Source: Proteobacteria bacterium UBA6156 (GTDB lineage Bacteria; Pseudomonadota; Alphaproteobacteria; UBA2136; UBA6156). From it: a stretch of 64,000 nucleotides of DNA. The notes under the pieces were generated by a model. That model was not told where the DNA came from and made no database searches. It was given only the letters and a program-made list of their open reading frames with translations. Both the position numbers and the translations under genes were made by a program. This document shows, piece by piece, positions 1 through 64,000 of this stretch. Every line of letters starts with the position of its first letter. Within the stretch, counting starts at the first letter, position 1. The DNA lies in the NCBI GenBank assembly GCA_002422365.1, contig DIUO01000031.1:11263-75262 (forward strand), written 5' to 3'.

Positions 1-2
1 CA

Positions 3-170
3 ACTGCCGGGGATGCCCCGCGTGCCCACGTGGACGATGCCGCGATTGTGGCGCGGCTGAAGGCGCGTGAGAACGTGAAGACGCTGGCGGCGTGGGTGGC
101 GGACGTGGAGAATATAGCCAAGACAGAGGCTTATGGGCGCGTGCAGGCGCTGAAGGATAAGTTGGCTTAG
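3..170 (+). CDS. hypothetical protein, C-terminal fragment (gene starts left of window)
   Basis: Hand translation is open from the window edge to TAG 168-170 (...AARLKARENVKTLAAWVADVENIAKTEAYGRVQALKDKLA*). GTG/CTG/GCG codon style matches other + strand genes. No family recognised. Confidence 0.35.
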   Translation, partial: TAGDAPRAHVDDAAIVARLKARENVKTLAAWVADVENIAKTEAYGRVQALKDKLA

Positions 171-293
171 AGCTGCCACGTGAGTTGCCACTTGCTGCGG
201 CAATGGAGTGACAGGGGTGGACTGAAAACAGGCAAGGCGGCTTGAGCAAACCGCGCGAGTTGCGTAGCCTGAACCTAGTAATAGGAGGGCGCC

Positions 294-419
294 ATGGACT
301 ATATAGAACAAGCCTTGCACGAGCTGTTGGACAACCCGCAGGGGAAGGTGGATTTGAAGGCGCTCCCGGCGGCGTTTTTTGATTATTTTGAAGTGACCGA
401 AGAGGAATTGGCGGCGTAA
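294..419 (+). CDS. small hypothetical protein (41 aa)
   Basis: ATG 294 follows AGGAGGG (283-289). Product MDYIEQALHELLDNPQGKVDLKALPAAFFDYFEVTEEELAA*. Stop TAA 417-419 overlaps the next ATG (TAATG). C-terminal DYFE...AA tail is shared with the next ORF. Confidence 0.35.
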   Translation: MDYIEQALHELLDNPQGKVDLKALPAAFFDYFEVTEEELAA

Positions 420-679
420 TGGCATCGAAAGTAACCCTGGGAGCCATGACCGGTGTGACGGGTGCCAAAGTGGTGGCGGCCCAACCGCTGGTGGGGGCCG
501 AGCGGGATGAAATTAGCGAACTGGTGATGCGCCTGAAGCGTGCCGATGAGCGCGTGCGGCGGGTGGAAGCCCTGCCGGACAGGCGCCCCGCCCCGACCAG
601 CGGCGAACTGAAATGGGCCGAAGACTGGAAGCTGCCGCGCGAAGTTTTAGATTATTTTGAGCTGGAACAGGCCGCCTAG
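419..679 (+). CDS. hypothetical protein (86 aa)
   Basis: ORF track 419..679. Start is coupled to the previous stop. Ends ...LPREVLDYFELEQAA*, echoing the C-terminus of ORF 294-419. No family recognised. Confidence 0.45.
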   Translation: MASKVTLGAMTGVTGAKVVAAQPLVGAERDEISELVMRLKRADERVRRVEALPDRRPAPTSGELKWAEDWKLPREVLDYFELEQAA

Positions 680-715
680 GCGTGACCCGTAACCTTTAAC
701 CCTGATTTAACCCTG

Positions 716-1186
716 ATGAAAACCTTTGGCATGTACACCCTGATAAAGCCCGATGATGCGCTGACCGGCAGGATGCCCGCGCCAAGGGTGTATTTAGGCG
801 GCCAAAGCCGGGGGCGGGATTGGCGGAATGATTTCTTCCAGCGGTTTAGCCGCATGGAACTGACGTTTATTAACCCCCGACGCGAGCCTTTTATTGACCC
901 CGAGTTGGAGCCCGCCGCCCATGCCAAGCAAGTGGCGTGGGAGCGGAGTGCGCTGGATGTGGCGGATATTGGGGTGTTTTGGCTGGGTGACGGCCTGAGC
1001 AACCAAGCCGCGCGCGTGGAAATTGGTTACATGCTGGGTGCGCAAAAGCCGGTGCTGCTGGGGGCGCAGCAGGGGTTTATGGGAGTGGAGCATTTGGTGG
1101 GGTTTAGTGGGCTGGTTGTGGCGCCGACGCTGGAGGGGCTGATGAACCGGTTTGCAAGTGTTTTGAGTGGGTTGCAGACGGGGTAG
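716..1186 (+). CDS. nucleoside 2-deoxyribosyltransferase-like protein (tentative)
   Basis: 156 aa. VYLGG..RDWR...FINP...VAWE...DVADIGVFWLG...ARVEIGYMLGAQKPV resembles the Rossmann-like deoxyribosyltransferase-like family. Call is from memory of the motif pattern only. Confidence 0.4.
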   Translation: MKTFGMYTLIKPDDALTGRMPAPRVYLGGQSRGRDWRNDFFQRFSRMELTFINPRREPFIDPELEPAAHAKQVAWERSALDVADIGVFWLGDGLSNQAARVEIGYMLGAQKPVLLGAQQGFMGVEHLVGFSGLVVAPTLEGLMNRFASVLSGLQTG

Positions 1187-1320
1187 ATATTCGGAACCAG
1201 GAATTGGAATTTGGTGAGGCCTTTGGGGCTTTTTTTTATTATTTAGGTGCTTATATTTACAGGGAGTGCTGGGGAGGGGTGGTGCCTGGTGGGAGGTGTG
1301 GCATTTCGTAGAAAAAGATG

Positions 1321-1393
1321 GATCCCGGACAGGAAGCGGGGCCCGGCAAAAAATGAGATTTTTTGCCACCCGCTAACCTTCCGGGATGACGCC
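1321..1393 (+). repeat. short structured repeat (extended hairpin, B-type), copy 1
   Basis: GGATCCCGGACAGGAAGCGGGGCCCGGCAAAAAATGAGATTTTTTGCCACCCGCTAACCTTCCGGGATGACGCC. Outer stem TCCCGGA (1323-1329)/TCCGGGA (1380-1386). Inner stem GGCAAAAAAT/ATTTTTTGCC. Near-identical core to 41550-41609. Confidence 0.85.
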
Positions 1394-1454
1394 AAAACCT
1401 AATGCTGTGCTGGATTGGGGGCAGTTGTTTGCTTTGGATTTGGATGTTTGGAAT

Positions 1455-1649
1455 ATTTACGGGAAGTGCCGAGGATAGGTGAGGGTGGTGCCGGCACGGT
1501 GCATCCCTCTTTGTCTTGGCATTCCGTAGTGGGCATTGAGGGTGGGATAGGTTTTGTCTTGTATATTGGATATCCCGGATCGGGTTGGGGGCCCGCGATT
1601 TGTTCCAAATCGTACCCCGCCGCGTTCCGGGAAAGGTGCCGGGGAGGGG
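1455..1649 (+). repeat. long mosaic repeat element, copy I
   Basis: Starts ATTTACGGGAAGTGCCGAGGATAGGTGAGGGTGGTGCC. Contains the 60-nt hairpin 1573-1632. Ends TTCCGGGAAAGGTGCCGGGGAGGGGT. Alignable by eye with 9013-9255 and 54697-54867. Confidence 0.85.
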
Positions 1650-2156
1650 TTAGGAGCAGACTTTGGCGAGGTTGGCGAGGGCGTGCATGAGGCCGCGGGT
1701 GGAAAAGCTGCTTTCTAGTACAATAGTGCTGAGGATGGGTTGGTAGCGGACGATGAGGTAGGTGTCCTCTTTGAACATGTGGGCGGCGTTTTCGGCGTCG
1801 TAGGCCAGCACGATGTTGAAGCCGCGGCTGGCGCCTTCTATGGGGAGGGGGACGAGGATTTCGGAGACCTCGGCCGTGGGGGGCTGCACCAGCGGGGCGA
1901 TGAAGAGGGCGCGGAGATTGAGGATGTCGCGCTCGGGGATGCCGTCGGTGGTGAGGGTGAACTCGGCCGCGTTGGCGCGGATGGAGCAGGTGCGGGGTTC
2001 GATGAACCATTCGCCATAGGTGAGGGAAGGGGGCGGGCCGGGTTGGTAGGCTGCTGGTTTGGTGCCGCGCGGGGCCTTGGGGGCCGGAGGAGTGGTGGAG
2101 GTGCAGGCCGCAGCCAGCAGCGCTGCGGCGAGCAGCAGGCGGTTTTTGTTGTTCAT
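1650..2156 (-). CDS. lipoprotein, function unknown
   Basis: 168 aa. N-terminus MNNKNRLLLAAALLAAAC is a signal peptide with a lipobox Cys. The overlapping 254-aa ORF 1399..2163 is R/P/H-rich and rejected. Confidence 0.6.
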   Translation of the reverse strand: MNNKNRLLLAAALLAAACTSTTPPAPKAPRGTKPAAYQPGPPPSLTYGEWFIEPRTCSIRANAAEFTLTTDGIPERDILNLRALFIAPLVQPPTAEVSEILVPLPIEGASRGFNIVLAYDAENAAHMFKEDTYLIVRYQPILSTIVLESSFSTRGLMHALANLAKVCS

Positions 2157-2248
2157 GGAGCAAGTATAGGGCGTTACGGCTGAAATTGGAGGGGGTTTAA
2201 GGCCCGTGGGCCTTGACGATTGCCTGCCTTTTGGGCAGGTTGCGCAGC

Positions 2249-3304
2249 ATGAGTACTCTCGGATTTGTCCGTATCGTTCAGCCCACCGCCCCTGTGGCGG
2301 GCGGTTTTGTGCCTTTGCCGGAGATACGGATTGGCAGCCACTTGTTGGAAAATAACACCGTTCTGGCGCCGATGACGGAGATTACCGACCGCCCGACGCG
2401 GTTGCTGAACAAAATTTACGGGGCCGGGCTGGTGGTGAGCGAAATGGTGGCCGCCGAAGGTGTGGTGCGGCAAGCCGCAGTGGCGGCGCAGAAGGCGACC
2501 TTTGACCCGCGCCAGGGTGTGCACAGCGTGCAGATTGTGGGCGGCGACCCTACCAACATGGGTGTGGCGGCGCGGGTGAATGAGCAGGCCGGGGCGGATG
2601 TTATTGACATTAACATGGGTTGCCCGGTGAAAAAGGTGGTGAACTGCATGGCCGGCAGTGCCCTGATGCGCGAGCCGGAGCTGGTGGAGCGGATTGTGGG
2701 CGAGGTGGTGGAAAAGGTGAGTATTCCGGTGACGCTGAAAACGCGCTTGGGCTGGAATGAAGAGATGAAAAACGGCGTGCAGATTGCCCAAATTGCCGAA
2801 AAATGCGGGGTGAAGTTGCTGGCGATACATGGCCGCACGCGGGCGCAGATGTACACCGGCAGTGCCGACTGGGCGGCGATACGGAAGATTAAGGAGGCGG
2901 TGAGTATTCCGGTTTTGGTGAATGGGGATATTCATACGATTGACGATGCGATTGAGGCGCTGCGGCAGAGTGGCTGCGACGGTGTGATGATTGGCCGCGC
3001 GACCCAGGGCAAGCCCTGGCTGCTGGGGCAGGTAGCGCATTACCTGAAGACCGGTGAGCGGCTGCCCGACCCGAGCTTGGAAGAGCAATGCGAAGTGGTG
3101 TGCGAGCATATTGCGCTGGCGGTGGAGCTGTATGGGGAGTTTAGCGGCATTCACCACATGCGCAAGCACGTGGCGGGTTATACCAAGGGATTGGTTGGTG
3201 GCCGTGAGCTGCGGATGAAGCTGAATGAGATGACTGAGGCGGCGGTGATGCAGGAGGGGGTGCGGGCGTTGTTCCGGGGGCAGGAGATGGGTGTTAGGGA
3301 TTAG
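2249..3304 (+). CDS. dusB: tRNA-dihydrouridine synthase B (NifR3 family)
   Basis: ORF 2213..3304, with ATG 2249 chosen. [23 protein letters not shown] and [11 protein letters not shown] motifs are typical of Dus FMN enzymes. Confidence 0.9.
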
Positions 3305-3306
3305 GA
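3293..3306 (+). repeat. heptamer pair GTTAGGG-ATTAGGA (GTTAGAR family, weak)
   Basis: Two units. The dusB stop TAG 3302-3304 lies inside the second unit. Confidence 0.3.
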
Positions 3307-3329
3307 AAACCCCGGTGAGCCGGGGTTTT
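3306..3329. terminator. bidirectional intrinsic terminator (dusB / small - strand ORF)
   Basis: AAAACCCCGG-tgag-CCGGGGTTTT. A perfect 10-bp stem with A/T runs on both sides, between convergent genes. Confidence 0.8.
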
Positions 3330-3367
3330 ACAGTTTTCGAAATGTGGACTGATTACTACTCAGACCA

Positions 3368-3574
3368 CTATTGCTTCATCAGTTTGAAGTGAGTGATGGT
3401 AGCGGTTACCAGATCGTAGAGGGTAACCTTCATTTCTTTTGCTGCGATCATCTCGCGAGCATAGAAATTCAGCGCATTGCGGCGTCGCACGTCGTCTGCA
3501 AGAAGGAAAGCCTTGTTATTGAACGCGTCGACTTTGCTGAGCAGCTCGTCGAGGATATCGTTGGAAAAGTCCAT
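3368..3574 (-). CDS. small hypothetical protein (68 aa), AT-rich
   Basis: Internal ATG at 3574 follows AGGAAA. Product MDFSNDILDELLSKVDAFNNKAFLLADDVRRRNALNFYAREMIAAKEMKVTLYDLVTATITHFKLMKQ. Visibly lower GC than its neighbours. No family recognised. Confidence 0.45.
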   Translation of the reverse strand: MDFSNDILDELLSKVDAFNNKAFLLADDVRRRNALNFYAREMIAAKEMKVTLYDLVTATITHFKLMKQ

Positions 3575-3944
3575 AATTTTTTTCCTGTTAAGGTTGTGGT
3601 AATTTTTGGTATACAAATATAGGAGTGATGTCAATAAGTATCTTGCTGGAGGATTAAGCAGCCGAATTTGAGTTCTAAAGGCGCCTGTAAGAATTGGGGT
3701 GGAGGGGGTTTTGAGGTTGGGGACGTTGTGGAAGAGACGCTGTGGGGTGTGGGTAAGTAGGTAAGTGATTGGTAAGATGAAGCTGAAAAATGTGCTTTTG
3801 AAGTGACAGTGGGTGGGGATAAGTTTTTACGATTGTTGCTTGTTGTATACCCAGTGATGGTGGTATAAGCAGATTAGTTGAGGGGCAAGAACACAAGATG
3901 TAGTAGCCCATCCCTTGAACTGCTAGGTTCCATGAAACAGAAAG

Positions 3945-4358
3945 ATGTCTTCGATGACCGCGTCCTCCCTGCCACAGCAAACCCCCCTGCAAGCTTCTTT
4001 GCAAACCCAGAATGCCAGCCAAGCCTTTGGTGCCCAACCCACTTTTGGTGCCCCCCGCCAGCTGAGCCCCCTTTACCGCCAGCGCGCAGAAGCCTTTAAC
4101 GAGAGCCTGCCCGCCACTGTGGACGCCTGCCTGAAGACCTATTTTAAAGACCTGAACGGCATGAGCCCGGCTGCTGGGATGTATGTGAAAGTGATTTCTC
4201 AGGTTGAAAAGCCGCTGATTGAACACGTGCTGCGTTATGTGCGCATTAACCAGGTGCGTGCTGCGAGCATTCTGGGCATCAACCGCAACACGCTGCGGAA
4301 GAAGATCCAGGCGCTGAATATTGATCTCGACAAGTTGATGAGCGATGTGGGTCATTAA
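3945..4358 (+). CDS. Fis-family DNA-binding protein with long N-terminal extension
   Basis: 137 aa. The C-terminus ...YVRINQVRAASILGINRNTLRKKIQALNIDL is a Fis-type HTH. The first ~60 aa are Q/S/P/A-rich. Confidence 0.8.
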   Translation: MSSMTASSLPQQTPLQASLQTQNASQAFGAQPTFGAPRQLSPLYRQRAEAFNESLPATVDACLKTYFKDLNGMSPAAGMYVKVISQVEKPLIEHVLRYVRINQVRAASILGINRNTLRKKIQALNIDLDKLMSDVGH

Positions 4359-4393
4359 GTGAACAGTGAACAGTGAACAGTGAACAGTGAATA
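4359..4393 (+). repeat. heptamer tandem array (GTGAACA)x4 + GTGAATA
   Basis: Counted unit by unit. Begins immediately after the fis-like stop (TAA 4356-4358). Followed by the terminator hairpin 4395-4418. Confidence 0.95.
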
Positions 4394-4394
4394 G

Positions 4395-4418
4395 GGTGCC
4401 CTTAGGGGCGCTTTTTTT
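4395..4418 (+). terminator. intrinsic terminator after fis-like gene
   Basis: GGTGCCC-ttag-GGGCGCT (7 bp including 2 G-U pairs) followed by T7. Confidence 0.6.
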
Positions 4419-4516
4419 GCGTGCGGTATGCGGGTGCTTGTGTGGTGGGCGCGGGGGGTGGCGTTTTGCGGGATTTCTGGCAGAGTGGGCGTTGTTAATG
4501 ACTCGAGGATGACGGC

Positions 4517-7006
4517 TTGGCCGCAAAGACGACGAAACCAAAGGTGACAAAAGCTAAGACAGGGGCACGCAAGGCCTCCGCTGCGGCTGTGGCGGCTGAG
4601 GTGAAGGGTGAGGCTTTCAATACTCCTCGGGCCAAAAAGCAAGAAAGCCGGGCAGGGGTAAGCCCGCGCAGCGAGGCGTTGTTTGAGCCCCTGAGCCATG
4701 ACGACACCATCGCTGCCGTGTGGCCAGTGGCCGGAGACCGCCGCAGCCCCCGGCGCGGGCACCACCCGATTTACCAGTGGCTGCGCTGGGGCTTTGTGGC
4801 CACCGTGGCGCTGCTGCTGCTGGGGCTGGTGGGTGTGATGGTTGTAGCGACCCGGGGCGCAGATTTGAGCGGGCCTGCGTATTTGGCGCTGATTAACATT
4901 AACATTGTGGGGCTGGTGCTGCTGCTGCTGTATGTGGTGAGGCGCGTGGTGGTGATGCTGCTGGACCGCCGTGGGCGGTTGCGCGGGAGCCGCTTGCATT
5001 ACCGGGTGCTGGGGATTTTTGTGTTTCTGGCGGTGCTGCCTGCGGTAGGGGTGGGGAGCACGGCGATTTATTTGCTCAACCAGGGGATTGAAAGCTGGTT
5101 TGCCACCAAAGTGAGTGTGGCGCTGGAAGGGGGGCGCCAGGTAGCGGAAGGGTATTTGAAAGAAAGCGGGCGCGGCCTGCAAGGCGAAGTGCTGGCCATG
5201 AGCCGCGACCCCGCCTGGCAAATGCCAGCGCTGCTGCTGAGCCAAGACACCATGGGCGTGTGGCTGCGCCAGCAGCTTAACCTGAAACAGCTGGAAGAAC
5301 TGGCCGTGGTGGACAGTGATGGCCAGGTGATGGTGAGCGGGAGTGGGTTGCGGTTTTTGATTTTACCCAGTGAGGTGGTGCAGTATTTGCAGAATGCGGA
5401 ATTCCAGCGGGCGAATGGGGGTGTGGTGTGGTCGGAAGTGTTTAGGCAGGCCGATGGGCGCCGCCTGCTGGCGGTGGCACCCCTGAAAGCCGGGCTGTGG
5501 CTGGTGGCGCAGAAGAGCCTGAATAATGAGATGCTGGAGAACATTGGCGCGACGGCCAGTGCCTATAATGATTATGCCGACATGATGGAGCAGCGCAGCC
5601 GGATACGCCACGTGGTGACCCTGTTTATGCTGGTGATGCTGGGCAGCACGGTGACCGCCGCCGTGTGGGCGGGGATAAGATTGGCCAACAAGATTGTGAA
5701 GCCGGTAACCGAGCTGGTGCACGGCACCAACCGTGTGAGTGCGGGTGACCTGACCGTAAGGTTGGAGCCGCGTGACGATGGTGAGCTGGGGGTGCTGACG
5801 CAGGCTTTTAACCGGATGACGGTTCAGCTGGCCAGCAACCGCGATTTGCTGGAGCGCAAAAACAATGAGCTGGATGAGCGCAGGCGCTTTATTGAGGCGA
5901 TTTTGACCGGGGTGAGCGCTGGTGTGGTGGCGGTGGATGATGAAGGATTAGTGCGTGTGGCCAACCAGAGTGCGATTGTCATGCTGAAGCTGACGCTGGG
6001 CACCAAGCTGAGCAAACAGGTGCCCGAATTGGCCGACGTGGTGCAAGACGTGGGGCAGGGCAACCTGATTGGCCGCAGTGTGGTGCAAAAAGAGCTGAAA
6101 GTGACCCTTGCGGAGGGTGATACGCGCACGCTGCTGGTGCGGTTGGTTCCGCAAGGGGCAATTGGGCTGGCGGGGATGCGCGGTGTGGTGCTGACCTTTG
6201 ATGACATTACGCCGCTGATTGGGGCCCAGCGCCTGGCGGCATGGCAAGATGTGGCGCGGCGGCTGGCGCATGAGATTAAGAACCCGCTGACGCCGATTCA
6301 GCTAAGTGCCGAGCGTTTGAAGCGGCGGTATTTGAAGCAGATTGGCACCGATGCGGAGCTGTTTGCGCAGCTGTGCGACACCATAGTGCAGCAAAGCGAA
6401 GAAATGCGGCGCATGACCAATGAATTTAGCGATTTTGCCCGCATGCCGCAGGCGCAAATGCAAGATGAAAACCTGATTGAGCTGGTGGACAGTGTAGTGG
6501 CGTTGCAGCGGGCGCGGGGAGGGATTGAATTTGTAACTGATTACGCCGTGGCGGTGGCGATGGTGAAAGCTGATAAGGGGCAGATAACGCGGGTGTTCAC
6601 GAACCTGCTGGAGAATGCGTACAATGCCATTGCTGAAAGGGAAGGCACAAATGTGCCACAGGGACGGGTCGAAATTGTTGCGAGGGAGCAACAAGCTGGT
6701 ATGCTGTTGCTTGAAATACGCGATAACGGCCGGGGCTTGCCGGACCATGTGGAGGTTGAAAGTTTGTTTGACCCCTATGTGACCACCCGCAAAGGCGGCA
6801 CCGGGCTGGGTTTGGCCATTGTGAAGCGCGTGATGGACGAACACGGCGGCACCGTAAGGCTGCTGCGGCGGAAAGGCGGAGGAACCACGGTTGAGATGGG
6901 GTTCCCGCTCGCTGAACCGACCCTGGCCGCCACCCACGTTGACGCGGGCCATAAGGCCAACAACAAGGAGATAAAGACCGATGAGCCAACCGACGACACC
7001 AGGTAG
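4517..7006 (+). CDS. ntrY: sensor histidine kinase NtrY-like
   Basis: 829-aa ORF starting at TTG 4517 (the true start is uncertain and may be downstream). TM segments, HAMP/PAS region, H-box HEIKNPLTPIQLSAERL, and ATPase motifs DNGRGL and GTGLGLAIV. Confidence 0.85.
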   Translation: MAAKTTKPKVTKAKTGARKASAAAVAAEVKGEAFNTPRAKKQESRAGVSPRSEALFEPLSHDDTIAAVWPVAGDRRSPRRGHHPIYQWLRWGFVATVALLLLGLVGVMVVATRGADLSGPAYLALININIVGLVLLLLYVVRRVVVMLLDRRGRLRGSRLHYRVLGIFVFLAVLPAVGVGSTAIYLLNQGIESWFATKVSVALEGGRQVAEGYLKESGRGLQGEVLAMSRDPAWQMPALLLSQDTMGVWLRQQLNLKQLEELAVVDSDGQVMVSGSGLRFLILPSEVVQYLQNAEFQRANGGVVWSEVFRQADGRRLLAVAPLKAGLWLVAQKSLNNEMLENIGATASAYNDYADMMEQRSRIRHVVTLFMLVMLGSTVTAAVWAGIRLANKIVKPVTELVHGTNRVSAGDLTVRLEPRDDGELGVLTQAFNRMTVQLASNRDLLERKNNELDERRRFIEAILTGVSAGVVAVDDEGLVRVANQSAIVMLKLTLGTKLSKQVPELADVVQDVGQGNLIGRSVVQKELKVTLAEGDTRTLLVRLVPQGAIGLAGMRGVVLTFDDITPLIGAQRLAAWQDVARRLAHEIKNPLTPIQLSAERLKRRYLKQIGTDAELFAQLCDTIVQQSEEMRRMTNEFSDFARMPQAQMQDENLIELVDSVVALQRARGGIEFVTDYAVAVAMVKADKGQITRVFTNLLENAYNAIAEREGTNVPQGRVEIVAREQQAGMLLLEIRDNGRGLPDHVEVESLFDPYVTTRKGGTGLGLAIVKRVMDEHGGTVRLLRRKGGGTTVEMGFPLAEPTLAATHVDAGHKANNKEIKTDEPTDDTR

Positions 7007-8342
7007 CCCCACCACCAGCTATGAACTGCTGATTGTGGATGATGAAGCTGAAGTGCGCACCGCCCTGGCGGGGATTTTGGAAGATGATGGTTATAGCATT
7101 CGGTTTGCCGAAAACGGCGAGCAGGCCCTGCAAGCTGTAACCGACCGCGTGCCGCAACTGGTGCTGCTGGATATTTGGATGGAAGGCATGGACGGCCTGG
7201 AAGTGCTGAGCCGCCTGAAGCGCCGCGTGCCCGACCTGCCGGTGATTATGATTAGCGGCCACGGCACGATTGAAACCGCCGTGCAAGCCACCCAGAAGGG
7301 GGCCTATGACTTTATTGAAAAACCGCCCAGTGTGGAGCGCCTGCTGCTGACCGTGGGCCGTGCCATACGTGAAGCGCAGTTGCGCAAAGAGAACTATCTG
7401 CTGCGTGCCAAGAGTGGCGATGTGCAGGAGCTGCTGGGGGTGTCTTCGGAAATCGCCACCGTGCGCCAGACCGTGAAGCAAGTGAGCCCCGGCGAAAGCC
7501 GTGTGATGATTACGGGCGAGAGCGGCACGGGTAAGGAAATTGTGGCGCGGTTGATTCATAAAGGCAGCCGCCGCACCGACAAGCCCTTTGTGCTGCTGGC
7601 GCCGGGTGCCGTGAGTGAAGGGACGTTTGAGACTGCGCTTTCGACTATCGTGGGCCAAGGCCGGGGTGGGACTCTGTTTTTAGACGAAGTGAGCGACCTG
7701 ACCCCGGCGATGCAAGCCCGGCTGCTGAAGTTTTTGCAGGACGGATTGCTGCCCGATGCTAACACTGGTTTGCCGATTGAGGCGGATGTGCGCGTGATTA
7801 GCAGCACCAACAAGGATTTGAAGCAGCTTGTAGATGGCGGGAAATTCCGCGCGGACTTGTTTTATCGGTTAAGTGTGGTGCCGGTGATGATGCCCAGCTT
7901 GCGCAGCCGCAGCGTGGATATACCCACCCTGGTGCAGCACTTTTTGAAAGTGCTGAGCCCCGATGCCCAAGCCATGCCGAAGATTGCGCCCGCGACCATG
8001 GCGGTGCTGACCAGCTATGAGTGGCCGGGGAATATTCGGCAGCTTAAAAACGTGTGTGAATGGCTGGTGATTATGCACAGCGGCAAATTGGTGAACCCCG
8101 ACATGCTGCCGCCCGAGCTGACCAAAGGCGACGCCGTAGCCGGCAACCTGATGGAAAATGCCGTGAGCATGCCCCTGCGCCAGGCCCGCGAGTTGTTTGA
8201 GAAGAATTATCTGACCAGCCAGCTGATGCGCTTTGGTGGCAATGTGAGCCGTACGGCGGATTTTGTGGGGATGGAGCGGAGTGCGCTGCACCGGAAGCTG
8301 AAGTCTCTGGGCGTTGATGCTCGAATTGAAGGCCCTTTCTAG
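6981..8342 (+). CDS. ntrX: response regulator NtrX-like (receiver + AAA+-like + Fis HTH)
   Basis: LLIVDDE...LLDIWMEGMDG receiver, GESGTGKE Walker A, C-terminal HTH RTADFVGMERSALHRKLKSLG. Overlaps the ntrY end by 26 nt. Confidence 0.85.
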   Translation: MSQPTTPGSPTTSYELLIVDDEAEVRTALAGILEDDGYSIRFAENGEQALQAVTDRVPQLVLLDIWMEGMDGLEVLSRLKRRVPDLPVIMISGHGTIETAVQATQKGAYDFIEKPPSVERLLLTVGRAIREAQLRKENYLLRAKSGDVQELLGVSSEIATVRQTVKQVSPGESRVMITGESGTGKEIVARLIHKGSRRTDKPFVLLAPGAVSEGTFETALSTIVGQGRGGTLFLDEVSDLTPAMQARLLKFLQDGLLPDANTGLPIEADVRVISSTNKDLKQLVDGGKFRADLFYRLSVVPVMMPSLRSRSVDIPTLVQHFLKVLSPDAQAMPKIAPATMAVLTSYEWPGNIRQLKNVCEWLVIMHSGKLVNPDMLPPELTKGDAVAGNLMENAVSMPLRQARELFEKNYLTSQLMRFGGNVSRTADFVGMERSALHRKLKSLGVDARIEGPF

Positions 8343-8350
8343 GCAGATAA

Positions 8351-8378
8351 GTGAACAGGTAACAGTGAACAGTGAACA
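8351..8378 (+). repeat. heptamer tandem array GTGAACA-GGTAACA-GTGAACA-GTGAACA
   Basis: Starts 8 nt after the ntrX stop (TAG 8340-8342). Followed by the terminator hairpin 8382-8403. Confidence 0.9.
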
Positions 8379-8381
8379 GGA

Positions 8382-8403
8382 CTCGCCTACGGCGGGTTTT
8401 GTT
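8382..8403 (+). terminator. intrinsic terminator after ntrX
   Basis: CTCGCC-tac-GGCGGG followed by TTTTGTT. Confidence 0.5.
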
Positions 8404-8419
8404 CTTAAAGGGGGTTAAA

Positions 8420-8965
8420 ATGATGCGGACGGTGAGTTTTGATGGGGCGGGGGTGCAGGTGCTGACGCTGGTTTATGGTCGGGATGAGCAGGGGCGTGTG
8501 TTGATGCTGGAGCGGGGGGCGCATAAGACATTTTTGCCCGGATGGTTTGTGGGCGTTGGGGGGAAGGTTGAGGCTGGTGAGAATGTGTTTGATGCCGCTG
8601 CGCGGGAATTTGAGGAAGAAACAGGGTTGCGGGCGGTGGGTTTGAGCCTGCGCGGGAGTTACACCTTTATGACTGAGACGGCGGACAACCGTTGTGGGGT
8701 GATTTATTTGTTTGAGTGTGCGGTGGAAGGTGATTTTGTGGCCGAGGTAGCCGACGGCACGCTGCATTGGTTGACGGTGGCGGAATTGTTGGCGCATGAC
8801 AAGGTGATGCCTGACCACAAGGTGTGGATGGGGCAGATTTTTACGAACAGCACCCATTTTGCGTGTGTGGGGAGTTGGAAGCCGCCGGTGGAGGGGACGC
8901 TGAATGTGGGGGAGGAGTGGGCGGATAGCCGGGGGTATTTTGAGGGGTTAGAAGTTAGAGGTTAG
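8420..8965 (+). CDS. NUDIX hydrolase
   Basis: Nudix box GGKVEAGENVFDAAAREFEEETGL. ATG 8420 chosen because the ORF-track start 8372 lies inside the heptamer array and terminator. The last codons and the stop are encoded by the GTTAGAR array. Confidence 0.8.
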   Translation: MMRTVSFDGAGVQVLTLVYGRDEQGRVLMLERGAHKTFLPGWFVGVGGKVEAGENVFDAAAREFEEETGLRAVGLSLRGSYTFMTETADNRCGVIYLFECAVEGDFVAEVADGTLHWLTVAELLAHDKVMPDHKVWMGQIFTNSTHFACVGSWKPPVEGTLNVGEEWADSRGYFEGLEVRG

Positions 8966-8981
8966 AGGTTAGAAGTTAGAT
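8947..8981 (+). repeat. heptamer tandem array GTTAGAA-GTTAGAG-GTTAGAG-GTTAGAA-GTTAGAT
   Basis: Five units. The NUDIX stop TAG 8963-8965 lies inside unit 3, and the last residues ...LEVRG are encoded by the repeat. Confidence 0.95.
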
Positions 8982-9012
8982 TGGGTATGTGGGTTGGAGA
9001 GGTTTGTGGGGG

Positions 9013-9255
9013 ATTTACGGGACGTGCTGGGGAGGGGTGAAGGTGGTGCCTGGTCGGAGGTTTGCTCAAAAAATAAGATTTTTTGGCAAACCTTACCGCA
9101 AGGCACGGTGGGGCAATTATTGCTTGGGAAATGTTGAGTGGGCTTTGGGTGGGAAGGTTGGATGTGTTCGTGCTTGGATTTTCCGGATCCCGGATACGGG
9201 CGGGGGCCCCACATTTGTTCCAAATTTGACCCCGCCGCGTTCCGGGAATCGGTGC
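9013..9255 (+). repeat. long mosaic repeat element, copy II (carries a nested hairpin)
   Basis: Starts ATTTACGGGACGTGCTGGGGAGGGGTGAAGGTGGTGCC. Hairpin 9188-9247 (…GGCGGGGGCCCCACATTTGTTCCAAATTTGACCCCGCC…). Ends TTCCGGGAATCGGTGC. Confidence 0.85.
9046..9106 (+). repeat. short structured hairpin nested inside long element II
   Basis: GTGCC[TGGTCGGAGGTTTGCTCAAAAAATAAGATTTTTTGGCAAACCTTACCGCAA]GGCAC. The bracketed 51 nt (9051-9101) are absent from the homologous site in copy I, which reads GTGCCGGCAC (1488-1497). Confidence 0.8.
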
Positions 9256-9282
9256 TTTGATTAAGGGGGTGTTTTGAGGATT

Positions 9283-9789
9283 ATGGGGAGATTGGAGCGG
9301 GCGTTTTTTGAGCGGGATGTTGTTGAGGTGGCGCGGGCGTTGCTGGGGTGCTTGCTGGTGCATGAAGTGGCGGGTGTGCGGCGGGTGGGGCGGATTGTGG
9401 AGACCGAAGCGTATTTGGCGGAAGGGGATGCGGCGGCGCATGTGGCTTATGGCAAGAAGGCTTCGGTGCGGGCTTTGGAGGCTGGGCCGGGGACGTTGTA
9501 TGTTCACCCCATGAGGCAATATGTGGGCATGGACATTGTGGCGCGCGGCGGGAGTGTGCTGGTGCGGGGGCTTGAGGTTGTGGAAGGCATGGTGGGCCCA
9601 CTGGATGGGCCGGGGAAGTTGACGCGAGCATTGGGGGTGACGCGCGACTATGATGGTGTGGATGTGGTGACGGCTGGCCGGATTTGGGTTGAGGCTGGGG
9701 AGGTGATGGGCGAGATTGGGGTGGGGCCGCGGGTTGGGATTACGCGGGATGTGGGGTTGGAATTGCGGTTTCGGGTTTTGAGGGGTTAG
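9283..9789 (+). CDS. mpg: DNA-3-methyladenine glycosylase (Mpg/AAG family)
   Basis: N-terminus RLERAFFERDVVEVARALLGCLLVHE and the ~168-aa size are typical of the Mpg family. ATG 9283 lies within ORF 9274..9789. Confidence 0.75.
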   Translation: MGRLERAFFERDVVEVARALLGCLLVHEVAGVRRVGRIVETEAYLAEGDAAAHVAYGKKASVRALEAGPGTLYVHPMRQYVGMDIVARGGSVLVRGLEVVEGMVGPLDGPGKLTRALGVTRDYDGVDVVTAGRIWVEAGEVMGEIGVGPRVGITRDVGLELRFRVLRG

Positions 9790-9798
9790 AGGTTAGAT
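9785..9798 (+). repeat. heptamer pair GTTAGAG-GTTAGAT
   Basis: Contains the mpg stop (TAG 9787-9789) and, on the complement, the TAA stop (9786-9788) of the convergent gene. Confidence 0.7.
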
Positions 9799-10868
9799 TG
9801 GGGGTGGGGGCTTGGCTGCGGAGCCGTGTGGAGAAGTTCGGGGTAGTATTTTTCGAGGAGATTTATATTGGTCCATAACACTTGCCAGCCCTGTAGCATT
9901 TTATGGATAGGCTCCAAATTGGTGAGATTGATGTTGAAGCGTGCAGTTGGCAGATAGTCGATTATGGTTGTTGGGACAAAAACAAACATATTGTTGTCTT
10001 GAATGATCAGTTCCATGGTCGGAAGGTCGTTGAAAGAGCCGTTGCACTCGAGCAGATCATGTAAAAACTCTGGTTTAAGGAGTTTGTGGGCTTCATGAAC
10101 TTCGTGCCGTGTGTAAGCATTAAAAGTATTTTCAGTCTTCTCGCAGGGTAGCGGAAGGGCATTCCACTTTTTATTGGTTAGCTTAGATTGTTCGAAGGTG
10201 AGAAGTAATGATGTGGGGGCTGAATGAAGGAGTTTGATATGAATGCAAATACCATCGAATAAATTGATGAGATCGGGGTAATTGCTAAAAATTGATGATT
10301 TGGCGTATTTGAGTTCTAGAATGTGAACCTCGAACGGGGTTGCGCCGATGAAACCATATGCGGTGAGAGGATTATGGAGAACAGATATGTCCTCTTTAAA
10401 TATCTTTTTGAAAAGCTTAATGCTTACGTTGCCGGGACTTTTATAAGGTATCGCCAATTGGTTGAATACAGAGGGGATGACTACGTTGAAATACCTTTTG
10501 GAAATGCGAGTTGCGAAGAATAAATAGGGTGAGGTGACTAAAAATGCGATAAGCGAAACAACTAATTTTCTGCTACGGCGTTTCGCTACGATTTGGGAAA
10601 AGAATTTACCAAGGGGTGTTAAGACGGGTGATAGCAAAGTTAAGATGCCGAACTTGCCTGCCAATGTGTAACCCACGCCCCAAAATGGTATGCTGATGAT
10701 TGCTACGATGTAGCCTATTACAACCCTTTTAAACGTGATGGAACGGCTGACTTCAAGGACCTTAAGTTGGGATTTGAGCTGCTTAAGACGTTCGGCAGAC
10801 CATTGCAGTTCTTCTAGGGGAAGTCCCTTTTCGTATATTTCCTCCGAGGGCGAGGAAATTACCGGCAT
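9786..10868 (-). CDS. membrane protein, DUF3137-like (tentative), AT-rich
   Basis: ORF 9786..11021. Realistic starts are ATG 10868 (7 nt after the coxIII stop) or ATG 10886 (overlapping it). N-terminal coiled segment, then hydrophobic helices (VVIGYIVAIISIPFWGV, LVVSLIAFLVTSPYLFF). FNAYTRHEVHEAHKLLKPEFLHDLLE resembles the DUF3137 pattern recalled from memory. Much lower GC than its neighbours. Confidence 0.5.
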   Translation of the reverse strand: MPVISSPSEEIYEKGLPLEELQWSAERLKQLKSQLKVLEVSRSITFKRVVIGYIVAIISIPFWGVGYTLAGKFGILTLLSPVLTPLGKFFSQIVAKRRSRKLVVSLIAFLVTSPYLFFATRISKRYFNVVIPSVFNQLAIPYKSPGNVSIKLFKKIFKEDISVLHNPLTAYGFIGATPFEVHILELKYAKSSIFSNYPDLINLFDGICIHIKLLHSAPTSLLLTFEQSKLTNKKWNALPLPCEKTENTFNAYTRHEVHEAHKLLKPEFLHDLLECNGSFNDLPTMELIIQDNNMFVFVPTTIIDYLPTARFNINLTNLEPIHKMLQGWQVLWTNINLLEKYYPELLHTAPQPSPHPQSNL

Positions 10869-10875
10869 TTTGGCT

Positions 10876-11664
10876 TTAGAGGACATAGATGAAGAGGAAG
10901 AGGCCGATCCAGACGACGTCGACGAAGTGCCAGTACCAGGCGGCGGCTTCGAAGTAGAAGTGGTTGTGGCGGGAGAAGTCTTTTTTAGCCAGACGGTAGT
11001 GCACGAACATGAGCATGACACTGCCCAGCAGCACGTGGAAGCCGTGGAAGCCCGTGAGCATATAGAAGATGGTGCCGTAGGCGCCGCTGCTGATGCTGTA
11101 GCCCGCGTGTTGGTACTCCAGCATTTGGCAAAACAGGAAAATGACGCCGAGTTGCCAGGTGAGGAAGGTGTAGAACGTGGCCTGAGCCCGGCGGCTGTGC
11201 AGCAAGGCGTGGTGGGCCAGCGTGACCGTGACGCCTGAGGTGAGCAAGAGCAGCGTGTTGATGACGGGCAGGTGGATGGGGAGGAGTTCTATCCCCACCG
11301 GTGGCCAGACGGGGGCGTGCATGCGCATGTAAAAATAGGCGGCGAAGAAGGCGGCGAAGAACATGACTTCGGACGCGATGAAGAAGATCATGCCGTAGCG
11401 ATTGGCGAGGTCTAGCACCAGGGGCACCGCGCCGGGGGCGTAGCCGCGTTGGCGGGATTCTTTGATCAGCATGAAAAACCAGGCCATGGCGCCCGCCATG
11501 AGTAACCCAAGACCCGCCACCAGGGTGAGCTGGCCGTAGAGGGCGGGTTGGATGTGGAGCATCATGACCACGCCAAAAGCGACTAAGCCGCCGCCCAGGC
11601 AGGAGAGGGGCGGCCAGATGGAGGGGGCGGGGATGTGGAAGTCGTGGTCGGCGTGGTGGGACAT
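10876..11664 (-). CDS. ctaE: cytochrome c oxidase subunit III
   Basis: 262 aa. Seven-TM pattern with HGFHVLLG, FEAAAWYWHFVDVVW and the HHADHDFH N-terminus, typical of subunit 3. Confidence 0.9.
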   Translation of the reverse strand: MSHHADHDFHIPAPSIWPPLSCLGGGLVAFGVVMMLHIQPALYGQLTLVAGLGLLMAGAMAWFFMLIKESRQRGYAPGAVPLVLDLANRYGMIFFIASEVMFFAAFFAAYFYMRMHAPVWPPVGIELLPIHLPVINTLLLLTSGVTVTLAHHALLHSRRAQATFYTFLTWQLGVIFLFCQMLEYQHAGYSISSGAYGTIFYMLTGFHGFHVLLGSVMLMFVHYRLAKKDFSRHNHFYFEAAAWYWHFVDVVWIGLFLFIYVL

Positions 11665-11674
11665 GGGGGTGCTT

Positions 11675-11716
11675 GTGTTTGGTGTTTAGTGTTTGGTGTT
11701 TTGGTGTTTAGTTTTG
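11675..11716 (+). repeat. heptamer tandem array GTGTTTG/A (about 6 units, partly degenerate)
   Basis: GTGTTTG GTGTTTA GTGTTTG GTGTTTT GGTGTTTA GTTTTGG. Lies between the coxIII start (11664) and the stop of the upstream - strand ORF (complement of 11708-11710). Confidence 0.85.
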
Positions 11717-12046
11717 GGGGGGGTGGACGAGGGAGGGGTCGTCGTATTCCGGCAGGCGGAGGCCTTTGTAGTCGTATTGGATGCGGGTGCCGAATTCGCG
11801 GACGTAGTCTGTCCCCCGCGTGTGGCCGGGGCCGCCGAGGTAGGTGATGAGGATAAAGAAGTAAACCAGCGCGCCGCCGATGCCGATGATGAGCATCTTC
11901 ATGAACACGGCGTAGGTTTGGGTGTAGTCGGCGTGCAAAGCGGCTTTGTTGTAGTGCAGTTTTTCGTGCAATTTTTCTGGTGCGTGCACGGCGGCGGGAG
12001 CCTTGGCGGCAGGTTTTTTACTGCTGGACTTGGTAGGTTGCGCCAT
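11708..12046 (-). CDS. single-pass membrane protein, unknown function
   Basis: ATG 12046 follows a strong AAGGAGG. K/A-rich N-terminus, one TM (FMKMLIIGIGGALVYFFILITYL). The stop TAA lies inside the heptamer array 11675-11716. Directly upstream of coxIII. Confidence 0.5.
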   Translation of the reverse strand: MAQPTKSSSKKPAAKAPAAVHAPEKLHEKLHYNKAALHADYTQTYAVFMKMLIIGIGGALVYFFILITYLGGPGHTRGTDYVREFGTRIQYDYKGLRLPEYDDPSLVHPPQN

Positions 12047-12167
12047 AGGAGCCTCCTTGCGGGATTGCGGGTTGATGGTGCGCATAACGCCAGATAAACA
12101 CGCTGGCCGCAAGGCTGAGGGCAAAGACCAGCAGCGCTATGGCAAGAGCGATGTTGCGGCGGCGCAT
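12018..12167 (-). CDS. possible small membrane protein (49 aa)
   Basis: Hand-translated MRRRNIALAIALLVFALSLAASVFIWRYAHHQPAIPQGGSYGATYQVQQ*. Positive N-terminus plus one TM. Overlaps the next gene's start by 29 nt. Below the ORF-track length cutoff. Confidence 0.25.
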   Translation of the reverse strand: MRRRNIALAIALLVFALSLAASVFIWRYAHHQPAIPQGGSYGATYQVQQ

Positions 12168-12215
12168 CGGGTGGGGGTTTTTAGCTTTGGTCATGAAGGG
12201 AAATTAGCATGGGAA

Positions 12216-12243
12216 GTGAACAGTGAACAGTGCACAGTGAACA
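12216..12243 (+). repeat. heptamer tandem array GTGAACA-GTGAACA-GTGCACA-GTGAACA
   Basis: In the divergent spacer between the - strand small ORFs/cox cluster and prfB. Not adjacent to a stop codon. Confidence 0.9.
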
Positions 12244-12313
12244 GGGGGATGATGTTTGCGGTGGGGGGGGATTTCTGGTAGGTTTTGCGCCATTGTTAAT
12301 AAAGGACACAGTT

Positions 12314-13427
12314 ATGCAGCCGGACATACGGGATTTGGTGGGACAGATAGAGCAGGGGTTGGCCTTGCTCGGGAGGAGCCTTTGACCTGCCGGTAGCAAG
12401 GGCACGGATTAATGAACTTGATGTAATGGCCCAGGATGCAAGCCTGTGGGCCGATGCCAACCGCGCCAAAACCGTGATGCAGGAAAAGCGCAAGTTGGAG
12501 GTTCAGGTTGGCACGTATGACGACATTAAACGGCGGCTGGATGATGCCCTGGCGCTGATGGAGCTGGGGGAAGAAGGCAAAGATGCCGCCCTGGTGGCTG
12601 AGGGTGAGGCTGAATTGCAGAGCTTGGTGGTGGATTCTAAGAAACTGGAGACCCAGTGCCTGTTGGGTGGTAAAATGGACGGCAACAACGCCTACCTTGA
12701 AGTGCACGCCGGGGCCGGCGGCACCGAAAGTTGTGACTGGGCGGGGATGCTGCTGCGGATGTATATGCGCTGGGCCGAGCGGCAAGGTTTTAAGGTGAGC
12801 ATGGTGGATGAAACTCCTGGTGAGCAAGCCGGTGTGAAAAGCGCCACGATTATGATTGAAGGCACCTTTGCTTATGGGTTGGCGAAGACGGAGACGGGGG
12901 TGCATCGGTTAGTGCGCATTAGCCCCTTTGACAGCAATGACCGCCGCCACACCAGCTTTGCCAGCGTGTTTGTGTACCCCGAGGTGGACAACACGATTGA
13001 AATTGAAATTGATATGAGCAAAGTGCGGGTGGACACGTTTAGGAGCAGCGGGGCGGGGGGGCAGCATGTAAACACCACCGACAGCGCGATTAGGATGACC
13101 CACCTGCCCAGCGGCATTGTGGTGGCCTGCCAGCAAGACCGCAGCCAACACCGCAACCGCGATATTGCCCTGCAAATGCTGAAGGCAAGGTTGTATGAAC
13201 TGGAGTTAAGCAAGCAAGACGCCGAACGCGACGCCGTGGAAGCCACCAAAACCGACAACAGCTGGGGGCACCAGATACGCAGCTATGTGTTGCAACCCTA
13301 CCAGATGGTAAAAGATTTACGCACCGGAGAGGAAACGAGTAATACCGCTGCGGTGTTAGATGGTGATATTGATGGCTTTATACAGGCGGCGCTTGCTGCC
13401 AAGGTTGGGAATACCCGGCAGGCTTAA
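12314..13427 (+). CDS. prfB: peptide chain release factor 2 (programmed +1 frameshift)
   Basis: Frame 1 runs ATG 12314 to CTT 12380-12382 then TGA 12383-12385 (MQPDIRDLVGQIEQGLALLGRSL*). After a +1 shift, reading continues from GAC 12384 into ORF 12426..13427. GGQ motif SGAGGQHVNTTDSA. Confidence 0.95.
12371..12386 (+). promoter_or_regulatory. prfB: prfB +1 ribosomal frameshift site (SD-like GGGAGG + CTT TGA C)
   Basis: GGGAGG at 12371-12376 is followed by the slippery CTT-TGA-C at 12380-12386, matching the classical RF2 autoregulatory site. Confidence 0.9.
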
Positions 13428-13462
13428 CGGGTGTTGCCGAATTTGTTGAACCGATAAGGAAC

Positions 13463-16400
13463 GTGCACCAGGTGGTTTGGAAGCGCAGGGCAGTGGTGTG
13501 GGGCGGCTTGAGCGGCGGCACGCTGGCTGTGCTGGTGCTGGCCGTTGTGGCGCTGTTTGTGTGGGCGGCCAAGGAATATACGCGGGTTCACCCGCTGGAT
13601 TTGACTGCCCGCTTGCCGCAGGTGCAGGCGTATTTGTTGCCCCAAGGCATTGCTTTGCAGGCTGAAAAGGCGGAGTTGTTTTTTGATGACGGGCCAGTGC
13701 TGCGGATAAGCGGATTGGGAGTGAGCGGGCCGGATGGCAGTCTGGGCGTGTTTGTGGAAAATATTGCTGTTAAGTTTGCAACGACTCAGCTGCTGGCGCT
13801 GAAGCTGGCACCCAAAGACATAACTGCGCAAGGCGCGACGCTGCGTGTGGTGCGGGAGGCCGACGGCATGAGTGTGGCCGGGTTTGAATTTGAAAATAAC
13901 GGCGGCAAGCGGCCCCCCGGTGTGGTGAATTGGTTGAACAGCTTAGGCTGGGGCGATGCCTGGGGCCGCCTGAAAAAAGTGCAAGTGACAAACCTGAACC
14001 TGCTGGTGCGCGACGACGTGCAGAACGCCGAATGGGTGCTGGAAAATGGCAGGATGGCAATGAGCCGCTACCCGGATGATGGCGAAAAAGGGACGGTGAG
14101 CGCCTTTGTGCGGCGGCTTTATGGCGACGATGATGCCACCAAAACGTTGGACAATGTGCCGGTGCTGGTGAGGTTTGAGCACGGCGCGCGCGCGCCCTAC
14201 ATGGTGCTGCAAGGCCGCCTTGACCATGCCGATGCGCGGATGGTGACGGATTATTTTCCGCCCCAGTTTAAGGATTTGCTGCAAGCCCAGGGGCAAGTGG
14301 AAATTGGTACACGCTTGCTGGAGGATAATAAGCTGGAGCGGCCTTGGGTGTCGCTTGGCCTGACCGATGTGAAGGTGCAGCCGGGGAAGGCTTATGGGGC
14401 TCCGTTGGATTTTAAAAAGCTGGATGTGACCGCAAGTTATGTGCCGCCCGTGGCCGGAGTGAGCGGGACTGATGTGCTGCTGGTGAGGGATTTGCGGTTG
14501 GTGACGGGGCGGGGGGCTTTGGTGGCGGCTTCTGGCACCCTAACCGGATTGCAGGGCGGGCCGATGCTGGTGGATGTGAGTTTGGTGAGCCCGGAAGGTG
14601 ATGTGCAGGGGGTGTTTGATTTCTTCCCCGACCAAATGCGTGGCTTTGCCAAGGCGTTGGAATGGTTGCGGCCGCATATTATGGGGGGCGAGTATGCCAA
14701 CCTGGTGGCGCGCTACCGGGGTGACCCCCACGAGCTGCCGCATTGTGCCGATGCCTGCGGTGTGCTGGAGGTGGATGCGGCGTTTACGGGGGGGAAAGTG
14801 CGGTATTTGGACCCGATGGCCCCAGCTGAAATGCCCGAAGGCCGCATGCAATGGCGCGGCCAAACGCTGGAAATTACCGCGCCGGAAGGGCGCATTGGGA
14901 CGCAGGTGGCGCGCGATGTGGTGTTCAGGTTGAGCCATATATTTGATGTGGTGCCGACGGAGATTTTTGTGAGCAGCAAGCTGCAAGGGCCTGCCGCCGA
15001 GGTGATGGCTGAGCTAAGCAAGCTGGACGGGTTGGCGGATGATTTGCCGCGGGGCCTTGGCGGCACGCAGCGCAGTGCCTTTGCGGTAACCGTGCCGCTG
15101 GGACGGGGCCAGCCGACGACCTTTGCCAGCAGCACCGTGCTGGTGAGCGGGACGGTGGACGATGTGAGTTTGCGGGGGTATGCGCCGTTGCAGGGGCTCG
15201 ATTTTACGGGCGATAAGGCGGAGTTTACGCTGGATGCCGCCAAGCGCCTGCGTGTGGTGACGCAAGGGCAGCTGGATGGGCTGCCGATGGCGGTGGACTG
15301 GAGTATGGGTATTCAGCCCCATGAGCCCAGCCTGATGGCGCTGCGGGCCGAAGGCCGAGTGGCCGGGAGCTGGCTGGTGCAAAGGGCCGACACCGAGGCC
15401 CTGGATGTGGATGGCCCGGTGGGGGTAACGCTGGAGGCGCGGCAGCGGGCCGACAAGACATGGGAATTTGATGCCCAAGCCGATGGGCGTGGGGCGGTGG
15501 CGATGATACCTGCCGTGGGCTACGCCAAGCCCCTGGGCAAGCCGCTGGATGTGGCCGTGAAAGGAACATTGAGTGAAGGGCGAGTGCCCGATGTGGCCAG
15601 CCTGGATGTGAAAGGGGAGGGCATTAGCCTGCAAGGCAGCGGCGGGCCCGGCCGCCTGAACGTGCCCAATGTGGTGCTGGGGCGTAGCCGCCTGAGCCTG
15701 ACGCTGGCGGATGAGGTGCTGGTGCTGAAGGGGGCGGTGTTGGATCTTTCTGGCTTGGATGTGTTGCAGCGGGAGGGCGGGGCGGAGCCTTTGGTGGAGA
15801 ATTTGCGAATAAAGGCGGACATTGACCGTGTGCTGGTGAAAAACGGCACGCTGGACGGGATGAGTGCGGTGATTTTGCTGAAAAACGGTGACTGGGCCGT
15901 GCAAAAGCTGAACGCCACTGTGGAGGGTACGCCCGTGGCCCTGGAGCGCAAGCCGCTGCCCGGCCAGCCTGACCGCAGCCGCATGACGGTGGCGGTGGCG
16001 GATTTGGGGCGGACGCTGAAAGCGCTGGGGGTTTATCATTCTCTGGAAGGGGGGCGTTTGCAGGGGGAGATGAATTATGACAGCCCGACCGTGGGTGGGG
16101 GTGTGGTGCGGATTGAGGAGTTTACGTTGGATAACCCTTCGCTTTTGGTGCAGATATTGAGTTTGTTGAGCTTGGAGCAGTTGCTTTCTGGCAGCAGCAG
16201 CACGATGTTTAAGCAGGCGACGCTGCCGCTGCGGGTGGATGGGCCAGTGTGGTATTTGGACAATGCCAGCCTGGAAGGGCCGAGCATGGATATGCGCCTG
16301 ACCGGCACCTATGACCAACAGCAGCATATGCTGAACATTGATGGGAAGTTGGCGCCGGGGATTCCGCTTAACCGTTTGGTGAGCAAGATACCGTTGCTGG

Positions 16401-16570
16401 GCACGCTGCTGACCGGTAGCCAGGATGGTGTGGTGGTGGCGGACTTTAAGATTAAGGGTAGCACCGCCGACCCACAGGTGAACGTGCGCCCGCTGAGTGT
16501 GATTACGCCGGGCCTGGTGAAGGACATTTGGCGCGGGATTACGGAAAGCCCGGCGGAGGGTGCACGATGA
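13463..16570 (+). CDS. large envelope protein, AsmA/DUF3971-like (tentative)
   Basis: 1035 aa starting at GTG. N-terminal TM (LAVLVLAVVALFVWAA) and a long beta-rich body without catalytic motifs. C-terminal ...LLGTLLTGSQDGVVVADFKIKGSTADPQVNV resembles AsmA-like C-termini. Stop overlaps the next start (ATGA). Confidence 0.6.
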   Translation: MHQVVWKRRAVVWGGLSGGTLAVLVLAVVALFVWAAKEYTRVHPLDLTARLPQVQAYLLPQGIALQAEKAELFFDDGPVLRISGLGVSGPDGSLGVFVENIAVKFATTQLLALKLAPKDITAQGATLRVVREADGMSVAGFEFENNGGKRPPGVVNWLNSLGWGDAWGRLKKVQVTNLNLLVRDDVQNAEWVLENGRMAMSRYPDDGEKGTVSAFVRRLYGDDDATKTLDNVPVLVRFEHGARAPYMVLQGRLDHADARMVTDYFPPQFKDLLQAQGQVEIGTRLLEDNKLERPWVSLGLTDVKVQPGKAYGAPLDFKKLDVTASYVPPVAGVSGTDVLLVRDLRLVTGRGALVAASGTLTGLQGGPMLVDVSLVSPEGDVQGVFDFFPDQMRGFAKALEWLRPHIMGGEYANLVARYRGDPHELPHCADACGVLEVDAAFTGGKVRYLDPMAPAEMPEGRMQWRGQTLEITAPEGRIGTQVARDVVFRLSHIFDVVPTEIFVSSKLQGPAAEVMAELSKLDGLADDLPRGLGGTQRSAFAVTVPLGRGQPTTFASSTVLVSGTVDDVSLRGYAPLQGLDFTGDKAEFTLDAAKRLRVVTQGQLDGLPMAVDWSMGIQPHEPSLMALRAEGRVAGSWLVQRADTEALDVDGPVGVTLEARQRADKTWEFDAQADGRGAVAMIPAVGYAKPLGKPLDVAVKGTLSEGRVPDVASLDVKGEGISLQGSGGPGRLNVPNVVLGRSRLSLTLADEVLVLKGAVLDLSGLDVLQREGGAEPLVENLRIKADIDRVLVKNGTLDGMSAVILLKNGDWAVQKLNATVEGTPVALERKPLPGQPDRSRMTVAVADLGRTLKALGVYHSLEGGRLQGEMNYDSPTVGGGVVRIEEFTLDNPSLLVQILSLLSLEQLLSGSSSTMFKQATLPLRVDGPVWYLDNASLEGPSMDMRLTGTYDQQQHMLNIDGKLAPGIPLNRLVSKIPLLGTLLTGSQDGVVVADFKIKGSTADPQVNVRPLSVITPGLVKDIWRGITESPAEGAR

Positions 16571-17022
16571 GATTGGGGATGCTGTGTGTGGCCCTGGTGC
16601 TGCTGGCAGGGTGTGGGGAGGCGCAGGATGGGCCGCCCAAGCTGCCGCCCGAGATATCGCAAGGCCAACCCCAAGACCTGCCGCGTGTGGCGCTGCAAGT
16701 GGGGACTGTGAAGGTGCAGGCCCAAGTGGCCGACGACGATGACGAGCGGGCCAAGGGGCTGATGTTTGTGCGTGCCATGCCGGAAGATGAAGGCATGCTG
16801 TTTGTGTGGCCGGAGAAGGCGGAGCGGAGTTTTTGGATGCGGAATACGTATATTCCACTGGATTTGCTGTTTATTGATGGGCGGCGGATTGTGCGGATTG
16901 TGCAGGGGGTGCCGCTGGATGAGAGTGCGTTACCTTCTGGCCAGCCGGTGGATAAGGTGCTGGAGATGAATGCCGGGTGGGCTGCGCGGAGGGGGGTTAA
17001 GGTGGGGGATTTAGTGTTTTAG
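16567..17022 (+). CDS. DUF192 family protein (lipoprotein signal)
   Basis: MRLGMLCVALVLLAGC lipobox. GMLFVWPEKAERSFWMRNTYIPLDLLFID matches the DUF192 core pattern. Confidence 0.75.
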   Translation: MRLGMLCVALVLLAGCGEAQDGPPKLPPEISQGQPQDLPRVALQVGTVKVQAQVADDDDERAKGLMFVRAMPEDEGMLFVWPEKAERSFWMRNTYIPLDLLFIDGRRIVRIVQGVPLDESALPSGQPVDKVLEMNAGWAARRGVKVGDLVF

Positions 17023-17055
17023 TGTTTGGTGTTTTTGTTTTGTTTTTAGTTTTTT
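17014..17055 (+). repeat. degenerate GTGTTTN heptamer/octamer array
   Basis: GTGTTTTA GTGTTTG GTGTTTTT GTTTTGTTTTTAGTTTTTT. Contains the DUF192 stop (TAG 17020-17022) and the dsbD stop (complement of 17046-17048). Confidence 0.75.
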
Positions 17056-19184
17056 GAGGTTGGTGGGGGGACGGTTTCGAGTTTGTCTTTCAGCAGGCCG
17101 GGAGTGAGGAGCTGGGGGAGCACCTGGACGGGTTGGCCGGGCAGGTAGAGCAGGTAGAGCGGCACGCCACGGCGGTTGTGGCGGGCGAGTTCGGCGCTGA
17201 TCTCCGGGTTCTGGTTGGTCCAGTCGGCACGGAAAATGGCGGTGTTGGTTTGGCGGAAGAGGGTTTGGACGCTGTCGGTGTTCAGGACTGTGGCTTCAGT
17301 CACTTTGCAGGTGATGCACCAGTCGGCGGTGAAGTCGACAAAGACGGGGTTGCCGGTTTGGAGCGCTTGCTCGACCGCCGTGGCCGACCAGGGCTGCCAC
17401 AGCACGTTGTGCGGGCGGTTGAGGGCGGTAGCAAACAGGAACAGGCTGCCCGCCAGAATGGCCAAGGGCAACACGGCGGTGAGGCGGGAGGGCCGGGCCC
17501 CCAGCAGCCACAGCGTGAAGGTGAAGACCAGCAACGCGGTGAGCATGAGGAACAGCCCTGCCTGCCCGGTTTGGCTGGTGAACACATAGGCCAGCCACAA
17601 GGCGGTGGCGAGCATGGGCCAGCCGAGGGCGTGGCGGAAGGTGAGCATCCAGTTGCCCGGGCGGGGGAGCCAGCGGAACACCTGCGGGAAGGGGATGGCG
17701 ACCAGGAACGGCAGTGCCATGCCGAGGCCGAGGGTGGTGAAGACGAGGAGGCTTTCTAATAACGTTTGGGTGAGGGCGAAGGCCATGGCGCCGCCCATGA
17801 AGGGCACGGTGCAGGGGGTGGCGACCAGCACCGCCAGCACGCCAGTGGCGAAGCTGGCGCCGAGGGAGTGCTTGATGGTTTCGGCCTGCGCGGCACCCGC
17901 CTTGAGGGCTTTGGCCTTGGGTTTGGTTGTGGGGGTGGCGAGGCGGGTGAGGGTTTGGCCGAGCTCGAACACGCCAAAAAAGTTGAAGGCGACGGCGACC
18001 ATGAGGAACACCAGGGCGGCGACCATGACCGGGTTTTGCAGATGGAAGCCCCAGCCGACCTGCGCGCCTGCCTGCTTGAGCACGGCGATGAGGACGGCAA
18101 AGGCCCAGAAGCTGCCCAGCACGCCCAGCGCATAGGCCAGCGTGTGGCGTGTGCGCCCGGCGCCATGGTGGTGCTGCACCAGGCTGAGCAGCTTGAGCGA
18201 CAGAACCGGCAGGACGCAGGGCATAAGGTTAAGCATAAGCCCGGCTATAAACGCAAAAACAAGCGCCCCCAGCAGCGAGAGCGATGGGGATGAAGCTGTG
18301 CCACCAGTTGCCGCACCCGGCGCGGTGGGCGAGACCGCCGCGCTGACGCCGGAGAGAAGGGGCGTGCTGAAGCTGAAGCCCTGGCCGTTGACCAGCAACA
18401 GGCCGCTGAGGGTGGTGGGCGGGGTTACGGTTTGTTCGTCCAGCTGAATGGACAGGGTGTTGCCGGTGAGGCTTTGGGGGGCGGAGTCGTTGATGATGCC
18501 GTCTTCGTTCGGGAGAAAACGCACCGACTGGCTGGCGAGGTTGAGCGGCAGCGTGAGCTGGATGGTGGCGCCGGTGGTTTCGGCGCTTATGGCCCTTTCT
18601 GGTAGGGGTTGGGGGAGGTTGGTGGCGGGTTTGAACTCTGGGTTGGTTTGGGCGCGGGCGGCGACGGTGAGGGGGAGCGTGAGCTCGGCCCGGCCGGGCA
18701 TGCAGACATCTTTGCAATAGAGGAAGCTGGCGGTGAAGGGCAGGACGTTCAGGCCCTGGGCCAGGCCGCTGGGCAGGGTGAAGTTGGTGGTGAAGGTGAC
18801 GGTGTTTTCGTATCCGTAGTTCGTGAGTGGCGGGATGCTGATGACCTGCGGGGTGGGGAAGGTGAGGGCGAGAGGCTCCGGGTTGCCGGGCAGGTTGGGG
18901 GTGAGCTGGGGCGGGAGGCCGGAGTCTCCGGCATTGCGCCAGTAGATGTGCCAGTGGGGCTCGAGTTTAAACTGCCAGGCGAGCTGGATGGTTTGGCCCG
19001 GCGTGACCTGCGCGTGGCTGGCGCTGAGGCGGGTGGTGATGACGGGGTCGTCGTGCTGGCTGGTGGCCGTGGCCCAGGCGCTGGTGCCTGGTGTGGAGCT
19101 TTGGGCGGCCACGGGTGCGGGCAACCCGAGCGTGGCAGCAAACAGACAGAGGGTAACGAAAACGGAGCGGATGAGCTGCGGCAT
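17046..19184 (-). CDS. dsbD: thiol:disulfide interchange protein DsbD/ScsB family
   Basis: ATG 19184 within ORF 17046..19271. Signal peptide and an N-terminal periplasmic domain. TM core with LMPCVLPVL and ATPCTVPFM. C-terminal thioredoxin fold with DWCITCK. Confidence 0.85.
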   Translation of the reverse strand: MPQLIRSVFVTLCLFAATLGLPAPVAAQSSTPGTSAWATATSQHDDPVITTRLSASHAQVTPGQTIQLAWQFKLEPHWHIYWRNAGDSGLPPQLTPNLPGNPEPLALTFPTPQVISIPPLTNYGYENTVTFTTNFTLPSGLAQGLNVLPFTASFLYCKDVCMPGRAELTLPLTVAARAQTNPEFKPATNLPQPLPERAISAETTGATIQLTLPLNLASQSVRFLPNEDGIINDSAPQSLTGNTLSIQLDEQTVTPPTTLSGLLLVNGQGFSFSTPLLSGVSAAVSPTAPGAATGGTASSPSLSLLGALVFAFIAGLMLNLMPCVLPVLSLKLLSLVQHHHGAGRTRHTLAYALGVLGSFWAFAVLIAVLKQAGAQVGWGFHLQNPVMVAALVFLMVAVAFNFFGVFELGQTLTRLATPTTKPKAKALKAGAAQAETIKHSLGASFATGVLAVLVATPCTVPFMGGAMAFALTQTLLESLLVFTTLGLGMALPFLVAIPFPQVFRWLPRPGNWMLTFRHALGWPMLATALWLAYVFTSQTGQAGLFLMLTALLVFTFTLWLLGARPSRLTAVLPLAILAGSLFLFATALNRPHNVLWQPWSATAVEQALQTGNPVFVDFTADWCITCKVTEATVLNTDSVQTLFRQTNTAIFRADWTNQNPEISAELARHNRRGVPLYLLYLPGQPVQVLPQLLTPGLLKDKLETVPPPTSKN

Positions 19185-19391
19185 GGCTTTTTCCTGATTG
19201 AGTGGTTGGGTGGGATACTCTAGCATTGGGGCCAACAATGCAAGGTTTGCTGGATGGATTTTGTGCCTCATTTCTATTTACATGGCCGTATGGCTCTGTT
19301 TTTGCTGGCCGCTGTAGCCACTTTGTGGTTGCGCGTGCCGGCCTTTAACCTGCTGCAGCGCCCGGCGCTGAAATTGCTGCGGAGCTAAGAC

Positions 19392-21047
19392 GTGCTGCGC
19401 AAGATTGTTGTAGGCTTACTCGGATTTACCGGCACCCTGGTGGTGCTGTTGCTGGTGACAGTGATGCTGCAACAAATGCCCATGCCGGATGCCAGTGGGC
19501 TGGGCATACGTTATTGGCAAGACCAGCCGAGTGGGGGTGGCTTTGTGAGTGCGCTGACCCGGCAATTGGGCTTTGCCGCCTTTATGCTGATGAATATGTG
19601 GGTGCTGTGGTTTATACCCCTGGGCGGGCTGTTGCTGACGCTGGTGCTGATGAACCGCGAAGTGGATAGCAGCGAGATGGCGGTGTATTTGGAGCGTATT
19701 CATCTGCTGGAGCACGCCTTGACCGAAGCACGCACCAATGCCGAGCTTTATGGCGGCCGCTGGGACGGCCTGAACAGCAAGTTTGACCAGTTGTTTGAAC
19801 ACAGTGCCGAAGTGTGGTTGGTGGTTGACCGTGGCGGTGGCATACGCCGCTGGAACCGCGCGGCGGTGGATTTGGCGCGGCGGTTTACGCCGGGAGTGGG
19901 GGATAGTTTGGAGGGGAAGCCGCTCTCGGACGTGGTGGCCAATGCCGCCGACCTGAGCACCCTGACGGCGCCGGTGCGTGATGCGCTGATGCAGGGCTTA
20001 GTGACCAACGGCGAAGTGCATTTGCAGCAGGTGGGGCAGCATTTTCTGGTGTGGATTTTCCCGTTAGGGGACGACGTGGCGCTGGTGCTGCGCGATGTGA
20101 CCCACCGTTACCGTGACGACGCCTTTATGCGCAGCAGCGAACGCCTGGTGCGCCAATTGGTGGAAGACAGCGTACGCCCGGTGGCGGTGCTGGACATGAA
20201 CTGGACTTATTTATATGTAAGCCGCAAATGGAGCGACGTAATGGGGCTTGACCCCCATGAGGGGCTGATTGGGAGTGACCATCGGGTGAAGGTGCCGGAT
20301 TTCCCTGCCGACCGGCGTGTGATTGAGCCGCAGTTGCAGGAAGGCAAGCGTGTGGGCCGCGACGACGAGCGCCGCACCGTGAAAGGGCGCGAAATGCTGC
20401 TGAGCTGGCACATACGGCCATGGGCCGATGCGGCCGGGCGCCCCGGAGGCTATATTTTTACGGTGCTGGACACCACCGAGCACACCCGCCTGAAGCAGCA
20501 AGTGGCACAGGCCGAAGAGCGCGAAAATGCGCTGGCTTATAGTGACGCCCTGACCGGGTTGCCCAACCGCCAGCTGTTTAATGACCGCCTGAATATGAAT
20601 TTGGCGCAGGCTTACCGGCAATTGGGCAAGGTAGCGTTGTTCTTTTTAGACCTGGATGGTTTTAAGGCCGTGAACGACCAGTTGGGCCATGACGCCGGGG
20701 ACTTGCTGCTGAAGCAGGTGGCCGACCGCCTGAAGGGCTGCGTGCGCACCACCGACACTGTGGCGCGGCTGGGGGGGGATGAGTTTACGATCATCCTTTC
20801 TATAAGAGACCGTGCCGACGCCGAGCAAGTGGCCGAAAAAGTGCTGAATACGATACGCGCCCCCTATGATTTGAATGGTAAAATTGCCGATAAAGTGGGA
20901 ACCAGTATTGGGATTGCGCTTTACCCGCAGGACGGCACCCAAGGCGCCGACCTGGTGCGCAAAGCGGATGCCGCGATGTATGCCGCCAAGCAGGGCGGGA
21001 AAAACGCCTGGCGCTTTGCCACGCAGGAAATTACGGTGCAGGGGTAA
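19392..21047 (+). CDS. membrane PAS-GGDEF diguanylate cyclase
   Basis: 551 aa starting at GTG. N-terminal TM helices, PAS-like region, GGDEF domain with RLGGDEFTIIL. Confidence 0.85.
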   Translation: MLRKIVVGLLGFTGTLVVLLLVTVMLQQMPMPDASGLGIRYWQDQPSGGGFVSALTRQLGFAAFMLMNMWVLWFIPLGGLLLTLVLMNREVDSSEMAVYLERIHLLEHALTEARTNAELYGGRWDGLNSKFDQLFEHSAEVWLVVDRGGGIRRWNRAAVDLARRFTPGVGDSLEGKPLSDVVANAADLSTLTAPVRDALMQGLVTNGEVHLQQVGQHFLVWIFPLGDDVALVLRDVTHRYRDDAFMRSSERLVRQLVEDSVRPVAVLDMNWTYLYVSRKWSDVMGLDPHEGLIGSDHRVKVPDFPADRRVIEPQLQEGKRVGRDDERRTVKGREMLLSWHIRPWADAAGRPGGYIFTVLDTTEHTRLKQQVAQAEERENALAYSDALTGLPNRQLFNDRLNMNLAQAYRQLGKVALFFLDLDGFKAVNDQLGHDAGDLLLKQVADRLKGCVRTTDTVARLGGDEFTIILSIRDRADAEQVAEKVLNTIRAPYDLNGKIADKVGTSIGIALYPQDGTQGADLVRKADAAMYAAKQGGKNAWRFATQEITVQG

Positions 21048-21173
21048 TTTTTACACAAAACTGCGGGCAGGGGGGTTGTGGCCTAAGGAACACGCACCTA
21101 TTAATGACCATGTGTTGACGCGGAAAGGGGCTTTCCGTAGCATGATGTTAACAAACAAAAGGAGCCGCGAGAT

Positions 21174-21387
21174 GTACGACAAGCTGTTTGCATCGATGAT
21201 TTTACCCGTACAGCCGGAATTTGCGGCTGATGGCGCTGTGATTAAAGTGGAAGACTTTGTGGCCGAAGCCGAAACCGGTGAAGCCTTTTTTGGCGGCTAT
21301 GCCGAAGACTTTTTGGCCGACATGGGCCTGGATATGCTGGAGCAGGCGCCCGAAGCCCGCACCGGCAAAGCGAAAATTCAGGGTTAA
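21174..21387 (+). CDS. small acidic hypothetical protein (71 aa)
   Basis: ATG 21174 lies 7 nt after AAAGGAG. Product MYDKLFASMILPVQPEFAADGAVIKVEDFVAEAETGEAFFGGYAEDFLADMGLDMLEQAPEARTGKAKIQG. 15 nt upstream of ybjQ. Confidence 0.4.
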
Positions 21388-21402
21388 TACGGAGCGCCCG
21401 CC

Positions 21403-21732
21403 ATGCTGATGATTACCACCAACAGCGTGGAAGGTTACCGCATACGCAAATACGGCCCGCTGGTGGCCAGCGAAGTGGTGATGGGCACGAACTTGTTCCG
21501 GGACTTTTTTGCGAAGGTGCGCGATGTGGTGGGGGGCCGGAGTGGGGCGTTTCAGGAAGCCTTGAAAGATGCCCGCGAGCTGGTGCTGCAGGAAATGCAG
21601 GAGCAGGCGGTGGCGGAGGGCTGCAATGCGGTGATTGGCATTGATTTGGATTACGGCGAAATTAGTGGCGGCGACAAAACCATGTTGTTGGTGGCGGCGC
21701 AGGGCACGGCGGTATTTATAGAGCCGATATAG
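21403..21732 (+). CDS. ybjQ: YbjQ/UPF0145 family protein
   Basis: 109 aa. ITTNSVEGYRI...VMGTNLFRDFFAKVRDVVGGRSGAFQ...NAVIGIDLDY is the canonical YbjQ pattern. Confidence 0.85.
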   Translation: MLMITTNSVEGYRIRKYGPLVASEVVMGTNLFRDFFAKVRDVVGGRSGAFQEALKDARELVLQEMQEQAVAEGCNAVIGIDLDYGEISGGDKTMLLVAAQGTAVFIEPI

Positions 21733-21772
21733 GGCTTTTAGCGCCAGTGTATGTTGTATGATGAATGATAAA

Positions 21773-21796
21773 GCCCCGGGTGAGGGGCCTTTTTTA
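21773..21796 (+). terminator. intrinsic terminator after ybjQ
   Basis: GCCCC-gggtga-GGGGC followed by CTTTTTTATT. Confidence 0.55.
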
Positions 21797-21913
21797 TTGG
21801 GCTATGTTGCTGAAATGACGTTGGTGGTGGGTGGAGGTTGTCAGTCTTGTATTACGAGTGACAGATTTTATGCATACGCTGGGTATACGAGCAACCCGAG
21901 AAAGGATACCCCC

Positions 21914-22453
21914 ATGACCTGTTATGAAACCGCTGTGTTTGACACCGCCGAGGCTGCCCTGCACTGGGCCGTGGAAGTGCTGCGCCGCCGCCGCCTGCCG
22001 CGCAACAGCAGCCTGTGGCGCGAGCTGGTGCAGGAAGCGGAAGACGTGGAGCGCCAGTGGGGCCTGGCCCGCAATATGCTGATACCGACCGACCCGGATG
22101 AGCGGCTGGGGCTGGCGCTGGATATTATGGAAGCGTTGGCCGGGCTGGACAGTGCCGACGCCCTGCTGCTGCGCCAATGGAGCATGGGAGACTGGGCCGA
22201 TGAGATGCGCTTGCGCGTGGCATTGGAGATTCAGGAGCGGTTGCGGCGGCAAGGGGTGCGGGTGCGGCTCAGCTACCGTTACAGTTATGACCAGCTGAGT
22301 GTGCTGGCCAAATGCCACAGAAAAACGGCCTGGCGGCGTGTGCAGAAGGCGCTGGAGCACTTGCAGCTTGCCTTGCAGGTGAAGGGTGTGGTGATGCGGG
22401 TGGAGGCGCCGGAGAGTGGGCTTGGTAACTGGGAGATGGGACTTAGGAGTTAG
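21914..22453 (+). CDS. hypothetical protein with sigma region-4-like HTH (tentative)
   Basis: ATG 21914 after GAGAAAGGA. The ORF-track start 21758 overlaps the ybjQ terminator. YSYDQLSVLAKCHRKTAWRRVQKALEHLQLAL looks like an HTH. Stop lies inside the heptamer repeat. Confidence 0.45.
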   Translation: MTCYETAVFDTAEAALHWAVEVLRRRRLPRNSSLWRELVQEAEDVERQWGLARNMLIPTDPDERLGLALDIMEALAGLDSADALLLRQWSMGDWADEMRLRVALEIQERLRRQGVRVRLSYRYSYDQLSVLAKCHRKTAWRRVQKALEHLQLALQVKGVVMRVEAPESGLGNWEMGLRS

Positions 22454-22462
22454 GAATTAAGG
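22442..22462 (+). repeat. heptamer triplet CTTAGGA-GTTAGGA-ATTAAGG, followed by GGTTTGGCA x2 (22464-22481)
   Basis: Contains the TAG 22451-22453 of the + ORF and the zur stop (complement of 22450-22452). Confidence 0.6.
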
Positions 22463-22899
22463 GTGGTTTGGCAGGTTTGGCAGGTGCCGAGGAGCTCGAT
22501 GTGTGAGGACTCCACCCGGAAGCCGTGGGCGCTGGCGGCGGTGTGGAGTTTCTCGAGCGGGGTGTGGAGTTCGGTTACCGTGCGGCAATGTTTGCAGATG
22601 ACGAGTTGGCCGGTGTGGTCTTCTCCGACATGTGGGCAGCCGATGTAGGCGCCCATGCTGGCGATATGGTGGATGAGGCCTGCGCCTTGCAAAAACTGAA
22701 GGGCGCGGTAGGTGATGGGCGGTTGGGTGTTGCCGAGGGCATCCATGATTTGATGCGCCGTGAGCGCCTGGTGGCTTTGCCAAATGATGCTGAGGACGGC
22801 GCGGCGGGTGTCGGTGAGGCGGAGATTGTTGGCGGCGCAGAAGGACTCGGCTTGCGCCATGGCGTTGGTTTGGCAGGTGGCGTGGTTAGGACAGGGCAT
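22450..22899 (-). CDS. zur: Fur-family metalloregulator, Zur-like
   Basis: 149 aa. RLTDTRRAVLSIIW...ITYRALQFLQGAGLIHHI winged helix. AYIGCPH...LVICKHCRTV...LLGTCQTCQ Cys pairs laid out as in Zur. Confidence 0.75.
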   Translation of the reverse strand: MPCPNHATCQTNAMAQAESFCAANNLRLTDTRRAVLSIIWQSHQALTAHQIMDALGNTQPPITYRALQFLQGAGLIHHIASMGAYIGCPHVGEDHTGQLVICKHCRTVTELHTPLEKLHTAASAHGFRVESSHIELLGTCQTCQTTLNS

Positions 22900-22908
22900 G
22901 GAACTAGT

Positions 22909-23379
22909 TTAGCATGGATTGACGAAATGTGGGTAGAGCGCTGATTTTTCCCAACCCGGGTGAGAGGGCAAGCGGCTTTGCAGGAAGGCGAGTGCCTCTG
23001 GATATGATTTGAGAGCTGGTTCGTCGCAGCGACTGATTTTCCAGAGTTCTCCCCATTCTACCCGGCAGGCCATGCGTTGGATGGCATGGTGGATATCGTA
23101 TTCTGGCGTTGGGCTGATGAGGTAAACCTGGTTGAAGAGCCAGTAGAGATGGAGACCTGTGGTTTGTACGGCTTTTTGGAATAATTCTGGGGTCGTGGCT
23201 GTTTCGTAGAGATTATCGAGAATGTCTTCGTGCTGGCTGCGAGGAAACGTATCGGTGCTAATGCCTGCAGCTTTGGCTAAGTTGCCACTGCCTGCGACAG
23301 TGCAATGGAGGCATTCATCCCAGACACTGGTAACAACCGGGGCTAAGATTTGGAGGAAGGTGAAGGTGGGTTGGTGCAC
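22909..23379 (-). CDS. hypothetical protein, short paralog of 23448..24287
   Basis: 156 aa. GTG start with no obvious RBS. Shares DECLHC..AGSG and GLHLYWLFNQVYLISPT...AIQRMACRVEWG with the upstream gene. Its stop is 9 nt from the zur start. Lower GC. Confidence 0.5.
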   Translation of the reverse strand: MHQPTFTFLQILAPVVTSVWDECLHCTVAGSGNLAKAAGISTDTFPRSQHEDILDNLYETATTPELFQKAVQTTGLHLYWLFNQVYLISPTPEYDIHHAIQRMACRVEWGELWKISRCDEPALKSYPEALAFLQSRLPSHPGWEKSALYPHFVNPC

Positions 23380-23409
23380 AGTATGAACTTTGCTTTGAAG
23401 TGAATGGGG

Positions 23410-23432
23410 GGAGGGGCGACGGGCGCCCCTCC
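23410..23432 (-). terminator. GC-rich hairpin between the two paralogs (terminator-like, no U-tract)
   Basis: GGAGGGGCG-acggg-CGCCCCTCC. A 9-bp perfect stem, 16 nt downstream of the stop of 23448..24287. Confidence 0.35.
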
Positions 23433-23447
23433 GGTTCGTGATGATCG

Positions 23448-24287
23448 TTAACAGTCGCGGCGATCAGGCGACTGGTTCTGGAGTTGGAGTACCGAGCTTG
23501 GCTTGGGCTTCTGCGACGGGTCGAGCGGAATTGCAGGCGCGCCGCAGCCCCCACAATTGTAGGTGATCAACCGCTCTCCGAGACCGAGTTCCTGACGCAG
23601 GAGCTCGGTGCCGGTGAGGGAGCCGAACCATGCGCTTGCCGGTTCGAACAACGGCCCCTGGACGGGGATGTTGTCGATGCCGAGCGGGTGCTCGCGCGTG
23701 AGGCCGTCGCGGATACGTTCCAGACCCTCGGCCGCATTGAGACTGAGGTGCTGATAGACGTAGGCGCGGGCGTCGTCGTTCGTGCGTTCGGCTTTCGGCA
23801 TGGTGCCGGTGAGGCCCCATTCCAAACGGAAGGCATGACGGCGAAACGCCCAGTCGAGGTCGACCTGCTCGGTGGGAGACAAGACGAATACGCCGTTGAA
23901 GAGCCAGTAGACCCAGATGCCGTGATCTTCGGCGAAGAGCCTGCGTGGCACATCGAACATGGCGATGCGGCGCATGCTCAGCAGCAGGGGGTGTGGGGCT
24001 TCGGCATCTGACGCCATGAAGCCGCGCTTGCCGGTGTAGGGATCGAAGCGGGTCGGGCCCGAGCCGGTTCCCCCGATCCAGCAGTGCAGGCAGTCGTCGA
24101 CGGGACCGTCGCTGCCCTGCATCTGGCGTGCCAAATGGACGAGCCGGTCGTAGGCTTCGCCGAGGTCTTCCGGCATAACCTGCCGGATGATGGCTTCGGC
24201 TTCGGCCTCGTGATCCGGATTGCCCGGAATGAGGCCTGCGTAGCTGATGCCACGAGCGGCAAGGAGGTGGTCGGCATTGAAGGACAT
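23448..24287 (-). CDS. hypothetical CxxC...CxxC protein, unknown family
   Basis: 279 aa. ATG 24287 after GAGGAAA. Motifs DDCLHCWIGGTGSG, GIWVYWLFNGVFVLSPT, AFRRHAFRLEWG and C-terminal YNCGGCG. No family recognised. Confidence 0.6.
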   Translation of the reverse strand: MSFNADHLLAARGISYAGLIPGNPDHEAEAEAIIRQVMPEDLGEAYDRLVHLARQMQGSDGPVDDCLHCWIGGTGSGPTRFDPYTGKRGFMASDAEAPHPLLLSMRRIAMFDVPRRLFAEDHGIWVYWLFNGVFVLSPTEQVDLDWAFRRHAFRLEWGLTGTMPKAERTNDDARAYVYQHLSLNAAEGLERIRDGLTREHPLGIDNIPVQGPLFEPASAWFGSLTGTELLRQELGLGERLITYNCGGCGAPAIPLDPSQKPKPSSVLQLQNQSPDRRDC

Positions 24288-24357
24288 ACAAGTTTCCTCG
24301 TTTTGAAATGGACAGGAATATGAGGCAAGCCTCGGGTGATGCGTTTGCTGAATAGCA

Positions 24358-24376
24358 TGTGTTAGGGATTAACACA
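24358..24376. promoter_or_regulatory. perfect inverted repeat TGTGTTA-N5-TAACACA upstream of the CxxC gene
   Basis: Read directly at 24358-24376, between the kup stop (24398) and the start of 23448..24287 (24287). AT-rich 7-bp arms with no U-tract, so an operator is more likely than a terminator. Confidence 0.3.
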
Positions 24377-24397
24377 AGGTGGGAGGGGCGGATTGGG

Positions 24398-26284
24398 TTA
24401 GATTTCGATGTGGTTGCCGATTTCTATGACCTGGTGGCGGGGGAGGTGGAAGTAGCTGACCGCCGATTGGGAGAGTTTGTCCATCAGGATGAAGATTTTC
24501 TCTTGCAGCGGGTTGAGTGCGGTATCTGGCGACGGGATGTAGGTGTGGGTGCTGAGGAAGTAGCTGAGGGACTCCGGGTGGCGCACGGTGAGGCCATGCT
24601 GGCTGAGGCTGTGGTTGAGCAGGTGAGGGACGTTGGGACGCTCGAGAAAGCCATAGGTGGCTTGCACGGTGGTGATGTTGTGGGGGTAGTGGCGCACGCT
24701 GAAACGCTCGGACGAGGGGTAGCGCGGGATGCGGGCGCGGGAGATTTTAAGAATGATGATTTGTGCGTGCAGCACCGCGTTGTGGTTGAGGTTGTAGATG
24801 AGGGCGGGGGGTGCGTGGTTGAGGTCGGACGTTAAAAACACCGCGGTGCGCCGCACGTGCGGCAGGGTGGGGTTGATGTTGGCGATGAAGTCCTCTAGCG
24901 GCGGGGTGTGGCTGGAGACGATGGTTTGGCTGGCTTCTCGGCCCTTTACCCACACATACATGACAAAAAAGATGGCGCTGCCCAAAGCCAGGGGGAACCA
25001 GCCGCCGGAGGGGATTTTGTGGAGATTGGCGGTGAAAAAAAGTGTATCTATAGTAAGAAACGTGCCCAAAAACAGCGCCACCAGCAGCGGGTGCCAGCGG
25101 TTGCGGTTGAGCAGGACGGTGGTGGCGAGGAGGGTGGTCATCAGCATAGTGCCCGTGACCGCGATGCCGTAGGCGCCGGCGAGGTTGGTGGACGACTGAA
25201 AACTAATGACCAGCAACAGCACCGCCACCAGCATGAGGTAGTTAAGGAACGGCAGGTAGATTTGCCCGGCGTTGTGGATGTTGGTGTGAACCACCTGCAT
25301 GCGCGGCAAGTAGCCCAATTGGATGGCCTGATGCGTGACGCTGTAGGCGCCGCTGATGACCGCCTGCGAGGCGATGACGGTGGCGACGGTGGTGAGGGCG
25401 ACCATGGGGTAGAGGAGGGCTTCTGGCACCATGAGGAAGAAGGGGTTGAGGAGGTTGCTTTCGTTTTGCAGCAGCAGGGCGCCCTGGCCGAAGTAGTTGA
25501 GCATGAGGGCGGGCCCGACGAGGAGGATCCAGGCCTTTTGGATAGGCTTGCGGCCGAGGTGGCCCATGTCGGCGTAGAGGGCTTCTCCGCCCGTGACGGC
25601 CAGCACCACCGCGCCCATGGTGAGGAATGCCATAAACGGTTGAGCGGCGGCAAAGTGAAGGGCGTGCACCGGATTGAGCGCCGCAAGCACCTGCGGCGCC
25701 TGGATGAGCTGGTTGAGACCCAGCATGGCGATAACCGAAAACCACACCAGCATGATGGGGCCAAACAGCGCGCCGACCTTGTGCGTGCCGAAGCGTTGCA
25801 AGCTGAACAGCAGGCTGAGGATAAGCACCGACAAAGGCACCACGTAGCCATTGAAGGCGGGGACGGCGAGCTGCAGGCCTTCCATGGCGCTGATGACGGA
25901 GATGCTGGGGGTGATGAGGGCATCGCCATAAAACAAAGCCCCGCCGACCAGCCCCAGCATGAGCACGCGCATGCGCTGGCGGGGGGTGGCGAATTGGTCG
26001 ATTGCCAGGGCGGTGAGGGCGAGGATGCCGCCTTCGCCGCGGTTGTCGGCCCGCATGACAATACTGACGTATTTGATGGTGACGACCAAGATGAGTGACC
26101 AGGCGATGGCGGAAAGGATGCCGTAGACGTTGAGGGGGTTTACATCTAACCCTGCGGCGTGGAAGGCTTCTCTCATTGTATAGAGGGGGCTGGTGCCGAT
26201 GTCTCCGAACACCACACCCAGTGCGGCGACAAAGAGGGCGGTGCGGGTTTGGTGCGGGGTTTCGGCGGTGGGGTGGGTTGTCAT
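24398..26284 (-). CDS. kup: potassium uptake protein Kup (KUP/HAK/KT family)
   Basis: 628 aa. ALGVVFGDIGTSPLYTMRE N-terminal signature, ~12 TM helices, cytoplasmic C-terminal domain. Confidence 0.95.
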   Translation of the reverse strand: MTTHPTAETPHQTRTALFVAALGVVFGDIGTSPLYTMREAFHAAGLDVNPLNVYGILSAIAWSLILVVTIKYVSIVMRADNRGEGGILALTALAIDQFATPRQRMRVLMLGLVGGALFYGDALITPSISVISAMEGLQLAVPAFNGYVVPLSVLILSLLFSLQRFGTHKVGALFGPIMLVWFSVIAMLGLNQLIQAPQVLAALNPVHALHFAAAQPFMAFLTMGAVVLAVTGGEALYADMGHLGRKPIQKAWILLVGPALMLNYFGQGALLLQNESNLLNPFFLMVPEALLYPMVALTTVATVIASQAVISGAYSVTHQAIQLGYLPRMQVVHTNIHNAGQIYLPFLNYLMLVAVLLLVISFQSSTNLAGAYGIAVTGTMLMTTLLATTVLLNRNRWHPLLVALFLGTFLTIDTLFFTANLHKIPSGGWFPLALGSAIFFVMYVWVKGREASQTIVSSHTPPLEDFIANINPTLPHVRRTAVFLTSDLNHAPPALIYNLNHNAVLHAQIIILKISRARIPRYPSSERFSVRHYPHNITTVQATYGFLERPNVPHLLNHSLSQHGLTVRHPESLSYFLSTHTYIPSPDTALNPLQEKIFILMDKLSQSAVSYFHLPRHQVIEIGNHIEI

Positions 26285-26522
26285 TCCCCCAGACTAGCGG
26301 CTGCCTTGGGCATGGCCAAGCCGCATGTGGCCGCCAAGCGCCAGTTGGTGGCCAAAGTGTGCCCATGTTGCCACGCCTGCGCGTTGTGTGCTTGGAAATG
26401 ATGCAAAAGGTGTTTGGTAAGGGGCAGGAATTGCATTAGCATAGGCGTTAACAAAACAGTACCGACCCCAAATGGGCGGAACGCACATAAAAAGAATAAT
26501 AAAAAAGCGGGAGACCCCCACC

Positions 26523-26765
26523 ATGGCTGCTAAAGGTGTGAAGAATTTGCAGGAGGCCTTTTTGGCGCACCTGGCCAAAGGCCATGCGCCTGTGACGGTG
26601 TTTTTAACCAATGGGGTTAAACTTTCCGGGAATATCACCTACGTGGACGCCGATGCTCTGACGCTGGCCCGCGATGGGGTGACGCAATTGATATTCAAGC
26701 ACGCCATTGCGACTGTGATGCCGCAGGATGCGTTTAGCATTTATGATTTGATGGGCGGCGAATAG
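26523..26765 (+). CDS. hfq: RNA chaperone Hfq
   Basis: ATG 26523 within ORF 26472..26765. NLQEAFLAHLAKGHAPVTVFLTNGVKLSGNITYVD...LARDGVTQLIFKHAIATVMP is an Sm1/Sm2 core of alphaproteobacterial type. Confidence 0.95.
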   Translation: MAAKGVKNLQEAFLAHLAKGHAPVTVFLTNGVKLSGNITYVDADALTLARDGVTQLIFKHAIATVMPQDAFSIYDLMGGE

Positions 26766-26806
26766 TGCTTGGTGTTTAGTGTTTCGTATTTAGTGTTTCG
26801 TGTTTG
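26765..26806 (+). repeat. heptamer tandem array GTGCTTG-GTGTTTA-GTGTTTC-GTATTTA-GTGTTTC-GTGTTTG
   Basis: Six units. The first G is the last base of the hfq stop (TAG 26763-26765). Confidence 0.9.
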
Positions 26807-26915
26807 GCGGTGAGATTGAAGTGCCAGGCATTTTGAATTCTGATATTGTGCCGTGGGTGGTTTGCCCACGGATTTTTTTTAGTGAGTAATTGAATTAGTA
26901 AGGGGAGTTTTGCGG

Positions 26916-28205
26916 ATGCCTGCAACGATTGAACGGATTGCTGCTGCGCCGAAGGGGGCTGTGGTTGGGGTGGATTTTCCGCGTGGGTATGCCCGCGACG
27001 ACCATGCCCTGCCGTTACAGCCCCGGGGCGTGCGCACCCAGGACGAGCGGTTGGCGGAAGCCATAAACCTGGCGCAGGCGCTGGATATTGATGTGGTTTA
27101 TAGCGAGAGTGTGACGCTTTCGAAAATTAACCCCGCCACCCTGCTGGGGGGTGGCGTGGTGGAGCGCTTGGCTGCCGTGGTGGCAGAGCAGAAGTTGGAG
27201 GTGGTGTTTGTGGATGCAAGCCTGAGCCCCCGCCAACAGCGCGAGCTGGAAGTGCAGCTGGCATGCAAAGTGGTGGACCGCACAGGCGTGATTTTGGATA
27301 TTTTTGCGGCGCGGGCGCGGACGCGCGCCGGGCAATTGCAGGTGGAAGTGGCGCAGTTGGTTTACCAACAAAGCCGGTTGGTGCGCCTGTGGAGCCACTT
27401 GGAGCGCCAGCGCGGCGGCATGGGCAAAACCGGGGGCCCTGGTGAGCGCCAGCTGGAGCTGGACAAGCGCATGCTGAAAACCCGTTTGGCTAAAGTGCGT
27501 GGGGAATTACGCGATGTGGAGCAAACGCGCGGGCTGCAACGGATGGCGCGGCAGAAGGCGGATGTGCCCACCGTGGCGCTGGTGGGATATACGAACGCGG
27601 GGAAAAGCACGCTGTTTAATAAAATGGTGGATGCGGGCACCCTGATGGCGGATGCGCTGTTTGCGACCCTTGACCCGCTGATGCGCAGGCTGGAGCTGCC
27701 CGGCGGGCTGGATGTGGTGCTGGTGGATACGGTGGGGTTTATTGCCGACCTGCCGCATGAGCTGGTGGAAGCCTTTAAGGCGACCCTGGAAGAAGTGGTG
27801 ATGGCCGATGTGCTGCTGCATGTGCACGACCTGAGCAGCCCGGAAATGGACGCCCAAGCCGCCGACGTGCGCAACGTGCTGGCGCAGATAGGCGCCGCCG
27901 ACAAGCGCATGATTGAGGTTTATAACAAGCTGGATAAAGTGCCCGGCGCGCTGGTGCCCAAAGGTGGCGTGGCCGTGGCCGCCGCCAACGGGCAAGGTGT
28001 GGCCGAGCTGCTGGAAGTGCTGCGCCAGCGCCTGCAAGCCGATTGGGAAACCGCGACCGTGCAGGTGCACGCCAGCGACGGGCGCCGCCTGGCGTGGCTG
28101 CATGCGCATGGCGATGTTATGGAACAACACCTCGACAACGAAACATGGACACTGGTGGTTAAGTTGCGGGCCGCCGACCTAGCGGCTTGGCGCCAGATGG
28201 CATAG
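26916..28205 (+). CDS. hflX: GTPase HflX
   Basis: ATG 26916 lies 8 nt after AAGGGGAG. ILDIFAARARTRAGQLQVEVAQL, GGPGERQLELDKR, G1 motif GYTNAGKSTLFN, DTVGF. Confidence 0.95.
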   Translation: MPATIERIAAAPKGAVVGVDFPRGYARDDHALPLQPRGVRTQDERLAEAINLAQALDIDVVYSESVTLSKINPATLLGGGVVERLAAVVAEQKLEVVFVDASLSPRQQRELEVQLACKVVDRTGVILDIFAARARTRAGQLQVEVAQLVYQQSRLVRLWSHLERQRGGMGKTGGPGERQLELDKRMLKTRLAKVRGELRDVEQTRGLQRMARQKADVPTVALVGYTNAGKSTLFNKMVDAGTLMADALFATLDPLMRRLELPGGLDVVLVDTVGFIADLPHELVEAFKATLEEVVMADVLLHVHDLSSPEMDAQAADVRNVLAQIGAADKRMIEVYNKLDKVPGALVPKGGVAVAAANGQGVAELLEVLRQRLQADWETATVQVHASDGRRLAWLHAHGDVMEQHLDNETWTLVVKLRAADLAAWRQMA

Positions 28206-28209
28206 TTTA

Positions 28210-28223
28210 GTGAGCAGTGAACA
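28210..28223 (+). repeat. heptamer pair GTGAGCA-GTGAACA
   Basis: Starts 4 nt after the hflX stop (TAG 28203-28205). Confidence 0.5.
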
Positions 28224-28290
28224 GCTTCCGCTGATCGGTGACGCAGAGAATAATTATTGGGAAAAGAACAGCGTGCTGCCCTTGAAGAGC

Positions 28291-28527
28291 CTAAGCCAGA
28301 ATGTTGATGATGCTGCCGCGCACGCTGTCGGTATAGCCGCCGCCGTTGGCCACCTGGCTGCTTGGGGTGGTGCGGGCTGCGCTGATGCTTTCTACCGCCG
28401 TGACCGGGCCGCTTTGGGCGGCGTTCTGCACATAAGCGGTGGCCATGGGGCTGCCAGCCTTGCTGAACGTGGAGACGTTGACGGGGCGGGCGGTGCCGGC
28501 GTTGTACGATGCGATGCGGATATCCAT
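28291..28527 (-). CDS. small hypothetical protein (78 aa), S/T/A/G-rich
   Basis: ATG start. C-ending codon style like the other - strand genes. Product MDIRIASYNAGTARPVNVSTFSKAGSPMATAYVQNAAQSG.... Divergent from the GGDEF-EAL gene (47-nt spacer). No family recognised. Confidence 0.4.
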   Translation of the reverse strand: MDIRIASYNAGTARPVNVSTFSKAGSPMATAYVQNAAQSGPVTAVESISAARTTPSSQVANGGGYTDSVRGSIINILA

Positions 28528-28574
28528 GCACGAACCTTAGACCCCCTGTGGCGCATGTGCAAGAGGGTTGCTTA

Positions 28575-31064
28575 ATGCGTGAGCTGCTGCACCAATTTTG
28601 GGCAACCCTGATGGGGATATGGTGGCTGCCGATGGCCGCCATGGCCGTGGGTGCAAGCCTGCTGGCGCTGGTGGTGGGCTGGTGGTGGGCCGGGCGCGAG
28701 CTGCGGCGCAAGCTGAACCTGGCCGTAGAGCACCGCACGCGGAGGCTGGAAGATGTGAGCCGCCGCTTTAGGGTGATGGCCGACAATGCCTATGATCTGA
28801 TTTGCATTTGCAACGCCGACGGGCGCATGGATTATTTGAACGCGGCGTTTACCCGAGTGCTTGGCTTTGGCAAAGAAGAATTGCGCGACGTGCGCCTGCC
28901 CGAATGGGTGCACCCCCGCAACCGCGAAGAGCTGGCGGATATTTTGCGCCGCGTGGTGGCGCAGGGGGGGACTGTGGAGGCGAATATGAAATTCCCCCAC
29001 GTGGGGGGCGGTTGGGTGGATGTGGAGCTGGTGGCCAAAGGGCTGCCGGACAGCGACTGGGTGGTGCGCAGCGTGGTGCTGCACGCGCGTGACATTAGCC
29101 AGCGCCGCAAGATGCTGGATGAGCTGGCGCGCAACGAACAGCGGTTTAAGGATTTTGCAGGCAGCAGTGCCGACTGGCTGTGGGAAACGGATGTGGCAGG
29201 GGTGTTTAGGTATGTGAGCCCCGGCGTGACCAACGTGCTGGGGTATGAGCCCGAAGAGCTGATTGGCCAAAACCAGATGAACGTGCTGTATGCCAGCGAC
29301 GACGACAGCGGCCGCGAGCTGGTGCAAAACCGTGTGGAGCGCCACCAGCCCTACCGCGAGCTGGAGCTGTGGACGAAGAGCAAGAATGGCGACCGGGTGT
29401 GTTTGCGGCTTTCTGGCATGCCGGTGTTTGATGTGATGCAGGAATTTGTGGGGTACCGGGGGGCGGCGAGCAATGTGACATCGAGCAAAGTGGAACGCGA
29501 GCATGTGTTTAGGCTGGCGACCACCGACCACCTGACCGGGTTGCTGAACGGTGCGCGTTTTAAAGAAGAGCTGGAGCGGGCGGTGGTGCTGGCGCGGCGC
29601 CATGGCACCAGCGGGGCGGTGCTGTTTATTGACCTTGACCGCTTTAAGGAAGTGAACGACACCCACGGCCACGAGGCTGGTGACCGGATTTTGCTGGGAG
29701 TGGCGGATATTTTGCGCGACAGCGTGCGCAGCACCGATATTGTGGCGCGGCGGGGCGGGGATGAATTTTCGATAATTATGCACAACATTGATGTGGACAG
29801 TGCGGCGGCCAAAGTGCAGCGCATGATTGAACGCATTAAGGCCTTTGGCGTGGATTACAACGGCACCCGCCTGACCGTGACGATGAGCGTGGGGATGGTG
29901 CAGTACCCGCAGGATGACCGTGGCGCCGACCACTTGATTATGAGTGCCGACCTTGCGATGTATCGGGCCAAAGACATGGGCCGTAACCGCCTGTTTGTGG
30001 ATGCCACCGACGCCACCAGTGAGACCGTGGGCAGTGTGCGCGCCCAGCTGAAATGGGTGGATAGGCTGCGGTATTGCCTGGAGAATGATGAGTTCCAGAT
30101 GTATTACCAGGCGATTTTGCCCGCGCACAAAACCGAGCGCCCGTTGTTTGAAGCGTTGCTGCGTATTTTTGATGAAGATGGCAAAGTGGCCAGCCCGGCG
30201 CTGTATATTGATGCGGCGGAGCACTTTGGGTTGATTCAGCAGCTTGACCTGGCGGTGGTGAAGCGCGTGTTTATTACGCAGCGCGCGCTGATGGATGAGG
30301 GCGTGAATGTGGATGTGAGTATTAATCTTTCTAGCCGCACTTTAGGCGACCCGGCAGTGGTGCCCAAGCTGCGGCAGCTGATGGAGGATTATCGGATTGA
30401 CCCCGCGCGGATTATTTTTGAAGTGACGGAGACGATGGCGATCCATGACCCCGCCCAGATGCGCGATATTGAAGAGATTCGGGCGTTTATTGATAGTTTG
30501 CGGGCGATGGGGTTCCGGTTTGCGCTGGATGATTTTGGGACCGGGTTTACGAGCTTTAGGTACCTGAAAGTGCTGAACGTGGACATAGTGAAAATTGACG
30601 GTGAGTACGTAAAAGACCTGGTGCGCGACCCGGATGACCGCCTGTTTGTGCAAAGCATGGTGCAGCTGTGTGACGGCCTGGGCATTGGCACTATTGCCGA
30701 ATTTGTGGAAGACACCGCGACACTGGCAGTGCTGAAAGAGCTGGGCGTGGGCGCGGGGCAGGGGTGGTTGTTTGCGAAGCCTCAGCCGGATTTGAGGGCG
30801 TTGGCGGCGGCGTATTCGGGCAAAACCATGGATGATTTTGATGATGCTTTGCCGTTGCTGGAAGTGGCGAAACATGCGGCGGCTGCGCTTGAGGTTGTTG
30901 CGGCTGAGGTGCCGGTGGCTGCGGGTGAGGTGGTGACGGCGGTGCGGAGCTCGGTAAAAGCGGCCAAGCTGAAAAAGGCGGGGAAAGCCACCCGCGCGGG
31001 CGAACGTGCGGCAGGCAAGAGCAAAGCCGGGGCGCAGGCTAAAGCCAAAGCGGCTGTGCAGTAG
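28575..31064 (+). CDS. membrane PAS-PAS-GGDEF-EAL c-di-GMP protein
   Basis: ATG 28575 within ORF 28509..31064. N-terminal TM, two PAS-like blocks, RRGGDEFSIIM, EAL domain (FEALLRIF, DDFGTG, KIDG). K/A-rich C-terminal tail. Confidence 0.9.
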   Translation: MRELLHQFWATLMGIWWLPMAAMAVGASLLALVVGWWWAGRELRRKLNLAVEHRTRRLEDVSRRFRVMADNAYDLICICNADGRMDYLNAAFTRVLGFGKEELRDVRLPEWVHPRNREELADILRRVVAQGGTVEANMKFPHVGGGWVDVELVAKGLPDSDWVVRSVVLHARDISQRRKMLDELARNEQRFKDFAGSSADWLWETDVAGVFRYVSPGVTNVLGYEPEELIGQNQMNVLYASDDDSGRELVQNRVERHQPYRELELWTKSKNGDRVCLRLSGMPVFDVMQEFVGYRGAASNVTSSKVEREHVFRLATTDHLTGLLNGARFKEELERAVVLARRHGTSGAVLFIDLDRFKEVNDTHGHEAGDRILLGVADILRDSVRSTDIVARRGGDEFSIIMHNIDVDSAAAKVQRMIERIKAFGVDYNGTRLTVTMSVGMVQYPQDDRGADHLIMSADLAMYRAKDMGRNRLFVDATDATSETVGSVRAQLKWVDRLRYCLENDEFQMYYQAILPAHKTERPLFEALLRIFDEDGKVASPALYIDAAEHFGLIQQLDLAVVKRVFITQRALMDEGVNVDVSINLSSRTLGDPAVVPKLRQLMEDYRIDPARIIFEVTETMAIHDPAQMRDIEEIRAFIDSLRAMGFRFALDDFGTGFTSFRYLKVLNVDIVKIDGEYVKDLVRDPDDRLFVQSMVQLCDGLGIGTIAEFVEDTATLAVLKELGVGAGQGWLFAKPQPDLRALAAAYSGKTMDDFDDALPLLEVAKHAAAALEVVAAEVPVAAGEVVTAVRSSVKAAKLKKAGKATRAGERAAGKSKAGAQAKAKAAVQ

Positions 31065-31271
31065 TTATTTGATGTAGGCGATGTAGATGAGGATTTCTAT
31101 CAACAGCAGAATGCAGAGGCCGACACGGAGGGCCATGAGAAACGTGCCTTTGCCGTTGGCAGGGGCGCCGGTAGTGCCGGGATTGGACATGCCCGCCACG
31201 CCCATGAGCATGGTGGCGACCGCCGCCACGAAGGTGGCGACCATGATGTATGCGAAGGGATGTGTGAACAT
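31065..31271 (-). CDS. twin transmembrane helix small protein (HIG1-like)
   Basis: Two TM helices (FAYIMVATFVAAVATMLMGVAG and LMALRVGLCILLLIEILIYIAYI) joined by a short loop. Start ATG 31271 chosen. Its stop abuts the stop of the convergent GGDEF-EAL gene. Confidence 0.55.
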   Translation of the reverse strand: MFTHPFAYIMVATFVAAVATMLMGVAGMSNPGTTGAPANGKGTFLMALRVGLCILLLIEILIYIAYIK

Positions 31272-31330
31272 GGTGGCCAGAGTAGGCGGGTTTAAGGCGG
31301 CTGGCAAGAACATGGGGCGAGGGGGATAAG

Positions 31331-31630
31331 GTGCCGCGTGTGATGATACGATATAAGCAGGAAACCCATGAGGTGCAGGTTAGTGCGGGCCTGAGCGTGC
31401 TGATTGCGGCAAGCCTGGCCGGTTTGGAAGAGATGGGATTTGGTGATTGTGGTGGCAATTTAGTGTGCGCCACCTGCCACGTGCGCGTAAACAGTGGTAC
31501 ATTTGCGCCGATGAAACCCGATGAACAGTTAATGCTGGATACCCTGCCACGCACCCACCCCAACAGCCGCCTGGGCTGCCAGCTGCGCGTGAGCGACGAC
31601 TGCGACGTGGAATGGATGGGAGCCCGCTAA
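31331..31630 (+). CDS. 2Fe-2S ferredoxin (adrenodoxin-type)
   Basis: 99 aa. GDCGGNLVCATCHV plus RLGCQ give the 4-Cys pattern of vertebrate-type [2Fe-2S] ferredoxins. GTG start 5 nt after GAGGGGG. Confidence 0.8.
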   Translation: MPRVMIRYKQETHEVQVSAGLSVLIAASLAGLEEMGFGDCGGNLVCATCHVRVNSGTFAPMKPDEQLMLDTLPRTHPNSRLGCQLRVSDDCDVEWMGAR

Positions 31631-31634
31631 CCCC

Positions 31635-33188
31635 ATGAGCCTGCCGCCGACCCTTGCCCACCAACAAGCTGCCCTGCGCGGCCTGCTGAAGGCAGGTGTG
31701 GGGTGCAGCTTGTTTAACCAACTGGGGTTGGGGCGGCTGGGGAGCTTTAAGGACTTTGATATATTGTACCAGAGCTATTGCCGCGCGGTGCCGGTGCAGG
31801 GGCCGCGTGTGTTTATGGACAGCCTGGCCAAAATGCTGCCGCAGCAGGGGCTGGCGCCTTTGCAGGTGTTGCAGAGCTCGAACTTAGTAAGCAAAGGTAA
31901 GCCGCCCGCCGCCAGCCTGTGGCGCGGCACGCCGCTGCCGGTGGCGCATGCGGCGCTGCGTGACCACCTGGCGGTGGAGGAGATACAACGCAAGCGGCTG
32001 TTGCAGCAGGGCGTGCAGGCGCGGGGGAATTTTTTCTATCTGTTTGAGCAGGAAGCGAACAAGCTGGAAGCCGCGGTAGGCCAGCCGTTGCCGGTGCCGC
32101 TGCGCGGATGGCACGACCTGGTGGAAATGGAAAGTGGGCGCGGGTTTAAGCTGCCCTGGGACAAGCGCCTGGCGCTGCCGCACTATGCCAGCTTGCCGCG
32201 TGGCGGCAGCCGCTGGCAGTGGTTTAATGCCATGCAAGACGTGCTGAAGGCCGAAGGCAAAAACGTGGATGTGCTGGTGAGCAACCCGCGCACGTTGATT
32301 GATTTTTGTTTGTATGTAAGCCAGCAGGCAGGCCGCTTTGTGGCGCTGCGCGAAATGCTGCCCAACCTGAAAGTGTTGGCGATGAACCATTATGATATTG
32401 GGTTGCAGCGCACCGAGCTTGGGTATTTGCTGCACGGCTTGCCCAATGTGCGCTGGATGCAATGGCTGTACCAGCCCAATGGCATGCAGGCGTGGCAGGA
32501 TGATGTGAATATTCGGCAACGGTTGACGCTGCACACCGCCGGACAGATGTTTTATGAGTTTGTGCCCGTGGAGGATATTGATGCCGAGGGGCGGTTTGCG
32601 CGGAGTTATCGGCGCTTTTATGCGGGACAAATAGAAGCGGGCCATGAGTATTGCGTGGTGGTGAGCAGCAGCGCGGGGTTGCTGGGAGTTTCGACCGGCA
32701 TGGTGGTGCGCGTGATGAACACCGAGCCGTTGCAAGTGGTGGCCAAAGGCCCGGTAGTGAAGCTGAACGGCCTGGGTGAAGCGGTGCGCGAAGAGGCGCT
32801 GCTGGAAGCATTGGCGAACATTAACAGTGCGTTGAACGGGCAGGGGGTGTTTATTCGGGAAGCCTTGCTGGGGCACGTGCTGAGCGAACGCCAACCCCTG
32901 TGGGTGCTGGAACTGAGCCGCCCGCTGGCCGAGCTGCCCGGCGCGGTGATGGAAAGTGTGGCCAAGCGGTTGCATGCGGAGTTGGATTTGCGCTCGGCGG
33001 GGTATCGGAGTTCGTTCCGGAGTGCAGCGTTTAGGCCGCCGCAGGTGCATTTTGTGCCGATGGGCACCTTTGCGGCGGCGTTTGCCACCAGCCCGGATTT
33101 TAGCCAGTTTGACCACTCGGTGGATGCCAGCTTGTGCCGGAAAGTGTTGGCAGCGGCTTGGGAGACGCAGGTTTTTGAGGCTGTTTGA
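31635..33188 (+). CDS. GH3-family-like protein (divergent)
   Basis: 517 aa. FYEFVPVEDID...IEAGHEYCVVVSSSAGLLGV, LNGLGEAVREEALLEAL and LDLRSAGYRSSFRS...PQVHFVPMGTF parallel GH3 acyl-adenylate-forming proteins. The usual SSGTT motif position reads QSSNLVSKGKP. Confidence 0.5.
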   Translation: MSLPPTLAHQQAALRGLLKAGVGCSLFNQLGLGRLGSFKDFDILYQSYCRAVPVQGPRVFMDSLAKMLPQQGLAPLQVLQSSNLVSKGKPPAASLWRGTPLPVAHAALRDHLAVEEIQRKRLLQQGVQARGNFFYLFEQEANKLEAAVGQPLPVPLRGWHDLVEMESGRGFKLPWDKRLALPHYASLPRGGSRWQWFNAMQDVLKAEGKNVDVLVSNPRTLIDFCLYVSQQAGRFVALREMLPNLKVLAMNHYDIGLQRTELGYLLHGLPNVRWMQWLYQPNGMQAWQDDVNIRQRLTLHTAGQMFYEFVPVEDIDAEGRFARSYRRFYAGQIEAGHEYCVVVSSSAGLLGVSTGMVVRVMNTEPLQVVAKGPVVKLNGLGEAVREEALLEALANINSALNGQGVFIREALLGHVLSERQPLWVLELSRPLAELPGAVMESVAKRLHAELDLRSAGYRSSFRSAAFRPPQVHFVPMGTFAAAFATSPDFSQFDHSVDASLCRKVLAAAWETQVFEAV

Positions 33189-33223
33189 TTTAGAAGTTAG
33201 AAGTTAGAGGTTAGAGGTTAGAC
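33189..33223 (+). repeat. heptamer tandem array TTTAGAA-GTTAGAA-GTTAGAG-GTTAGAG-GTTAGAC
   Basis: Five units. Begins immediately after the TGA 33186-33188 of the GH3-like gene. Confidence 0.95.
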
Positions 33224-33423
33224 ATTTGGGGTGGGGCCTGATTTTTTTTGAGTTGTGTTTGCGGAGTGGGAGGTTGCCTAAATAACTGGCAGCATGGAGT
33301 GTTAGGGGATTTTGTGGCGCAAATGCATAAGGTTGTTGTGAAGTTAACGCATGGACGGATGCGGAGAGGGGCGTAGACTGCCCTTACAGCATGCCGTGCT
33401 GACACCAACCAAGGAGGATGCCC

Positions 33424-33645
33424 ATGGCTCACGCAAGACAGAACCATAATAACCACCCGCTGCCCGCAGAAATGTTGGAGAAAACCGCTGTAACCCGGCT
33501 GCTGACCCGCCACGCCGCGCTGGAAGAGGAATTGGCGGCACACACGGCCCGCCCGATGGTGGACTGGGACGGCGTGAAGCTGATTAAACGCCAAAAACTG
33601 GAAATTGCCGAACAGATTGAAGCGCTGAAGCGGCGCATGCAGTAG
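33424..33645 (+). CDS. DUF465 (YdcH-like) small protein
   Basis: LLTRHAALEEELAAH...DWDGVKLIKRQKLEIAEQIEALK matches the DUF465 pattern. The second ATG was chosen (6 nt after AAGGAGG). Confidence 0.6.
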   Translation: MAHARQNHNNHPLPAEMLEKTAVTRLLTRHAALEEELAAHTARPMVDWDGVKLIKRQKLEIAEQIEALKRRMQ

Positions 33646-33711
33646 CTTTTGCTTTACTGAAACACCGAAGGCGGGGGTTGGGCCCCCGCCTTTGGTTTAT
33701 CGTGTGGCGCC

Positions 33712-34269
33712 TTAGCGGCCGGGCGGGCCGAAGGCCCAGGCGCGGAGGCGGTCGCGGGCTTCCGAAAGCTTCAGTCCCAAAAACAGTGCCAGGGCGATCT
33801 GGAAGGCATCGGCTGTGATGAGAGGGAAGAAGCCGAATTCGAGCAACTGGCTTGCCGGGACATGCCCCCAGAGCCAGATGAGGCCGATGAAGTACGTCAT
33901 GAACAGGATCACCAGCAGCTTGCCGGCGTCCGTCATCATCAGGATCGACGCGCATGCCGCGAACGTCATGCCGAGGACATAGCCGCCGGTGGGGCCACTG
34001 ATGACCTGCACGGTGGTGAGGCCGGGCATGGCGTGCACCGGAGCCACGAAGCCGACGGCGAGCCAGAGCACCAGCGAGGTGATGACCAGGCGGCCGGGGA
34101 GGAACGTGACGATGAGGCCCATGGCGAGCAGCTGCAACGTCATCGGCACCGGGTTGAACGGGAGGCTCAGCTTGCTGCCGAGGGTGAGGGCGAGCGCGCC
34201 GATGACGCTGAGCAGGACGACGCGCTTGTAGGTTTCGTTAGAAAACGCATTGGTGTCGGGCGTGGCCAT
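33712..34269 (-). CDS. bioY: biotin transporter BioY
   Basis: 185 aa. SLPFNPVPMTLQLLAMGL and ISGPTGGYVLGMTFAA match BioY signatures. About 6 TM helices. Confidence 0.8.
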   Translation of the reverse strand: MATPDTNAFSNETYKRVVLLSVIGALALTLGSKLSLPFNPVPMTLQLLAMGLIVTFLPGRLVITSLVLWLAVGFVAPVHAMPGLTTVQVISGPTGGYVLGMTFAACASILMMTDAGKLLVILFMTYFIGLIWLWGHVPASQLLEFGFFPLITADAFQIALALFLGLKLSEARDRLRAWAFGPPGR

Positions 34270-34343
34270 TGGAAACTCCTAAAATGGCGTTGCGGGTGCT
34301 GGAAATATGGCCTAGGCTCTGGAAATAGTCAAAGGGTAATTGT

Positions 34344-35654
34344 ATGCAAAAAGCGTATAGGATAACGGGCGGCAAGCCGATTGTGGGGGAAATTACCTGC
34401 TACGGCGCCAAGAATTTTGCCACCAAAGCCATGGTGGCGGCCTGCCTTGGCACCACCGAAACCGTGCTGACCAACGTGCCGCCGATTGGCGACGTGGATA
34501 TTACCGTAGGCCTGCTGCAAAGCGTGGGCGCCAAGGTAGAATGGCTGGACAGCAAAACCCTGCGCATTGACCCCACCAGCATTAACACCCACAAAGTGAC
34601 CACCCCCGACAGCCGCAGCAACCGGATACCTATTTTGATGTTGCCGGTGCTGTTGCAGCGCTTTGGCAAAGCGGAAATTCCGCGCCTTGACGGGTGCGAT
34701 TTGGGTACGCGGGCGCTGGACTTCCATGAAGCGGCCGTGGAAAGTTTTGGTGGCCTGGTGGAAGTTGACCGTGAGCACATGGCTGCCAGCATTAAGAAAA
34801 AGCTGAAAGGCACCCAATTTAGGTTGGATTACCCGAGTGTGGGGGCGACGGAGACGTGTTTGTTTCTGGCCGTGCTGGCACGCGGCACCAGCGTGATTAG
34901 CAACGCCGCGATTGAGCCGGAAATTGTGGGCCTGATTACGATGCTGCGGGCGATGGGGGCGGTGATATTCCTCTCGCCTAACCGTGAGATACGCGTGGAA
35001 GGGGTGGAGAGCCTGACGGGCACTACCATGGAATGCCTGGGCGACCGCATTGAAGCGGCGAGCTGGGCCAGTTTGGCGTGTGCCACGAGTGGGGACATTA
35101 CGCTGCATGGGATATTACCCGACACGCTGAACAACTTTTTGGCCTATTACCGCAAGGTGGGGGGCGGGTTTGAACTGGTGGGGCCGCAGAGTATCCGGTT
35201 CTTCCGCGCCGGGACGCTGAGCCCGATTATGCTGGAGACGGATGTGTACCCGGGGTTCTCGACCGACTGGCAGCAGCCGTTTGCGGTGCTGCTGACGCAG
35301 GCGGAGGGGATAAGTGTAATTCATGAAACCGTGTATGACAGCCGTTTGGGCTATACGGCTGCGTTGAACCGGATGGGGGCGAAGATACAGCTTTCGACCG
35401 AGTGCATTGGCCAGCCCTGCCGCTTTTTGCACAAGGGGCACGCCCACAGTGCGCTGATTATGGGCGCGACACCCTTGCACGCCCTGCCGGAGCCCCTGGA
35501 AGTGCCCGACCTGCGCGGCGGGCTGGCCTATGTGATTGCCGCCGCCATGGCCGAAGGCACCAGCACCCTGACGCATATTGAGCGGATTGAGCGCGGCTAT
35601 GGCGATATTGCCAAGCGGTTGGAGAATATGAGCTTTGATATTGCCCGTTTGTAA
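34344..35654 (+). CDS. murA: UDP-N-acetylglucosamine 1-carboxyvinyltransferase
   Basis: 436 aa. YGAKNFATKAMVAACL, active-site region LDGCDLGTRALDFH, DLRGGLAYVIAA. Confidence 0.9.
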   Translation: MQKAYRITGGKPIVGEITCYGAKNFATKAMVAACLGTTETVLTNVPPIGDVDITVGLLQSVGAKVEWLDSKTLRIDPTSINTHKVTTPDSRSNRIPILMLPVLLQRFGKAEIPRLDGCDLGTRALDFHEAAVESFGGLVEVDREHMAASIKKKLKGTQFRLDYPSVGATETCLFLAVLARGTSVISNAAIEPEIVGLITMLRAMGAVIFLSPNREIRVEGVESLTGTTMECLGDRIEAASWASLACATSGDITLHGILPDTLNNFLAYYRKVGGGFELVGPQSIRFFRAGTLSPIMLETDVYPGFSTDWQQPFAVLLTQAEGISVIHETVYDSRLGYTAALNRMGAKIQLSTECIGQPCRFLHKGHAHSALIMGATPLHALPEPLEVPDLRGGLAYVIAAAMAEGTSTLTHIERIERGYGDIAKRLENMSFDIARL

Positions 35655-35674
35655 GGCAAGGCTGTAAGGAAATG

Positions 35675-35698
35675 AGGCTGCTTTAGGCAGCCTTTTTT
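35675..35698 (+). terminator. intrinsic terminator after murA
   Basis: AGGCTGC-tttag-GCAGCCT followed by TTTTTT. Confidence 0.75.
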
Positions 35699-35927
35699 GC
35701 GGCCGATGCTGCTTGTTTGCGGTTAAATGACTGATATTTGTTGTTGGGGAGACGCAGGGGGGTGGGGGTAAGTATGTTTAGCGTATACGGGTTGTTGTCA
35801 GACCGCTTCGGTGAGAGTAGGATAAAAATCAGCCAGGATGGCAAAGGGCTGCAATGTTTGAGGCGCCTTCTCTGTGGAAAGGGAAGGGAGGCTGAGTTGC
35901 AGGAATGAGAGAGTCAGGACGACGGAG

Positions 35928-36413
35928 ATGGAGATACGTGCTTTGAACCAGCTGAGCGGGGGCTATGCCCAAGCCAGCGGTGTGGCGGTGCCGGGGGATT
36001 CTCGGGCGCTTATAATGGAAATTGCCGTGAGCACCCGGCTGAATGAGCGCGAGCGTAGCAGCCTGATTGCTGCCGTGGCCGCAGCCGACAACGGCCTGAC
36101 CGGAATGAACCGGGCCGAGGCGTTGCAACAAGTGCAGAATTTAGGGCTCTATTTGCGTAATACGGGGAATGAGGGTTTTCCCCGCTGGACGATGATGACG
36201 GCGCTGCGGAGTTATGGGATGAATATCCAGCAGGATTTGGCCACGCCCGATGCGTTTACGAACATTTTGCAGAACATTGCGCAAATGCGGCAGGTGAGTG
36301 TGGAGTATGCGTTGAAGGTGGCGGCAACAGCGCAGCCGCAGCCGCAAGCGCCAGTGGCGGCCCAAGCGCCGGTGGCTGAGAGTGCTGCACCGCGCGTGGA
36401 GACGATTGCTTAA
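35928..36413 (+). CDS. hypothetical protein
   Basis: ATG 35928 after GACGGAG. 161 aa with a PQ/A-rich C-terminal tail. No family recognised. Confidence 0.45.
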   Translation: MEIRALNQLSGGYAQASGVAVPGDSRALIMEIAVSTRLNERERSSLIAAVAAADNGLTGMNRAEALQQVQNLGLYLRNTGNEGFPRWTMMTALRSYGMNIQQDLATPDAFTNILQNIAQMRQVSVEYALKVAATAQPQPQAPVAAQAPVAESAAPRVETIA

Positions 36414-36570
36414 CAGCGGGATGATGAGGCTTTAGGCGCTGGAGGGCCTATGAGGGCTTTTTTTTGTTGGAAGCCGGGTGATTTTGGCCTTTAATAAAAG
36501 GCATTAAGGGAAGATAAGGCCATGGTTAAATTTGCTGGGTTTGGGCCAATGTGGGCGGTTGGGGAAGTGT

Positions 36571-36610
36571 GTGTTTTGGTGTTTTCGTTTTTCGTGATTT
36601 CGTTTTTTTT
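36571..36610 (+). repeat. degenerate GTGTTTY/GTTTTTC array
   Basis: GTGTTTTG GTGTTTTC GTTTTTC GTGATTTC GTTTTTTTTT. Lies 25 nt upstream of the glyA start. Confidence 0.6.
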
Positions 36611-36635
36611 TATTTATTGATTTGGAGATTTGAAG

Positions 36636-37901
<1,266 letters not shown>

Positions 37902-37918
37902 GGATGCGGAATGAACAA

Positions 37919-37943
37919 GCCCGGCTGTGCCGGGCTTTTTTTG
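37919..37943 (+). terminator. intrinsic terminator after glyA
   Basis: AGCCCGG-ctgtg-CCGGGCT followed by T7. Confidence 0.8.
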
Positions 37944-37957
37944 GGGAATGGATAATG

Positions 37958-37986
37958 GCAAACCCCGGCTGGTGAGCCGGGGTTTG
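37958..37986. terminator. strong hairpin downstream of - strand ORF 38011..38331 (no U-tract)
   Basis: CAAACCCCGGC-tggtga-GCCGGGGTTTG, an 11-bp stem between convergent genes. Confidence 0.4.
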
Positions 37987-38010
37987 GGGGGCGGTGCGCT
38001 GGGGATGGCC

Positions 38011-38331
38011 TCAGCCGGCGGGCGTGTTCGCTGCTTCGACTTCGGCGAGGTAGTCGGCGATGAGGTCTTCGTCCACAGGCGGGGGCGTTTCTTCCAGTTC
38101 CAACTCGAAGGTGTTCTCCTCAGGATCGAGGACTAGCCTGAGTTTGTAGAAGATTCCGTCCTTCGTACGAATGAAATCCTCCTCGTCGGGGTTATCATCG
38201 TCCTCGGTGGAGAACTTGAAGGTGGAGCCGAGAGCGCGGATCTCGGCATCCGTGAGGTGCGATTGATGCACCCAGATTCCGGAGAGGCTGACGTCATTGC
38301 TGACGTCAAGTTTTACGGGTTCGGTGGACAT
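38011..38331 (-). CDS. small highly acidic hypothetical protein (106 aa)
   Basis: MSTEPVKLDVSND...STEDDDNPDEEDFIRTKDGIFYKLRLVLDPEENTFELELEETPPPVDEDLIADYLAEVEAA. D/E-rich, C-ending codon style. No family recognised. Confidence 0.5.
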   Translation of the reverse strand: MSTEPVKLDVSNDVSLSGIWVHQSHLTDAEIRALGSTFKFSTEDDDNPDEEDFIRTKDGIFYKLRLVLDPEENTFELELEETPPPVDEDLIADYLAEVEAANTPAG

Positions 38332-38479
38332 TCGTAAATCCTCTTCTAAAAGACTAATGTGAGCCGCGGTGCGCGGGCGAGCGAATGCTGGCGGATTATA
38401 TGTATACTAATGGTTTAGGTGAGGCAAGTTATATGATTTAATGAGATGCGCCCGGTGGTAAGGGAGTGCGTAAGGTACG

Positions 38480-38505
38480 AGGCCCGGCGGTGGTGGGCCT
38501 TTTTT
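38480..38505 (+). terminator. orphan + strand intrinsic terminator
   Basis: AGGCCC-ggcggtggt-GGGCCT followed by TTTTTT on the + strand. No annotated + strand gene lies upstream (glyA is already terminated at 37943). Confidence 0.4.
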
Positions 38506-38992
38506 ATAAGGGTTTTTCGAGCAGAATGAGGTGGGGTTTGTCCGGGCGGGGACCGAGTTCTTGGTAGCCATGTTTTTTATAGAAAACTCTTGCTGATGCG
38601 TTGGCAGGGCTGGTGGTGAGCTGGACGCAGTGCATGCCTGCTTTGCGGAAGAGAGTATCGGTAAAGTTTACCAATTGGTGGCCTAGCCCTTGATGGCGTA
38701 GCTCTGGAATTAAATAATAGAAATTAACGTAACCCGAACCGGGTTTGAAGCGGGCGACGTCGCACTCGATTTGCCCGACAATTTGCTCATCTTGCCATAT
38801 ATGAAAGGCACAGTCGGGCCACGTGTGGCGCTTGTTTATAATAGCCTGTTTCATGTCTTCTGCGGATTGCCAAGGTATGACAGCGAGAGGGTCGACATCG
38901 GCGGCAATGCGCTCGGTGCGGAACTGCCAGGCTATGGCTACATCCGCCTCGTTTTCTGTGTTCAGGGGTAGAAACTGAAGAGAGGTGGGCAT
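38504..38992 (-). CDS. GNAT family N-acetyltransferase
   Basis: ATG 38992 within ORF 38504..39169. LIPELRHQGLGHQLVNF (Q/RxxGxG/A acetyl-CoA motif) and ARVFYKKHGY. 17 nt downstream of accC. Confidence 0.75.
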   Translation of the reverse strand: MPTSLQFLPLNTENEADVAIAWQFRTERIAADVDPLAVIPWQSAEDMKQAIINKRHTWPDCAFHIWQDEQIVGQIECDVARFKPGSGYVNFYYLIPELRHQGLGHQLVNFTDTLFRKAGMHCVQLTTSPANASARVFYKKHGYQELGPRPDKPHLILLEKPL

Positions 38993-39009
38993 GGGGATAG
39001 GGGTATAGT

Positions 39010-40356
39010 TTAAAGGCGGCCGGTGGTGAGGTAATGTTCGAGGGAGTGGATGGTGTAGTCTCCCTTGAGGAAGGCGTTGGTGGCGACCAGTTTGCGGTGG
39101 AGGGGGATGTTGGTTTGGATGCCGCCGACGACGAATTCTTCTAGGGCGCGTTTGAGGCGGGCGACGCATTCTTCTCGCGTGCTGCCGTGGACGATGAGTT
39201 TGCCGACCGTGGCGTCGTAATACGGGGGCACGCTGTAGCCGGGATAGAGGGCGCTATCGACCCGTACTCCGGGGCCGCCGGGCGCGAAGTATTCGGTGAC
39301 CTTGCCGGGGGAGGGGATGAATTTTTCGGGGTCTTCGGCGTTAATCCGGCACTCGATACTATGGCCGCGCGGGGTGACGCTGTGGACGGGGAGGCGGAGT
39401 TTTTCTCCGGCTGCGACGCGGATTTGCTCGGCGACGATGTCGATGCCTGTGACCATTTCGGTGACGGGGTGCTCGACCTGCAAACGGGTGTTCATTTCGA
39501 TGAAGTAGAATTCGCCGTTTTCGTAGAGGAACTCGAACGTACCGGCACCCAGATAGCCCATTTTGGCGCAGGCTTCGGCCACTTTTTTGAAGAGGGGTTC
39601 GCGTTGGGCGTCTGTCACCGCCGGGGAGGGGGTTTCTTCGATGATTTTCTGGTGGCGGCGCTGGAGGGAGCAGTCGCGCTCGCCCAAAATGCTCACGTTG
39701 CCGTGGCTGTCGCACAGCACCTGCACCTCGATATGGCGGGGTTGCTGGAGGAATTTTTCCAGGTACACGCGGTTGTCGCCGAAGGCGGCTTGGGCCTCGT
39801 TCATGGCGATATGCAGGGCCTGGCGGAGGGCGGGGGCGCTGTGGGCGACCTTCATGCCCCGGCCACCGCCGCCTGCGGCGGCCTTGACGATGACGGGGTA
39901 GCCGATTTTTTCGGCGACTTCCAGCGCCTGGTCGGGGTCGCTCAGGGCGCCATCGGACCCCGGAATGGTGGGCAGGCCGAAGGTTTTGGCGGCAGTGATG
40001 GCCTCGATTTTGTCGCCCATCATGCGGATGTGCTCGGGCCGGGGGCCGATGAAGGTGAAGCCGAGTTTATTGGTAATTTCCGCAAATTTGGCGTTCTCGG
40101 CCAAAAAGCCGTAGCCGGGGTGGATGGCTTCGGCGTCGGTGACCTCGGCGGCGCTCAGCAGTGCCGGGATGTTGAGGTAGCTGTATTTGGATTGGGCGGG
40201 GCCGATGCAGACGGATTCGGTCGCCAATTTCACGTGCAGGGCGGAGGCGTCGGCCTCGGAATGCACGGCGACGGTGGCGATGCCCATTTCCCTACAGGTG
40301 CGGTGGATGCGGACGGCGATTTCTCCGCGATTGGCGATAAGGATTTTGTTAAACAT
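39010..40356 (-). CDS. accC: acetyl-CoA carboxylase biotin carboxylase subunit
   Basis: MFNKILIANRGEIAVRI, GGGGRGM, EMNTRLQVEHPVTE. 448 aa. Confidence 0.97.
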   Translation of the reverse strand: MFNKILIANRGEIAVRIHRTCREMGIATVAVHSEADASALHVKLATESVCIGPAQSKYSYLNIPALLSAAEVTDAEAIHPGYGFLAENAKFAEITNKLGFTFIGPRPEHIRMMGDKIEAITAAKTFGLPTIPGSDGALSDPDQALEVAEKIGYPVIVKAAAGGGGRGMKVAHSAPALRQALHIAMNEAQAAFGDNRVYLEKFLQQPRHIEVQVLCDSHGNVSILGERDCSLQRRHQKIIEETPSPAVTDAQREPLFKKVAEACAKMGYLGAGTFEFLYENGEFYFIEMNTRLQVEHPVTEMVTGIDIVAEQIRVAAGEKLRLPVHSVTPRGHSIECRINAEDPEKFIPSPGKVTEYFAPGGPGVRVDSALYPGYSVPPYYDATVGKLIVHGSTREECVARLKRALEEFVVGGIQTNIPLHRKLVATNAFLKGDYTIHSLEHYLTTGRL

Positions 40357-40408
40357 ACATATGTACCTTTTTGGTAAGGAAAAGCCTTTGGCTTTGGATT
40401 TTAAGGAA

Positions 40409-40513
40409 GCCTCCGGCGGGCCTCCCGGCGGGGGTGGGCCCCGGATAGGTGGCGGGTCCCGGCTTTTGTTCCAAAAGCCACCCGCCTACCTTCCGGGGTG
40501 ACAGGGCCCCACC
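40409..40513 (+). repeat. short structured repeat in the accB-accC spacer
   Basis: The first 42 nt (40409-40450) are identical to 41509-41550. Then GGCGGGT-CCC-GGCTTTTG-TTC-CAAAAGCC-ACCCGCC, ending ACCTTCCGGGGTGAC...GGGCCCCACC. Confidence 0.9.
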
Positions 40514-40561
40514 AATGTTGCTGCATGGCATAGTGCTCGCCAATATATACATTAAGATTGC

Positions 40562-41026
40562 TTACTGGATAATGAACAGGGGTTGGCCGTATTCGACCGC
40601 CTGGGCGTTTTGGGCCAGCACTTTGGTGACGGTTCCGGCGCGGTCGGACTCGATGGTGTTCATGGTTTTCATCGCCTCGATGATGGCCAGGGGTTGGCCT
40701 GCGGTGACTTTGTCGCCTTCCTGCACGAACGGGGCGGCATCTGGGCTGCCCGCGCGGTAGAAGGTGCCGACCATGGGGGATTTGAATTCGGCGGCGTTAG
40801 GTGTGGAGGGTTGGGCGTTGGGTGTGGTGTTTTCGGCAGCAGAGGCGGCTGGTGCGGGGGCTGCGGCAACCATGGTTGTGGCGGCGCCGGGTTTGCGCAG
40901 GCGCAGGCGGGTGCCGTGGGACTCGATTTCCACTTCTTCCAGCCCGGTGCCTTCCAGCCATTTGGCCAGTTCGTTCAGTTGCTTGAGGTCGAAAGCGGCG
41001 GGCGCGGGTTTTTTGGGTTCGGGCAT
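40562..41026 (-). CDS. accB: acetyl-CoA carboxylase biotin carboxyl carrier protein
   Basis: 154 aa. P/A-rich linker and biotinyl-lysine motif IIEAMKTMN. Confidence 0.95.
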   Translation of the reverse strand: MPEPKKPAPAAFDLKQLNELAKWLEGTGLEEVEIESHGTRLRLRKPGAATTMVAAAPAPAASAAENTTPNAQPSTPNAAEFKSPMVGTFYRAGSPDAAPFVQEGDKVTAGQPLAIIEAMKTMNTIESDRAGTVTKVLAQNAQAVEYGQPLFIIQ

Positions 41027-41072
41027 GGTGTGTTCTCCTTTGGGGCTCTGGCAAGGTTGCGGGTGGGAGCCG

Positions 41073-41408
41073 TTATGATTTGGGAGTTATAAGGCGATTT
41101 GCAAGAATTTCAAGCTTATGCAGCTTCTGCATTTCGTCGTTGAGTTTGGAAAGCGTGTCTTTCCATTTTAATATCAGGGCTTTGCGCTCGCCTTCGGTGA
41201 GGTGGGCTGCGCGTTTTTCTAGCATGCCGACGGCCATGGTAAGGTCTGGGTAGGGGGAAAAGCTGCTTTTTTTGGCGCTTTGCGGGCCGGTGTGGCCTTG
41301 GGCGGCGAGGTCGGCTGAGATTTGCGGCAAGGCCTCGGCCAGCGGCAGCGGGCGCTTGGTGCTGCGGCGGGTGGAGGTTTTGAGCTTGAGGGGTTGGCGC
41401 GGGGGCAT
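41073..41408 (-). CDS. hypothetical protein (basic N-terminus)
   Basis: 111 aa starting at ATG 41408. 46 nt upstream of accB on the same strand. No family recognised. Confidence 0.4.
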   Translation of the reverse strand: MPPRQPLKLKTSTRRSTKRPLPLAEALPQISADLAAQGHTGPQSAKKSSFSPYPDLTMAVGMLEKRAAHLTEGERKALILKWKDTLSKLNDEMQKLHKLEILANRLITPKS

Positions 41409-41508
41409 GGGCGGATTTTAAGCCAGATAGGTAGGTGGGGCAAGCAACCTGCCGGTTTGGCGGGCGGGGGTGTGGTTTATTTATAGCTGGAAGGTGATTT
41501 GATTATTT

Positions 41509-41609
41509 GCCTCCGGCGGGCCTCCCGGCGGGGGTGGGCCCCGGATAGGTAGCGGGGCCCGGCAAAAAATGGGATTTTTTGCCACCCACTAACCTTCCGG
41601 GGTGACGCC
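41509..41609 (+). repeat. short structured repeat upstream of ORF 41073..41408/accB
   Basis: GCCTCCGGCGGGCCTCCCGGCGGGGGTGGGCCCCGGATAGGT, then AGCGGGG-CCC-GGCAAAAAAT-GGG-ATTTTTTGCC-ACCCACT, ending AACCTTCCGGGGTGACGCC. Confidence 0.9.
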
Positions 41610-41661
41610 AACCCACGATTTGGTGCTTATTAGCTCGTAATTCTTAATAAATGGTTAGGTT

Positions 41662-42987
41662 TTATTTGAGGTTATCCAGGCGGGTTTGGAGGGCTGTGGC
41701 CCATTGTTCGGCGTCGGGGTTCGGGGTGGTGCGGAGGTATTGCTGGGCGAGGGCAAGGGATTGGCGGGCGGCCTCGGGATTGGGGGCAACCAGGAAGCCT
41801 TGGGCGCGGGCGAGATGGCTTTCGGCCAGGCGGCCCATTTTGCCATAGCAGAGGCCGAGGCCGAGCCAGGGTTCGGCCCACTCGGGCCACATGCGCGTGA
41901 CGGCCTGGTAGTGGGCGATGGCGTCGGGGAAGCCGTCTTGGTTGCGCAGAATTTCGGCCAGTTGGTAGCGGAACATGATGTGGTCGGGGAACTCTGTCGC
42001 CAGGGCTTTGTAGATGGCGTAGGCGGCGGGGAGGTCTCCCCTTTGCAGGGCGATTTGGCCGGTGAGCTCGCGGTAGAAGGGGTCGGTGGGGTTTTCTTTC
42101 AGGATGGGGGCGAGGTTGCTTTCGGCGAAGTCGAGTTTGCCCTGCCGCGTGTAGGCGAGGGCGCGGGCGTAGCGGGAGACGGAGTCGAACGCGTTATATT
42201 TGCGCAAAACCGCGCCGGGTGAGGCGGTGAGCGCCATGACCTTGGCTTGCAGGCGCGGGAAGTTGATGGAGGACTCGGCTTTGGCGAGGCCGGAGGTGAG
42301 TTGGGCGGACTCGGACTGGGTGGCGCGGGTGAGGGAGGAGAGGCGCTCCGGCGGCAGAGGGTGGGTGACCAGCCAGGGGGGCGGGGCGTCGTAGCTGAGT
42401 TGGGACTCGGTGCGGAGGGTGGTGAACATATCGACCATGCCCTGGGCGGAGAGGCCTGCTTTGTGGAGGGCAGCGATGGCGCGGGAGTCGGCTTCGGCCT
42501 CTTGCGTGCGGGTGTGGGAGAGCATGGTTTGGATGGCGCCCGCCTGGCCGCCGACCATGAGCGCGGTGGCCGCCTGAGGCGCGCCCGCCGCCGCTGCGCC
42601 GATGCCCAGGGCAGCGCCTGCGAGGGCGCCGAGCATGGCTTGTTTGGCGTGGACCTCTTGCTGCAAAAGGTGGTTGGAGGCGATGTGCGCGAGTTCGTGC
42701 GCGATAACACCCTGCAAGGCGGCAGCGTTTTTGGCCTTTTGCACCAGGCCGCTGTGGATGAAGATGATGTTTTCGGATGTGACGAAGGCGTTGATGGCGG
42801 GGTCGTTCACCAGCACATAGTGCACGCGGGTTTGGGGCGTGAGTGAGGCGCGGAGGGGGGCGGCGAGGGTTTGGGCGGCTTGGGCGAATTCTTCATCGAG
42901 CACCAGTTGCTGCGCGTGGGGCGCCAGAACTGGTGCTGCTGCCCACATGCAGGCGGCCAGCAGAAGTAAACGATGCTTGGCCAACAT
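41662..42987 (-). CDS. M48 family metalloprotease with TPR domain (BepA-like)
   Basis: ATG 42987 (MLAKHRLLLLAACMWAAAPVLA signal) within ORF 41662..43479. HELAHIASNH zinc motif. C-terminal TPR-like repeats. Confidence 0.85.
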   Translation of the reverse strand: MLAKHRLLLLAACMWAAAPVLAPHAQQLVLDEEFAQAAQTLAAPLRASLTPQTRVHYVLVNDPAINAFVTSENIIFIHSGLVQKAKNAAALQGVIAHELAHIASNHLLQQEVHAKQAMLGALAGAALGIGAAAAGAPQAATALMVGGQAGAIQTMLSHTRTQEAEADSRAIAALHKAGLSAQGMVDMFTTLRTESQLSYDAPPPWLVTHPLPPERLSSLTRATQSESAQLTSGLAKAESSINFPRLQAKVMALTASPGAVLRKYNAFDSVSRYARALAYTRQGKLDFAESNLAPILKENPTDPFYRELTGQIALQRGDLPAAYAIYKALATEFPDHIMFRYQLAEILRNQDGFPDAIAHYQAVTRMWPEWAEPWLGLGLCYGKMGRLAESHLARAQGFLVAPNPEAARQSLALAQQYLRTTPNPDAEQWATALQTRLDNLK

Positions 42988-43004
42988 GCCGGATTGCCCC
43001 CGCA

Positions 43005-43886
43005 CTAGCGCGGCGCGCGGCGGCGCTGGCTGGAGGCGCGGCGAGCGACCACCGAACGGCGGGCGGCCGCTGCGGCAGAGCTGACGGTGCTGCCGGTGGC
43101 GGAGCGCATGACCGAGTTGGCCGTGCTGCTGATGATAGGTGTAACCGAGGTGCTGCTGGCTGCCGCCTGAGAGGTGGTGTGGGGTGCGGTGAGAGGCGCG
43201 GCGTTGGCGGTGGCCGGTGGTGTGGCGCTTGCTGTGGCGGGTGTGCCGGTGAACAGGGTTTGTTGGCTGCTGGCCGGGGTGGTTTTGGCCACAGGGGCCG
43301 CAGTGGGAGCCACTGTGGCAGGGGCCTGGGCCGCAGGTGCCGGGGTAGGCTGCACTGGAGCAGTTTTTTGTGCCGGGGTAGCCTGGGCCATGGTTTGGCC
43401 GTTGGTAACGCACTGTTGCCACATGGCCGCCAGTGCCGTGGGCGAAGGCATGGGCAACTGGCGCTGCCACTGCTGCCACAAATGCCCGCGCTGGGCCTGT
43501 GTGACGGTGTTAAGCGACAGCATGTTGTTGAGAATGGTGGAGTTGTAGCGTGAGACACATTCGACCCACTGAGGGTAGGTGGTGCACTGGAAAAGCTGAA
43601 GCATATACTGGGGTTGTTGCTGCCAGAACTGCGCAAAACTGCGGGCGCGGGCCGACTGGATGCCAGCGACTGTTTGCCAGTAGGCGGCGGGGGAGGCCCA
43701 GGCGGACTCGGTTGTGTGTTGCCACTGCTGGAGGGCGGTGTTCCAGTGATTTTGGCACTGGGATTGCCATAGGGCCTGCCAGTTTTGGGCGCAGGATTGA
43801 AGGGTGGATTGTGCACTTTGCTGCGTGCTGGATTGGCCGAGGGCGAGGAGCCAGGAGTCTTGGATCCATTTGCTGGACGGGTACAT
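43005..43886 (-). CDS. Trp/Gln-rich hypothetical protein with P/A/T-rich linker and Arg-rich tail
   Basis: 293 aa. 13 Trp (hand count) in the first ~165 aa, mostly as WQ/QW. Then a PATA-type low-complexity stretch, ending RRSVVARRASSQRRRAPR. Its stop is 17 nt before the M48 gene. Confidence 0.55.
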   Translation of the reverse strand: MYPSSKWIQDSWLLALGQSSTQQSAQSTLQSCAQNWQALWQSQCQNHWNTALQQWQHTTESAWASPAAYWQTVAGIQSARARSFAQFWQQQPQYMLQLFQCTTYPQWVECVSRYNSTILNNMLSLNTVTQAQRGHLWQQWQRQLPMPSPTALAAMWQQCVTNGQTMAQATPAQKTAPVQPTPAPAAQAPATVAPTAAPVAKTTPASSQQTLFTGTPATASATPPATANAAPLTAPHTTSQAAASSTSVTPIISSTANSVMRSATGSTVSSAAAAARRSVVARRASSQRRRAPR

Positions 43887-44077
43887 GGGTGCAACCTTCT
43901 GTTGTTGTTTTTAGAGTACGACAGGTGATGGTGCGGTGCAAGATAATGCTGGAATTTTAGCTGCGGGTTTGTGCAGGAAGATTGGTAAAAATTATATTTG
44001 TAATTGTATTATAATAAGTATACAATTAGGCCAGCCTCGTAAGGAGGAACATCTTCAGTCCGTTTAGGAGATAAACG

Positions 44078-44914
44078 ATGCAAATATCAAACGTGGTGCC
44101 CGGATCGGCCTGGAATGCATTGAATAATACTAACTATAATCTCTTGCATAAGGTTGTAAAAGCATTTGGTGAAAATCCTTACCATGATACTTTTATGAAT
44201 AATAAGCGGATGCATGTTTTTTGCCTTGCAGCAGAAAAGGGTAATTTGCGCGCCCTTTCGATCTTTCTTACGGAAGGGAAGTGGAATCCCAACGCTTTGT
44301 ATGGCGATGTGTTTCCCCTGCATATGGCTGCATTCGGCGGGCAGACCAAGGCGGTTGAATTACTCGTTCAATTCGGTGCTGATATTCACATTCGGACTGC
44401 CAAAGGACGCAATGCTGTTTTTGCGGCGTCGATTGGTGGTGCTGCAGATACGCTGCGTGCGATCGTAGCTCTAGGTGGTGACATAAACACAAAGGATGCT
44501 GACGGAGGTTCGGCTTTGCTGGGAGCTGCCGCAATGGGGCATACTGAGGCTTTCCGAGTTATTGCGGAACTAGGTGGTGATATTAATGCGCGTACATTTA
44601 AATCCGGTATCTCGGCACTGTTTTTGGCTGCATTTGATGGTCACCTTGAGACCTTAAAAGCAGCTATTGAATTAGGGGGGGACATTAACTGCAAGGTTAA
44701 TGATGGTAGAACGCCGGTATTGGCTGCACTCATTCAGGGGCACTTCGAATGCGTGTACTGGCTACTTGAGCAAGGTGCTGAAACGCATCATCGTACCGTT
44801 AAAGGTAACGACTTAAGAAAACTAGCTAATTTCCTCCGAGCCCGAGAATCTAATGATATGAGGATTCGATCTTACAGTCGAGTAATCGACTTATTAGATA
44901 CGTTGGGTTCTTGA
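44078..44914 (+). CDS. ankyrin repeat protein
   Basis: 278 aa. About six 33-aa repeats with LGGDIN...G.SAL..AA..GH pattern. ATG 6 nt after AGGAGA. AT-rich relative to its flanks. Confidence 0.85.
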   Translation: MQISNVVPGSAWNALNNTNYNLLHKVVKAFGENPYHDTFMNNKRMHVFCLAAEKGNLRALSIFLTEGKWNPNALYGDVFPLHMAAFGGQTKAVELLVQFGADIHIRTAKGRNAVFAASIGGAADTLRAIVALGGDINTKDADGGSALLGAAAMGHTEAFRVIAELGGDINARTFKSGISALFLAAFDGHLETLKAAIELGGDINCKVNDGRTPVLAALIQGHFECVYWLLEQGAETHHRTVKGNDLRKLANFLRARESNDMRIRSYSRVIDLLDTLGS

Positions 44915-44920
44915 CGAGTG

Positions 44921-44955
44921 GGCGGCAGAAGTAAAACCTCTGCCGCCGTTTTTTT
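44921..44955 (+). terminator. intrinsic terminator after ankyrin gene
   Basis: GGCGGCAGA-agtaaaacc-TCTGCCGCC followed by GTTTTTTT. Lies 6 nt from the rne stop on the other strand. Confidence 0.75.
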
Positions 44956-44960
44956 GCTGT

Positions 44961-47669
44961 CTAGCGGCCGATGAGGCGGGAGATGATGCCTTTTTCTTTG
45001 GTAGGCTCTTGGGCCTCTTTGGGTTTGGTGCGTTGGGTGGCGGCGGAGTCGGCGCTCACTTTGGCGACGGCCAGGGGGGCGTCGGCGCGGTCGGTGTCGG
45101 CCTGTTTACGGATTTCTACCTTTTTGCGCGGGGCGGCCTTGATGGCAGGGGTGTCGTCGTTTTCCACGCTCACTTTTTGCACGGCCAAGGGTTGGTCTTC
45201 GGCCGGTTTGGCGGAAGGTTTGGCCTCTTTTTTGGTTTCCAGTTTGGCTTCCGGTTTGGCTTCGGGCTTCTTCTCGGGCTTATCGCTCCGGGGTTTGGCT
45301 TTGGGGGCCTGGGCGGGCGCTTCGGCTGTTACATCGGCGCTTGGAGTTGAGTCTCCGAGGCGTTGCGGGCGGCGTTGGGCGGAGCCGGATTTGTCCGGGC
45401 CACGGCTGGGTTTGTCGGCCCGTTTGCCGTTGCGGCCCTGAGAGCGACCTTCGGAGCGGCCTTCGGCGCGGGATTCTGTCCGGTCGTCGGCGCGGGGTTC
45501 GGTTTTTTCCGGTTTGTCGGATTTTTCGGTGGCTTCCCGGCGTGGTTGTTCGGGGCGTTCGTCGCGCTCACGCGGGGGGCGAGGGGTGCGTTGGCGGAGT
45601 TCCGGCGGGAGCTCGGGTTGCTCGCGCAGGACGACATCGATGGTGCGCGAGGTTTCGGTGCCGTCGGCCTTGAAGCTGACCAGTTCGATGCTGTGGTCGG
45701 GCGCGTGGAGGGCGTCGTCGGCGCGGAAGTGGAGCTGGTATTTGTAGCGTTCTTCCAAACTGCGGATGACGTCTCTCTTATGATTGAGCAGCCAGAGCAC
45801 CAGCGGCGTGCTGGAGCTGACGATGACGCGGTCGGCATCGCGGACGTCGTCTTCTTCTAATTTGCGCAGCACCATGAGGGCGGCGGTGGCGGGGCTGTGC
45901 ACCAGGCCGCTGCCGAGGCAGTGCGGGCAGGCGATGAAGTGGGATTCTCCGAAGCTGGGGCGCAGGCGCTGGCGGGAGATTTCCATGAGGCCGAAGTCGG
46001 AAATGTTGCCGGTTTGGATGCGCGCGCGGTCTCTCCGCAGCGCCTTGCGCATGGCATTTTCGACTTTGCGGTTGTTGCGGTGGTCTTCCATGTCGATGAA
46101 GTCGACCACGATCAGCCCGGCGAGGTCTCGGAGGCGGATTTGGCGGGCGAGTTCGTCGCAGGCTTCGAGGTTGGTTTTTAGCGCGGTTTCTTCGATGTTG
46201 CGCTCTTGCGTGGCGCGGCCGCTGTTGATGTCGACGGAGACGAGAGCCTCGGTGGGGTTGATGACCAGGTAGCCGCCGCTGGGCAGGGTGACGCGGGTGT
46301 GGTGCAGCATGTTGAGTTTTTGCTCGACACGGGCCTGGGCGAAGATGGGGGTTTCGTCTTTGTGTTGTTTGATCATGCTGACGGTGTCGGGCATGAAGTT
46401 TTTGGCGAAGTCCTTCGCGACCTTATAGGCGCGTTGGCCGGAGATGACGATTTCGTCGATGTCGTCGGAGGTCATGTCGCGCAGGGCGCGGATGATGACG
46501 GAGCCATCTTCGTGGACGCATTGGATGTCGTCGTGGGCGTCGAACTCCTTAATAATATGGTTCCAGAGGTTGGTGAGGTTTTCGTAGTCGTGCTTGATTT
46601 GCGGGATGGGCTGGCCGACACCGGCGGTGCGGATGATGAGGCCCATGGTGGCGGGCACGGCGAGCTCGGCGTAGGCATCGCGCAGTTGGCGGCGCTCGGC
46701 GGGGTCGGTTATTTTACGGCTGATGCCGCCTGCGTAAGGCGTGTTGGGCATGAGCACGGTGTAGCGGCCGGGCAGGCTGAAGTAGGTGGTGAGGGCGGCG
46801 CCTTTGGAGCCGCGTTCTTCCTTCACGACCTGTACCAGGATTTTCTGGCCTTCTTTGAGGACATCTTGAATGCGGTAGCGGCGGTGGATGGGGGGTTGGC
46901 TTTTGGTGCGGGGGCTTTCGGCGCGGGTGTCGGCACGGGTATCCGACTGGATGTCGTCGTCGGTGAGTGGCCCGGCAAGTTCCGGCAGGGGGGCTTCGGC
47001 GCGGGCTTCGGGGCGGACGGGGCGGCCACGGCTTTCCATGCGCGTGGGGGCGCGGCGCGGTTGGCGCGTTTGAGGGCGGCGGCGGGTGCGGCCTTCTTTG
47101 GCCGGTTGGGCGCCGGATTCGGCGGCGTCGGCCATGGCGGCGGCTTTGGCAGCTGCGGCGGCGTCGGCAATTTCGTCGGGCGTTAGGGCTTCGTGCTCGT
47201 TACCGGCTTCGGGCTTGGTGGGGGCGCTTTCGGCGTAGGCGACGGCTTCGGCGAAGGCTTCGGCGGTCTCGGAGGGAGCTTCGGGGGCGGCGTAGGTTGC
47301 CGAGGCCCTAGAGCTACGGGTTGAGGGGCGCGGGGCGGGGGTTTCGGCGTCGTCGTCGAAGTCGGCTCCGCGACGGCGGGCGGCGGCTTCGGCGACTTCT
47401 TTCAGCAGTTCGGCTTTTTCTGCCGGTTTGACCGCGAAGAATTGGGGGTGGACTTCTCCGAACGCCAAAAAGCCGTTGCGGTTGCCGCCGTAGGTGATGA
47501 AGGCGGCCTGGAGCGAGGGTTCGACCCGCGAGACATGGCCAATGTAAATGTTGCCTTTAAGCTGCTGCTTGCCTTGGGTTTCGATTTCGAAGTCGTCGAT
47601 TTTGTTGCCGTCGAGGATGACGATGCGGGTTTCTTCGGTGTGTGCTGCATCTATGAGCATGCGTTTCAT
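44961..47669 (-). CDS. rne: ribonuclease E
   Basis: 902 aa. N-terminal MKRMLIDAAHTEETRIVILDG..., S1 and catalytic domains (VVDFIDM, CPHCLGSG). Long R/E/P/A-rich C-terminal scaffold. Confidence 0.95.
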   Translation of the reverse strand: MKRMLIDAAHTEETRIVILDGNKIDDFEIETQGKQQLKGNIYIGHVSRVEPSLQAAFITYGGNRNGFLAFGEVHPQFFAVKPAEKAELLKEVAEAAARRRGADFDDDAETPAPRPSTRSSRASATYAAPEAPSETAEAFAEAVAYAESAPTKPEAGNEHEALTPDEIADAAAAAKAAAMADAAESGAQPAKEGRTRRRPQTRQPRRAPTRMESRGRPVRPEARAEAPLPELAGPLTDDDIQSDTRADTRAESPRTKSQPPIHRRYRIQDVLKEGQKILVQVVKEERGSKGAALTTYFSLPGRYTVLMPNTPYAGGISRKITDPAERRQLRDAYAELAVPATMGLIIRTAGVGQPIPQIKHDYENLTNLWNHIIKEFDAHDDIQCVHEDGSVIIRALRDMTSDDIDEIVISGQRAYKVAKDFAKNFMPDTVSMIKQHKDETPIFAQARVEQKLNMLHHTRVTLPSGGYLVINPTEALVSVDINSGRATQERNIEETALKTNLEACDELARQIRLRDLAGLIVVDFIDMEDHRNNRKVENAMRKALRRDRARIQTGNISDFGLMEISRQRLRPSFGESHFIACPHCLGSGLVHSPATAALMVLRKLEEDDVRDADRVIVSSSTPLVLWLLNHKRDVIRSLEERYKYQLHFRADDALHAPDHSIELVSFKADGTETSRTIDVVLREQPELPPELRQRTPRPPRERDERPEQPRREATEKSDKPEKTEPRADDRTESRAEGRSEGRSQGRNGKRADKPSRGPDKSGSAQRRPQRLGDSTPSADVTAEAPAQAPKAKPRSDKPEKKPEAKPEAKLETKKEAKPSAKPAEDQPLAVQKVSVENDDTPAIKAAPRKKVEIRKQADTDRADAPLAVAKVSADSAATQRTKPKEAQEPTKEKGIISRLIGR

Positions 47670-48028
47670 GGTGGGATACTCCCTTATTAATATGGCGGGA
47701 GCACGAGACGCTTGGATATGGCAGGAGGGGCCTAGGAGGCCCGGCGTGAATTACTTTGTGATGTTAATTCTTGCATATCAAAACTTTGTTGGCTTTTGTT
47801 AAAGCTGTATCGTGCGGCGGCGCCGGTTGTTGGTGGTGCCCTGGGCGGCCAGCCGGACTAACAGTGCGGCGGCGGCTTGCGGCGGAAACTTGGGTCTTGG
47901 TTTTGTCGGCCCTGTAAAGGCAGCGACATTTGTAACTTAGGATATTTGCGCCACGGGGGCAAGCTGCATTATGCCCCAAGGCTGTTTTGGGTGTTTTGAT
48001 TTTGGGCAGGCCTTGCTAGGGTGGAATA
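47670..48028 (-). promoter_or_regulatory. rne: long rne upstream leader/promoter region
   Basis: 359-nt non-coding gap between rne and the divergent permease gene. Its only ORF (47764..47979) looks spurious. Contains local hairpins such as GGCCT-agg-AGGCC near 47730. Confidence 0.35.
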
Positions 48029-48961
48029 ATGAATACTGTTGCCATTGACCTGGGCCTGACTGTTGCGCGTCGCGTGGCCGCCATGCTGCCCACGCTGCTG
48101 CTGGTGGTGGGGCTGGTGTTTATGTTGATCCATTTAGTGCCCGGCGACCCGGTGGCGGCGCTGCTGGGCGACCGGGCGAGCCCGGCGGATTATATGGCAC
48201 TGCGCGAGGCGCTGGGGCTGAACCAGCCGCTGTGGTGGCAATTTTGGAACTTTGTGACCGGGGTGCTGCGCGGTGACTGGGGCACCAGCCTGATTAGCCA
48301 GCGCCCCGTGCTGGGCACGATTATGGAGCGCCTGCCCGCCACCGGTGTGCTGGCGGCGGGTGCCATGGTGGTGGCGCTGGCGATTGGCGGGGCAGGGGGC
48401 TTTGCCATGGCCTTTGGCCGCAAGGCGGTGCGGCGTGGGGTGGATGGAGTGACGCTGGCGGTGATGGCGTCTCCGAGCTTTGTAATTGGGCCGCTGCTGA
48501 TTGTGGGTGTGGCGGTAGGGTTGGGATGGTTGCCGGTGAGCGGCATGGATGGGTGGCAGAGCTTGGTTTTGCCAGCACTCACGCTGGGAGTAGGGCTGGG
48601 GGCGGTGATGGCGCGTATGTTGGCCGAAAGCCTGAAAGAAGAAATGCATAAAGATTATGTGCGCACCGCCCATGCCAAAGGCAGCCACGTGGGCCGTGTG
48701 CGATGGCATGTGCTGCGCAATGCGCTGCTGCCGACGGTGCAGATTATCTTTTTACAGATGGGCATGCTGCTGACCGGGGCGGTGCTAACTGAGGCCGTTT
48801 TTGGGTGGCCCGGGCTGGGGCATTTGCTGGTGGAGGCGTTGCACCAGCGCGATTACCCGGTGATACAGGGGTGTTTGTTGTTGATATCGGTAGTGTATAT
48901 GCTGAGCGTGTTGCTGGCCGACGTGCTGAGCGCGCTGCTTGACCCCCGGGTGCGCCGATGA
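48029..48961 (+). CDS. ABC transporter permease (DppB/OppB-like)
   Basis: 310 aa. Six TM helices, N-terminal LVVGLVFMLIHLVPGDPV, EAA-like loop DYVRTAHAKG. Confidence 0.9.
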   Translation: MNTVAIDLGLTVARRVAAMLPTLLLVVGLVFMLIHLVPGDPVAALLGDRASPADYMALREALGLNQPLWWQFWNFVTGVLRGDWGTSLISQRPVLGTIMERLPATGVLAAGAMVVALAIGGAGGFAMAFGRKAVRRGVDGVTLAVMASPSFVIGPLLIVGVAVGLGWLPVSGMDGWQSLVLPALTLGVGLGAVMARMLAESLKEEMHKDYVRTAHAKGSHVGRVRWHVLRNALLPTVQIIFLQMGMLLTGAVLTEAVFGWPGLGHLLVEALHQRDYPVIQGCLLLISVVYMLSVLLADVLSALLDPRVRR

Positions 48962-49767
48962 GTGCGACGCGGTGGGCGGCTTTGCTGGTGGCTGGGCTGG
49001 GGGGGATACAAGTGGCGGCATTGTTAGGTGCGCCCGGGCCGCTGGAAATGGACATTACACGCATGTATGAGCCCGCCAGCTGGGCCCACGTGCTGGGCAC
49101 CGACGACCTGGGCCGCGATGTGCTGGCGAGGCTGGCGGAAGGCATGCGCACCAGCATAACCGTGGCGCTGGCGGTGTTGATGATTACTGCCGGGATTGGT
49201 GTTCCGCTGGGTTTTGCCGCCGGGTGGTTTGGCGGGTGGGTGGATGTGGTGGTGGGGAAGATGACGGAGGTGGTGTTGAGTTTTCCGGGACTGTTATTGG
49301 CGTTGGCATTGGCCGCGCTGGTGGGGCCGGGGCTTGGCAACGTGATTGTGGCGCTGGGGCTGCTGGGGTGGGTGGGGTTTTGCCGCTTGGCGCGCGTGGA
49401 AGTGATGAAGCTGCGGCACACGCCGTTTGTGCAGGCGGCGCAGCTGGGAGGTGCAGCGACACCGCGCATTTGGCTGCGGCACATTGTGCCCAACTGCACC
49501 GGGCCATTGCTGGTGGAAGCGTTGCTGGTGGTGGCGGGGACAATGGTGGCGGAAGCCGGCCTGAGCTTTTTAGGCTTGGGCATACCCGCGCCGCTGCCCA
49601 GCCTGGGCGGTATGCTGAGAGATGGCATGCGCGATGTGCTGGTGGCGCCGCTGTTGGTGGTGTATCCGGCGGTGGTGCTGATAAGCCTCAGTGTAGGGGC
49701 GAATATGCTGGCGCAAGCCTTACGGGCAAGGGTGATACGTGTTAGGGGTGCGGGCCATGAGGAGTGA
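48958..49767 (+). CDS. ABC transporter permease (DppC/OppC-like)
   Basis: 269 aa. HVLGTDDLGRDVLARL and the PFVQAAQLGGA EAA loop. 4-nt overlap with the upstream permease. Confidence 0.9.
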   Translation: MSATRWAALLVAGLGGIQVAALLGAPGPLEMDITRMYEPASWAHVLGTDDLGRDVLARLAEGMRTSITVALAVLMITAGIGVPLGFAAGWFGGWVDVVVGKMTEVVLSFPGLLLALALAALVGPGLGNVIVALGLLGWVGFCRLARVEVMKLRHTPFVQAAQLGGAATPRIWLRHIVPNCTGPLLVEALLVVAGTMVAEAGLSFLGLGIPAPLPSLGGMLRDGMRDVLVAPLLVVYPAVVLISLSVGANMLAQALRARVIRVRGAGHEE

Positions 49768-51064
49768 GAATTTGGCAGCCTGGATACGTTGGCCCGTGAT
49801 TTGCGGTGCCCTGTTGCTGATTATAGCCGTGGTGGTGCCACCGCTGAGCGGCAACACCGAAACCAGTGCCGATGCCCCAGGCCTGGTAACCAACATGCGT
49901 GTGGGCCAGGACGGTGGCCGCACCCGCGTGGTGTTTGAGTTTACGGAAAGCACCCGTGAGAGCGATTTTAATTACAGATGGTTTACGCTGCCCAAGCCTG
50001 CGCGGGTGGTGATTGATTTTGAAGATGATATTGCTTTTAAGGATTCGCCCAGCCTGTTGAAGCTGCCCGGAGACGGCTTGGCGGAGGGCCTGCGCGCAGG
50101 GCGCTTTAGGCCCGGCACGGTGCGGATGGTGCTGGATTTGCGGGCGCAGGGGCGCGTGAATGTGTTTAGTATACCTGCACGTGGCGGCATGGGCCCAAGG
50201 TTGGTGATTGACCTTGTGAAATTGAAGCCCGGCCAGAAGCCGACCGATGTGCCTCCGCCGCTGGATGTGGTGACGCAAGGTGAAGCCCCGGCTGTGCACC
50301 CCCAGACCTTGGATGAAGAACCCGCGCCCGTGGTGCCGCCGCAAGTGACGCGCGACATGAGCGGCAACAAACGCCAACACGCCGTGGTGGTGCTGGATGC
50401 CGGACACGGCGGTGTGGACCCCGGCGGGTGCAGCAAGGTGATTAACCTGTGCGAAAAAGGCCTGACGCTGGAAATGGTGAAGCTGGTGAGGGAGCGCCTG
50501 CGCAGCGACCGCATTGAAGTGGTGCTGACGCGCGAGACCGATGTGTTTATACCTTTGGCCGAGCGCCCGCGCATTGCCCAGCGCGCCGGTGCCGACCTTT
50601 TTGTGAGCCTGCATGCGGATATTCACCCCACCAAAACCGATGTGAAGGGGGCCACCGTATATATGGTGAGTGAAAAAGCCAGTGACCGCGAAGCCGCCCG
50701 CCTGGCCAACAGCGAAAACGACCGCGACGTGATGGCTGGTGTGGCATTGGCGAATGAAAGCCGCGAGGTGCAGAATATTTTGATTTCTCTGGTACAGCGC
50801 GACACGCTGAACAGCTCTACCTATTTAGCCAGAAGTATTCTGGACGACTTGGATAAGTTTACGGAAGTGCGCAAAAAGGATGTGCTGTATGCCGGGTTTA
50901 GAGTGCTGAAAAGCCCAGATGTGCCGAGTGTGCTGGTGGAGATGGGGTATTTGTCGAACCCGACGGAGGCGCGAAAACTTTCTAATGCATTATACCGTAA
51001 GCGCTTGGCCGATGCGATTGCCATGGGGATACGGAATTATGTGGAGAAGCATGTGCATTATTAG
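49757..51064 (+). CDS. amiC: N-acetylmuramoyl-L-alanine amidase (AMIN + Amidase_3)
   Basis: ATG 49757 within ORF 49739..51064. AMIN-like RVVFEF...VVIDF. Catalytic VVVLDAGHGGVDPG, SLHADI, GYLSNP. Confidence 0.9.
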   Translation: MRSENLAAWIRWPVICGALLLIIAVVVPPLSGNTETSADAPGLVTNMRVGQDGGRTRVVFEFTESTRESDFNYRWFTLPKPARVVIDFEDDIAFKDSPSLLKLPGDGLAEGLRAGRFRPGTVRMVLDLRAQGRVNVFSIPARGGMGPRLVIDLVKLKPGQKPTDVPPPLDVVTQGEAPAVHPQTLDEEPAPVVPPQVTRDMSGNKRQHAVVVLDAGHGGVDPGGCSKVINLCEKGLTLEMVKLVRERLRSDRIEVVLTRETDVFIPLAERPRIAQRAGADLFVSLHADIHPTKTDVKGATVYMVSEKASDREAARLANSENDRDVMAGVALANESREVQNILISLVQRDTLNSSTYLARSILDDLDKFTEVRKKDVLYAGFRVLKSPDVPSVLVEMGYLSNPTEARKLSNALYRKRLADAIAMGIRNYVEKHVHY

Positions 51065-51099
51065 TGTTTAGTTTTTAGTGTTTGGTGTTTAGTTTTTTA
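51064..51099 (+). repeat. heptamer tandem array GTGTTTA-GTTTTTA-GTGTTTG-GTGTTTA-GTTTTTTA
   Basis: The first G is the last base of the amidase stop (TAG 51062-51064). Confidence 0.9.
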
Positions 51100-51133
51100 G
51101 GGATTAGTAAGTGGTGATTGGTGGAAACGTTTT

Positions 51134-51154
51134 GCGCGCCCCTGAGGGGGCGCG
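51134..51154. terminator. GC hairpin between amidase and - strand ORF 51161..51580
   Basis: GCGCGCCCC-tga-GGGGCGCGC, a 9-bp perfect stem with no clear U-tract on either strand. Confidence 0.35.
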
Positions 51155-51160
51155 CGGCGG

Positions 51161-51580
51161 TTAGGGGGTGTCGTTGATGACGAGGCGGAGGTGTGGCCGC
51201 TGGGCTGTATAATGAGTTGTCCGTTTCCGTTCAGACTGGCCCCATTTGTTGACGACGAGTTTGAGCTGTGGCCGCTGTGGGGTTGTCTGTTTAGATAGTC
51301 TCCGATCAGCCTGGCCTCTTTCGTAGGCGGCCTTCAGAAGAGGATGACTGATCTCAATCACGTCTGAATTCCCGCTTGGGTCTTCGACGTTTAATTGAAA
51401 CTGCTGCCCTTGATATGAAGCATGTATTAGCCCCATCATCAGGTTGAGAGATGTCACCAGATACTGTTTCGGATCGGCGGCATTGCACAGGCGCATGGCC
51501 TCTTCAATTTCTCTCCAATTGTCGGCATTCAGGGTAAGGGTGACGCTGACACTGGGGATATTTTTCGGGTCGTCCGGCAT
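51161..51580 (-). CDS. hypothetical protein with duplicated C-terminal motif
   Basis: ATG 51580 after GGAGAC. 139 aa. The C-terminus has QRPQLKLVVNK and QRPHLRLVIND about 20 aa apart. Lower GC. No family recognised. Confidence 0.5.
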   Translation of the reverse strand: MPDDPKNIPSVSVTLTLNADNWREIEEAMRLCNAADPKQYLVTSLNLMMGLIHASYQGQQFQLNVEDPSGNSDVIEISHPLLKAAYERGQADRRLSKQTTPQRPQLKLVVNKWGQSERKRTTHYTAQRPHLRLVINDTP

Positions 51581-51739
51581 GGGGAGTCTCCGTTTTTGCT
51601 TGGGGAAAAGGGGGTAGTGAGGGGAGTGTAGGCTTTGTGGGCGGGGCATGACAAGTATTGCTTACGGCAGTGATGCTTGGAGCGGCAGTTGCGGGTGGCT
51701 GCGCTTGTAAGGGGGCAGTGGGTTGTGTAGGCTGCGTGC

Positions 51740-54250
51740 ATGGCCATGAACCGAAAGGGCAGTGCACGCCCGCAAAGCCGTGGAGGCGCCTCGAAGAGTC
51801 GTTCTCCGCACAAACTGCCCAAGGTGGTGGTGGTTTTGGCGTGGCTGGTGGCTTTGGGGTCTCTGGCCTTTGGGGCCTTGGTAGGTGGCGTGCTGGTGTA
51901 TTATGATAGCCAGCTGCCGGATTTTCGGCAACTGAGCGAATATAAGCCCCCGCTGATAACCCGCGTGTATGACCGCAATGGCGAGATTGTGGCGGAATAT
52001 GCCAATGAGCGCCGGATTTGGATGCCCTACCGTGAGATACCGAAGCCGGTGATTGAGAGTTTTCTGGCGGCTGAAGATACGCATTTTTATGAGCACGGCG
52101 GCTATGACCTGAAGGCGATTGTGCGCGCCGCGCTGATGAATGCCATGACCGACCGCACCCAAGGCGCCAGCACCATTACGCAACAGGTGGCCAAAACCTA
52201 TTTGCTGAGCAGCGAGCGCACTTACACCCGCAAGATTAAGGAGCTGATTTTAAGCTGGCGGATTGAAAAGGCTTATATGAAGAATGAGATATTGGAGTTG
52301 TATCTTAACCGGATTTACCTGGGCAACGGCAGCTATGGTGTGGCGGCGGCGGCGCAGACTTATTTTAGCAAAACCCTGGATGAGCTGACCCTGCCCGAGC
52401 GTGCCATGATTGCCGGCATGCCCCAAGCCCCCAGCCGCTATAACCCCGTGCGCAACCCCAGCGCCGCCAAGGCCCGCCGCGATATAGTGCTGCGCCGCCT
52501 GGAAACGGAAGGATTTATTACCAAAGCCGAAGCCGATGCAGCCATTGCCATGCCCCTGGGCCTGAACATAAGCCCGCTGAAGCAAGGTGAAGATGCGCCG
52601 CACTTTGCGGAGTATATTCGGCAACTGGTGCTGAAGGAGTATGGCGAGAAGGCTTTGTATCAGGACGGGTTGAGTGTTTATACCACGCTGGACCTGCCGA
52701 CCCAGCGGCGTGCTGAAGAGGCCGTATATAATGGATTGCGCGCCTATGACCGCAGGCATGGTTGGCGCGGGCCGCTGCAACACCTGAAAACGCTTGAGGG
52801 GTGGCAGAAGGAGGTTGATGCTCTGGCCGAGACCTATGCCCACAGTTGGCGGATTGGTGAGCCTGCCGTGGTGCTGAAAGTGAGTGCCGACAGTGCCCGT
52901 GTGGGCCTGAGTGATGGCCGCGAAGGCACCGTGGCGCGTACCACGGCCAAGTGGACGGGCAAGGGGGCGTTGAACGGATTTTTGAAAACCGGGGACGTGG
53001 TGTTTGTGAAAGCCGTGAAAGACGGTGGCAAGGATTACAGCCTGGAACAACTGCCTGCCGTGCAAGGGGCGCTGGTGGCGCTGGACGTGCGCACCGGCGA
53101 AGTGCTGGCGATGGTAGGTGGCTTGGGTGAAGGTGTTGGCTTTAACCGGGCGGTGATGGCGCGGCGCCAAGTGGGCAGTGCGTTTAAGCCGGTGGTGTAT
53201 GCCGAGGCGCTGGAGAAGGGGTATACGCCCGCCAGCACGGTGCTGGATGCGCCGCTGGTGTTCAGCACCAATGGCAAAGAGTGGAAGCCGCATAACTATG
53301 ACCATAAGTTTACCGGCATGACCACCCTGCGCCAGGGACTGGAGCAAAGCCGCAACCTGATGACCGTGCGCCTGGCCCAAGACCTGGGCATGCGCAGTGT
53401 GGCCGACCTGGGCCGCCGCATGGGGCTGAAGGGTGTGCCGATAACGGATCTTTCGGCCGTGTTGGGCAGCATTGACCATACGTTGATGGAAATGACGAGT
53501 GCTTACAGTGTCTTCCCCCGTGGTGGCGATTATATTGAGCCGACATATTTGCGGCGGGTGCAGGATTCTCAGGGGGTGACGCTGTTTAGGGCCCACCCGG
53601 CGTGCGAGAACTGCCTGGCGCAGCTGGGTGCAAGCCCGGAGAAGCCCCCAGTGCTGCCGAAAACCGAAGGCACCCAGGCGCTTGACCCGCAAACCGCTTA
53701 CCTGATGACCAACATGCTGCAAGGTGTGGTGCTGCGAGGCACCGGCTATAGCCTGACCAGCCTGGGCAGGCCGCTGGGTGGCAAAACCGGAACGACCAAC
53801 AATTATGTGGATGCCTGGTTTGTAGGGTTTAGCCCCAGCCTGGCTGTGGGCGTGTGGGTAGGCTATGACACGCCGAAGGGCTTGGGCCATGGTGAAACCG
53901 GAAGCCGTGCGGCCTTGCCGATTTGGAAGGATTTTGCGGAGGCGCAATTTAAGGGTGCGCCGATTGAAGGCTTTAGTGTGCCGCCGGGGATAGAGTTTGT
54001 GAGGGTAGATGCGCGTAGCGGCCTGCTGCCGGGCATGGCCACCGAAAAGGTGATAACCGAAGCCTTTAAGGAAGGCACCGCCCCGACCGAAGTGACGCCG
54101 AACTACGTGGAAGGCACAGGGTATGACATGTATATGAACGACAGCGGCAGTTACGACACGGAACAGCCGGGTGAGGCCCGCCCCGAAGGCCAGAGGCCCG
54201 CGCCGGTGAACCCGATTGAGAACCTGCTGCGGACGTTTGGGATATTCTAG
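51740..54250 (+). CDS. mrcA: penicillin-binding protein 1A (bifunctional transglycosylase/transpeptidase)
   Basis: 836 aa. EDTHFYEHGG, RKIKE, GSAFKP (SxxK), KTGTTN. Confidence 0.95.
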   Translation: MAMNRKGSARPQSRGGASKSRSPHKLPKVVVVLAWLVALGSLAFGALVGGVLVYYDSQLPDFRQLSEYKPPLITRVYDRNGEIVAEYANERRIWMPYREIPKPVIESFLAAEDTHFYEHGGYDLKAIVRAALMNAMTDRTQGASTITQQVAKTYLLSSERTYTRKIKELILSWRIEKAYMKNEILELYLNRIYLGNGSYGVAAAAQTYFSKTLDELTLPERAMIAGMPQAPSRYNPVRNPSAAKARRDIVLRRLETEGFITKAEADAAIAMPLGLNISPLKQGEDAPHFAEYIRQLVLKEYGEKALYQDGLSVYTTLDLPTQRRAEEAVYNGLRAYDRRHGWRGPLQHLKTLEGWQKEVDALAETYAHSWRIGEPAVVLKVSADSARVGLSDGREGTVARTTAKWTGKGALNGFLKTGDVVFVKAVKDGGKDYSLEQLPAVQGALVALDVRTGEVLAMVGGLGEGVGFNRAVMARRQVGSAFKPVVYAEALEKGYTPASTVLDAPLVFSTNGKEWKPHNYDHKFTGMTTLRQGLEQSRNLMTVRLAQDLGMRSVADLGRRMGLKGVPITDLSAVLGSIDHTLMEMTSAYSVFPRGGDYIEPTYLRRVQDSQGVTLFRAHPACENCLAQLGASPEKPPVLPKTEGTQALDPQTAYLMTNMLQGVVLRGTGYSLTSLGRPLGGKTGTTNNYVDAWFVGFSPSLAVGVWVGYDTPKGLGHGETGSRAALPIWKDFAEAQFKGAPIEGFSVPPGIEFVRVDARSGLLPGMATEKVITEAFKEGTAPTEVTPNYVEGTGYDMYMNDSGSYDTEQPGEARPEGQRPAPVNPIENLLRTFGIF

Positions 54251-54266
54251 GGGAAGGGGGCAAGAC

Positions 54267-54653
54267 ATGAGATTGCCCCCCAACCACCCCGCGCTGGAGT
54301 GGAGTTTTGTGACCGCCGGCGGCCCCGGCGGCCAGCATGTGAACAAGGTGGCCACCGCCGTGCAGCTGCGCGTGCATGTGGCCAAGCTGGGGCTGCCGGA
54401 GTGGGCGGAGGCGAAGCTGCTGGCCAAGGCGGGGAAGGAGGGGGTGCTGGTGATTTTGGCACGGCGGTTTAAATCTCAGATACTTAATCGGAATGATGCG
54501 TTAGCGCGTTTGGAAGTGATGATTGCGAAGGCGTTGCATGTGCCGAAGGTGCGGCGGGCGACCAAGCCGACGCGGGCGAGTGGGGAGCGGCGGTTGGTGG
54601 CGAAGACGGTGCGGGCGGGGGTGAAGAAGTTGCGGGGACGGGTGGTGGAGTAG
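54267..54653 (+). CDS. arfB: alternative ribosome-rescue factor ArfB (peptidyl-tRNA hydrolase)
   Basis: ATG 54267 within ORF 54216..54653. GGPGGQHVNKVATAV GGQ motif. Basic C-terminal tail. 128 aa. Confidence 0.85.
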   Translation: MRLPPNHPALEWSFVTAGGPGGQHVNKVATAVQLRVHVAKLGLPEWAEAKLLAKAGKEGVLVILARRFKSQILNRNDALARLEVMIAKALHVPKVRRATKPTRASGERRLVAKTVRAGVKKLRGRVVE

Positions 54654-54684
54654 TGTTTTGGTGTTTAGTCTTTAGTTTTTTTTA
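54653..54684 (+). repeat. heptamer tandem array GTGTTTTG-GTGTTTA-GTCTTTA-GTTTTTTTTA
   Basis: The first G is the last base of the arfB stop (TAG 54651-54653). Directly followed by the long mosaic element 54697-54867. Confidence 0.85.
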
Positions 54685-54696
54685 GGATTGGGGCTG

Positions 54697-54867
54697 ATTT
54701 CCGGGAAGTGCTGGTGAGGGGTAGGGGGCGACGGTGCTTACCTGTCTGCTTTGGTATTCTCAAGTGACGGTTGTTAGAGGGTGCTTGTATTTTCCAGATC
54801 CCGGGTCTGGGCGGGGGCCCCAAATTTGTTCCAAATTTGACCCCGCCGCAGCCCGGGAAACGGTGCC
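54697..54867 (+). repeat. long mosaic repeat element, copy III
   Basis: Starts ATTTCCGGGAAGTGCTGGTGAGGGGTAGGGGGCGACGGTGC. Hairpin ~54799-54858 (GGCGGGGGCCCCAAATTTGTTCCAAATTTGACCCCGCC). Ends CCCGGGAAACGGTGCC. Confidence 0.85.
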
Positions 54868-54897
54868 GAGGAGAGAATGGTGATGTGTTAAACAGCT

Positions 54898-56181
54898 TTA
54901 GGTGGTAAGCAGGGTTTGGAGATAGGGGATGATGTTTGCGGCTTCGACCTGGGCTTGCTGGCGGGTGGCGAAGGTGCGGATGGTGGCGGAGTCGGGAGTA
55001 TCGGCCACGATGCCGTAGAGAATGCCGCGTTTGTCGGCGGCCATGAAGTGTTGACCGGGGGATTTATCTCCCAACGCGAGTTCGCAAGCGATACCCGCCT
55101 TGCGGATTTGCTGGCAGAGGGCCGGGGCGGCGGCGCCGGTGACGATGAGCTGGGCGGGGGTGGCGGGCATGGCGTTGTAGGGCGGTTGGTCCATGAGCCA
55201 GGCGGCCAGGCGCGAAATGCCGATGCTGAGGCCGACGCCGGGAAGGTTGCGCTCGGAGAGAGAGGCGGCGAGGTTGTCGTAGCGGCCGCCGGAGCAGATG
55301 GAGCCGAGCTCTGGGGCGGTGTGGAGTTTGGTTTCTAATACCGTGCCGGTGTAGTAATCCAGCCCACGGGCGATGGCGAGGTCGGCCACAATGTTGCTGG
55401 TGCCGCCGGTGAGGCTGTCGAGGGTGGTGAGGACTTCTTTCAGCTCGTTCAGGCCGGTTTGGGCGAGGGGGGTGAGGCCGGTGAGTTCGTTCAGGTTGGT
55501 GGTGCGGGTTTGGTTTATCAGTTGTTGCACCTTGGCTTGCGGATTGATGGCGGTGAGGCGCGCGAGGGCGTCTTCGTCGCGGATTTTTTCGAGGTCGTCT
55601 ATGACTTTAATGGCGGCGTAGGTTTGTGCGCCTTCGGTGAAGCCCGCGCCTTGCACGAGGCCGGTGAGCAGCTTGCGGTTGTTGACGCGCATGGTGAAGG
55701 GGGTGCCTTCCGGCAGGATGGCGACCAAAGCGTCGTGGGCGGCGGCGATGACTTCGGCGTCGGCTTCCAGCGGCAGGGAGGCGTCGCCGACGACATCGAG
55801 GTCGAACTGGTGGAATTGGCGGTAGCGGCCGAGTTGGGGGCGTTCTCCGCGCCAGACAGGTTGGCATTGATAGCGGCGGTAGGGAAAGCTGAGGCTGCCG
55901 TAATTTTGCGCGACGTAGCGGGCCATGGGGACGGTGAGGTCGAAGCGGAGGGCGATGTCTTTGTCGCCGTCGCCGTCTTCTGCTGCCAGGCGGCGGAGGC
56001 CGTAGACTTCTTTGCTGTCTATGCCTTTGGAAACGAGAGTTTCGATGCGTTCGACGGCGGCGGTCTCGAGCGGGACATAGCCGTAGGTTTGGTAAATGGC
56101 TTCTATGCTGCGGATGATGTGGTTGAAGGCCAGTTGCTCGGAGGGGAGGTACTCGGGGAAGCCGGAAATGTTGGTTTTCAT
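54898..56181 (-). CDS. hisS: histidine--tRNA ligase
   Basis: 427 aa. FPEYLP, class II motifs (YRRYQCQPVWRGERPQLGRYRQFHQFDLD, GGRYDNL), C-terminal anticodon-binding-like domain. Confidence 0.88.
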   Translation of the reverse strand: MKTNISGFPEYLPSEQLAFNHIIRSIEAIYQTYGYVPLETAAVERIETLVSKGIDSKEVYGLRRLAAEDGDGDKDIALRFDLTVPMARYVAQNYGSLSFPYRRYQCQPVWRGERPQLGRYRQFHQFDLDVVGDASLPLEADAEVIAAAHDALVAILPEGTPFTMRVNNRKLLTGLVQGAGFTEGAQTYAAIKVIDDLEKIRDEDALARLTAINPQAKVQQLINQTRTTNLNELTGLTPLAQTGLNELKEVLTTLDSLTGGTSNIVADLAIARGLDYYTGTVLETKLHTAPELGSICSGGRYDNLAASLSERNLPGVGLSIGISRLAAWLMDQPPYNAMPATPAQLIVTGAAAPALCQQIRKAGIACELALGDKSPGQHFMAADKRGILYGIVADTPDSATIRTFATRQQAQVEAANIIPYLQTLLTT

Positions 56182-56277
56182 GGGGGCGGGGGCCTTCGGG
56201 TGTTTAAATTACGGGCATAGTTATAGGAAGAGTGTTTAGCATAGGTTAGGTTGGCAGTGAAGGGGAGACGAAACGCC

Positions 56278-57699
56278 ATGACCACGACCACCACCGAGAA
56301 ACAGCCGCAGATTTTTGTCTATGATGACATTCACCCGGAAGATGGGGCGATGTTGCAGGCGTTGTATAGCCGCAGCCCCGACAGCGTGGTGAACCACCTG
56401 GAGAAGGTGAAGGCCGCCGGCAGCGGCAAGTTTATGAGCCAGTATTATGTGGGCTATGGCCACGCCAGCATTGGTGATTGCGGTGTGACGACGATTTTTA
56501 TTGAGAATTATTCGATGCTGGCGGCCAAGGCGATACAGGATAATGCGTTGTATTCCGGGCAAGAGGCCAGCACGCGGTATTTGGATTTTGCCGCCCAGCC
56601 GCTGCATGACCCCTATGGCCACCACGCCAGCCGTGCGGTGCTGGATGGTTGGATGGCGCTGTATAACGGGGCTATGCCGAAGGTGAAAGAGGCGTTGAGC
56701 AAGCGCCACCCCTTTGATAGTAGCCAGTATAAAAGCGAGAAAATTTGGCAAAATGCGATTGCGGCGCGGGCGTTTGATGTTCTGCGAGGGTTTTTGCCGG
56801 TGGGCTGCACGACGTTGTTCAGCTGGACCACCAACCTGAGGCAGGCGCGTGACCGGTTGATGGCGTTGAAGAATCATCCTCTGTCCGAGATACGGGAGCT
56901 GGCGCAGGATTTGTTTAAGGTGCTTTATGCGAAGTATCCGAACAGTTTTACGGGCGAGGAAATGGGCGAGAATGAGCGGTATGCGGCGCGCCAGGCTTAT
57001 TATGCGGCCCAAGCCGAGCGGGACAATTTTGTGAGTGTGCAGAACCTGCTGGATGAAGACCGGATTACGGAAGACGACCTGGAAGAGCTGGAAAACGGCG
57101 GCATGGTGATTAACAAAACCGAGCTGGACGTGGCCGGGCTGCATGACTTTGAGCAGAGTGCGCTGAATATGCGGCCGGAGGGGGCGGGCTTGAACCGGCG
57201 GCTGGGGGCTTATGGGGTTTATCAGTTAACCTTTTTGTTGGATTTTGGAAGCTACCGTGACCTGCAACGCCACCGCAACGGCGTGTGCCAGGTGCCGCTG
57301 ATAGATGGCGGATTTGGGATATACCCCTGGTATATGAACGAGCTGAAAGGGTTGCTGGAGGCCGAGGATTATGCGGCATTTGAGACCGAGGCCACCCGCC
57401 TGCTGCAAGCGATTGAGGATTTGCCCGCCGATGTGCAGGCGACCCCGCTGCAAAACCAATATTTGTACCCCATGGGCACGGCGGTGATGTGCCAGCTGGC
57501 TTACACATTGCCGCAGATGGTGTATGTGGCTGAATTGCGCGCCCAGAAAACCGTGCACCCGAGTTTGCGGCCGATTGCGCAGGCGATGGGGCGGGTGCTG
57601 GGGGGGGACTTCCCCGACATGAAGCTTTATATTGACCATGAAGCGGATGGCTGGAGCGCGAAACGTGGCGAGCAGACGATTGAAGCCAAGGTAGCTTGA
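56278..57699 (+). CDS. ThyX-like (Thy1 fold) protein, atypically long
   Basis: ATG 56278 after AAGGGGAG. 473 aa. GYGHASIGDCG...IFIENYS...SGQEASTRY and later SYRDLQRHRNG resemble ThyX blocks. However the RHRxxS motif reads RHRNGV, and the length is about twice that of a typical ThyX. Confidence 0.45.
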   Translation: MTTTTTEKQPQIFVYDDIHPEDGAMLQALYSRSPDSVVNHLEKVKAAGSGKFMSQYYVGYGHASIGDCGVTTIFIENYSMLAAKAIQDNALYSGQEASTRYLDFAAQPLHDPYGHHASRAVLDGWMALYNGAMPKVKEALSKRHPFDSSQYKSEKIWQNAIAARAFDVLRGFLPVGCTTLFSWTTNLRQARDRLMALKNHPLSEIRELAQDLFKVLYAKYPNSFTGEEMGENERYAARQAYYAAQAERDNFVSVQNLLDEDRITEDDLEELENGGMVINKTELDVAGLHDFEQSALNMRPEGAGLNRRLGAYGVYQLTFLLDFGSYRDLQRHRNGVCQVPLIDGGFGIYPWYMNELKGLLEAEDYAAFETEATRLLQAIEDLPADVQATPLQNQYLYPMGTAVMCQLAYTLPQMVYVAELRAQKTVHPSLRPIAQAMGRVLGGDFPDMKLYIDHEADGWSAKRGEQTIEAKVA

Positions 57700-58301
57700 T
57701 GCGCACGCGACTAGCGGTGTTGGGATTGTTGGTTGCCCCGGCCTGGGCCGATGATGTGGCGACGCTTGAGCCGGTGATTGCGGCCCAGAAGGATAAAGTG
57801 GGCGCCATATTGCTGCAACAACAGCGCGGGCTGGAGGACGGGTGCGGCGCCTTGGCCGTGCTGATGCCGAGTGCGGTGAGTGTGTTTGTGCCGCCGAGCA
57901 AGCAGGGCGAAGCTTTAGCCCAAGGCCACTGGCAGGTGCGCTATGCGGTGGATGCTTGTGGCGAAGCTAAATTGCGCAATGTGGACATGAAAGTTGTTAA
58001 CGGTCAGGTTGCCTTGGAGCCGCTGGCGCCGGGTGACAGCTTGGCGGATGCGGCGTTGCAGGCTGATGTGCGGCGGAGTTTTAGCATGGCCGGGCAAGTG
58101 GCGATGCCGCAGTGTGCGGAGGCTGCGGTAATACGTGAAGCGACCGTGCGAGCCTACCCGAAAACGCCAACCGACCGTTGGCAGGAGCTGTGGATTGGGC
58201 GGATGTGCGGCCGCGATGTGGGGCAGGTGGTGGAGTTTTTGCCGACGAAGGGTGGCACGACGTTCAAGATGAGTTTGCCGACGGCGACGGCAGCGGAATA
58301 A
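57699..58301 (+). CDS. secreted hypothetical protein
   Basis: Start overlaps the upstream stop (TGATG). MRTRLAVLGLLVAPAWA signal peptide. 4 Cys. No family recognised. Confidence 0.5.
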   Translation: MRTRLAVLGLLVAPAWADDVATLEPVIAAQKDKVGAILLQQQRGLEDGCGALAVLMPSAVSVFVPPSKQGEALAQGHWQVRYAVDACGEAKLRNVDMKVVNGQVALEPLAPGDSLADAALQADVRRSFSMAGQVAMPQCAEAAVIREATVRAYPKTPTDRWQELWIGRMCGRDVGQVVEFLPTKGGTTFKMSLPTATAAE

Positions 58302-58313
58302 AGGGAAATTACG

Positions 58314-59132
58314 ATGGCGAATATGATACCGGGAGTGGCACGGGTGATTGCCGTGGCCAGTGGCAAGGGCGGTGTGGGTAAAAGCACTACGGCGATGAAT
58401 TTGGCGGTGGCGTTGGGTTTGAAGGGGCTGAATGTGGGCCTGCTGGATGCGGATATTTATGGCCCCAGCCAGCCGCGGATGATGGGTGTGAAAGACGCCA
58501 AGCCCGATAGTGACGGGCAGTGGATTGAGCCGGTGGTGGCGCATGGCATTAAGTTGATGAGTATGGGGTTTATGGTGGATGAAGCCACACCCACCGTGTG
58601 GCGCGGGCCGATGGTGCAAAGTGCGCTGCTGCAAATGCTGCGGCAGGTGCGCTGGGGCACAGAGAAAAAGCCCCTGGATGTGCTGGTGCTGGATATGCCG
58701 CCGGGCACGGGGGACACGCAGTTGACGCTGACGCAGCAGGTGGCGTTGGCTGGGGCGGTGATTGTATCGACACCGCAAGATATTGCTTTAATAGATGCCC
58801 GCAAGGGGCTGGAGATGTTTAAGAAGGTGAATGTACCTGTGTTGGGGGTGGTGGAGAATATGAGTGTGTTCTGTTGCCCGAAATGTGGAGAGGAGAGCCG
58901 GATATTTGGTGCCCATGGGGCCCGGGATATGGCTGTAACGCTGGGTTATGACCTGTTGGCCGAAGTGCCGCTGGACATGCAGGTGCGTGAGATGACGGAT
59001 AATGGAAACCCGTTGGTGATTGCGGCCCCGGACAGCAAGGCTGCGGCGGTTTATAGAGGGCTTGCAGACCAGGTGTGGCGCAAAGTTGAAACACCACAGC
59101 CCTCGGCGGGGGTAAAAATTGTTATTGAGTAA
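58314..59132 (+). CDS. apbC: Mrp/ApbC (NBP35) Fe-S cluster carrier ATPase
   Basis: VIAVASGKGGVGKSTTAMNLA deviant Walker A. CPKCG CxxC motif. Confidence 0.9.
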   Translation: MANMIPGVARVIAVASGKGGVGKSTTAMNLAVALGLKGLNVGLLDADIYGPSQPRMMGVKDAKPDSDGQWIEPVVAHGIKLMSMGFMVDEATPTVWRGPMVQSALLQMLRQVRWGTEKKPLDVLVLDMPPGTGDTQLTLTQQVALAGAVIVSTPQDIALIDARKGLEMFKKVNVPVLGVVENMSVFCCPKCGEESRIFGAHGARDMAVTLGYDLLAEVPLDMQVREMTDNGNPLVIAAPDSKAAAVYRGLADQVWRKVETPQPSAGVKIVIE

Positions 59133-59202
59133 GAGCTGCCTGCGATTGCGGCAATTATTGATTAATGTGCGTAAATAACTTGACGCTGGGGATGGCTTGG
59201 GT

Positions 59203-60402
59203 ATGCTTGGGTTTATGAAAACGGATACGACGATTTGGAACCGCTTGTTCTCTTGGGACAATGGCGATGGCCCATGGGGTAAACCGAAAACCAATGGGGG
59301 ACGCACTGCGCCCAAGCGTGAGGCGGCACCGGGGCGCAGCAATGCAGGTTCTCAGCCCGACCTGGAAGATGTGGTGAACCAAATGGCCGAGCGGTTACGC
59401 GGATTTTGGCGCCAGAATGGGGGGAGTAATGGTGGTGGCGGCGGATTTTCTGGCACCGGGCCCTTTGGTGTGGGCTTTGAATGGTGGGTGCTGGTTGTTG
59501 TGGCTGTGTGGGCGTTGAGTGGCATTTATATTGTGGCGCCTGAGCAGCAGGGTGTGGTGACGCGGTTTGGGGCTTATGTGCGGACTGCGGATAGTGGACT
59601 AAATTACCATGCGCCTTGGCCAATTGAAAAGGTGGTGAAAATGCCTGTGACACGGGTTAACCAGCTGGAAATTGGTTTTAGAAGCAGTGAAGCTGGCGGG
59701 CGCCAGATGGATGTGCCCGAGGAAAGCATGATGTTGACCGGCGACCAGAATATTCTGGACTTGGATTTTGCCGTGAACTGGAAAATTGCTGACCCGGCGG
59801 CGTTTTTGTTCAATGTGGCTGACCCGCAAGGGACGTTGCGCGATGTGGCCGAAAGCGTGATGCGCGAAACGGTGGGGCGCCACCCGATTGATGATGCGCT
59901 GACGAGCAATAAGGCGGCGATTCAGCAGGAAGCCAAAGAACGCATGCAGCGTGTGCTGGATGGCTATGGCGTGGGGATTAGCATTGTGAATGTGGCGCTG
60001 CAAAAGGTGAACCCCCCGGGGGAAGTTATTGATGCGTTTAGGGACGTGCAGGCTGCCAATGCCGATAAGCAGCGCCTGATAAACGAAGCACTTGGTTACC
60101 GTAACCAAATTGTGCCGCGTGCGCGCGGGGAAGCCGCGCAAATGCTGGAGCAAGCTGCCGGATATAAGGCGGCCAAAGTTGCGGAAGCGACCGGTGCGGC
60201 GCAGCGCTTTAATGCGCAGGTGGGTGCCTACCAACAGGCGCCCGGCGTGACACGCGACCGGATGTATTTGGAAACCATGCAGGATGTGATGAAAAACGTG
60301 CCGAAGGTTATCACGACCAGCAAAAGCGCCAATGGAGTGTTGCCATTTTTACCGCTTGACCGGGTGATGAAACAAGCGCCAGCGCAAGGGGAGACAAGAT
60401 AA
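59203..60402 (+). CDS. hflK: FtsH protease modulator HflK
   Basis: ORF from TTG 59197, with ATG 59203 or 59215 possible. N-terminal GPWG, one TM, SPFH domain, C-terminal HflK tail. Confidence 0.9.
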   Translation: MLGFMKTDTTIWNRLFSWDNGDGPWGKPKTNGGRTAPKREAAPGRSNAGSQPDLEDVVNQMAERLRGFWRQNGGSNGGGGGFSGTGPFGVGFEWWVLVVVAVWALSGIYIVAPEQQGVVTRFGAYVRTADSGLNYHAPWPIEKVVKMPVTRVNQLEIGFRSSEAGGRQMDVPEESMMLTGDQNILDLDFAVNWKIADPAAFLFNVADPQGTLRDVAESVMRETVGRHPIDDALTSNKAAIQQEAKERMQRVLDGYGVGISIVNVALQKVNPPGEVIDAFRDVQAANADKQRLINEALGYRNQIVPRARGEAAQMLEQAAGYKAAKVAEATGAAQRFNAQVGAYQQAPGVTRDRMYLETMQDVMKNVPKVITTSKSANGVLPFLPLDRVMKQAPAQGETR

Positions 60403-61262
60403 TGAACACGCCGAAATTGTGGATGTATGGCTTAGCTGCGCTGGTAACACTGGTGGTGCTGTGGAACGGCATATTTGTTGTGCGCCAGCAGGAACAGGCG
60501 ATGGTTGTGGCGCTGGGGAAAGTAGTGCGTTTGGTGAATGAACCGGGCTTGCATGCGAAGATACCGTTTTATCATCAGCTTGTGTATTTTGATAAGCGTT
60601 TGCTGAACAATGAAAGCCCCACTGAGGAAGTGCAGACCCTGGATAAGGAACGTGTGCTGGTGGATAGCTTTACGCGGTGGCAGATTGTGGATGCCGGGAT
60701 GTTTTACCGCAACGTGCGCACGGTTGGGACGGCGGTGCAGCGGTTGGACACGATTGTGAACTCGAATATCCGGGAAGAGGTGGCCCAGGTGAAATTGGGA
60801 GACTTGGTTGGTGAGCAGCGGGACGCGGTGATGCGGCGGATTTTTGTGCAGTCGGCAACAGAGGCTGCGCCGATGGGCATACGCATTGTGGATGTGCGCC
60901 TGAAGAGGACAGATTTGCCGCAGGCTAACAGTGAGGCGGTGTTCCGCCGCATGCGTGCTGAACGCCAAAAGGAAGCGAATGAGTTGCGGGCACAAGGTGA
61001 GGAAGAAGCGCAGAAAATACGTGCTGAAGCCGATAAGCAGCGGACGGTTATGCTGGCTGAGGCGCAGCGGGATTCTCAGAAACTGTGGGGGGAAGGTGAG
61101 GCTGAGGCTATACGTATAACGGGGGCGGCGTTTGCTAAGGATCCGGGGTATTATAAATTTTCTAAGAGTTTAGAGGTTTATAAGGCCGCTTTTGGGGGCG
61201 ACAATACGATGATGGTGGTTGACCCTTCCAGTGAGTTTTTGGACACCCTTATAAACCCTTAG
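60402..61262 (+). CDS. hflC: FtsH protease modulator HflC
   Basis: ATG overlaps the hflK stop (TAATG). N-terminal TM, SPFH domain, coiled-coil EANELRAQGEEEAQKIRAEA. Confidence 0.9.
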   Translation: MNTPKLWMYGLAALVTLVVLWNGIFVVRQQEQAMVVALGKVVRLVNEPGLHAKIPFYHQLVYFDKRLLNNESPTEEVQTLDKERVLVDSFTRWQIVDAGMFYRNVRTVGTAVQRLDTIVNSNIREEVAQVKLGDLVGEQRDAVMRRIFVQSATEAAPMGIRIVDVRLKRTDLPQANSEAVFRRMRAERQKEANELRAQGEEEAQKIRAEADKQRTVMLAEAQRDSQKLWGEGEAEAIRITGAAFAKDPGYYKFSKSLEVYKAAFGGDNTMMVVDPSSEFLDTLINP

Positions 61263-61263
61263 T

Positions 61264-62172
61264 GTGAAAGTGAGTGCTGTGGCTTTGCCCGAGGTTATCG
61301 TAATTTTCGGGCCGACGGCCAGTGGCAAAACCGGTGCGGCGATTGAAGTGGCGAAATGCTGCGGCTGCGAGGTGATTAATGCCGACAGCCGCCAGATTTA
61401 TGCGCGTATGCCGATTTTAACGGCGGCGCCGACGGCTGCGGAGAAGGGGGATGTGCCGCACCATTTGTTTGAGATTTTAGACCCTGCCGAGCGCATGAGT
61501 GCGGCGCGGTGGGCGGAAATGGCGCTTGCCGAGATGGGGGAGATTGTGGCGCGGGGAAAAACTCCGCTGGTTGTAGGGGGCACGGGGCTTTATTTGCGCA
61601 CCCTGATGGAAGGCTTGAGCGAAGTGCCTCATGTACCGCTTGAGGTGGAGGAGTTTTATCGGGGGCGGCCGGTGGATGAGCTTTATGCGGAGTTGCAAGT
61701 GGTTGACCCGGATTTGGCGGCCAAGTTGCATGCCACCGACACGCAGCGGATTACGCGCGGGCTTGTGGTGCATGCCCACACCGGCACGCCGCTGAGTGAA
61801 TGGCAGGCCAAGCCTGCTAAGGCTCCGCCTTATGCTTTCCGGCGGTTGGCGATTTCTCCGGCACGTGAGGAGCTTTATGCCCGGATTGAAAAGCGTTGGG
61901 AGTTGATGGTGGAACAGGGCCTGGTGGAGGAAGTGCGTGCGCTAAAAGACGCTGGGTACACGCTGGATATGCCGGGCTTGCAGGGGTTGGGGGCGGAGGA
62001 GATTTATGATTTTATCGATGGGACATTGAGCTGGGAAGCGGCCAGCCACAGTGCTGTGCAAGGCACGCGGCATTATGCCAAGCGGCAGGTGACGTGGTTG
62101 CGGAATACTTATGGTGCGGAGGCTGTTTTTGAGACGGCGGGCGCTTTGGTTGAATTTGCAGATAATTTATAG
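61264..62172 (+). CDS. miaA: tRNA dimethylallyltransferase
   Basis: GTG start. P-loop IFGPTASGKTG, DSRQIY, VGGTGLYLR. Confidence 0.9.
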   Translation: MKVSAVALPEVIVIFGPTASGKTGAAIEVAKCCGCEVINADSRQIYARMPILTAAPTAAEKGDVPHHLFEILDPAERMSAARWAEMALAEMGEIVARGKTPLVVGGTGLYLRTLMEGLSEVPHVPLEVEEFYRGRPVDELYAELQVVDPDLAAKLHATDTQRITRGLVVHAHTGTPLSEWQAKPAKAPPYAFRRLAISPAREELYARIEKRWELMVEQGLVEEVRALKDAGYTLDMPGLQGLGAEEIYDFIDGTLSWEAASHSAVQGTRHYAKRQVTWLRNTYGAEAVFETAGALVEFADNL

Positions 62173-62184
62173 GGAGAAACGTAT

Positions 62185-62739
62185 ATGGCTGATGTTTTAT
62201 TGAATATTGTGGATGATAAAGATGAAATTGTTGGAGAAGCATTACGGTCGGTGATTCATCGGCAGGGATTGCTGCACAGGGAAGTGCATGTATGGTATGT
62301 GACGCCTTCTGGTGGGCTGATTTTTCAGCGGCGAAGTGCGAGTAAGGAGACGTACCCGAATTTTTTGGATGCCACTGCTGGAGGGCATGTTGAGCTTGGG
62401 CAGAGTTATGAGGAAGCCGCACTTGCTGAAGTTTTAGAGGAAACAGGATTGGTGCTTAAGAATGATGATTTAATCGAGCTTGGTAAAATTAGCCTTGTAA
62501 ATGACGATAGCGAACGTGGCTTGGTGAACCGGGTGTTCCGGATGATTTATGCTTATCGGTACAGTGGCAAACTTGAAGATTTAGAAATTGAAGCCGAGGA
62601 TGGCGCAGGCTTTGTGGTTTTACCTTATGCTGAGGCGCGAACAGGTGAAAGCGAGTTGGCGCGGCAGATTGTGCCAAGGATATTTGGTACTGATTATGCC
62701 CCTGCTTGGAACGCCTTGGAGAAGGAGTTGGGCATTTGA
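62185..62739 (+). CDS. NUDIX hydrolase (IPP isomerase-like subfamily)
   Basis: 184 aa. HREVHVW..., GGHVELGQSYEEAALAEVLEETGL Nudix-like box. Confidence 0.7.
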   Translation: MADVLLNIVDDKDEIVGEALRSVIHRQGLLHREVHVWYVTPSGGLIFQRRSASKETYPNFLDATAGGHVELGQSYEEAALAEVLEETGLVLKNDDLIELGKISLVNDDSERGLVNRVFRMIYAYRYSGKLEDLEIEAEDGAGFVVLPYAEARTGESELARQIVPRIFGTDYAPAWNALEKELGI

Positions 62740-63314
62740 GGCAGGCGTTTATTCTGCATGGGGTTTGCGATGAGGAGGAGTATTTGCGGATGGAATTTCC
62801 ATCGCCTTCTAACGCGCATTGGTTGCCATGGTTGCAGCAGAAGTTTTTAAGGGCAGGGGTTTTGGCGCAGTGCTTGGAAATGCCGAAGCCGTATAATCCG
62901 GATTATGCAGCGTGGTGCCAGGTGTGGGAGCGGCAGCGATTGGGGCCGGAGGATATTTTGGTAGGGCACAGTGCCGGAGGTGGGTTTTTGGTGAAATGGT
63001 TGAGTGCGAACCCCCAGGTTAAGGTAGGGCAAGTGGTGTTGGTGGCGCCTTGGATGGACCCTAAGCGCGAGTGCGGGGATTTTTTGCTGGGTGAATTGGA
63101 TCCGGCTCTGCCCGAAAGAATTGGGGCTTTGCATGTGTTGATTGCGGACAATGAGGGTGTGGACGGGGTGCCGGAGACGGTGGCACGGCTGTGCAGGGAC
63201 TACCCGCTGGCGCAGTTGCACCGTTTTGCGGGTATGGGGCATTTTTGTGAAAGTGATACGGGGGTAGCGTTTGAGCCTTTGTGGGATATTTGTTCGGTTC
63301 GAAAGGGTTCTTAA
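62736..63314 (+). CDS. alpha/beta serine hydrolase, YdeN/RBBP9-like
   Basis: TTG 62736 lies 8 nt after GAAGGAG and overlaps the upstream stop (TTGA). ILHG..., nucleophile elbow GHSAGG, HW.PWL pattern. Confidence 0.6.
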   Translation: MRQAFILHGVCDEEEYLRMEFPSPSNAHWLPWLQQKFLRAGVLAQCLEMPKPYNPDYAAWCQVWERQRLGPEDILVGHSAGGGFLVKWLSANPQVKVGQVVLVAPWMDPKRECGDFLLGELDPALPERIGALHVLIADNEGVDGVPETVARLCRDYPLAQLHRFAGMGHFCESDTGVAFEPLWDICSVRKGS

Positions 63315-63920
63315 ATGAAAATGTATATTATGCGGCATGGGGAGACGACGGGTGATGTTGAGGGGCGGTTTGGTGGGGCCTATGACGATGCGTTGAGTGA
63401 GGACGGGGTTGCTCAGGCGCGAGGGCTGGCGGATGAGCTGCGGGACAGATTGCGTGAGGATGGGATTGAGCGGATTTTGGCGAGCGACTTGGTGCGGGCG
63501 CAGCAGACGGCGGCGTTTTTGGGTTCGGCTTTGGGTATTGACGTGGACACCGAGCCACGCTGGCGCGAGCGCGACCAGTATGCTGGGTTGAGCGGGATGG
63601 TGAAGGCGGAGGCGCGGCGGGAGCATCCGGAATTGGTGGAGAAGCTGAAAGACAGGTTGTTTACGGCACCCGGGGCCGAGAGTTATGCGGATTTTGCTGC
63701 GCGGATTGCAGCGGTGTTTGACGACGTGGTGGCGGCGGGCAAGCCTGCGGTGCTGGTGGGGCATGGCGGGTGTTTGCGGGTGGTGTTCCGGGATATTTTG
63801 CGGATGGGCGAATTGACGGAGATTGGGGATTGCTGTTGGGTGGAGCTGATACGCGAGGAGGCGGGGTGGCGTGTGGGAGGTTCTCGGCGGATTGGGTTTG
63901 GGTTTAATCAGGAGGTATAA
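63315..63920 (+). CDS. histidine phosphatase family protein (phosphoglycerate mutase-like)
   Basis: MYIMRHGET catalytic RHG motif. SDLVRAQQTA, later GHGG. Confidence 0.8.
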   Translation: MKMYIMRHGETTGDVEGRFGGAYDDALSEDGVAQARGLADELRDRLREDGIERILASDLVRAQQTAAFLGSALGIDVDTEPRWRERDQYAGLSGMVKAEARREHPELVEKLKDRLFTAPGAESYADFAARIAAVFDDVVAAGKPAVLVGHGGCLRVVFRDILRMGELTEIGDCCWVELIREEAGWRVGGSRRIGFGFNQEV

Positions 63921-63922
63921 TC

Positions 63923-64000
63923 ATGGGCGGTAAATTTATTTGCAATGACACGCTACGCATATCCAAAGCACAGGGGTTTCCTGAGTTTCTCTCGTTGGAG
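63923..64000 (+). CDS. hypothetical protein, N-terminal fragment (runs off window)
   Basis: ATG 63923 lies 7 nt after AGGAGG. MGGKFICNDTLRISKAQGFPEFLSLE... is open to the window edge. Confidence 0.4.
   Translation, partial: MGGKFICNDTLRISKAQGFPEFLSLE

Follow-up and report, generated by a model that had tools for sequence, protein, structure and literature searches.

REP-like repeats are common, and the way in which they spread is understood for very few of them. In Escherichia coli, a conserved tetranucleotide, GTAG, is located 5' of the foot of the REP hairpin, and the stabilisation of mRNA is a role of some REPs. To our knowledge, most of the known REP-like families occur in both orientations, as inverted pairs. 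RIME and Sm-repeats represent mosaic intergenic palindromic repeats of Alphaproteobacteria, and attC sites are recombined as folded single strands. By definition, a REP is an imperfect palindrome of 30-40 nt (PMC3333891). For IS200/IS605 elements, strand-specific transposition, subterminal hairpins, and targeting of the lagging-strand template have been described (PMC5027513, PMC3333891, PMC6006769).

The repeats presented here constitute a new family of dispersed intergenic hairpin repeats from an uncultured alphaproteobacterium, and the family is larger than first described. It was studied in a stretch of 64,000 nucleotides from Proteobacteria bacterium UBA6156 (contig DIUO01000031.1), referred to as the window, in which six elements (I to VI) were found. 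Like REP, BIME, and REPIN sequences, the elements occur in many copies, are strictly intergenic, and form imperfect palindromes whose mismatches or bulges are conserved (PMC3333891). They are likewise often located at the 3' ends of genes and between convergent genes, form mosaics of hairpins and linker motifs with several subfamilies per genome, and keep the complementarity of their stems while the sequence differs. However, the family is not a formal member of the REP/BIME group, as size, GTAG box, and inverted pairing all disagree. Its main hairpin (hairpin A) measures 58-65 nt and comprises three tiers, compared to the 30-40 nt of a REP, and its 5' flanks (GGAT, ATAT, GGGC, AGAT, CGGC, TTGT, and TAAC) contain neither GTAG nor any invariant tetranucleotide. 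The tandem copies (elements IV and I, and those of loci L041 and L069) are all direct, none being arranged in inverted pairs, and a single orientation, tied to the replication strand, is kept throughout. Furthermore, neither a RAYT gene nor a REPtron was seen in the DNA examined.

Copies in the Window and Their Modular Architecture

The preliminary description of this DNA reported three copies of a structured repeat in the same orientation, corresponding to elements I, II, and III. Their coordinates, their location on the + strand, and their common layout were confirmed. Folding also bore out the hairpin that had been proposed for each of them (1574-1631, 9189-9246, and 54800-54857, approximately 58 nt), with energies between -34.6 and -40.3 kcal/mol and z-scores between -2.7 and -5.1. 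The parts named for this hairpin, being the outer stem CCCGGR/YCCGGG, the G-run/C-run stem, the (G)CCC bulge on the 5' arm, the A/T inner stem, and the TTC loop, are all present, and the compensatory change of the inner stem between copies I and III is real. The two ORFs of 91 aa (1415..1690 and 8989..9264) exist and represent nothing but the repeat read in frame. The reprise of the 5' box at the end of each copy held in part: it is clear in element I (1625-1650), weaker and partial in element III, and absent from element II, which carries another tail.

A pattern for the 5' box, ATTTMCGGGAMGTGCYGRKGAGGGGT, matched the window four times at no more than three mismatches (1255, 1455, 9013, and 54697) and yielded 0 matches in 100 shuffles; the box at 1255 was absent from the earlier set. 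The fixed-frame motif CCCGGR-N8-GGGKCCC-N19/23-ACCC-N9-CCGGG was found six times in the window, on the + strand every time, with starts at 1324, 1574, 9189, 40440, 41540, and 54800. Three of these hairpins (1324-1385, 40440-40497, and 41540-41601) were new and raised the number of hairpin A copies in the window to six. The covariance-model search that had been suggested for this repeat did retrieve further copies: the model R1, comprising 20 copies and applied to the window with filters off, recovered the six hairpins A with 53-75 bits (E = 3e-11 to 4e-17) and no further site in the window. Reverse reading of the window sites achieved 10-27 bits only, and across the window and the relatives the reverse orientation scored 10-33 bits, exclusively at sites of forward matches. 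Since the reverse reading scores far lower, the orientation of hairpin A is well defined. A seventh hairpin A of the same strain, again on the + strand, is located 3.8 kb upstream of the window.

Hairpin A is an imperfect hairpin with three stem tiers. Its outer stem of 6-8 bp (CCCGGR/YCCGGG) is followed by one unpaired base on the 5' arm, and the middle stem of approximately 11 bp covaries and features one bulged base on the 3' arm. A C-rich bulge of 3-4 nt is positioned on the 5' arm, and the apical A/T-rich stem-loop is exchangeable. What had been described as a middle section of copy II folds into another hairpin of comparable design, hairpin B (9042-9108, -31.7 kcal/mol). The base of hairpin B (GTGCCTGG/CAAGGCAC) is conserved and its middle stem covaries; the bulge on the 5' arm contains C, and the apical stem is of the A/T kind. 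A deletion has reduced hairpin B to its base in copies I, III, and IV. The full composite is ordered as G-rich 5' box, hairpin B, spacer, hairpin A, and tail; composite or mosaic elements are approximately 110-270 bp long, and composite copies bear an imperfect direct repeat of approximately 25 nt at both ends. Two types of 3' tails were distinguished, namely GTGACRCC..CCCCA.. and ..GGTGCTTTGATT... An intrinsic terminator was considered for these hairpins and rejected, as no T-run follows hairpin A or B, the tails reading GTGAC... or AAAGGTGCC....

All six elements are encoded on the + strand. Element II (9013..9265) is the most complete composite, consisting of the 5' box (9013-9039), the intact hairpin B (9042-9108), a spacer, hairpin A (9189-9246), and the tail CGGTGCTTTGATTAAGG; it scored 67.7 bits with R1 and 16.5 bits for hairpin B. 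Element I (1455..1650) is the most degenerate copy (52.9 bits) and features the 5' box at 1455-1481, the palindrome GTGCCGGCAC (1489-1498) as the remaining base of hairpin B, a spacer, hairpin A at 1574-1631, and the reprise at 1625-1650. Element III (54697..54877; -40.3 kcal/mol, z = -5.1, 70.8 bits) possesses the 5' box (54697-54723), lacks hairpin B by deletion, and continues with hairpin A (54800-54857) and a partial reprise (54851-54877). The additional element IV (1241..1410; hairpin A with -37.6 kcal/mol, z = -5.9, 70.5 bits) is composed of the 5' box at 1255-1281, a remnant of hairpin B at approximately 1282-1300, a hairpin A of the 23-nt apical type (1324-1385), and the tail ATGACGCCAAAACC from 1386 onwards.

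Elements V and VI have neither a 5' box nor hairpin B and share another 5' flank of 31 nt. This flank contains the tandem 12-mer GCCTCC(C)GGCGG x2, located directly 5' of hairpin A at 40409-40432 and 41509-41532. Element V (40409..40515; -46.2 kcal/mol, z = -6.0, 73.2 bits) is built from the tandem 12-mer plus GGGTGGGC, hairpin A (40440-40497), and the tail GTGACAGGGCCCCACC. Element VI (41509..41625; 75.4 bits) consists of the 31-nt flank of element V, a hairpin A of the 23-nt apical type (41540-41601), and the tail GTGACGCCAACCCACGATTTGGTGCTT. Copy V combines the outer stem of copy VI with an apical stem of the TTC-loop type, indicating that the modules are exchangeable.

Genomic Context and Evidence for Insertion

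The window represents an ordinary alphaproteobacterial chromosome encoding, among others, NtrY/NtrX, RF2, COX3, HflX, SHMT, AccB/AccC, RNase E, PBP1A, HisS, and ThyX; genes for tRNA or tmRNA were not detected in it. All window copies are intergenic and flanked by unrelated housekeeping genes. Elements IV and I occupy one site between convergent genes (1187-1649), the reprise of element I abutting the stop codon of the minus-strand gene 1650-2156. Element II is located between a NUDIX gene and the subsequent Mpg gene, both on the + strand (8966-9273), and element III between the convergent genes arfB (ending at 54653) and hisS (ending at 54898), i.e., at 54654-54897. Two sites lie among minus-strand genes, namely that of element V (40357-40561) between accC (start 40356) and accB (end 40562), and that of element VI (41409-41661) between an M48 peptidase gene (end 41662) and an ORF of 111 aa (start 41408).

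Elements V and VI are insertions, as the corresponding sites are empty in syntenic relatives. The relatives SDYJ01 (AccC 92% identical) and VAFM01 (87%) exhibit the same gene order, RNase E ... M48 peptidase, small ORF, accB, accC. Their accB-accC spacer measures 34 nt and 12 nt, respectively, vs. 205 nt in the window, and the spacer downstream of the M48 peptidase gene 87 nt and 109 nt vs. 253 nt; in 34 kb of their sequence, no hairpin A was found. Alignments of the empty and filled sites are too diverged to place the element ends to the base. Near hisS-arfB, hairpin A was also absent from relatives whose HisS is 85%, 72%, and 69% identical (21 kb each), and the hisS-arfB spacer of these relatives has a different content.

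Five samples contain the source strain at 100% identity. Among the Logan contigs, three (L101, L102, and L103) stop inside hairpin A, at window position 54839, and a further one (L109) at 1374; the element behaves as an assembly-breaking repeat or palindrome. An ENA contig originating from another sample (L100) matches the window at 100% identity between 59181 and 54781 and, continuing downwards, diverges inside element III. The composite at 4402-4814 of this contig is a different and fuller one, in which hairpin B is intact and the long spacer contains a duplicated GTTCCGGCCTTCGCCGG motif. The divergence at 54781 suggests a structural polymorphism, or else a recombination or rearrangement that may have occurred at the element.

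The location of most copies just past the stop codon of a co-oriented gene, often between convergent genes, and the high stability of the hairpins (down to -46 kcal/mol) would also be in agreement with cis-acting 3'-UTR hairpins, serving the upstream genes as terminators that lack a U-tract or as mRNA-stabilising barriers. Such a hairpin, being a near-palindrome, would serve either way round, leaving the orientation of 22 out of 22 informative copies (see below) and the asymmetric bulges unexplained. Moreover, element IV is already preceded by a canonical terminator (1216-1240), termination at element V, between accB and accC, would be harmful, and relatives manage without elements at the same sites. 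We therefore regard this explanation as unlikely for the family as such; a 3'-UTR role could exist as a secondary function.

Two other features of the window were recorded. Tandem arrays of heptamers (AGTGAAC, GTTAGAA, and GTGTTTG/TTAGTGT) occur on the + strand only, in one orientation, at 4358-4391, 8350-8379, 8947-8980, 11675-11717, 12215-12244, 17010-17055, 26763-26805, 33190-33222, 36571-36608, 51061-51097, and 54656-54681. The units carry TGA or TAG, so that three or more copies produce a stop codon in all three frames, and the start of at least eight arrays coincides with the stop codon of a + strand gene or is only a few nucleotides away from it; two of the arrays are located directly 5' of elements II and III. 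In addition, an ankyrin-repeat protein with six Pfam hits of the Ank family is encoded amid housekeeping genes (44078-44914, + strand). Bacterial ankyrin-repeat proteins are often tied to a host-associated lifestyle.

Occurrence of the Family in Other Genomes

A loose pattern scan of a genome collection retrieved at least 97 stretches, most of those listed being chance hits in high-GC genomes. Among the matches listed, 13 represent true relative hairpins from four MAGs labelled as Proteobacteria or Alphaproteobacteria (RI_491, D8_MAG_00060, CG_4_10_14_0_8_um_filter_53_9, and LLD_154), which possess the same three-tier hairpin with other stems. The metagenome contig L099 features the same hairpin architecture, and a scan of metagenomes with a tighter pattern returned two loci only, one of them duplicating locus L090. 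The invariance of CCCGG, GGG, CCC, and ACCC among the pattern-derived copies was imposed by the search pattern and says nothing on conservation. The model R1 added two copies from relatives that had not been selected by a pattern, and neither of them has lost the single bulge on the 3' arm, the 5' bulge of 3-4 nt, (A/G)CC(C), or the unpaired base on the 5' arm.

The composite order recurs in RI_491 (L040), in D8_MAG_00060 (L088), and at a second locus of the source species (L100). Seven copies were counted in approximately 75 kb of the strain studied here and ten in the RI_491 loci examined, all of them intergenic. In relatives, too, the copies neighbour unrelated housekeeping genes and are often situated between genes that converge. 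One copy of D8_MAG_00060 (L030) is nearly identical to element VI, including the 31-nt flank with its tandem 12-mer, and adjoins a HhH-GPD glycosylase gene, not an M48 peptidase gene; a single 12-mer unit is present in L088. Near-identical or subfamily groups across loci and genomes comprise IV, VI, and L109; VI and L030; and L040, L065, L069, and L079. At least five genomes thus harbour subfamilies of this repeat, at intergenic sites that are unrelated to each other.

Viral contigs yielded 0 matches. Compared to RIME and Sm-repeats, the family exhibits no sequence similarity: blastn searches with elements V and II at E up to 0.01 found no match in a database of 72,556 plasmids, which presumably includes the rhizobial megaplasmids. 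We are also not aware of any report of an orientation locked to one strand for the RIME and Sm-repeat families.

Two small genes for GIY-YIG nucleases (PF01541) were observed close to hairpins of relatives, in RI_491 (L041, 1636-1995, minus strand) and in CG_4_10_14_0_8_um_filter_53_9 (L090, 336-632, + strand), at distances of 64 nt and 35 nt from hairpin A, respectively. Their products share 33% identity with each other, their orientation with respect to the hairpin differs, and no homologue is encoded in the window. The nucleases are possible candidates for a structure-specific enzyme. In RI_491, furthermore, two paralogous genes of PF05635 (bAvd-like, '23S rRNA intervening sequence protein'; L068, 2547-2909, and L079, 5571-6017) are located no more than 3 kb from copies of hairpin A; this proximity is probably a coincidence.

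Orientation of the Elements Relative to Replication

The GC skew of the window is +0.25 overall and uniform, ranging between 0.15 and 0.43 per 2 kb. The + strand is further biased for GGGNAGGG (25:1) and GCTGGTGG (30:6) and encodes approximately 60% of the genes. Taken together, these features identify the + strand as leading-strand sequence. In the related MAGs, GC skew values between 0.15 and 0.41 were observed.

The form of hairpin A with the C-rich bulge on its 5' arm was found on the G-rich strand in 22 out of 22 informative copies (11 contigs, five genomes), judged by the sign of the local GC skew, while contig L099 disagrees and, with a skew near zero, is uninformative. The orientation is locked to the G-rich strand. 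As elements V and VI and the copy L090a sit among genes of opposite direction, the lock follows replication rather than transcription. The mutational bias would produce the opposite of a C-rich bulge on the G-rich strand, and the skew accordingly did not create the orientation of the bulge. The G-rich strand corresponds to the sequence of the lagging-strand template (PMC5027513), where the 'top strand' of IS200/IS605 elements undergoes excision and insertion (PMC5027513, PMC3333891, PMC6006769).

The strand lock could stem from selection instead of the insertion mechanism. As a rival explanation, the elements would be sites of host chromosome architecture or replication, their orientation being kept by selection, e.g., as signals for priming or restart on the lagging-strand template or as carriers of the KOPS-like GGGNAGGG. 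The strict tie between orientation and replication strand is what such sites would display, copies occur roughly every 10 kb, and the 5' boxes hold GGGGAGGG or GGGTAGGG in a window with the 25:1 skew of GGGNAGGG. Close relatives with the same gene order and an equal skew, however, do without the elements, and elements V and VI as well as many copies of the relatives have no 5' box. The subfamilies and the near-identical copies in different contexts also resemble the outcome of an amplification, and host sites of this kind are considered very unlikely. KOPS as a general cause of the strand lock was rejected, because copies without a 5' box are locked as well.

Base Pairing and Covariation of Hairpin A

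The structural alignment of hairpin A (A3) is gap-free and comprises 520 cells at 26 pairs. Pairing was found in 93.8% of the 520 cells, compared to 68% in shuffles and at most 61% with the partners slid. Double changes were detected in 17 of the 26 pairs and in 127 cells vs. 40 expected, and RNAalifold independently predicted the same fold. Covariation is real, yet it does not by itself indicate RNA. Only three G-U cells and five C-A or A-C cells (representing G-U on the other strand) were counted, which indicates Watson-Crick pairing on both strands. Such nearly pure Watson-Crick pairing fits a DNA hairpin better than an RNA transcribed from a G/T-rich strand.

The preliminary description had named structured ncRNA genes beside a BIME/REP-type mosaic and had assigned the repeat to no named family. 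The latter still applies, as a scan against Rfam 15 resulted in 0 matches at gathering scores and four weak matches at E up to 5, none of them at the elements. The former is not favoured. Highly expressed RNA genes are often co-oriented with replication, and + strand genes for structured small RNAs, their hairpins being kept as RNA by compensatory evolution, would account for the strong covariation, the fixed bulge geometry, the composite layout kept across three genomes, and the co-orientation of every copy with the leading strand. Expression signals belonging to the elements did not emerge, as scans revealed neither a sigma-70-like promoter nor a T-run terminator, and no conservation was seen upstream of the 5' box. 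G-U pairs are nearly absent despite the G/T-rich strand. Many copies consist of hairpin A alone or show precise deletions of hairpin B, two copies lie antisense to the minus-strand genes around them (inside accB-accC in one case), and the orientation is linked to replication. Moreover, the element interrupts assemblies in the manner of a repeat. Small-RNA genes are thus an improbable source of the pattern.

A Probable Mobile DNA Hairpin and Its Relation to Known Elements

The BIME/REP-type mosaic proposed at the outset is supported, as the elements are dispersed, intergenic, modular, divided into subfamilies, and missing at the orthologous sites of close relatives. Probably, the family represents a lineage-specific, non-autonomous, dispersed intergenic mobile repeat of REP/BIME-like type. 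Its functional form would be a hairpin that folds in the single-stranded DNA of the lagging-strand template, and a structure-specific enzyme would recognise it through its bulges. Excision, copying, and insertion would take place there, similar to the 'top strand' transposition of IS200/IS605 elements or to the RAYT-driven spread proposed for REPs. By analogy with these systems, the strand lock may point to single-strand transposition by an enzyme of the Y1/HUH type.

With IS200/IS605 elements and their non-autonomous derivatives (PATEs), the family shares structured hairpins on one 'top' strand only and the lack of terminal inverted repeats, and its two same-strand hairpins (B and A) are placed near the two ends of the composite. 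The orientation bias fits an activity on the lagging-strand template, as in IS200/IS605 (PMC5027513), with this template as the presumed active strand. IS200/IS605 elements carry similar hairpins at their left and right ends, in contrast to the dissimilar sequences of hairpins A and B, and many copies of the family consist of hairpin A plus tail only. Neither tnpA nor tnpB was found in the DNA examined. IS200/IS605 elements insert sequence-specifically, 3' of a short target that is not duplicated, and no conserved target or cleavage tetranucleotide was identified in the flanks examined; the left flanks of hairpin A are only vaguely A/T-rich or GATT-like, with no clear common motif. In addition, the imperfect direct repeat at the composite ends is not predicted by a peel-and-paste mechanism.

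Pfam analysis of most window ORFs of at least 100 aa did not reveal a transposase, and 24 ORFs beside the hairpins of relatives were assigned to housekeeping functions, apart from the two small GIY-YIG genes. A tblastn search for Y1 transposases in approximately 230 kb, covering a small part of each genome, gave none below E = 1; with its IS200 TnpA and E. coli RAYT queries, it was a weak search.

Integron attC sites and classical MITEs were also compared. As in attC sites, the hairpins are long and imperfect, their extrahelical bases and their base are conserved while the apical part varies, and the start of the unit repeats the end of the 3' arm of the hairpin. An assignment to attC was ruled out by the missing RYYYAAC/GTTRRRY core sites (the outer stem being CCCGGR/YCCGGG), cassette array, and integrase, and copies of the family, unlike attC sites, are scattered singly among housekeeping genes. 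A classical MITE was excluded as well, since neither hairpin A nor the composites are flanked by a direct duplication, and the composite ends are imperfect direct, not inverted, repeats.

The proposed mobile DNA hairpin does not account for two observations, namely the direct repeats at the composite ends and the exchange of entire stem sequences from copy to copy. The family could also belong to an undescribed class of single-stranded DNA elements that are restricted to the lagging-strand template and handled by an enzyme other than Y1 (e.g., GIY-YIG, Slx1/YhbQ-like), or that have been co-opted as oriented fork signals. Stem replacement would then result from the re-synthesis of one arm from the other in each cycle and not from stepwise compensatory mutation. 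We assign a low probability to such a class and retain the REP/BIME-like mobile repeat as the probable reading.

On the practical side, the elements break assemblies and give rise to spurious ORFs of approximately 90 aa, which gene callers will annotate. The hairpin plus its tail also provides a defined substrate in the hunt for the responsible enzyme, within an uncultured lineage of Alphaproteobacteria whose GC skew is extreme. If the strand lock holds true, it would be among the clearest genomic evidence that folded single-stranded DNA at the replication fork is the form in which REP-like repeats are made or moved.

Follow-up and report, generated by a model that had tools for sequence, protein, structure and literature searches.

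Single-polarity heptanucleotide repeat arrays at the ends of genes in an uncultured alphaproteobacterium

In a 64,000-nucleotide stretch of contig DIUO01000031.1 of Proteobacteria bacterium UBA6156 (hereafter, the window), short tandem arrays of three heptanucleotides, GTGAACA, GTTAGAR and GTGTTTR, recur between genes. The question is whether they constitute a dedicated genetic element or are simple repeats whose placement is dictated by the surrounding genes.

Results

Existence and strand of the arrays

The arrays in this uncultured alphaproteobacterium are real and non-random. Both TRF and our own period scan recovered them in the window at the places given in the original prediction, with corrections for some sites that are described below. 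Period 7 is enriched: there are six strong runs of it, compared to two of period 6 and none of periods 4, 5 and 8-12. A search with three-unit patterns, allowing up to three mismatches, gave 7, 7 and 10 matches for GTGAACA, GTTAGAR and GTGTTTR, respectively, all on the + strand, whereas dinucleotide shuffles gave 0.01, 0.00 and 0.03.

The claim of a single polarity also holds. All 17 intergenic arrays (15 in the window, one at the sucA stop in L142 and one in L264) lie on the G-rich (+) strand, with a binomial p of 3e-5 computed on the 16 arrays then known, and a looser scan of the window and the extensions L142, L135 and L013 turned up none of the three families on the reverse strand. The G-rich strand is presumed to be the leading strand. 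The forward/reverse likelihood ratio per unit calculated from base composition is 18 for GTGTTTG, 2.7 for GTTAGAA and about 1.1 for GTGAACA. Hence, base composition fails to explain the polarity of the GTGAACA arrays.

Position relative to genes and stop codons

A comparison with a gene map built from Pfam and synteny confirmed their association with stop codons. Of the 15 window arrays, 12 overlap a + strand gene's stop codon or come very close to it, and the arrays crowd the ORF on their 5' (left-hand) side (Fisher-combined p = 5e-7). Ten + strand genes had been predicted to end inside or directly against the first unit. This is correct for the fis-like gene, mpg, DUF192, hfq, the GH3-like gene, the amidase and arfB, but the NUDIX gene ends in unit 3, ORF 21914 ends in unit 2 and the dusB site is weak.

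The stop codon abuts the array at two of these sites. In the fis-like gene (TAA 4356-58), the array at 4359..4393, (GTGAACA)x4 followed by GTGAATA, fills the whole spacer up to the terminator hairpin. In the GH3-like gene (TGA 33186-88), whose protein retains its native C-terminus, the array at 33189..33223 reads TTTAGAA, (GTTAGAR)x3, GTTAGAC. A TAG overlaps the first base of the array in hfq (TAG 26763-65; 26765..26806, six degenerate GTGTTTR units with a period-14 substructure), in the amidase gene (TAG 51062-64; 51064..51099, five GTGTTTR units; the convergent spacer measures 96 nt, and the - strand gene's stop is 62 nt away) and in arfB (TAG 54651-53; 54653..54684, four GTGTTTR units with a T-run at the end, in a 244-nt convergent spacer and 214 nt from the hisS stop). 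DUF192 and mpg have their TAG within unit 1. In the degenerate GTGTTTR array at 17014..17055 lie the stops of two convergent genes, DUF192 (TAG 17020-22) and DsbD (- strand TAA 17046-48), and the GTTAGAG GTTAGAT array at 9785..9798 likewise serves two genes, giving mpg its TAG stop and a convergent - strand DUF3137-like gene its TAA stop. In total, six ORFs use an in-frame TAG in unit 1, which is above the random-phase prediction.

The array at 8947..8981, (GTTAGAR)x4 followed by GTTAGAT, has overwritten roughly the last seven NUDIX codons, and the TAG of its third unit (8963-65) serves as the stop. At 22442..22462 (CTTAGGA GTTAGGA ATTAAGG), ORF 21914 (TAG 22451-53) and Fur (- strand TAA 22450-52) converge with overlapping stops, both of which the array covers. 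As had been stated, ntrX and hflX end shortly before their arrays: the former (GTGAACA GGTAACA GTGAACA GTGAACA, 8351..8378) begins 8 nt past the native stop TAG 8340-42 and enters the terminator stem, and the latter (GTGAGCA GTGAACA, 28210..28223) lies 4 nt past TAG 28203-05. The two-unit arrays at 9785 and 28210 are backed by relatives, the hflX site having four units in L013. The two degenerate units at 3293..3306 (GTTAGGG ATTAGGA), which overlap the dusB stop TAG 3302-3304, may not be a true array, judging by relatives in which a hairpin directly follows the dusB stop.

Three window arrays are placed differently. Those at 11675 and 12216 are not at + strand stops: each precedes the start codon of a - strand gene, by 10 nt and 5-22 nt, respectively. 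At 11675..11716, six GTGTTTR units fill a 43-nt spacer within a - strand operon, upstream of the COX3 start; this array is antisense to transcription, and the - strand RNA that covers it is rich in C and A, with an MFE of 0. At 12216..12243, GTGAACA x2, GTGCACA and GTGAACA occupy a divergent region between the start of a small - strand ORF (12193 or 12210) and prfB (12314). One array departs from the 5'-ORF rule: the degenerate, T-rich GTGTTTY array at 36571..36610, which is 157 nt away from the stop on its upstream side and precedes the glyA start by 19 nt. Counting all 17 arrays, 3 are upstream of - strand start codons, in addition to the one before glyA.

The statement that each unit carries a stop triplet and that three units close all + frames is arithmetically correct. 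An ORF entering an array therefore ends within three units, which accounts for part of the observed anchoring. Among roomy spacers, stop-abutting arrays are found at 9 of 19 + strand gene ends and at 0 of 9 - strand ends (Fisher p = 0.026); a neutral free-spacer model alone would predict some arrays at - strand stops, and their absence counts against it.

As the original prediction held, the arrays are not themselves terminators, because a hairpin and T-tract follow those at the fis-like gene (4393..4421, conserved in L135, L138, L011 and L009) and at ntrX (8374..8404, a 14-bp stem of -21.9 kcal/mol, z = -2.9, in which the last array unit and GG pair with the U-tract). Terminators also follow the 3293..3306 array (3306-3329) and, 45 nt on, the hfq array (26851-26880). 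The arrays are predicted to be unstructured and, from their position between stop codon and hairpin, to be transcribed.

Comparison with relatives

From one relative to another, the arrays become longer or shorter by 7-nt units. An array can also take the place of a few codons at the C-terminal end of a gene, and one family can stand in for another at a given site. In relatives at 87-93% amino acid identity, the unit counts (window first) are 5 and 7, 4 and 3, 5 and 3, 6 and 4, and 2 and 4. The ntrX and NUDIX sites each have three units in L135. The fis-like site in L135 contains GTGACCA x4, GTGAACA x2 and GTGATCA, the four GTGACCA variants forming a homogenised block, while L138 and L011 have 16 nt of unrelated spacer ahead of the same conserved hairpin, so that the array replaces the spacer. 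The hfq site has four clean units in L013 and at least nine AAGTTAG units in L006, which amounts to a swap of unit family, and an array-free spacer of 10-30 nt in L014, L011 and L009.

Ancestral states can be read at several other sites. The NUDIX array has rewritten the C-terminus from an ancestral ..YFEMLARAA* to ..YFEGLEVRG*, and the ancestral end of mpg (..LRFRLI* and a hairpin) has been replaced by the 9785..9798 array. The mpg array has flanks matching those of the NUDIX array, which is 840 nt away: a 9-nt 5' flank, TTTTGAGGG, and a 3' flank, TTGGG. The orthologous site of the 12216..12243 array in L138 is a degenerate GTGACCA CTGAACA GTAGACA; hence, this array is older than the split from L138. 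The DUF192/DsbD spacer is 8-11 nt long in relatives. That of L136 forms a T-rich proto-repeat of period 7, and the window array grew from such a sequence. Apart from one degenerate site, no arrays were found in relatives at 76-85% identity, where the GC skew is equally strong.

The original prediction had taken free variation of unit number and sequence among close strains as a mark of neutral slippage. Both do vary between relatives, including the change of family, as slippage predicts, but the arrays are invariant in all near-identical assemblies and are thus not hypervariable.

The same units in other genomes

Among arrays of at least three GTTAGAR units in other phyla, 24 have the stop of an ORF of the same orientation between -25 and +21 relative to the 5' end of the array, compared to 9 in the mirrored test, the background at random positions being 2.4-3%. 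For arrays of at least three GTGAACA units in metagenomes, the counts are 37 and 5, or 16 and 5 if only native upstream stops are considered. Heptamer orientation in other phyla showed no relation to GC skew (33 vs 38).

Discussion

Origin of the arrays

The arrays sit in the little unconstrained DNA past the ORF boundary, usually the 10-30 nt spacer between stop and hairpin of a leading-strand gene. The most likely explanation, to which we assign a probability of about 55%, is that they are lineage-specific heptanucleotide simple-sequence repeats (SSRs), akin to the STRR, GGGNATC and TAACTGA arrays, shaped by neutral slippage under positional constraint. Units would be gained and lost by replication slippage, and arrays would now and then be copied between loci via short microhomology. 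The stop anchoring would have two causes. The free spacer begins at the stop codon, and the TGA or TAG in each unit would limit encroachment on the ORF to about two units before the array itself provides the stop; arrays devoid of stop triplets would add repetitive tails to proteins and be purged. The fixed polarity could result from the polarity of the heptamers relative to ORFs, the predominance of genes on the leading strand and an orientation-dependent stability under extreme strand asymmetry. A dedicated function is not required. Side effects are likely, such as extra stop-to-hairpin spacing, SD-like GAGG before downstream genes and CA-rich leaders of - strand mRNAs.

Slippage alone does not explain the recurrence of three units at 17 or more loci and their proliferation in one sublineage. 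Such a burst would follow if the units were written beside ORF ends by ectopic gene conversion or template switching via microhomology, or by an unknown mobile or templated-synthesis system. Identical units at no fewer than 17 loci in about 78 kb (the window and two extensions), nearly absent from the 76-85% relatives, the shared flanks and replaced ancestral sequence of the mpg array, the fis-like spacer that was replaced and not interrupted, and the family swap at hfq all favor such active dispersal. We nevertheless find it rather improbable: there are no target-site duplications or terminal inverted repeats, the Pfam maps contain no transposase or reverse transcriptase in the window, flanks are shared by a single pair of arrays, two loci have proto-repeats in situ, and Rehm et al. 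found no association of GGGNATC repeats with mobile elements (PMC4692102).

It is possible, albeit unlikely, that the arrays are functional cis-elements, i.e. multivalent docking sites for a protein that binds single-stranded nucleic acid over about 7 nt, such as a cold-shock-domain protein or S1. Bound in the 3' UTR upstream of hairpins, it would tune termination, antitermination or mRNA stability; bound to ssDNA, it would act on the lagging-strand template, for which a polarity independent of gene strand would be suitable. The predicted transcription and lack of structure agree with this, as does the presence of an array at the hfq stop in three lineages despite differing unit families. Each CspB protein reportedly takes up a single heptamer, with a preference for GTCTTTG/T and GUCUUUA (Morgan 2007; Sachs 2012), one mismatch from GTGTTTR. 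Csp, S1 or CsrA have been proposed by MacGregor as binders of TAACTGA arrays (PMC4679880). However, recognition of three unrelated units would require either three separate specificities or a loose one, close relatives lack arrays although their genes and terminators are the same, the copy number is unconstrained (from 2 to at least 9), and arrays upstream of - strand genes yield the complementary sequence in RNA. We give very little credence to selection for a translational backstop that closes three frames after a gene and halts readthrough or frameshifted ribosomes. The all-frame stops and the use of the unit-1 TAG fit, but relatives cope without arrays, ArfB is present, as is RF2, whose autoregulatory frameshift site is normal, and some arrays precede start codons. 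Moreover, a single extra stop would suffice, making four to six units superfluous, and MacGregor reads all-frame stops as a constraint on placement and not as a function (PMC4679880). Polar chromosome signals for replication or segregation, analogous to KOPS or Chi, would explain why all arrays are locked to the G-rich strand regardless of neighboring gene orientation. They too are highly improbable, as placement is tied to ORF ends and is not evenly spread, close relatives with the same skew lack arrays, the units differ and vary in tandem copy number, and in other phyla these units ignore GC skew.

Comparison with known heptanucleotide repeats

The SSR reading places the arrays among the bacterial heptamer repeats, a class that is already known but little understood; they are not a novel type of element. 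The novelty that had been implied for stop-codon-anchored heptamer arrays does not stand, since polar heptamer arrays overlapping stop codons have been described for GGGNATC in Xanthomonas and Nostoc (PMC4692102) and for TAACTGA in Beggiatoaceae and cyanobacteria (PMC4679880), and two of our units follow co-oriented stops in many phyla.

Contingency-locus SSRs, which confer phase variation, are likewise short tandem repeats altered by slippage, but they turn genes on and off from within promoters or the 5' part of coding sequences, whereas the window arrays lie at 3' ends and in spacers of housekeeping genes, where copy-number changes leave ORFs undisrupted. The comparison with STRR of heterocystous cyanobacteria, made from the outset, is apt. 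The STRR units CCCCAGT, TTGGTCA and CAACAGT differ from those of the window and belong to another phylum, and we know of no report of a stop-codon register or chromosomal polarity for them. As relayed in PMC4692102, three heptanucleotide families are dispersed in the intergenic DNA of one genome, that of Calothrix PCC 7601, as they are here. Cyanobacterial STRR are also counted among the polar heptamer arrays already described. Among long prokaryotic SSRs, heptamers are over-represented in non-pathogens and in genomes of higher G+C content, with polymerase slippage as the proposed source (Mrazek et al. 2007, via PMC4692102 and PMC4679880); as summarized in those two papers, they are a statistical class with no positional or polarity rule attached.

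The GGGNATC / GGGGAYT repeats of Xanthomonas and Nostoc, about 90% of which are intergenic, have 2 to 26 units. They resemble the window arrays in that they almost exclusively adjoin the ORF that lies 5' to them on the G-rich strand, occupy shared loci at differing lengths in related species, and are transcribed without a known function (Rehm et al. 2015, PMC4692102). They differ in having G-tracts, G-quadruplexes and a preference for four units, whereas the window units have no G-tract. The TAACTGA arrays of Beggiatoaceae, cyanobacteria and Bacteroidetes also consist of a stop-bearing heptamer and overlap the upstream ORF only at its very end; they carry stops in all three frames and are therefore placed at ORF ends (MacGregor 2015, PMC4679880). 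Further likenesses are the recurrence of one unit at more than 100 loci, sporadic occurrence among relatives, indels in 7-nt steps and the replacement, by some arrays, of the next gene's Shine-Dalgarno region (PMC4679880). However, in 'Maribeggiatoa' they lie mostly one to a few nucleotides upstream of start codons, in sense, and that genome has one unit family (PMC4679880), whereas the window arrays lie mostly at stops and come in three families of different sequence. Finally, GGGNATC / GGGGAYT arrays have no leading/lagging preference and often form convergent pairs (PMC4692102), whereas the window arrays have one polarity and none is inverted. This strict chromosomal polarity beside a very strong GC skew is the unusual part and exceeds the published cases.

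Heptanucleotide arrays in the window and its extensions

The original prediction placed period-7 tandem arrays of three families (GTGAACA, GTTAGAR and GTGTTTR) in the window, and both TRF and a separate period scan recovered them in the same positions. The period scan of the window gave six strong runs of period 7, two of period 6 and none of periods 4, 5 or 8–12. Three-unit consensus patterns with up to three mismatches had 7 (GTGAACA), 7 (GTTAGAR) and 10 (GTGTTTR) matches in the window, without exception on the + strand, compared to 0.01, 0.00 and 0.03, respectively, in dinucleotide shuffles. Contigs that reach 10 kb beyond the right end of the window (L142) and 2–4 kb beyond its left end (L264 and L265) contributed two further intergenic arrays, both in the + orientation. 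One of them, GTTAGAR x5 in L142, occupies the whole spacer from the sucA TAG to the next ATG and ends 6 nt ahead of it. The other, GTGTTTR x3 in the left extension, is upstream of a − strand LplA-B-like gene, with 4 nt between the array and the gene start. In addition, an intragenic GTGAACA stretch is found in the inter-domain linker of sucB (L142 14731–14760), about 4 kb past the right end of the window. Thus, about 78 kb of sequence contain 17 intergenic arrays and one intragenic array, which belong to three families. The sucB stretch is bounded on both sides by GGGGACTT, and a 6-nt variant unit leaves its reading frame open. The 2-oxoglutarate dehydrogenase operon has a NUDIX_4 gene (L142 13811–14248) inserted between its sucA and sucB genes.

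Independent assemblies (JGI 3300001605 and several SRA runs) contain contigs that are 99.97–100% identical to the window and carry identical arrays, which rules out an assembly artefact. The arrays are real and statistically robust. Homologs of HflX, NtrX and NUDIX came only from 'MAG: Alphaproteobacteria bacterium' records, with the nearest named genus, Nisaea, being about 54% identical. The host clade consists of alphaproteobacteria with about 58–60% G+C that are known only from MAGs. A protein-based scan of the metagenome contig collection with the YhdP-like gene found nothing, and the matches listed in pattern scans of genome contigs (GTTAGAR x3) and metagenome contigs (GTGAACA x3) included no additional contigs of this lineage.

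In terms of repeat class, the arrays are heptameric, mostly intergenic simple-sequence repeats (LSSR or STRR-like): head-to-tail 7-nt units in at least 2–3 copies, far above chance, with the same unit recurring at many loci of one genome, copy numbers changing in unit steps and sporadic presence among relatives. Copy numbers span 2 to at least 9, and none of the three units contains a run of three or more G. A search of the whole window against Rfam 15 at the gathering score gave no matches. The arrays are direct repeats that form no stable fold themselves, and they lack the palindromic or terminal inverted-repeat organization of REP/BIME or MITE elements. The alphaproteobacterial LexA box is GTTC-N7-GTTC; on reading the sequence it was rejected as an identity for GTGAACA, in which the spacing is 7 and not 11. 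Sites of the HutP type, (UAG-N4)x3, were a further candidate; HutP is a Firmicute protein.

The window also contains a GC-rich element of about 100 nt, which is duplicated 1100 nt apart (40409–40502 and 41509–41606; 96% and 88% identity), one copy preceding accC and the other following an M48/TPR protease gene. The two copies may represent a dispersed extragenic repeat. Three stretches of 580–635 nt (13428–14008, 37902–38503 and 41027–41661) are without a confidently assigned gene.

Position of the arrays relative to genes and terminators

A gene map was derived from Pfam scans, gene calls on identical contigs and synteny; the true start of hfq is at 26523. The map confirms the anchoring of arrays on + strand stop codons that had been proposed from the sequence, apart from small corrections. 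NUDIX ends at the TAG of the third array unit, the stop of ORF 21914 falls in the second unit, and the array at 3293–3306 consists of two degenerate units only. Furthermore, three arrays, named here by their start coordinates, are away from + gene stops: array 11675 is 10 nt upstream of the start of the − strand COX3 gene, array 12216 is 5–22 nt upstream of the start of a small − strand ORF, and array 36571 is 19 nt upstream of the glyA start, all three arrays being in the + orientation. The stops of NUDIX, mpg, DUF192, ORF 21914 and sucA lie inside arrays. By sequence arithmetic, every forward frame of an array is closed by a stop triplet, and an array can therefore overlap an ORF at its 3′ end only, in line with the stops found within arrays.

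Where the spacer leaves room for other placements, the arrays sit close to the left-hand ORF (Fisher-combined p = 5e-7). At the stops of + genes in such roomy spacers they are 0–8 nt from the stop, and three arrays are 4–22 nt upstream of − strand gene starts. With the single exception of array 36571, an array adjoins the ORF located 5′ of it on the repeat strand, in either ORF orientation. In roomy spacers an array abuts the stop of 9 of 19 + strand genes but of 0 of 9 − strand genes (Fisher p = 0.026). In the large convergent spacers with arrays 51064 and 54653, the array is at the stop of the + gene and is 62 nt and 214 nt, respectively, from the stop of the − gene.

Separate hairpins with T-tracts follow the arrays at 4393–4421 and 8374–8404, and further ones are found at 3306–3329 and 26851–26880. 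As these conserved hairpins come after the arrays, the arrays themselves are not intrinsic terminators of the GC-rich hairpin and U-tract type, in agreement with the original prediction. At both 4393–4421 and 8374–8404 the last GTGAACA unit together with GG pairs with the terminator U-tract, lengthening the stem (14 bp after ntrX), and such extended stems resemble the A-tract arm of a bidirectional terminator. The COX3 leader derived from the antisense array (11660–11725, − strand) is CA-rich, is predicted to be unstructured (MFE 0) and lacks a clear Shine-Dalgarno sequence. In L142, the sucA array likewise displaces the Shine-Dalgarno region of the next gene, yet includes GAGG.

Strand polarity

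The single + strand polarity claimed for the window extends beyond it. As both extension arrays are also in the + orientation, the G-rich strand holds 17 of 17 arrays in the window and extensions, without inverted pairs (binomial p = 3e-5, computed on 16 arrays), and a looser scan of the window and related contigs for reverse-strand arrays found none. Array 11675 keeps the + polarity inside a − strand operon, and hence the polarity is not simply that of the neighboring gene.

The intergenic base composition (A.205, C.185, G.345, T.264) corresponds to a forward to reverse unit ratio of 18 for GTGTTTG, 2.7 for GTTAGAA and about 1.1 for GTGAACA. Base composition alone therefore fails to explain the strand lock, as it would favor the forward orientation of GTGAACA only 1.1-fold. 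The window contains 36.8% G and 22.2% C, and its GC skew is +0.18 to +0.35 in each 4-kb window, regardless of gene strand. A gene-strand-independent skew of +0.17 to +0.35, found in the window and in its relatives and extensions (L009–L014, L135–L143 and L264), is unusual in itself. In the region rich in − strand genes (38–50 kb), the AT skew drops to values between −0.2 and −0.27. Inspection of the order of variant units for polar 5′ growth of the arrays did not establish such growth.

Turnover of the arrays among relatives

Orthologous intergenic regions were compared as suggested together with the original prediction. Copy number shifts in 7-nt units among relatives and is unchanged among near-identical assemblies. 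Two close relatives from one ENA sample (L013 and L135), whose HflX and NUDIX are 93% and 87% identical to those of the window, have arrays in the same places, and the number of units differs: 3 vs 4 in the window at ntrX, 3 vs 5 at NUDIX, 4 vs 6 at hfq and 4 vs 2 at hflX. At the fis stop, L135 has GTGACCA x4, GTGAACA x2 and GTGATCA, whereas the window has GTGAACA x4 and GTGAATA. A third relative (L006, about 86% nucleotide identity) contains at least nine AAGTTAG units directly at the hfq TAG, and thus another family in the same place. Array-bearing and array-free relatives could be told apart by their NUDIX homologs, but not by those of NtrX, which are too conserved.

The more distant relatives (L014, L011, L009, L136, L138 and L140; 76–85% identity) share synteny, terminators and a GC skew of 0.17–0.31, and have no arrays with one exception. 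In L138, a degenerate GTGACCA CTGAACA GTAGACA is found at the site orthologous to the array upstream of prfB, and this array is therefore older. This oldest GTGAACA array is about 70 nt upstream of the start of prfB (RF2, 12314–13427), which has a canonical +1 frameshift site, CTT TGA C (12379–12385), preceded by an SD-like GGGAGG.

Such array-free sister genomes make the ancestral states directly readable. The fis array takes the place of a 16-nt spacer preceding a conserved hairpin. At the end of NUDIX, about seven codons gave way to array units, which changed ..YFEMLARAA* to ..YFEGLEVRG*. The ancestral mpg end (..LRFRLI* and a hairpin) was replaced with a sequence that shares flanks of 9 nt (5′) and 5 nt (3′) with the NUDIX array, 840 nt away. 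At the site of the DUF192/DsbD array, L136 has a T-rich period-7 proto-repeat. The mpg segment is bracketed (8938–8990 and 9776–9805) by two copies of TTTTGAGGG-(GTTAGAR)n-GTTAGAT-TGGG, and L138, L014 and L011 lack mpg here. This arrangement suggests a rearrangement or copying event mediated by the arrays.

Similar arrays in other phyla

Two collection scans, for (GTTAGAR)≥3 in genome contigs and for (GTGAACA)≥3 in metagenome contigs, supplied comparison sets (L015–L134 and L144–L263). The matches listed come from Bacteroidota, Cyanobacteria, Acidobacteriota, Planctomycetota, Clostridia and diverse metagenome contigs. An array was scored as stop-proximal if an ORF of 150 codons or more in the same orientation ended within −25 to +21 of its 5′ end. 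Among the (GTTAGAR)≥3 matches listed, 24 of 82 had such an ORF end, compared to 9 mirrored cases and to 2.4–3% of random positions, and flank GC skew was unrelated to orientation (33 vs 38). Among the (GTGAACA)≥3 matches listed, the count was 37 of 69 vs 5 mirrored, or 16 vs 5 if only native stops upstream of the array are considered. Hence, proximity to a stop with polarity toward the gene is a general property of such arrays, and the GC-skew lock is not. Among the matches listed, the same stop-containing units thus preferentially follow co-oriented stop codons across phyla, which is a further contribution of the comparison.

Origin of the arrays

The best-supported explanation is that the arrays represent a lineage-specific burst of heptanucleotide simple-sequence repeats, which proliferated in a lineage of extreme GC skew after its split from the array-free relatives. 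Such repeats would occupy the only free DNA beside ORF ends and would gain and lose units through slippage, with copying from one locus to another as an occasional contribution. Selection would filter them, so that stop-bearing units may touch or slightly invade the 3′ ends of ORFs. A burst of this kind accounts for the anchoring and register of the arrays, for the rewritten C-termini, for changes in copy number and family at a site, and for the relatives without arrays.

Why three units recur at many loci, and why the polarity is strict, is only partly accounted for in this way. In rival explanations, the arrays could be actively dispersed, serve as platforms for single-stranded RNA or DNA binding, act as a translational backstop or be replication signals. 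A further proposal is that a directional process tied to replication or co-directional transcription writes or grows the arrays, starting at ORF ends and only on the leading strand, or that they are orientation-specific single-strand binding platforms; we consider this unlikely. Were it true, the lineage would be a natural system for understanding why bacterial heptamers are over-represented and polar. If the polarity reflects a mechanism, repeat dynamics would be linked to the direction of replication or transcription. If it is not, the arrays would be a tidy case of stop-bearing microsatellites that end up in 3′ UTR spacers through filtering and are able to change the C-termini of proteins.

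Comparison with known heptamer systems

Heptamers are the over-represented class of long simple-sequence repeats in many bacteria, as has been noted since 2007, and their preference for an ORF on the 5′ side is puzzling. We know of no accepted origin or function of heptamer tandem repeats. The window arrays differ from the STRR of heterocystous cyanobacteria (Nostocales), the units of which are CCCCAGT, TTGGTCA and CAACAGT, both in unit sequence and in host, an uncultured alphaproteobacterium. The excess of heptamers and the idea of polymerase slippage are attributed to Mrazek 2007 in two later reports (PMC4692102 and PMC4679880).

The first of these describes GGGNATC arrays of Xanthomonas and Nostoc that adjoin the 5′ neighboring ORF almost exclusively, differ in length among species and favor neither the leading nor the lagging strand (Rehm et al. 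2015, PMC4692102). The window arrays have the ORF on the 5′ side in common with them. However, the GGGNATC units contain G-tracts, can form G-quadruplexes and prefer four copies, unlike the units described here, and the GGGNATC arrays frequently occur as convergent pairs without strand preference, whereas the window lineage has 17 of 17 arrays on one strand and no inverted pairs. In the second report, TAACTGA arrays occur at 169 loci, forward repeats contain stops in three frames and are therefore confined to ORF ends, and Csp, S1 or CsrA are proposed as candidate binders (MacGregor 2015, PMC4679880). Stops in all frames are common to the window arrays. However, TAACTGA arrays mostly end one to a few nucleotides before a sense start codon, whereas the window arrays are mostly at stop codons, and only the sucA array and array 36571, 6 nt and 19 nt from the next start, are placed in a similar manner.

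In summary, the window arrays belong to a known kind of repeat. What is new is their strict single chromosomal polarity in a genome of extreme skew, which is absent from the published cases, and the clean natural contrast with sister genomes that share the genes, terminators and GC skew but are free of arrays.

Follow-up and report, generated by a model that had tools for sequence, protein, structure and literature searches.

Zinc-starvation regulons are well known, the cytoplasmic trafficking steps within them are poorly understood, and the parts lists have been drawn mostly from cultured model bacteria. In the pairs of Cys-containing (C+) and Cys-lacking (C-) paralogues that mark some of these regulons, only the C- copy is controlled by Zur. 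In the Mer thiol relay, Cys pairs of the membrane proteins MerT and MerC hand Hg(II) to cytosolic Cys pairs of MerA. A usual form of the Zur box is a 7-1-7 palindrome (PMC6103462), and COG0523 metallochaperone GTPases are a classical Zur target (PMC2770081, PMC5387054). The locus described here resembles the Zur regulons of Proteobacteria in its Fur-family, Zur-like repressor and in a palindromic operator of the 7-1-7 type that overlaps a putative promoter (PMC6103462, PMC2770081, PMC5387054), as well as in a COG0523 target, an apparently autoregulated zur and, in relatives, nicotianamine synthase (NAS) genes under the same box. It differs from them in that none of 17 genomes from the taxonomic family gave a match to ZnuABC or ZIP, and in that the remaining members belong to two protein families for which there is no Pfam or NCBIfam model.

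The window is a stretch of 64,000 nucleotides of contig DIUO01000031.1 from Proteobacteria bacterium UBA6156, whose genome (1.27 Mb) is an 87% complete MAG. On its - strand the genes run kup, long, short, zur, exactly as a sequence-only reading had placed them. The K+ transporter gene kup (24398..26284; PF02705 and PF22776) is the upstream neighbour and serves as context only. The long paralogue (P0001, subfamily A; 23448..24287) encodes 279 aa and starts with ATG behind a GAGGA Shine-Dalgarno sequence. The short paralogue (22909..23379), of 156 aa, consists of the core domain only and has a GTG start with no Shine-Dalgarno sequence, as had been claimed; its lower GC was borne out too (GC 0.52, GC3 0.57, against a GC3 of 0.79-0.83 in the neighbours). 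Its stop codon lies 9 nt from the ATG of zur (22450..22899, 149 aa), which encodes a Fur-family regulator, probably of zinc uptake, and this agrees with the gap first reported.

The two proteins are indeed paralogues, with 31% identity over 98 aa (BLASTP, E 1e-12), and the shared blocks D(D/E)CLHC, G(I/L)(W/H)(V/L)YWLFN and A..R.A.R(L/V)EWG are all found in both. The short protein is truncated at its N terminus, as described, by ~47 residues, and lacks ~120 C-terminal residues in addition. Orthologues of the short gene trail a long-type gene on two further contigs (L006, where it begins with ATG, and L015, P0012), and dN/dS values of 0.27-0.30 for the short gene and 0.28 for the long one indicate purifying selection on both. 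The orthologues and the dN/dS values rule out a pseudogene or artefact; the short open reading frame is a real gene, with the caveat that certain gene callers leave it out on 100% identical DNA. A recent tandem duplication was ruled out as well: in the tree the short copies form a separate old clade outside subfamily A, by which the pair is an old duplication.

Two CxxC pairs had been read in the long protein, of which one stood and the other did not. The first, D64-x-C66-L-H68-C69 (24081-24098, - strand), is conserved. The second, N244-C-G-G-C248 (23544-23558, - strand), is not conserved as CxxC, orthologues reading Y-N-C-C or Y-N-C-H at this place; the features that long orthologues do keep at the C terminus are N-C-[C/H] and an invariant Cys as the last residue (C279; 23451-23453, - strand). 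Four to five Cys are conserved. The short protein retains the first pair (D21-x-C23-L-H-C26; 23302-23319, - strand), and, beyond the earlier description, two additional Cys, in RMACRVEWG and RC(D/P)EP, are common to all three short orthologues. Across the family the Cys features are gained or lost together: a homologue in G016 is simultaneously without CLHC, NCC and the terminal Cys, and variants without the C-terminal tail bear an N-terminal C-x-C-C-G instead. A set of non-Cys residues (D, H, G and A..R...R..W) is invariant even in the short copies.

These patterns bear directly on the C+/C- comparison. The locus resembles the Zur-associated pairs of L31, L36, L33 and S14, or DksA/DksA2, in having two paralogues of the same family beside zur and, in G016, one Cys-less derivative of the family. 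However, the paralogues here differ by domain loss and not by ligand loss, both retaining CxHC, and both copies appear to lie in a single Zur-controlled unit. The analogy with L31/L36 has to be given up, as both paralogues keep D-x-C-L-H-C together with further conserved Cys. Whatever the mechanism, the reading of the pair as C+/C- paralogues is corrected.

Homology searches placed the family nowhere else. Neither protein gave a match above noise in Pfam, NCBIfam, PHROG or PADLOC, the family profile had no match at E <= 10 among PDB sequences, and the cluster look-up returned no names for the family. A set of 1.84 billion proteins yielded no more than 13 representatives of the family, and the family alignment searched against species-representative genomes retrieved no relatives outside the window's own group; orthologues of the long protein share 47-71% identity. 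No description of the Cys-protein family or of the membrane-protein family introduced below was found in the literature. The Cys-protein family is a very small, undescribed and probably cytoplasmic one, belonging to one order of small-genome, uncultured Alphaproteobacteria. Confident AlphaFold2 (AF2) models of the long (pLDDT 88.5, pTM 0.88) and the short protein (pLDDT 95, pTM 0.86) found no fold match in Foldseek. The best E-values were 0.66 in PDB, 0.89 in BFVD and, for the short model in PDB, 0.31, and TM was at most 0.34; the predicted fold of both has no counterpart among solved structures. The Pfam and Foldseek checks called for by the sequence-only reading therefore brought out no known, unrelated function for either protein.

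In the predicted secondary structure of the long protein, CLHC falls at the junction of strand 63-66 and helix 67-71, and NC(G)GC lies within the hairpin 241-249. CLHC resembles the CPHC of DsbA. The position of CxHC at a helix N-terminus in the AF2 model, the four to five conserved Cys and a DsbD-type gene 4 kb away within the window could be taken to mean that these are thiol-disulfide or Fe-S cluster proteins with redox-active CxxC motifs, linked to zur only indirectly. We consider this very unlikely. No thioredoxin-fold or Fe-S family was matched in Pfam or Foldseek (for thioredoxin, nothing in Pfam at E <= 1 and no thioredoxin-fold hit with either model), the lack of a signal peptide in both proteins makes a periplasmic Dsb role unlikely, and the genes that keep company with the family are not redox genes but zur, COG0523 and NAS and the gene for a membrane protein rich in metal ligands.

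A candidate Zur operator, TGTGTTA-ATCCC-TAACACA (24358..24376; core TGTTA-N5-TAACA at 24360-24374), is located 22 nt past the kup stop, with 73 nt between it and the start codon of the long gene downstream. The operator consensus is TGTTAAT-n-ATTAACA. The genome, at 1.27 Mb, contains three exact TGTTA-N5-TAACA sites, compared with ~0.3 expected from base composition, and they precede the COG0523 GTPase gene, the long gene and the gene for a small membrane protein (the CC membrane protein) that has three helices, the first of them bearing a Cys-Cys pair, as well as a loop with Cys and His and a tail rich in His. Within the kup-zur interval the core at 24360-24374 is the only exact site; none lies between the long gene and zur, which fits co-transcription of long, short and zur. 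A position-weight-matrix scan of the genome yielded no further convincing operator; the weaker matches C3:7707, C44:7340, C29:10748 and C1:933, whose surroundings are AT-rich or phage-like, were not accepted as Zur sites. Read by eye, a putative sigma-70-type promoter of the long gene (24349..24377, - strand), with a -35 TTGTGT (24377-24372), a 17-nt spacer and a -10 TATTCA (24354-24349), would be overlapped by the box. A consensus promoter and terminator scan returned no strong promoter and no matches; related promoters, in which CTTGACA is followed by the box, are seen for the COG0523 gene and for the genes of the membrane protein.

The identity of the regulator rests on PF01475 (E 2.2e-9) and on its best NCBIfam model, Zur PRK11639 (E 1.5e-25), whose 89.9 bits are below the curated cut-off of 167 but which is 17 orders of magnitude ahead of the next-best model, PerR (2e-8). 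The content of the regulon (COG0523, NAS) also supports a Zur identity for this Fur-family gene. Orthologues of zur with upstream boxes were found across the order, and in most zur-containing relatives the same motif, often in tandem, stands before zur or before the gene preceding it. The genomes of G001 and G004 have no exact sites apart from a tandem pair before the family member that precedes zur, and G020 has a tandem pair before COG0523. The link to zur and zinc first suggested by gene order is thus the part of the earlier interpretation that has held, the palindrome in the long promoter matching that found before zur order-wide and before COG0523, while its C+/C- analogy and its foreign immunity genes have not. 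On these grounds the zinc link of the pair is well supported, and the two genes appear to be switched on by zinc shortage. A candidate Zur operator is hereby defined for the order, and an orphan family is given a functional context, irrespective of the mechanism.

Comparison of related genomes extended this picture. A conserved linkage with zur was found: in 6/6 zur-containing genomes with a family member (G000, G001, G002, G003, G004 and G006), an exact box lies <=100 nt upstream of the zur-adjacent member. The order kup-[family member]-zur is kept in G001, G003 and G004, and the slot is conserved within the genus; the homologues between kup and zur in these three genomes are divergent (BLASTP E 1e-13 versus P0016; hhalign probability 96.2%, E 2.4e-9). 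In G002 the member is transcribed divergently from zur with two boxes in between, and G006 has the arrangements zur/box/NAS and member/box/mini-protein. According to the tree, different subfamilies fill the same zur-adjacent slot in congeneric genomes. The distribution of the family is patchy. L006, which holds the closest orthologous pair, has no box upstream and no zur downstream, showing that Zur control is not universal for the family. In L002, L004, L013 and L016 a distant member is the gene just upstream of the CC membrane protein; L004, L013 and L016 have no exact box, and in these three and L006 zur is absent from the contig or was not detected in the genome. Where a family gene adjoins the membrane-protein gene, each has its own terminator hairpin and promoter, and TolB/icd are conserved in the block, so the adjacency may be inherited synteny rather than a functional link. 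In G005 and G016, where no zur was detected, the family is present and sits near the membrane protein or a MinD/CooC-like gene.

The patchy distribution, the differing subfamilies in one slot within a genus and a GC3 below that of the neighbours (0.57 in the short gene, 0.62 in the G001 variant) would suit a horizontally acquired accessory tandem of immunity or toxin-antitoxin type, with no metal role and a coincidental or unrelated palindrome. This alternative, raised with the locus and already disfavoured, now has hardly any credit: PADLOC and PHROG gave no matches, mobile-element genes are not seen nearby, the slot is conserved within the genus, both genes are under purifying selection, and the palindrome is the Zur box that precedes zur and COG0523 across the order. 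The variety of subfamilies in that slot could also point to regulatory partners of Zur, that is, co-transcribed zinc-buffering or anti-repressor proteins that tune its zinc occupancy and do no trafficking, and in G000 and G001 the member is the gene next upstream of zur, shares its strand and leaves zur with no separate box. We see only a slim chance of this, as the family persists where no zur was detected (G005, G016) and such a partner has no known precedent.

N-terminal-Cys variants of the family stand beside NAS genes (PF03059, E 2.5e-57 and 6.9e-40) in G003 and G006, from two genera, each with a Zur box. Zur regulons often contain alternative enzymes (PMC2770081), and bacteria acquire zinc in part through nicotianamine-like zincophores (PMC10393844); both count in favour of a zinc-starvation enzyme instead of a carrier, either a zinc-sparing replacement or one that makes or recycles a nicotianamine-type metallophore. 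The residues invariant down to the short copies would then include an active site formed by D64, H68, R150, R154 and W157. Such an enzyme is unlikely in our view, since there is no similarity to an enzyme family in sequence or fold, no nucleotide-binding motif was seen, and no zinc-dependent paralogue is known that it could replace. Moreover, the window's own genome has no NAS homologue. A search of that genome for the mini-protein, the CooC-like gene and a 183-aa TM protein found none of them either.

The explanation we put forward, with chances that we judge to be about even, is that long, short and zur form one transcription unit, headed by the long gene and repressed by Zur, and that the pair encodes novel cytoplasmic thiolate proteins which traffic or buffer zinc. 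With sufficient zinc, Zn-Zur would bind the TGTTA-N5-TAACA palindrome overlapping the promoter; under zinc shortage the unit would be expressed along with the COG0523 metallochaperone GTPase and the CC membrane protein. D-x-C-x-H-C at the strand-to-helix junction, N-C-C/H in the beta-hairpin and the C-terminal Cys may together form a thiolate metal site, with which the long protein would bind zinc and pass or buffer it on the way from the membrane protein to COG0523 or to clients in the cytoplasm; in this lineage, which has neither ZnuABC nor ZIP, the membrane protein is the probable importer. The short protein would be an old core-only paralogue with four conserved Cys of its own. Trafficking or buffering is our best guess for the biochemical role of the pair, and a point against it is the oddity of a zinc-requiring structural site being induced by zinc starvation. 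The family resembles the COG0523 GTPases in being Cys-rich and apparently Zur-controlled, and the literal C-x-C-C-G of the N-terminal-Cys variants is like the CxCC signature of COG0523 (PMC2770081), but it is much smaller, has no P-loop or G-domain and shares no similarity in sequence or fold.

The CC membrane protein is present in 17/17 genomes of the taxonomic family and is divergent from zur in G011, G020, G028, L046 and L051. Models of ZnuA and ZIP matched 0/17 of these genomes; a genome search with PF01475 had missed the window's own Fur-family gene, and for this reason the negative results for ZnuA and ZIP were used only after a repeat on the 17 genomes, although with that miss and a MAG 87% complete such absence calls carry some risk. 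The membrane protein was not recognised by the Pfam models of MerT or MerC, and hmmscan at E <= 1 gave two noise matches only. The likeness to the Mer relay is one of architecture only, namely a small membrane protein of three helices that has vicinal Cys in the first helix and a Cys loop on the cytosolic side, and which adjoins or is probably co-regulated with a soluble protein bearing Cys in a terminal segment. Homology to MerT or MerC is not detectable, the regulator is Zur and not MerR, the substrate would be zinc, and the direction would be nutritional uptake. A bolder proposal, which we hold to be rather doubtful, is that a new uptake route replaces ZnuABC and ZIP family-wide, in which a Zur-controlled, MerT-like, three-helix importer lined by thiols and His would yield zinc from its cytosolic Cys/His loop, by ligand exchange, to a terminal Cys-bearing segment of a novel-fold cytoplasmic acceptor, the present family, that supplies COG0523 or clients. 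The Cys segment of this acceptor would be mostly C-terminal, N-terminal in other variants and a separate mini-protein in some genomes. The lineage seems to manage its zinc-starvation response with a minimal set of Zur, COG0523 and two undescribed families; if the proposed roles are true, they would amount to a previously unrecognised type of importer together with a new protein for handling zinc, and to a very small, tractable system for thiolate-based zinc hand-over.

The gap separating the long gene from the short one contains a GC-rich hairpin, GGAGGGGCG-CCCGT-CGCCCCTCC (23410..23432, - strand), without a U-tract. Its folding energy is -24.1 kcal/mol (z -3.0), and 0/200 shuffles were as stable; a scan of 22300-24500 against Rfam retrieved no RNA family. 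The hairpin could be a terminator, in which case no recognised promoter would serve short and zur, and may instead act as an attenuator or mRNA stabiliser. Analogous hairpins occupy the equivalent position in L006 and L015.

On the minus strand of the window, kup (24398..26284) lies upstream of a 279-aa ORF (hereafter long; 23448..24287), which starts with ATG and has GAGGA in front, followed by a 156-aa ORF (hereafter short; 22909..23379) and a 149-aa Fur-family gene, zur (22450..22899). In BLASTP, long and short are 31% identical across 98 residues (E 1e-12), which identifies them as paralogs, and the blocks D-(D/E)-C-L-H-C, G.(W/H).YWLFN and A..R.A.R.EWG are common to both. The coordinates, order, paralogy and blocks described in the sequence-only reading were confirmed, and its account of short was likewise borne out: the gene begins with GTG without a Shine-Dalgarno sequence, stops 9 nt from the start of zur and has a lower GC content than its neighbours (GC3 0.57 vs 0.79-0.83). 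Relative to long, it is missing ~47 N-terminal and ~120 C-terminal residues. On 100% identical DNA, short was called by some gene callers and skipped by others because its start signals are weak. It is nonetheless a real gene, as shown by orthologs on two other contigs, one of 153 aa with an ATG start directly after the long ortholog (locus L006) and one of 158 aa after a long-type gene (P0012, locus L015), and by pairwise dN/dS values of 0.27-0.30, the same as for long. The second CxxC proposed for long, a C-terminal CGGC, is not kept in orthologs, which read Y-N-C-C or Y-N-C-H; the conserved C-terminal features are N-C-[C/H] and a Cys as the final residue. Convergent with zur, its 3' end overlapping by 4 nt, is a 231-aa ORF on the plus strand (21758-22453), kept at 53-55% identity in the relatives G001 and G004 and without a match in Pfam, NCBIfam, PHROG or PADLOC.

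Upstream of long we found a candidate Zur operator, TGTGTTA-ATCCC-TAACACA (24358-24376). Exact copies of its core, TGTTA-N5-TAACA, number three in the 1.27-Mb genome (a MAG of 60% GC, 87% complete), against ~0.3 that we calculate from the base composition. The other two sites precede a 146-aa membrane protein gene beside icd and a COG0523 GTPase gene (PF02492/PF07683, CxCC motif). The COG0523 promoter, which lies outside the window (C7:476-490 on the contig of which the window begins at C7:11263), carries a perfect 7-1-7 palindrome, TGTTAAT-G-ATTAACA (TGTTAATGATTAACA), directly after a CTTGACA -35 element and ahead of the CobW/ZigA-type gene (C7:492-1661), whose listed ATG is probably the wrong start, GTG at codon 9 being likelier. 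Zur boxes of palindromic 7-1-7 form are established, as is the targeting of COG0523 genes by Zur (PMC6103462; PMC2770081; PMC5387054). A weight matrix built from relatives gave no other convincing site in the window's genome. The best NCBIfam match of the window's regulator is the Zur model (E 1.5e-25), but below that model's cut-off; by eye, it appears to keep the Cys/His ligand pattern of E. coli Zur. A PF01475 profile search of the genome missed this zur, for which hmmscan gives 38 bits, above the cut-off, and the negatives of that genome search for short or divergent proteins are to be taken with care. No box was found between long and zur, so the boxed promoter would be the simplest source of zur transcription, which would make long-short-zur an autoregulated unit. 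A stable hairpin without a U-tract after long (-24.1 kcal/mol, z -3.0) recurs at the equivalent place in L006 and L015 and may determine how much short and zur transcript is made relative to long.

A box ahead of zur, or of the gene before it, is present in most zur-containing genomes of the GTDB order (29 species-level genomes, all small) and is often tandem; tandem boxes also precede COG0523 in G020. Linkage of the family to zur in other genomes, which the sequence-only reading had proposed to look for, was found in five relatives. In the congeneric G001, G003 and G004 a variant with N-terminal cysteines lies between kup and zur with boxes at its start, and in the near-complete G001 and G004 this tandem pair comprises the sole exact sites genome-wide. 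G002 has a C-type member and zur in divergent orientation, two boxes separating them, and the G006 locus reads zur - box - nicotianamine-synthase gene - N-terminal-Cys variant - box - mini-protein gene. An exact box lies within 100 nt of a member in all six zur-containing genomes having one. A counter-example to the linkage is the locus of the closest orthologous pair, L006, which has kup upstream, lacks a box and is followed by a sigma-54 regulator. We consider it very probable that long and short belong to the Zur regulon, a view that draws on comparative genomics of uncultured bacteria. Rival readings are that they are unrelated accessory genes or, as adjacency to zur would also accommodate, partners of Zur. 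The regulatory frame of long-short-zur is that of a classical Zur regulon; what appears to be new is the protein families, the kind of regulon around them being already known. The zinc hypothesis of the sequence-only reading is partly supported: its linkage to zur stands, but its analogy with the L31/L36 ribosomal proteins fails, as long and short are not a C+/C- pair.

The nicotianamine-synthase-like genes (PF03059) adjoining zur, at L035 4004-4864 (G003, divergent from zur with a box) and L036 6439-7260 (G006), are Zur-boxed and convergent with N-terminal-Cys variants, which suggests that some relatives make a nicotianamine-type zincophore. A rival reading of the family as an enzyme, zinc-sparing or metallophore-related, can be set beside this arrangement; no nicotianamine synthase was found in the window's genome.

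Family and fold searches, also proposed in the sequence-only reading, revealed no known function. Searches of Pfam, NCBIfam, PHROGs and PADLOC gave no match for long or short, which belong to no curated family, and no member has a name in any source; the family amounts to 8 clusters among 5.8 billion sequences and, by profile search, 13 proteins among 1.84 billion representatives. AlphaFold2 models from shallow alignments were confident for long (pLDDT 88.5, pTM 0.88) and short (pLDDT 95, pTM 0.86), and Foldseek found no match for long in PDB (best E 0.66) or BFVD (best E 0.89), or for short in PDB (best E 0.31), all with TM <= 0.34; a profile search against PDB sequences returned none at E <= 10. 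In the long model, C-L-H-C straddles the junction between strand 63-66 and helix 67-71, and N-C-G-G-C lies in a beta-hairpin (241-249), a predicted placement typical of Cys knuckle sites. The cysteines could also be read as those of a redox or Fe-S protein, but long and short are not among the thioredoxin-like proteins.

A tree and alignments resolved several subtypes. Subfamily A comprises the window's long and P0002-P0007, and the three core-only short orthologs form a clade outside it (support 100/100); the long/short duplication is therefore old. Full-length B-type (P0008, P0009) and C-type (P0016, P0017) members were also recognized. The N-terminal-Cys variants (266-303 aa) have no C-terminal tail and start with C-x-C-C-G (G001, G003, G004) or C-P-V-C-G (G006); both BLASTP (E 1e-13 vs P0016) and hhalign (probability 96.2%, E 2.4e-9) support their homology to the rest. 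Mini-proteins are reduced to the N-terminal helix plus the tail module with Y-N-C-C...C (P0015; G005, L089 1577-1963; G006, L036 8161-8472). In G006 the mini-protein gene is divergent from the tail-less variant with one box common to both, which looks like gene fission. In G005 a MinD/CooC-like gene without a Pfam match lies next to the mini-protein gene. One member on a long branch (G016) lost all three Cys features, C-L-H-C, N-C-C and the terminal Cys, together, and among members the Cys cluster has shifted between termini; this joint loss and relocation suggest that the conserved cysteines act as one site. One slot beside zur (members at L033 5706-6617, L034 5827-6681, L035 3073-3942 and L088 1546-2340) holds A and short, an N-terminal-Cys variant or a C-type member in congeneric genomes, suggesting that old paralogs have been replaced or differentially lost.

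The boxed membrane protein (contig C1:23024-23521 of the window's genome, outside the window) is predicted to have three helices, the first of which carries an invariant P-H-x-x-C-C; a loop reads I-D-C-x(6-9)-C-x-H-x2-C-x-P-K-K, the tail is His-rich, and Pfam has no match. Including the versions in relatives (L037-L052; L004 5111-5536; L013 4152-4610; L016 1998-2480), the protein measures 141-182 aa, and it is present in 17/17 genomes of the taxonomic family and 22/29 of the order, divergent from zur in G011, G020, G028, L046 and L051. The ZnuA (PF01297) and ZIP (PF02535) models matched in none of the 17 genomes of the taxonomic family, while control genomes do match, which makes this protein the best zinc-importer candidate of the lineage, and a putatively new one. 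In G016/L002, L004, L013 and L016, for which zur is either missing from the contig or undetected in the genome, the membrane protein gene is immediately preceded by a family member within a TolB ... icd block. As every gene in this block carries a terminator and promoter of its own, the adjacency is weaker evidence. In our proposed mechanism, Zn-Zur would repress the long-short-zur promoter, and zinc shortage would lead to long and short being made along with COG0523 and the membrane protein. The family would bind zinc via thiolates (C66, C69, possibly H68, C245/C246 and C279) and move or buffer it between the Cys/His loop on the importer's cytosolic side and clients in the cytoplasm, a trafficking role that we offer tentatively, at somewhat less than even likelihood.

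In the TolB ... icd block, directly upstream of the B-type gene, is a gene (L013 2582-3133; L016 429-1019) whose conserved product of 183-196 aa has two hydrophobic helices at its N-terminus; this protein has no Pfam match, and the window's genome lacks it. Several related MAGs bear implausible public titles (Blastochloris viridis, Pseudomonas fluorescens, Pseudomonadaceae; L039, which is G004 contig VAFM01000001.1, L040 and L041) and are clearly close relatives of the window's small-genome alphaproteobacterium.
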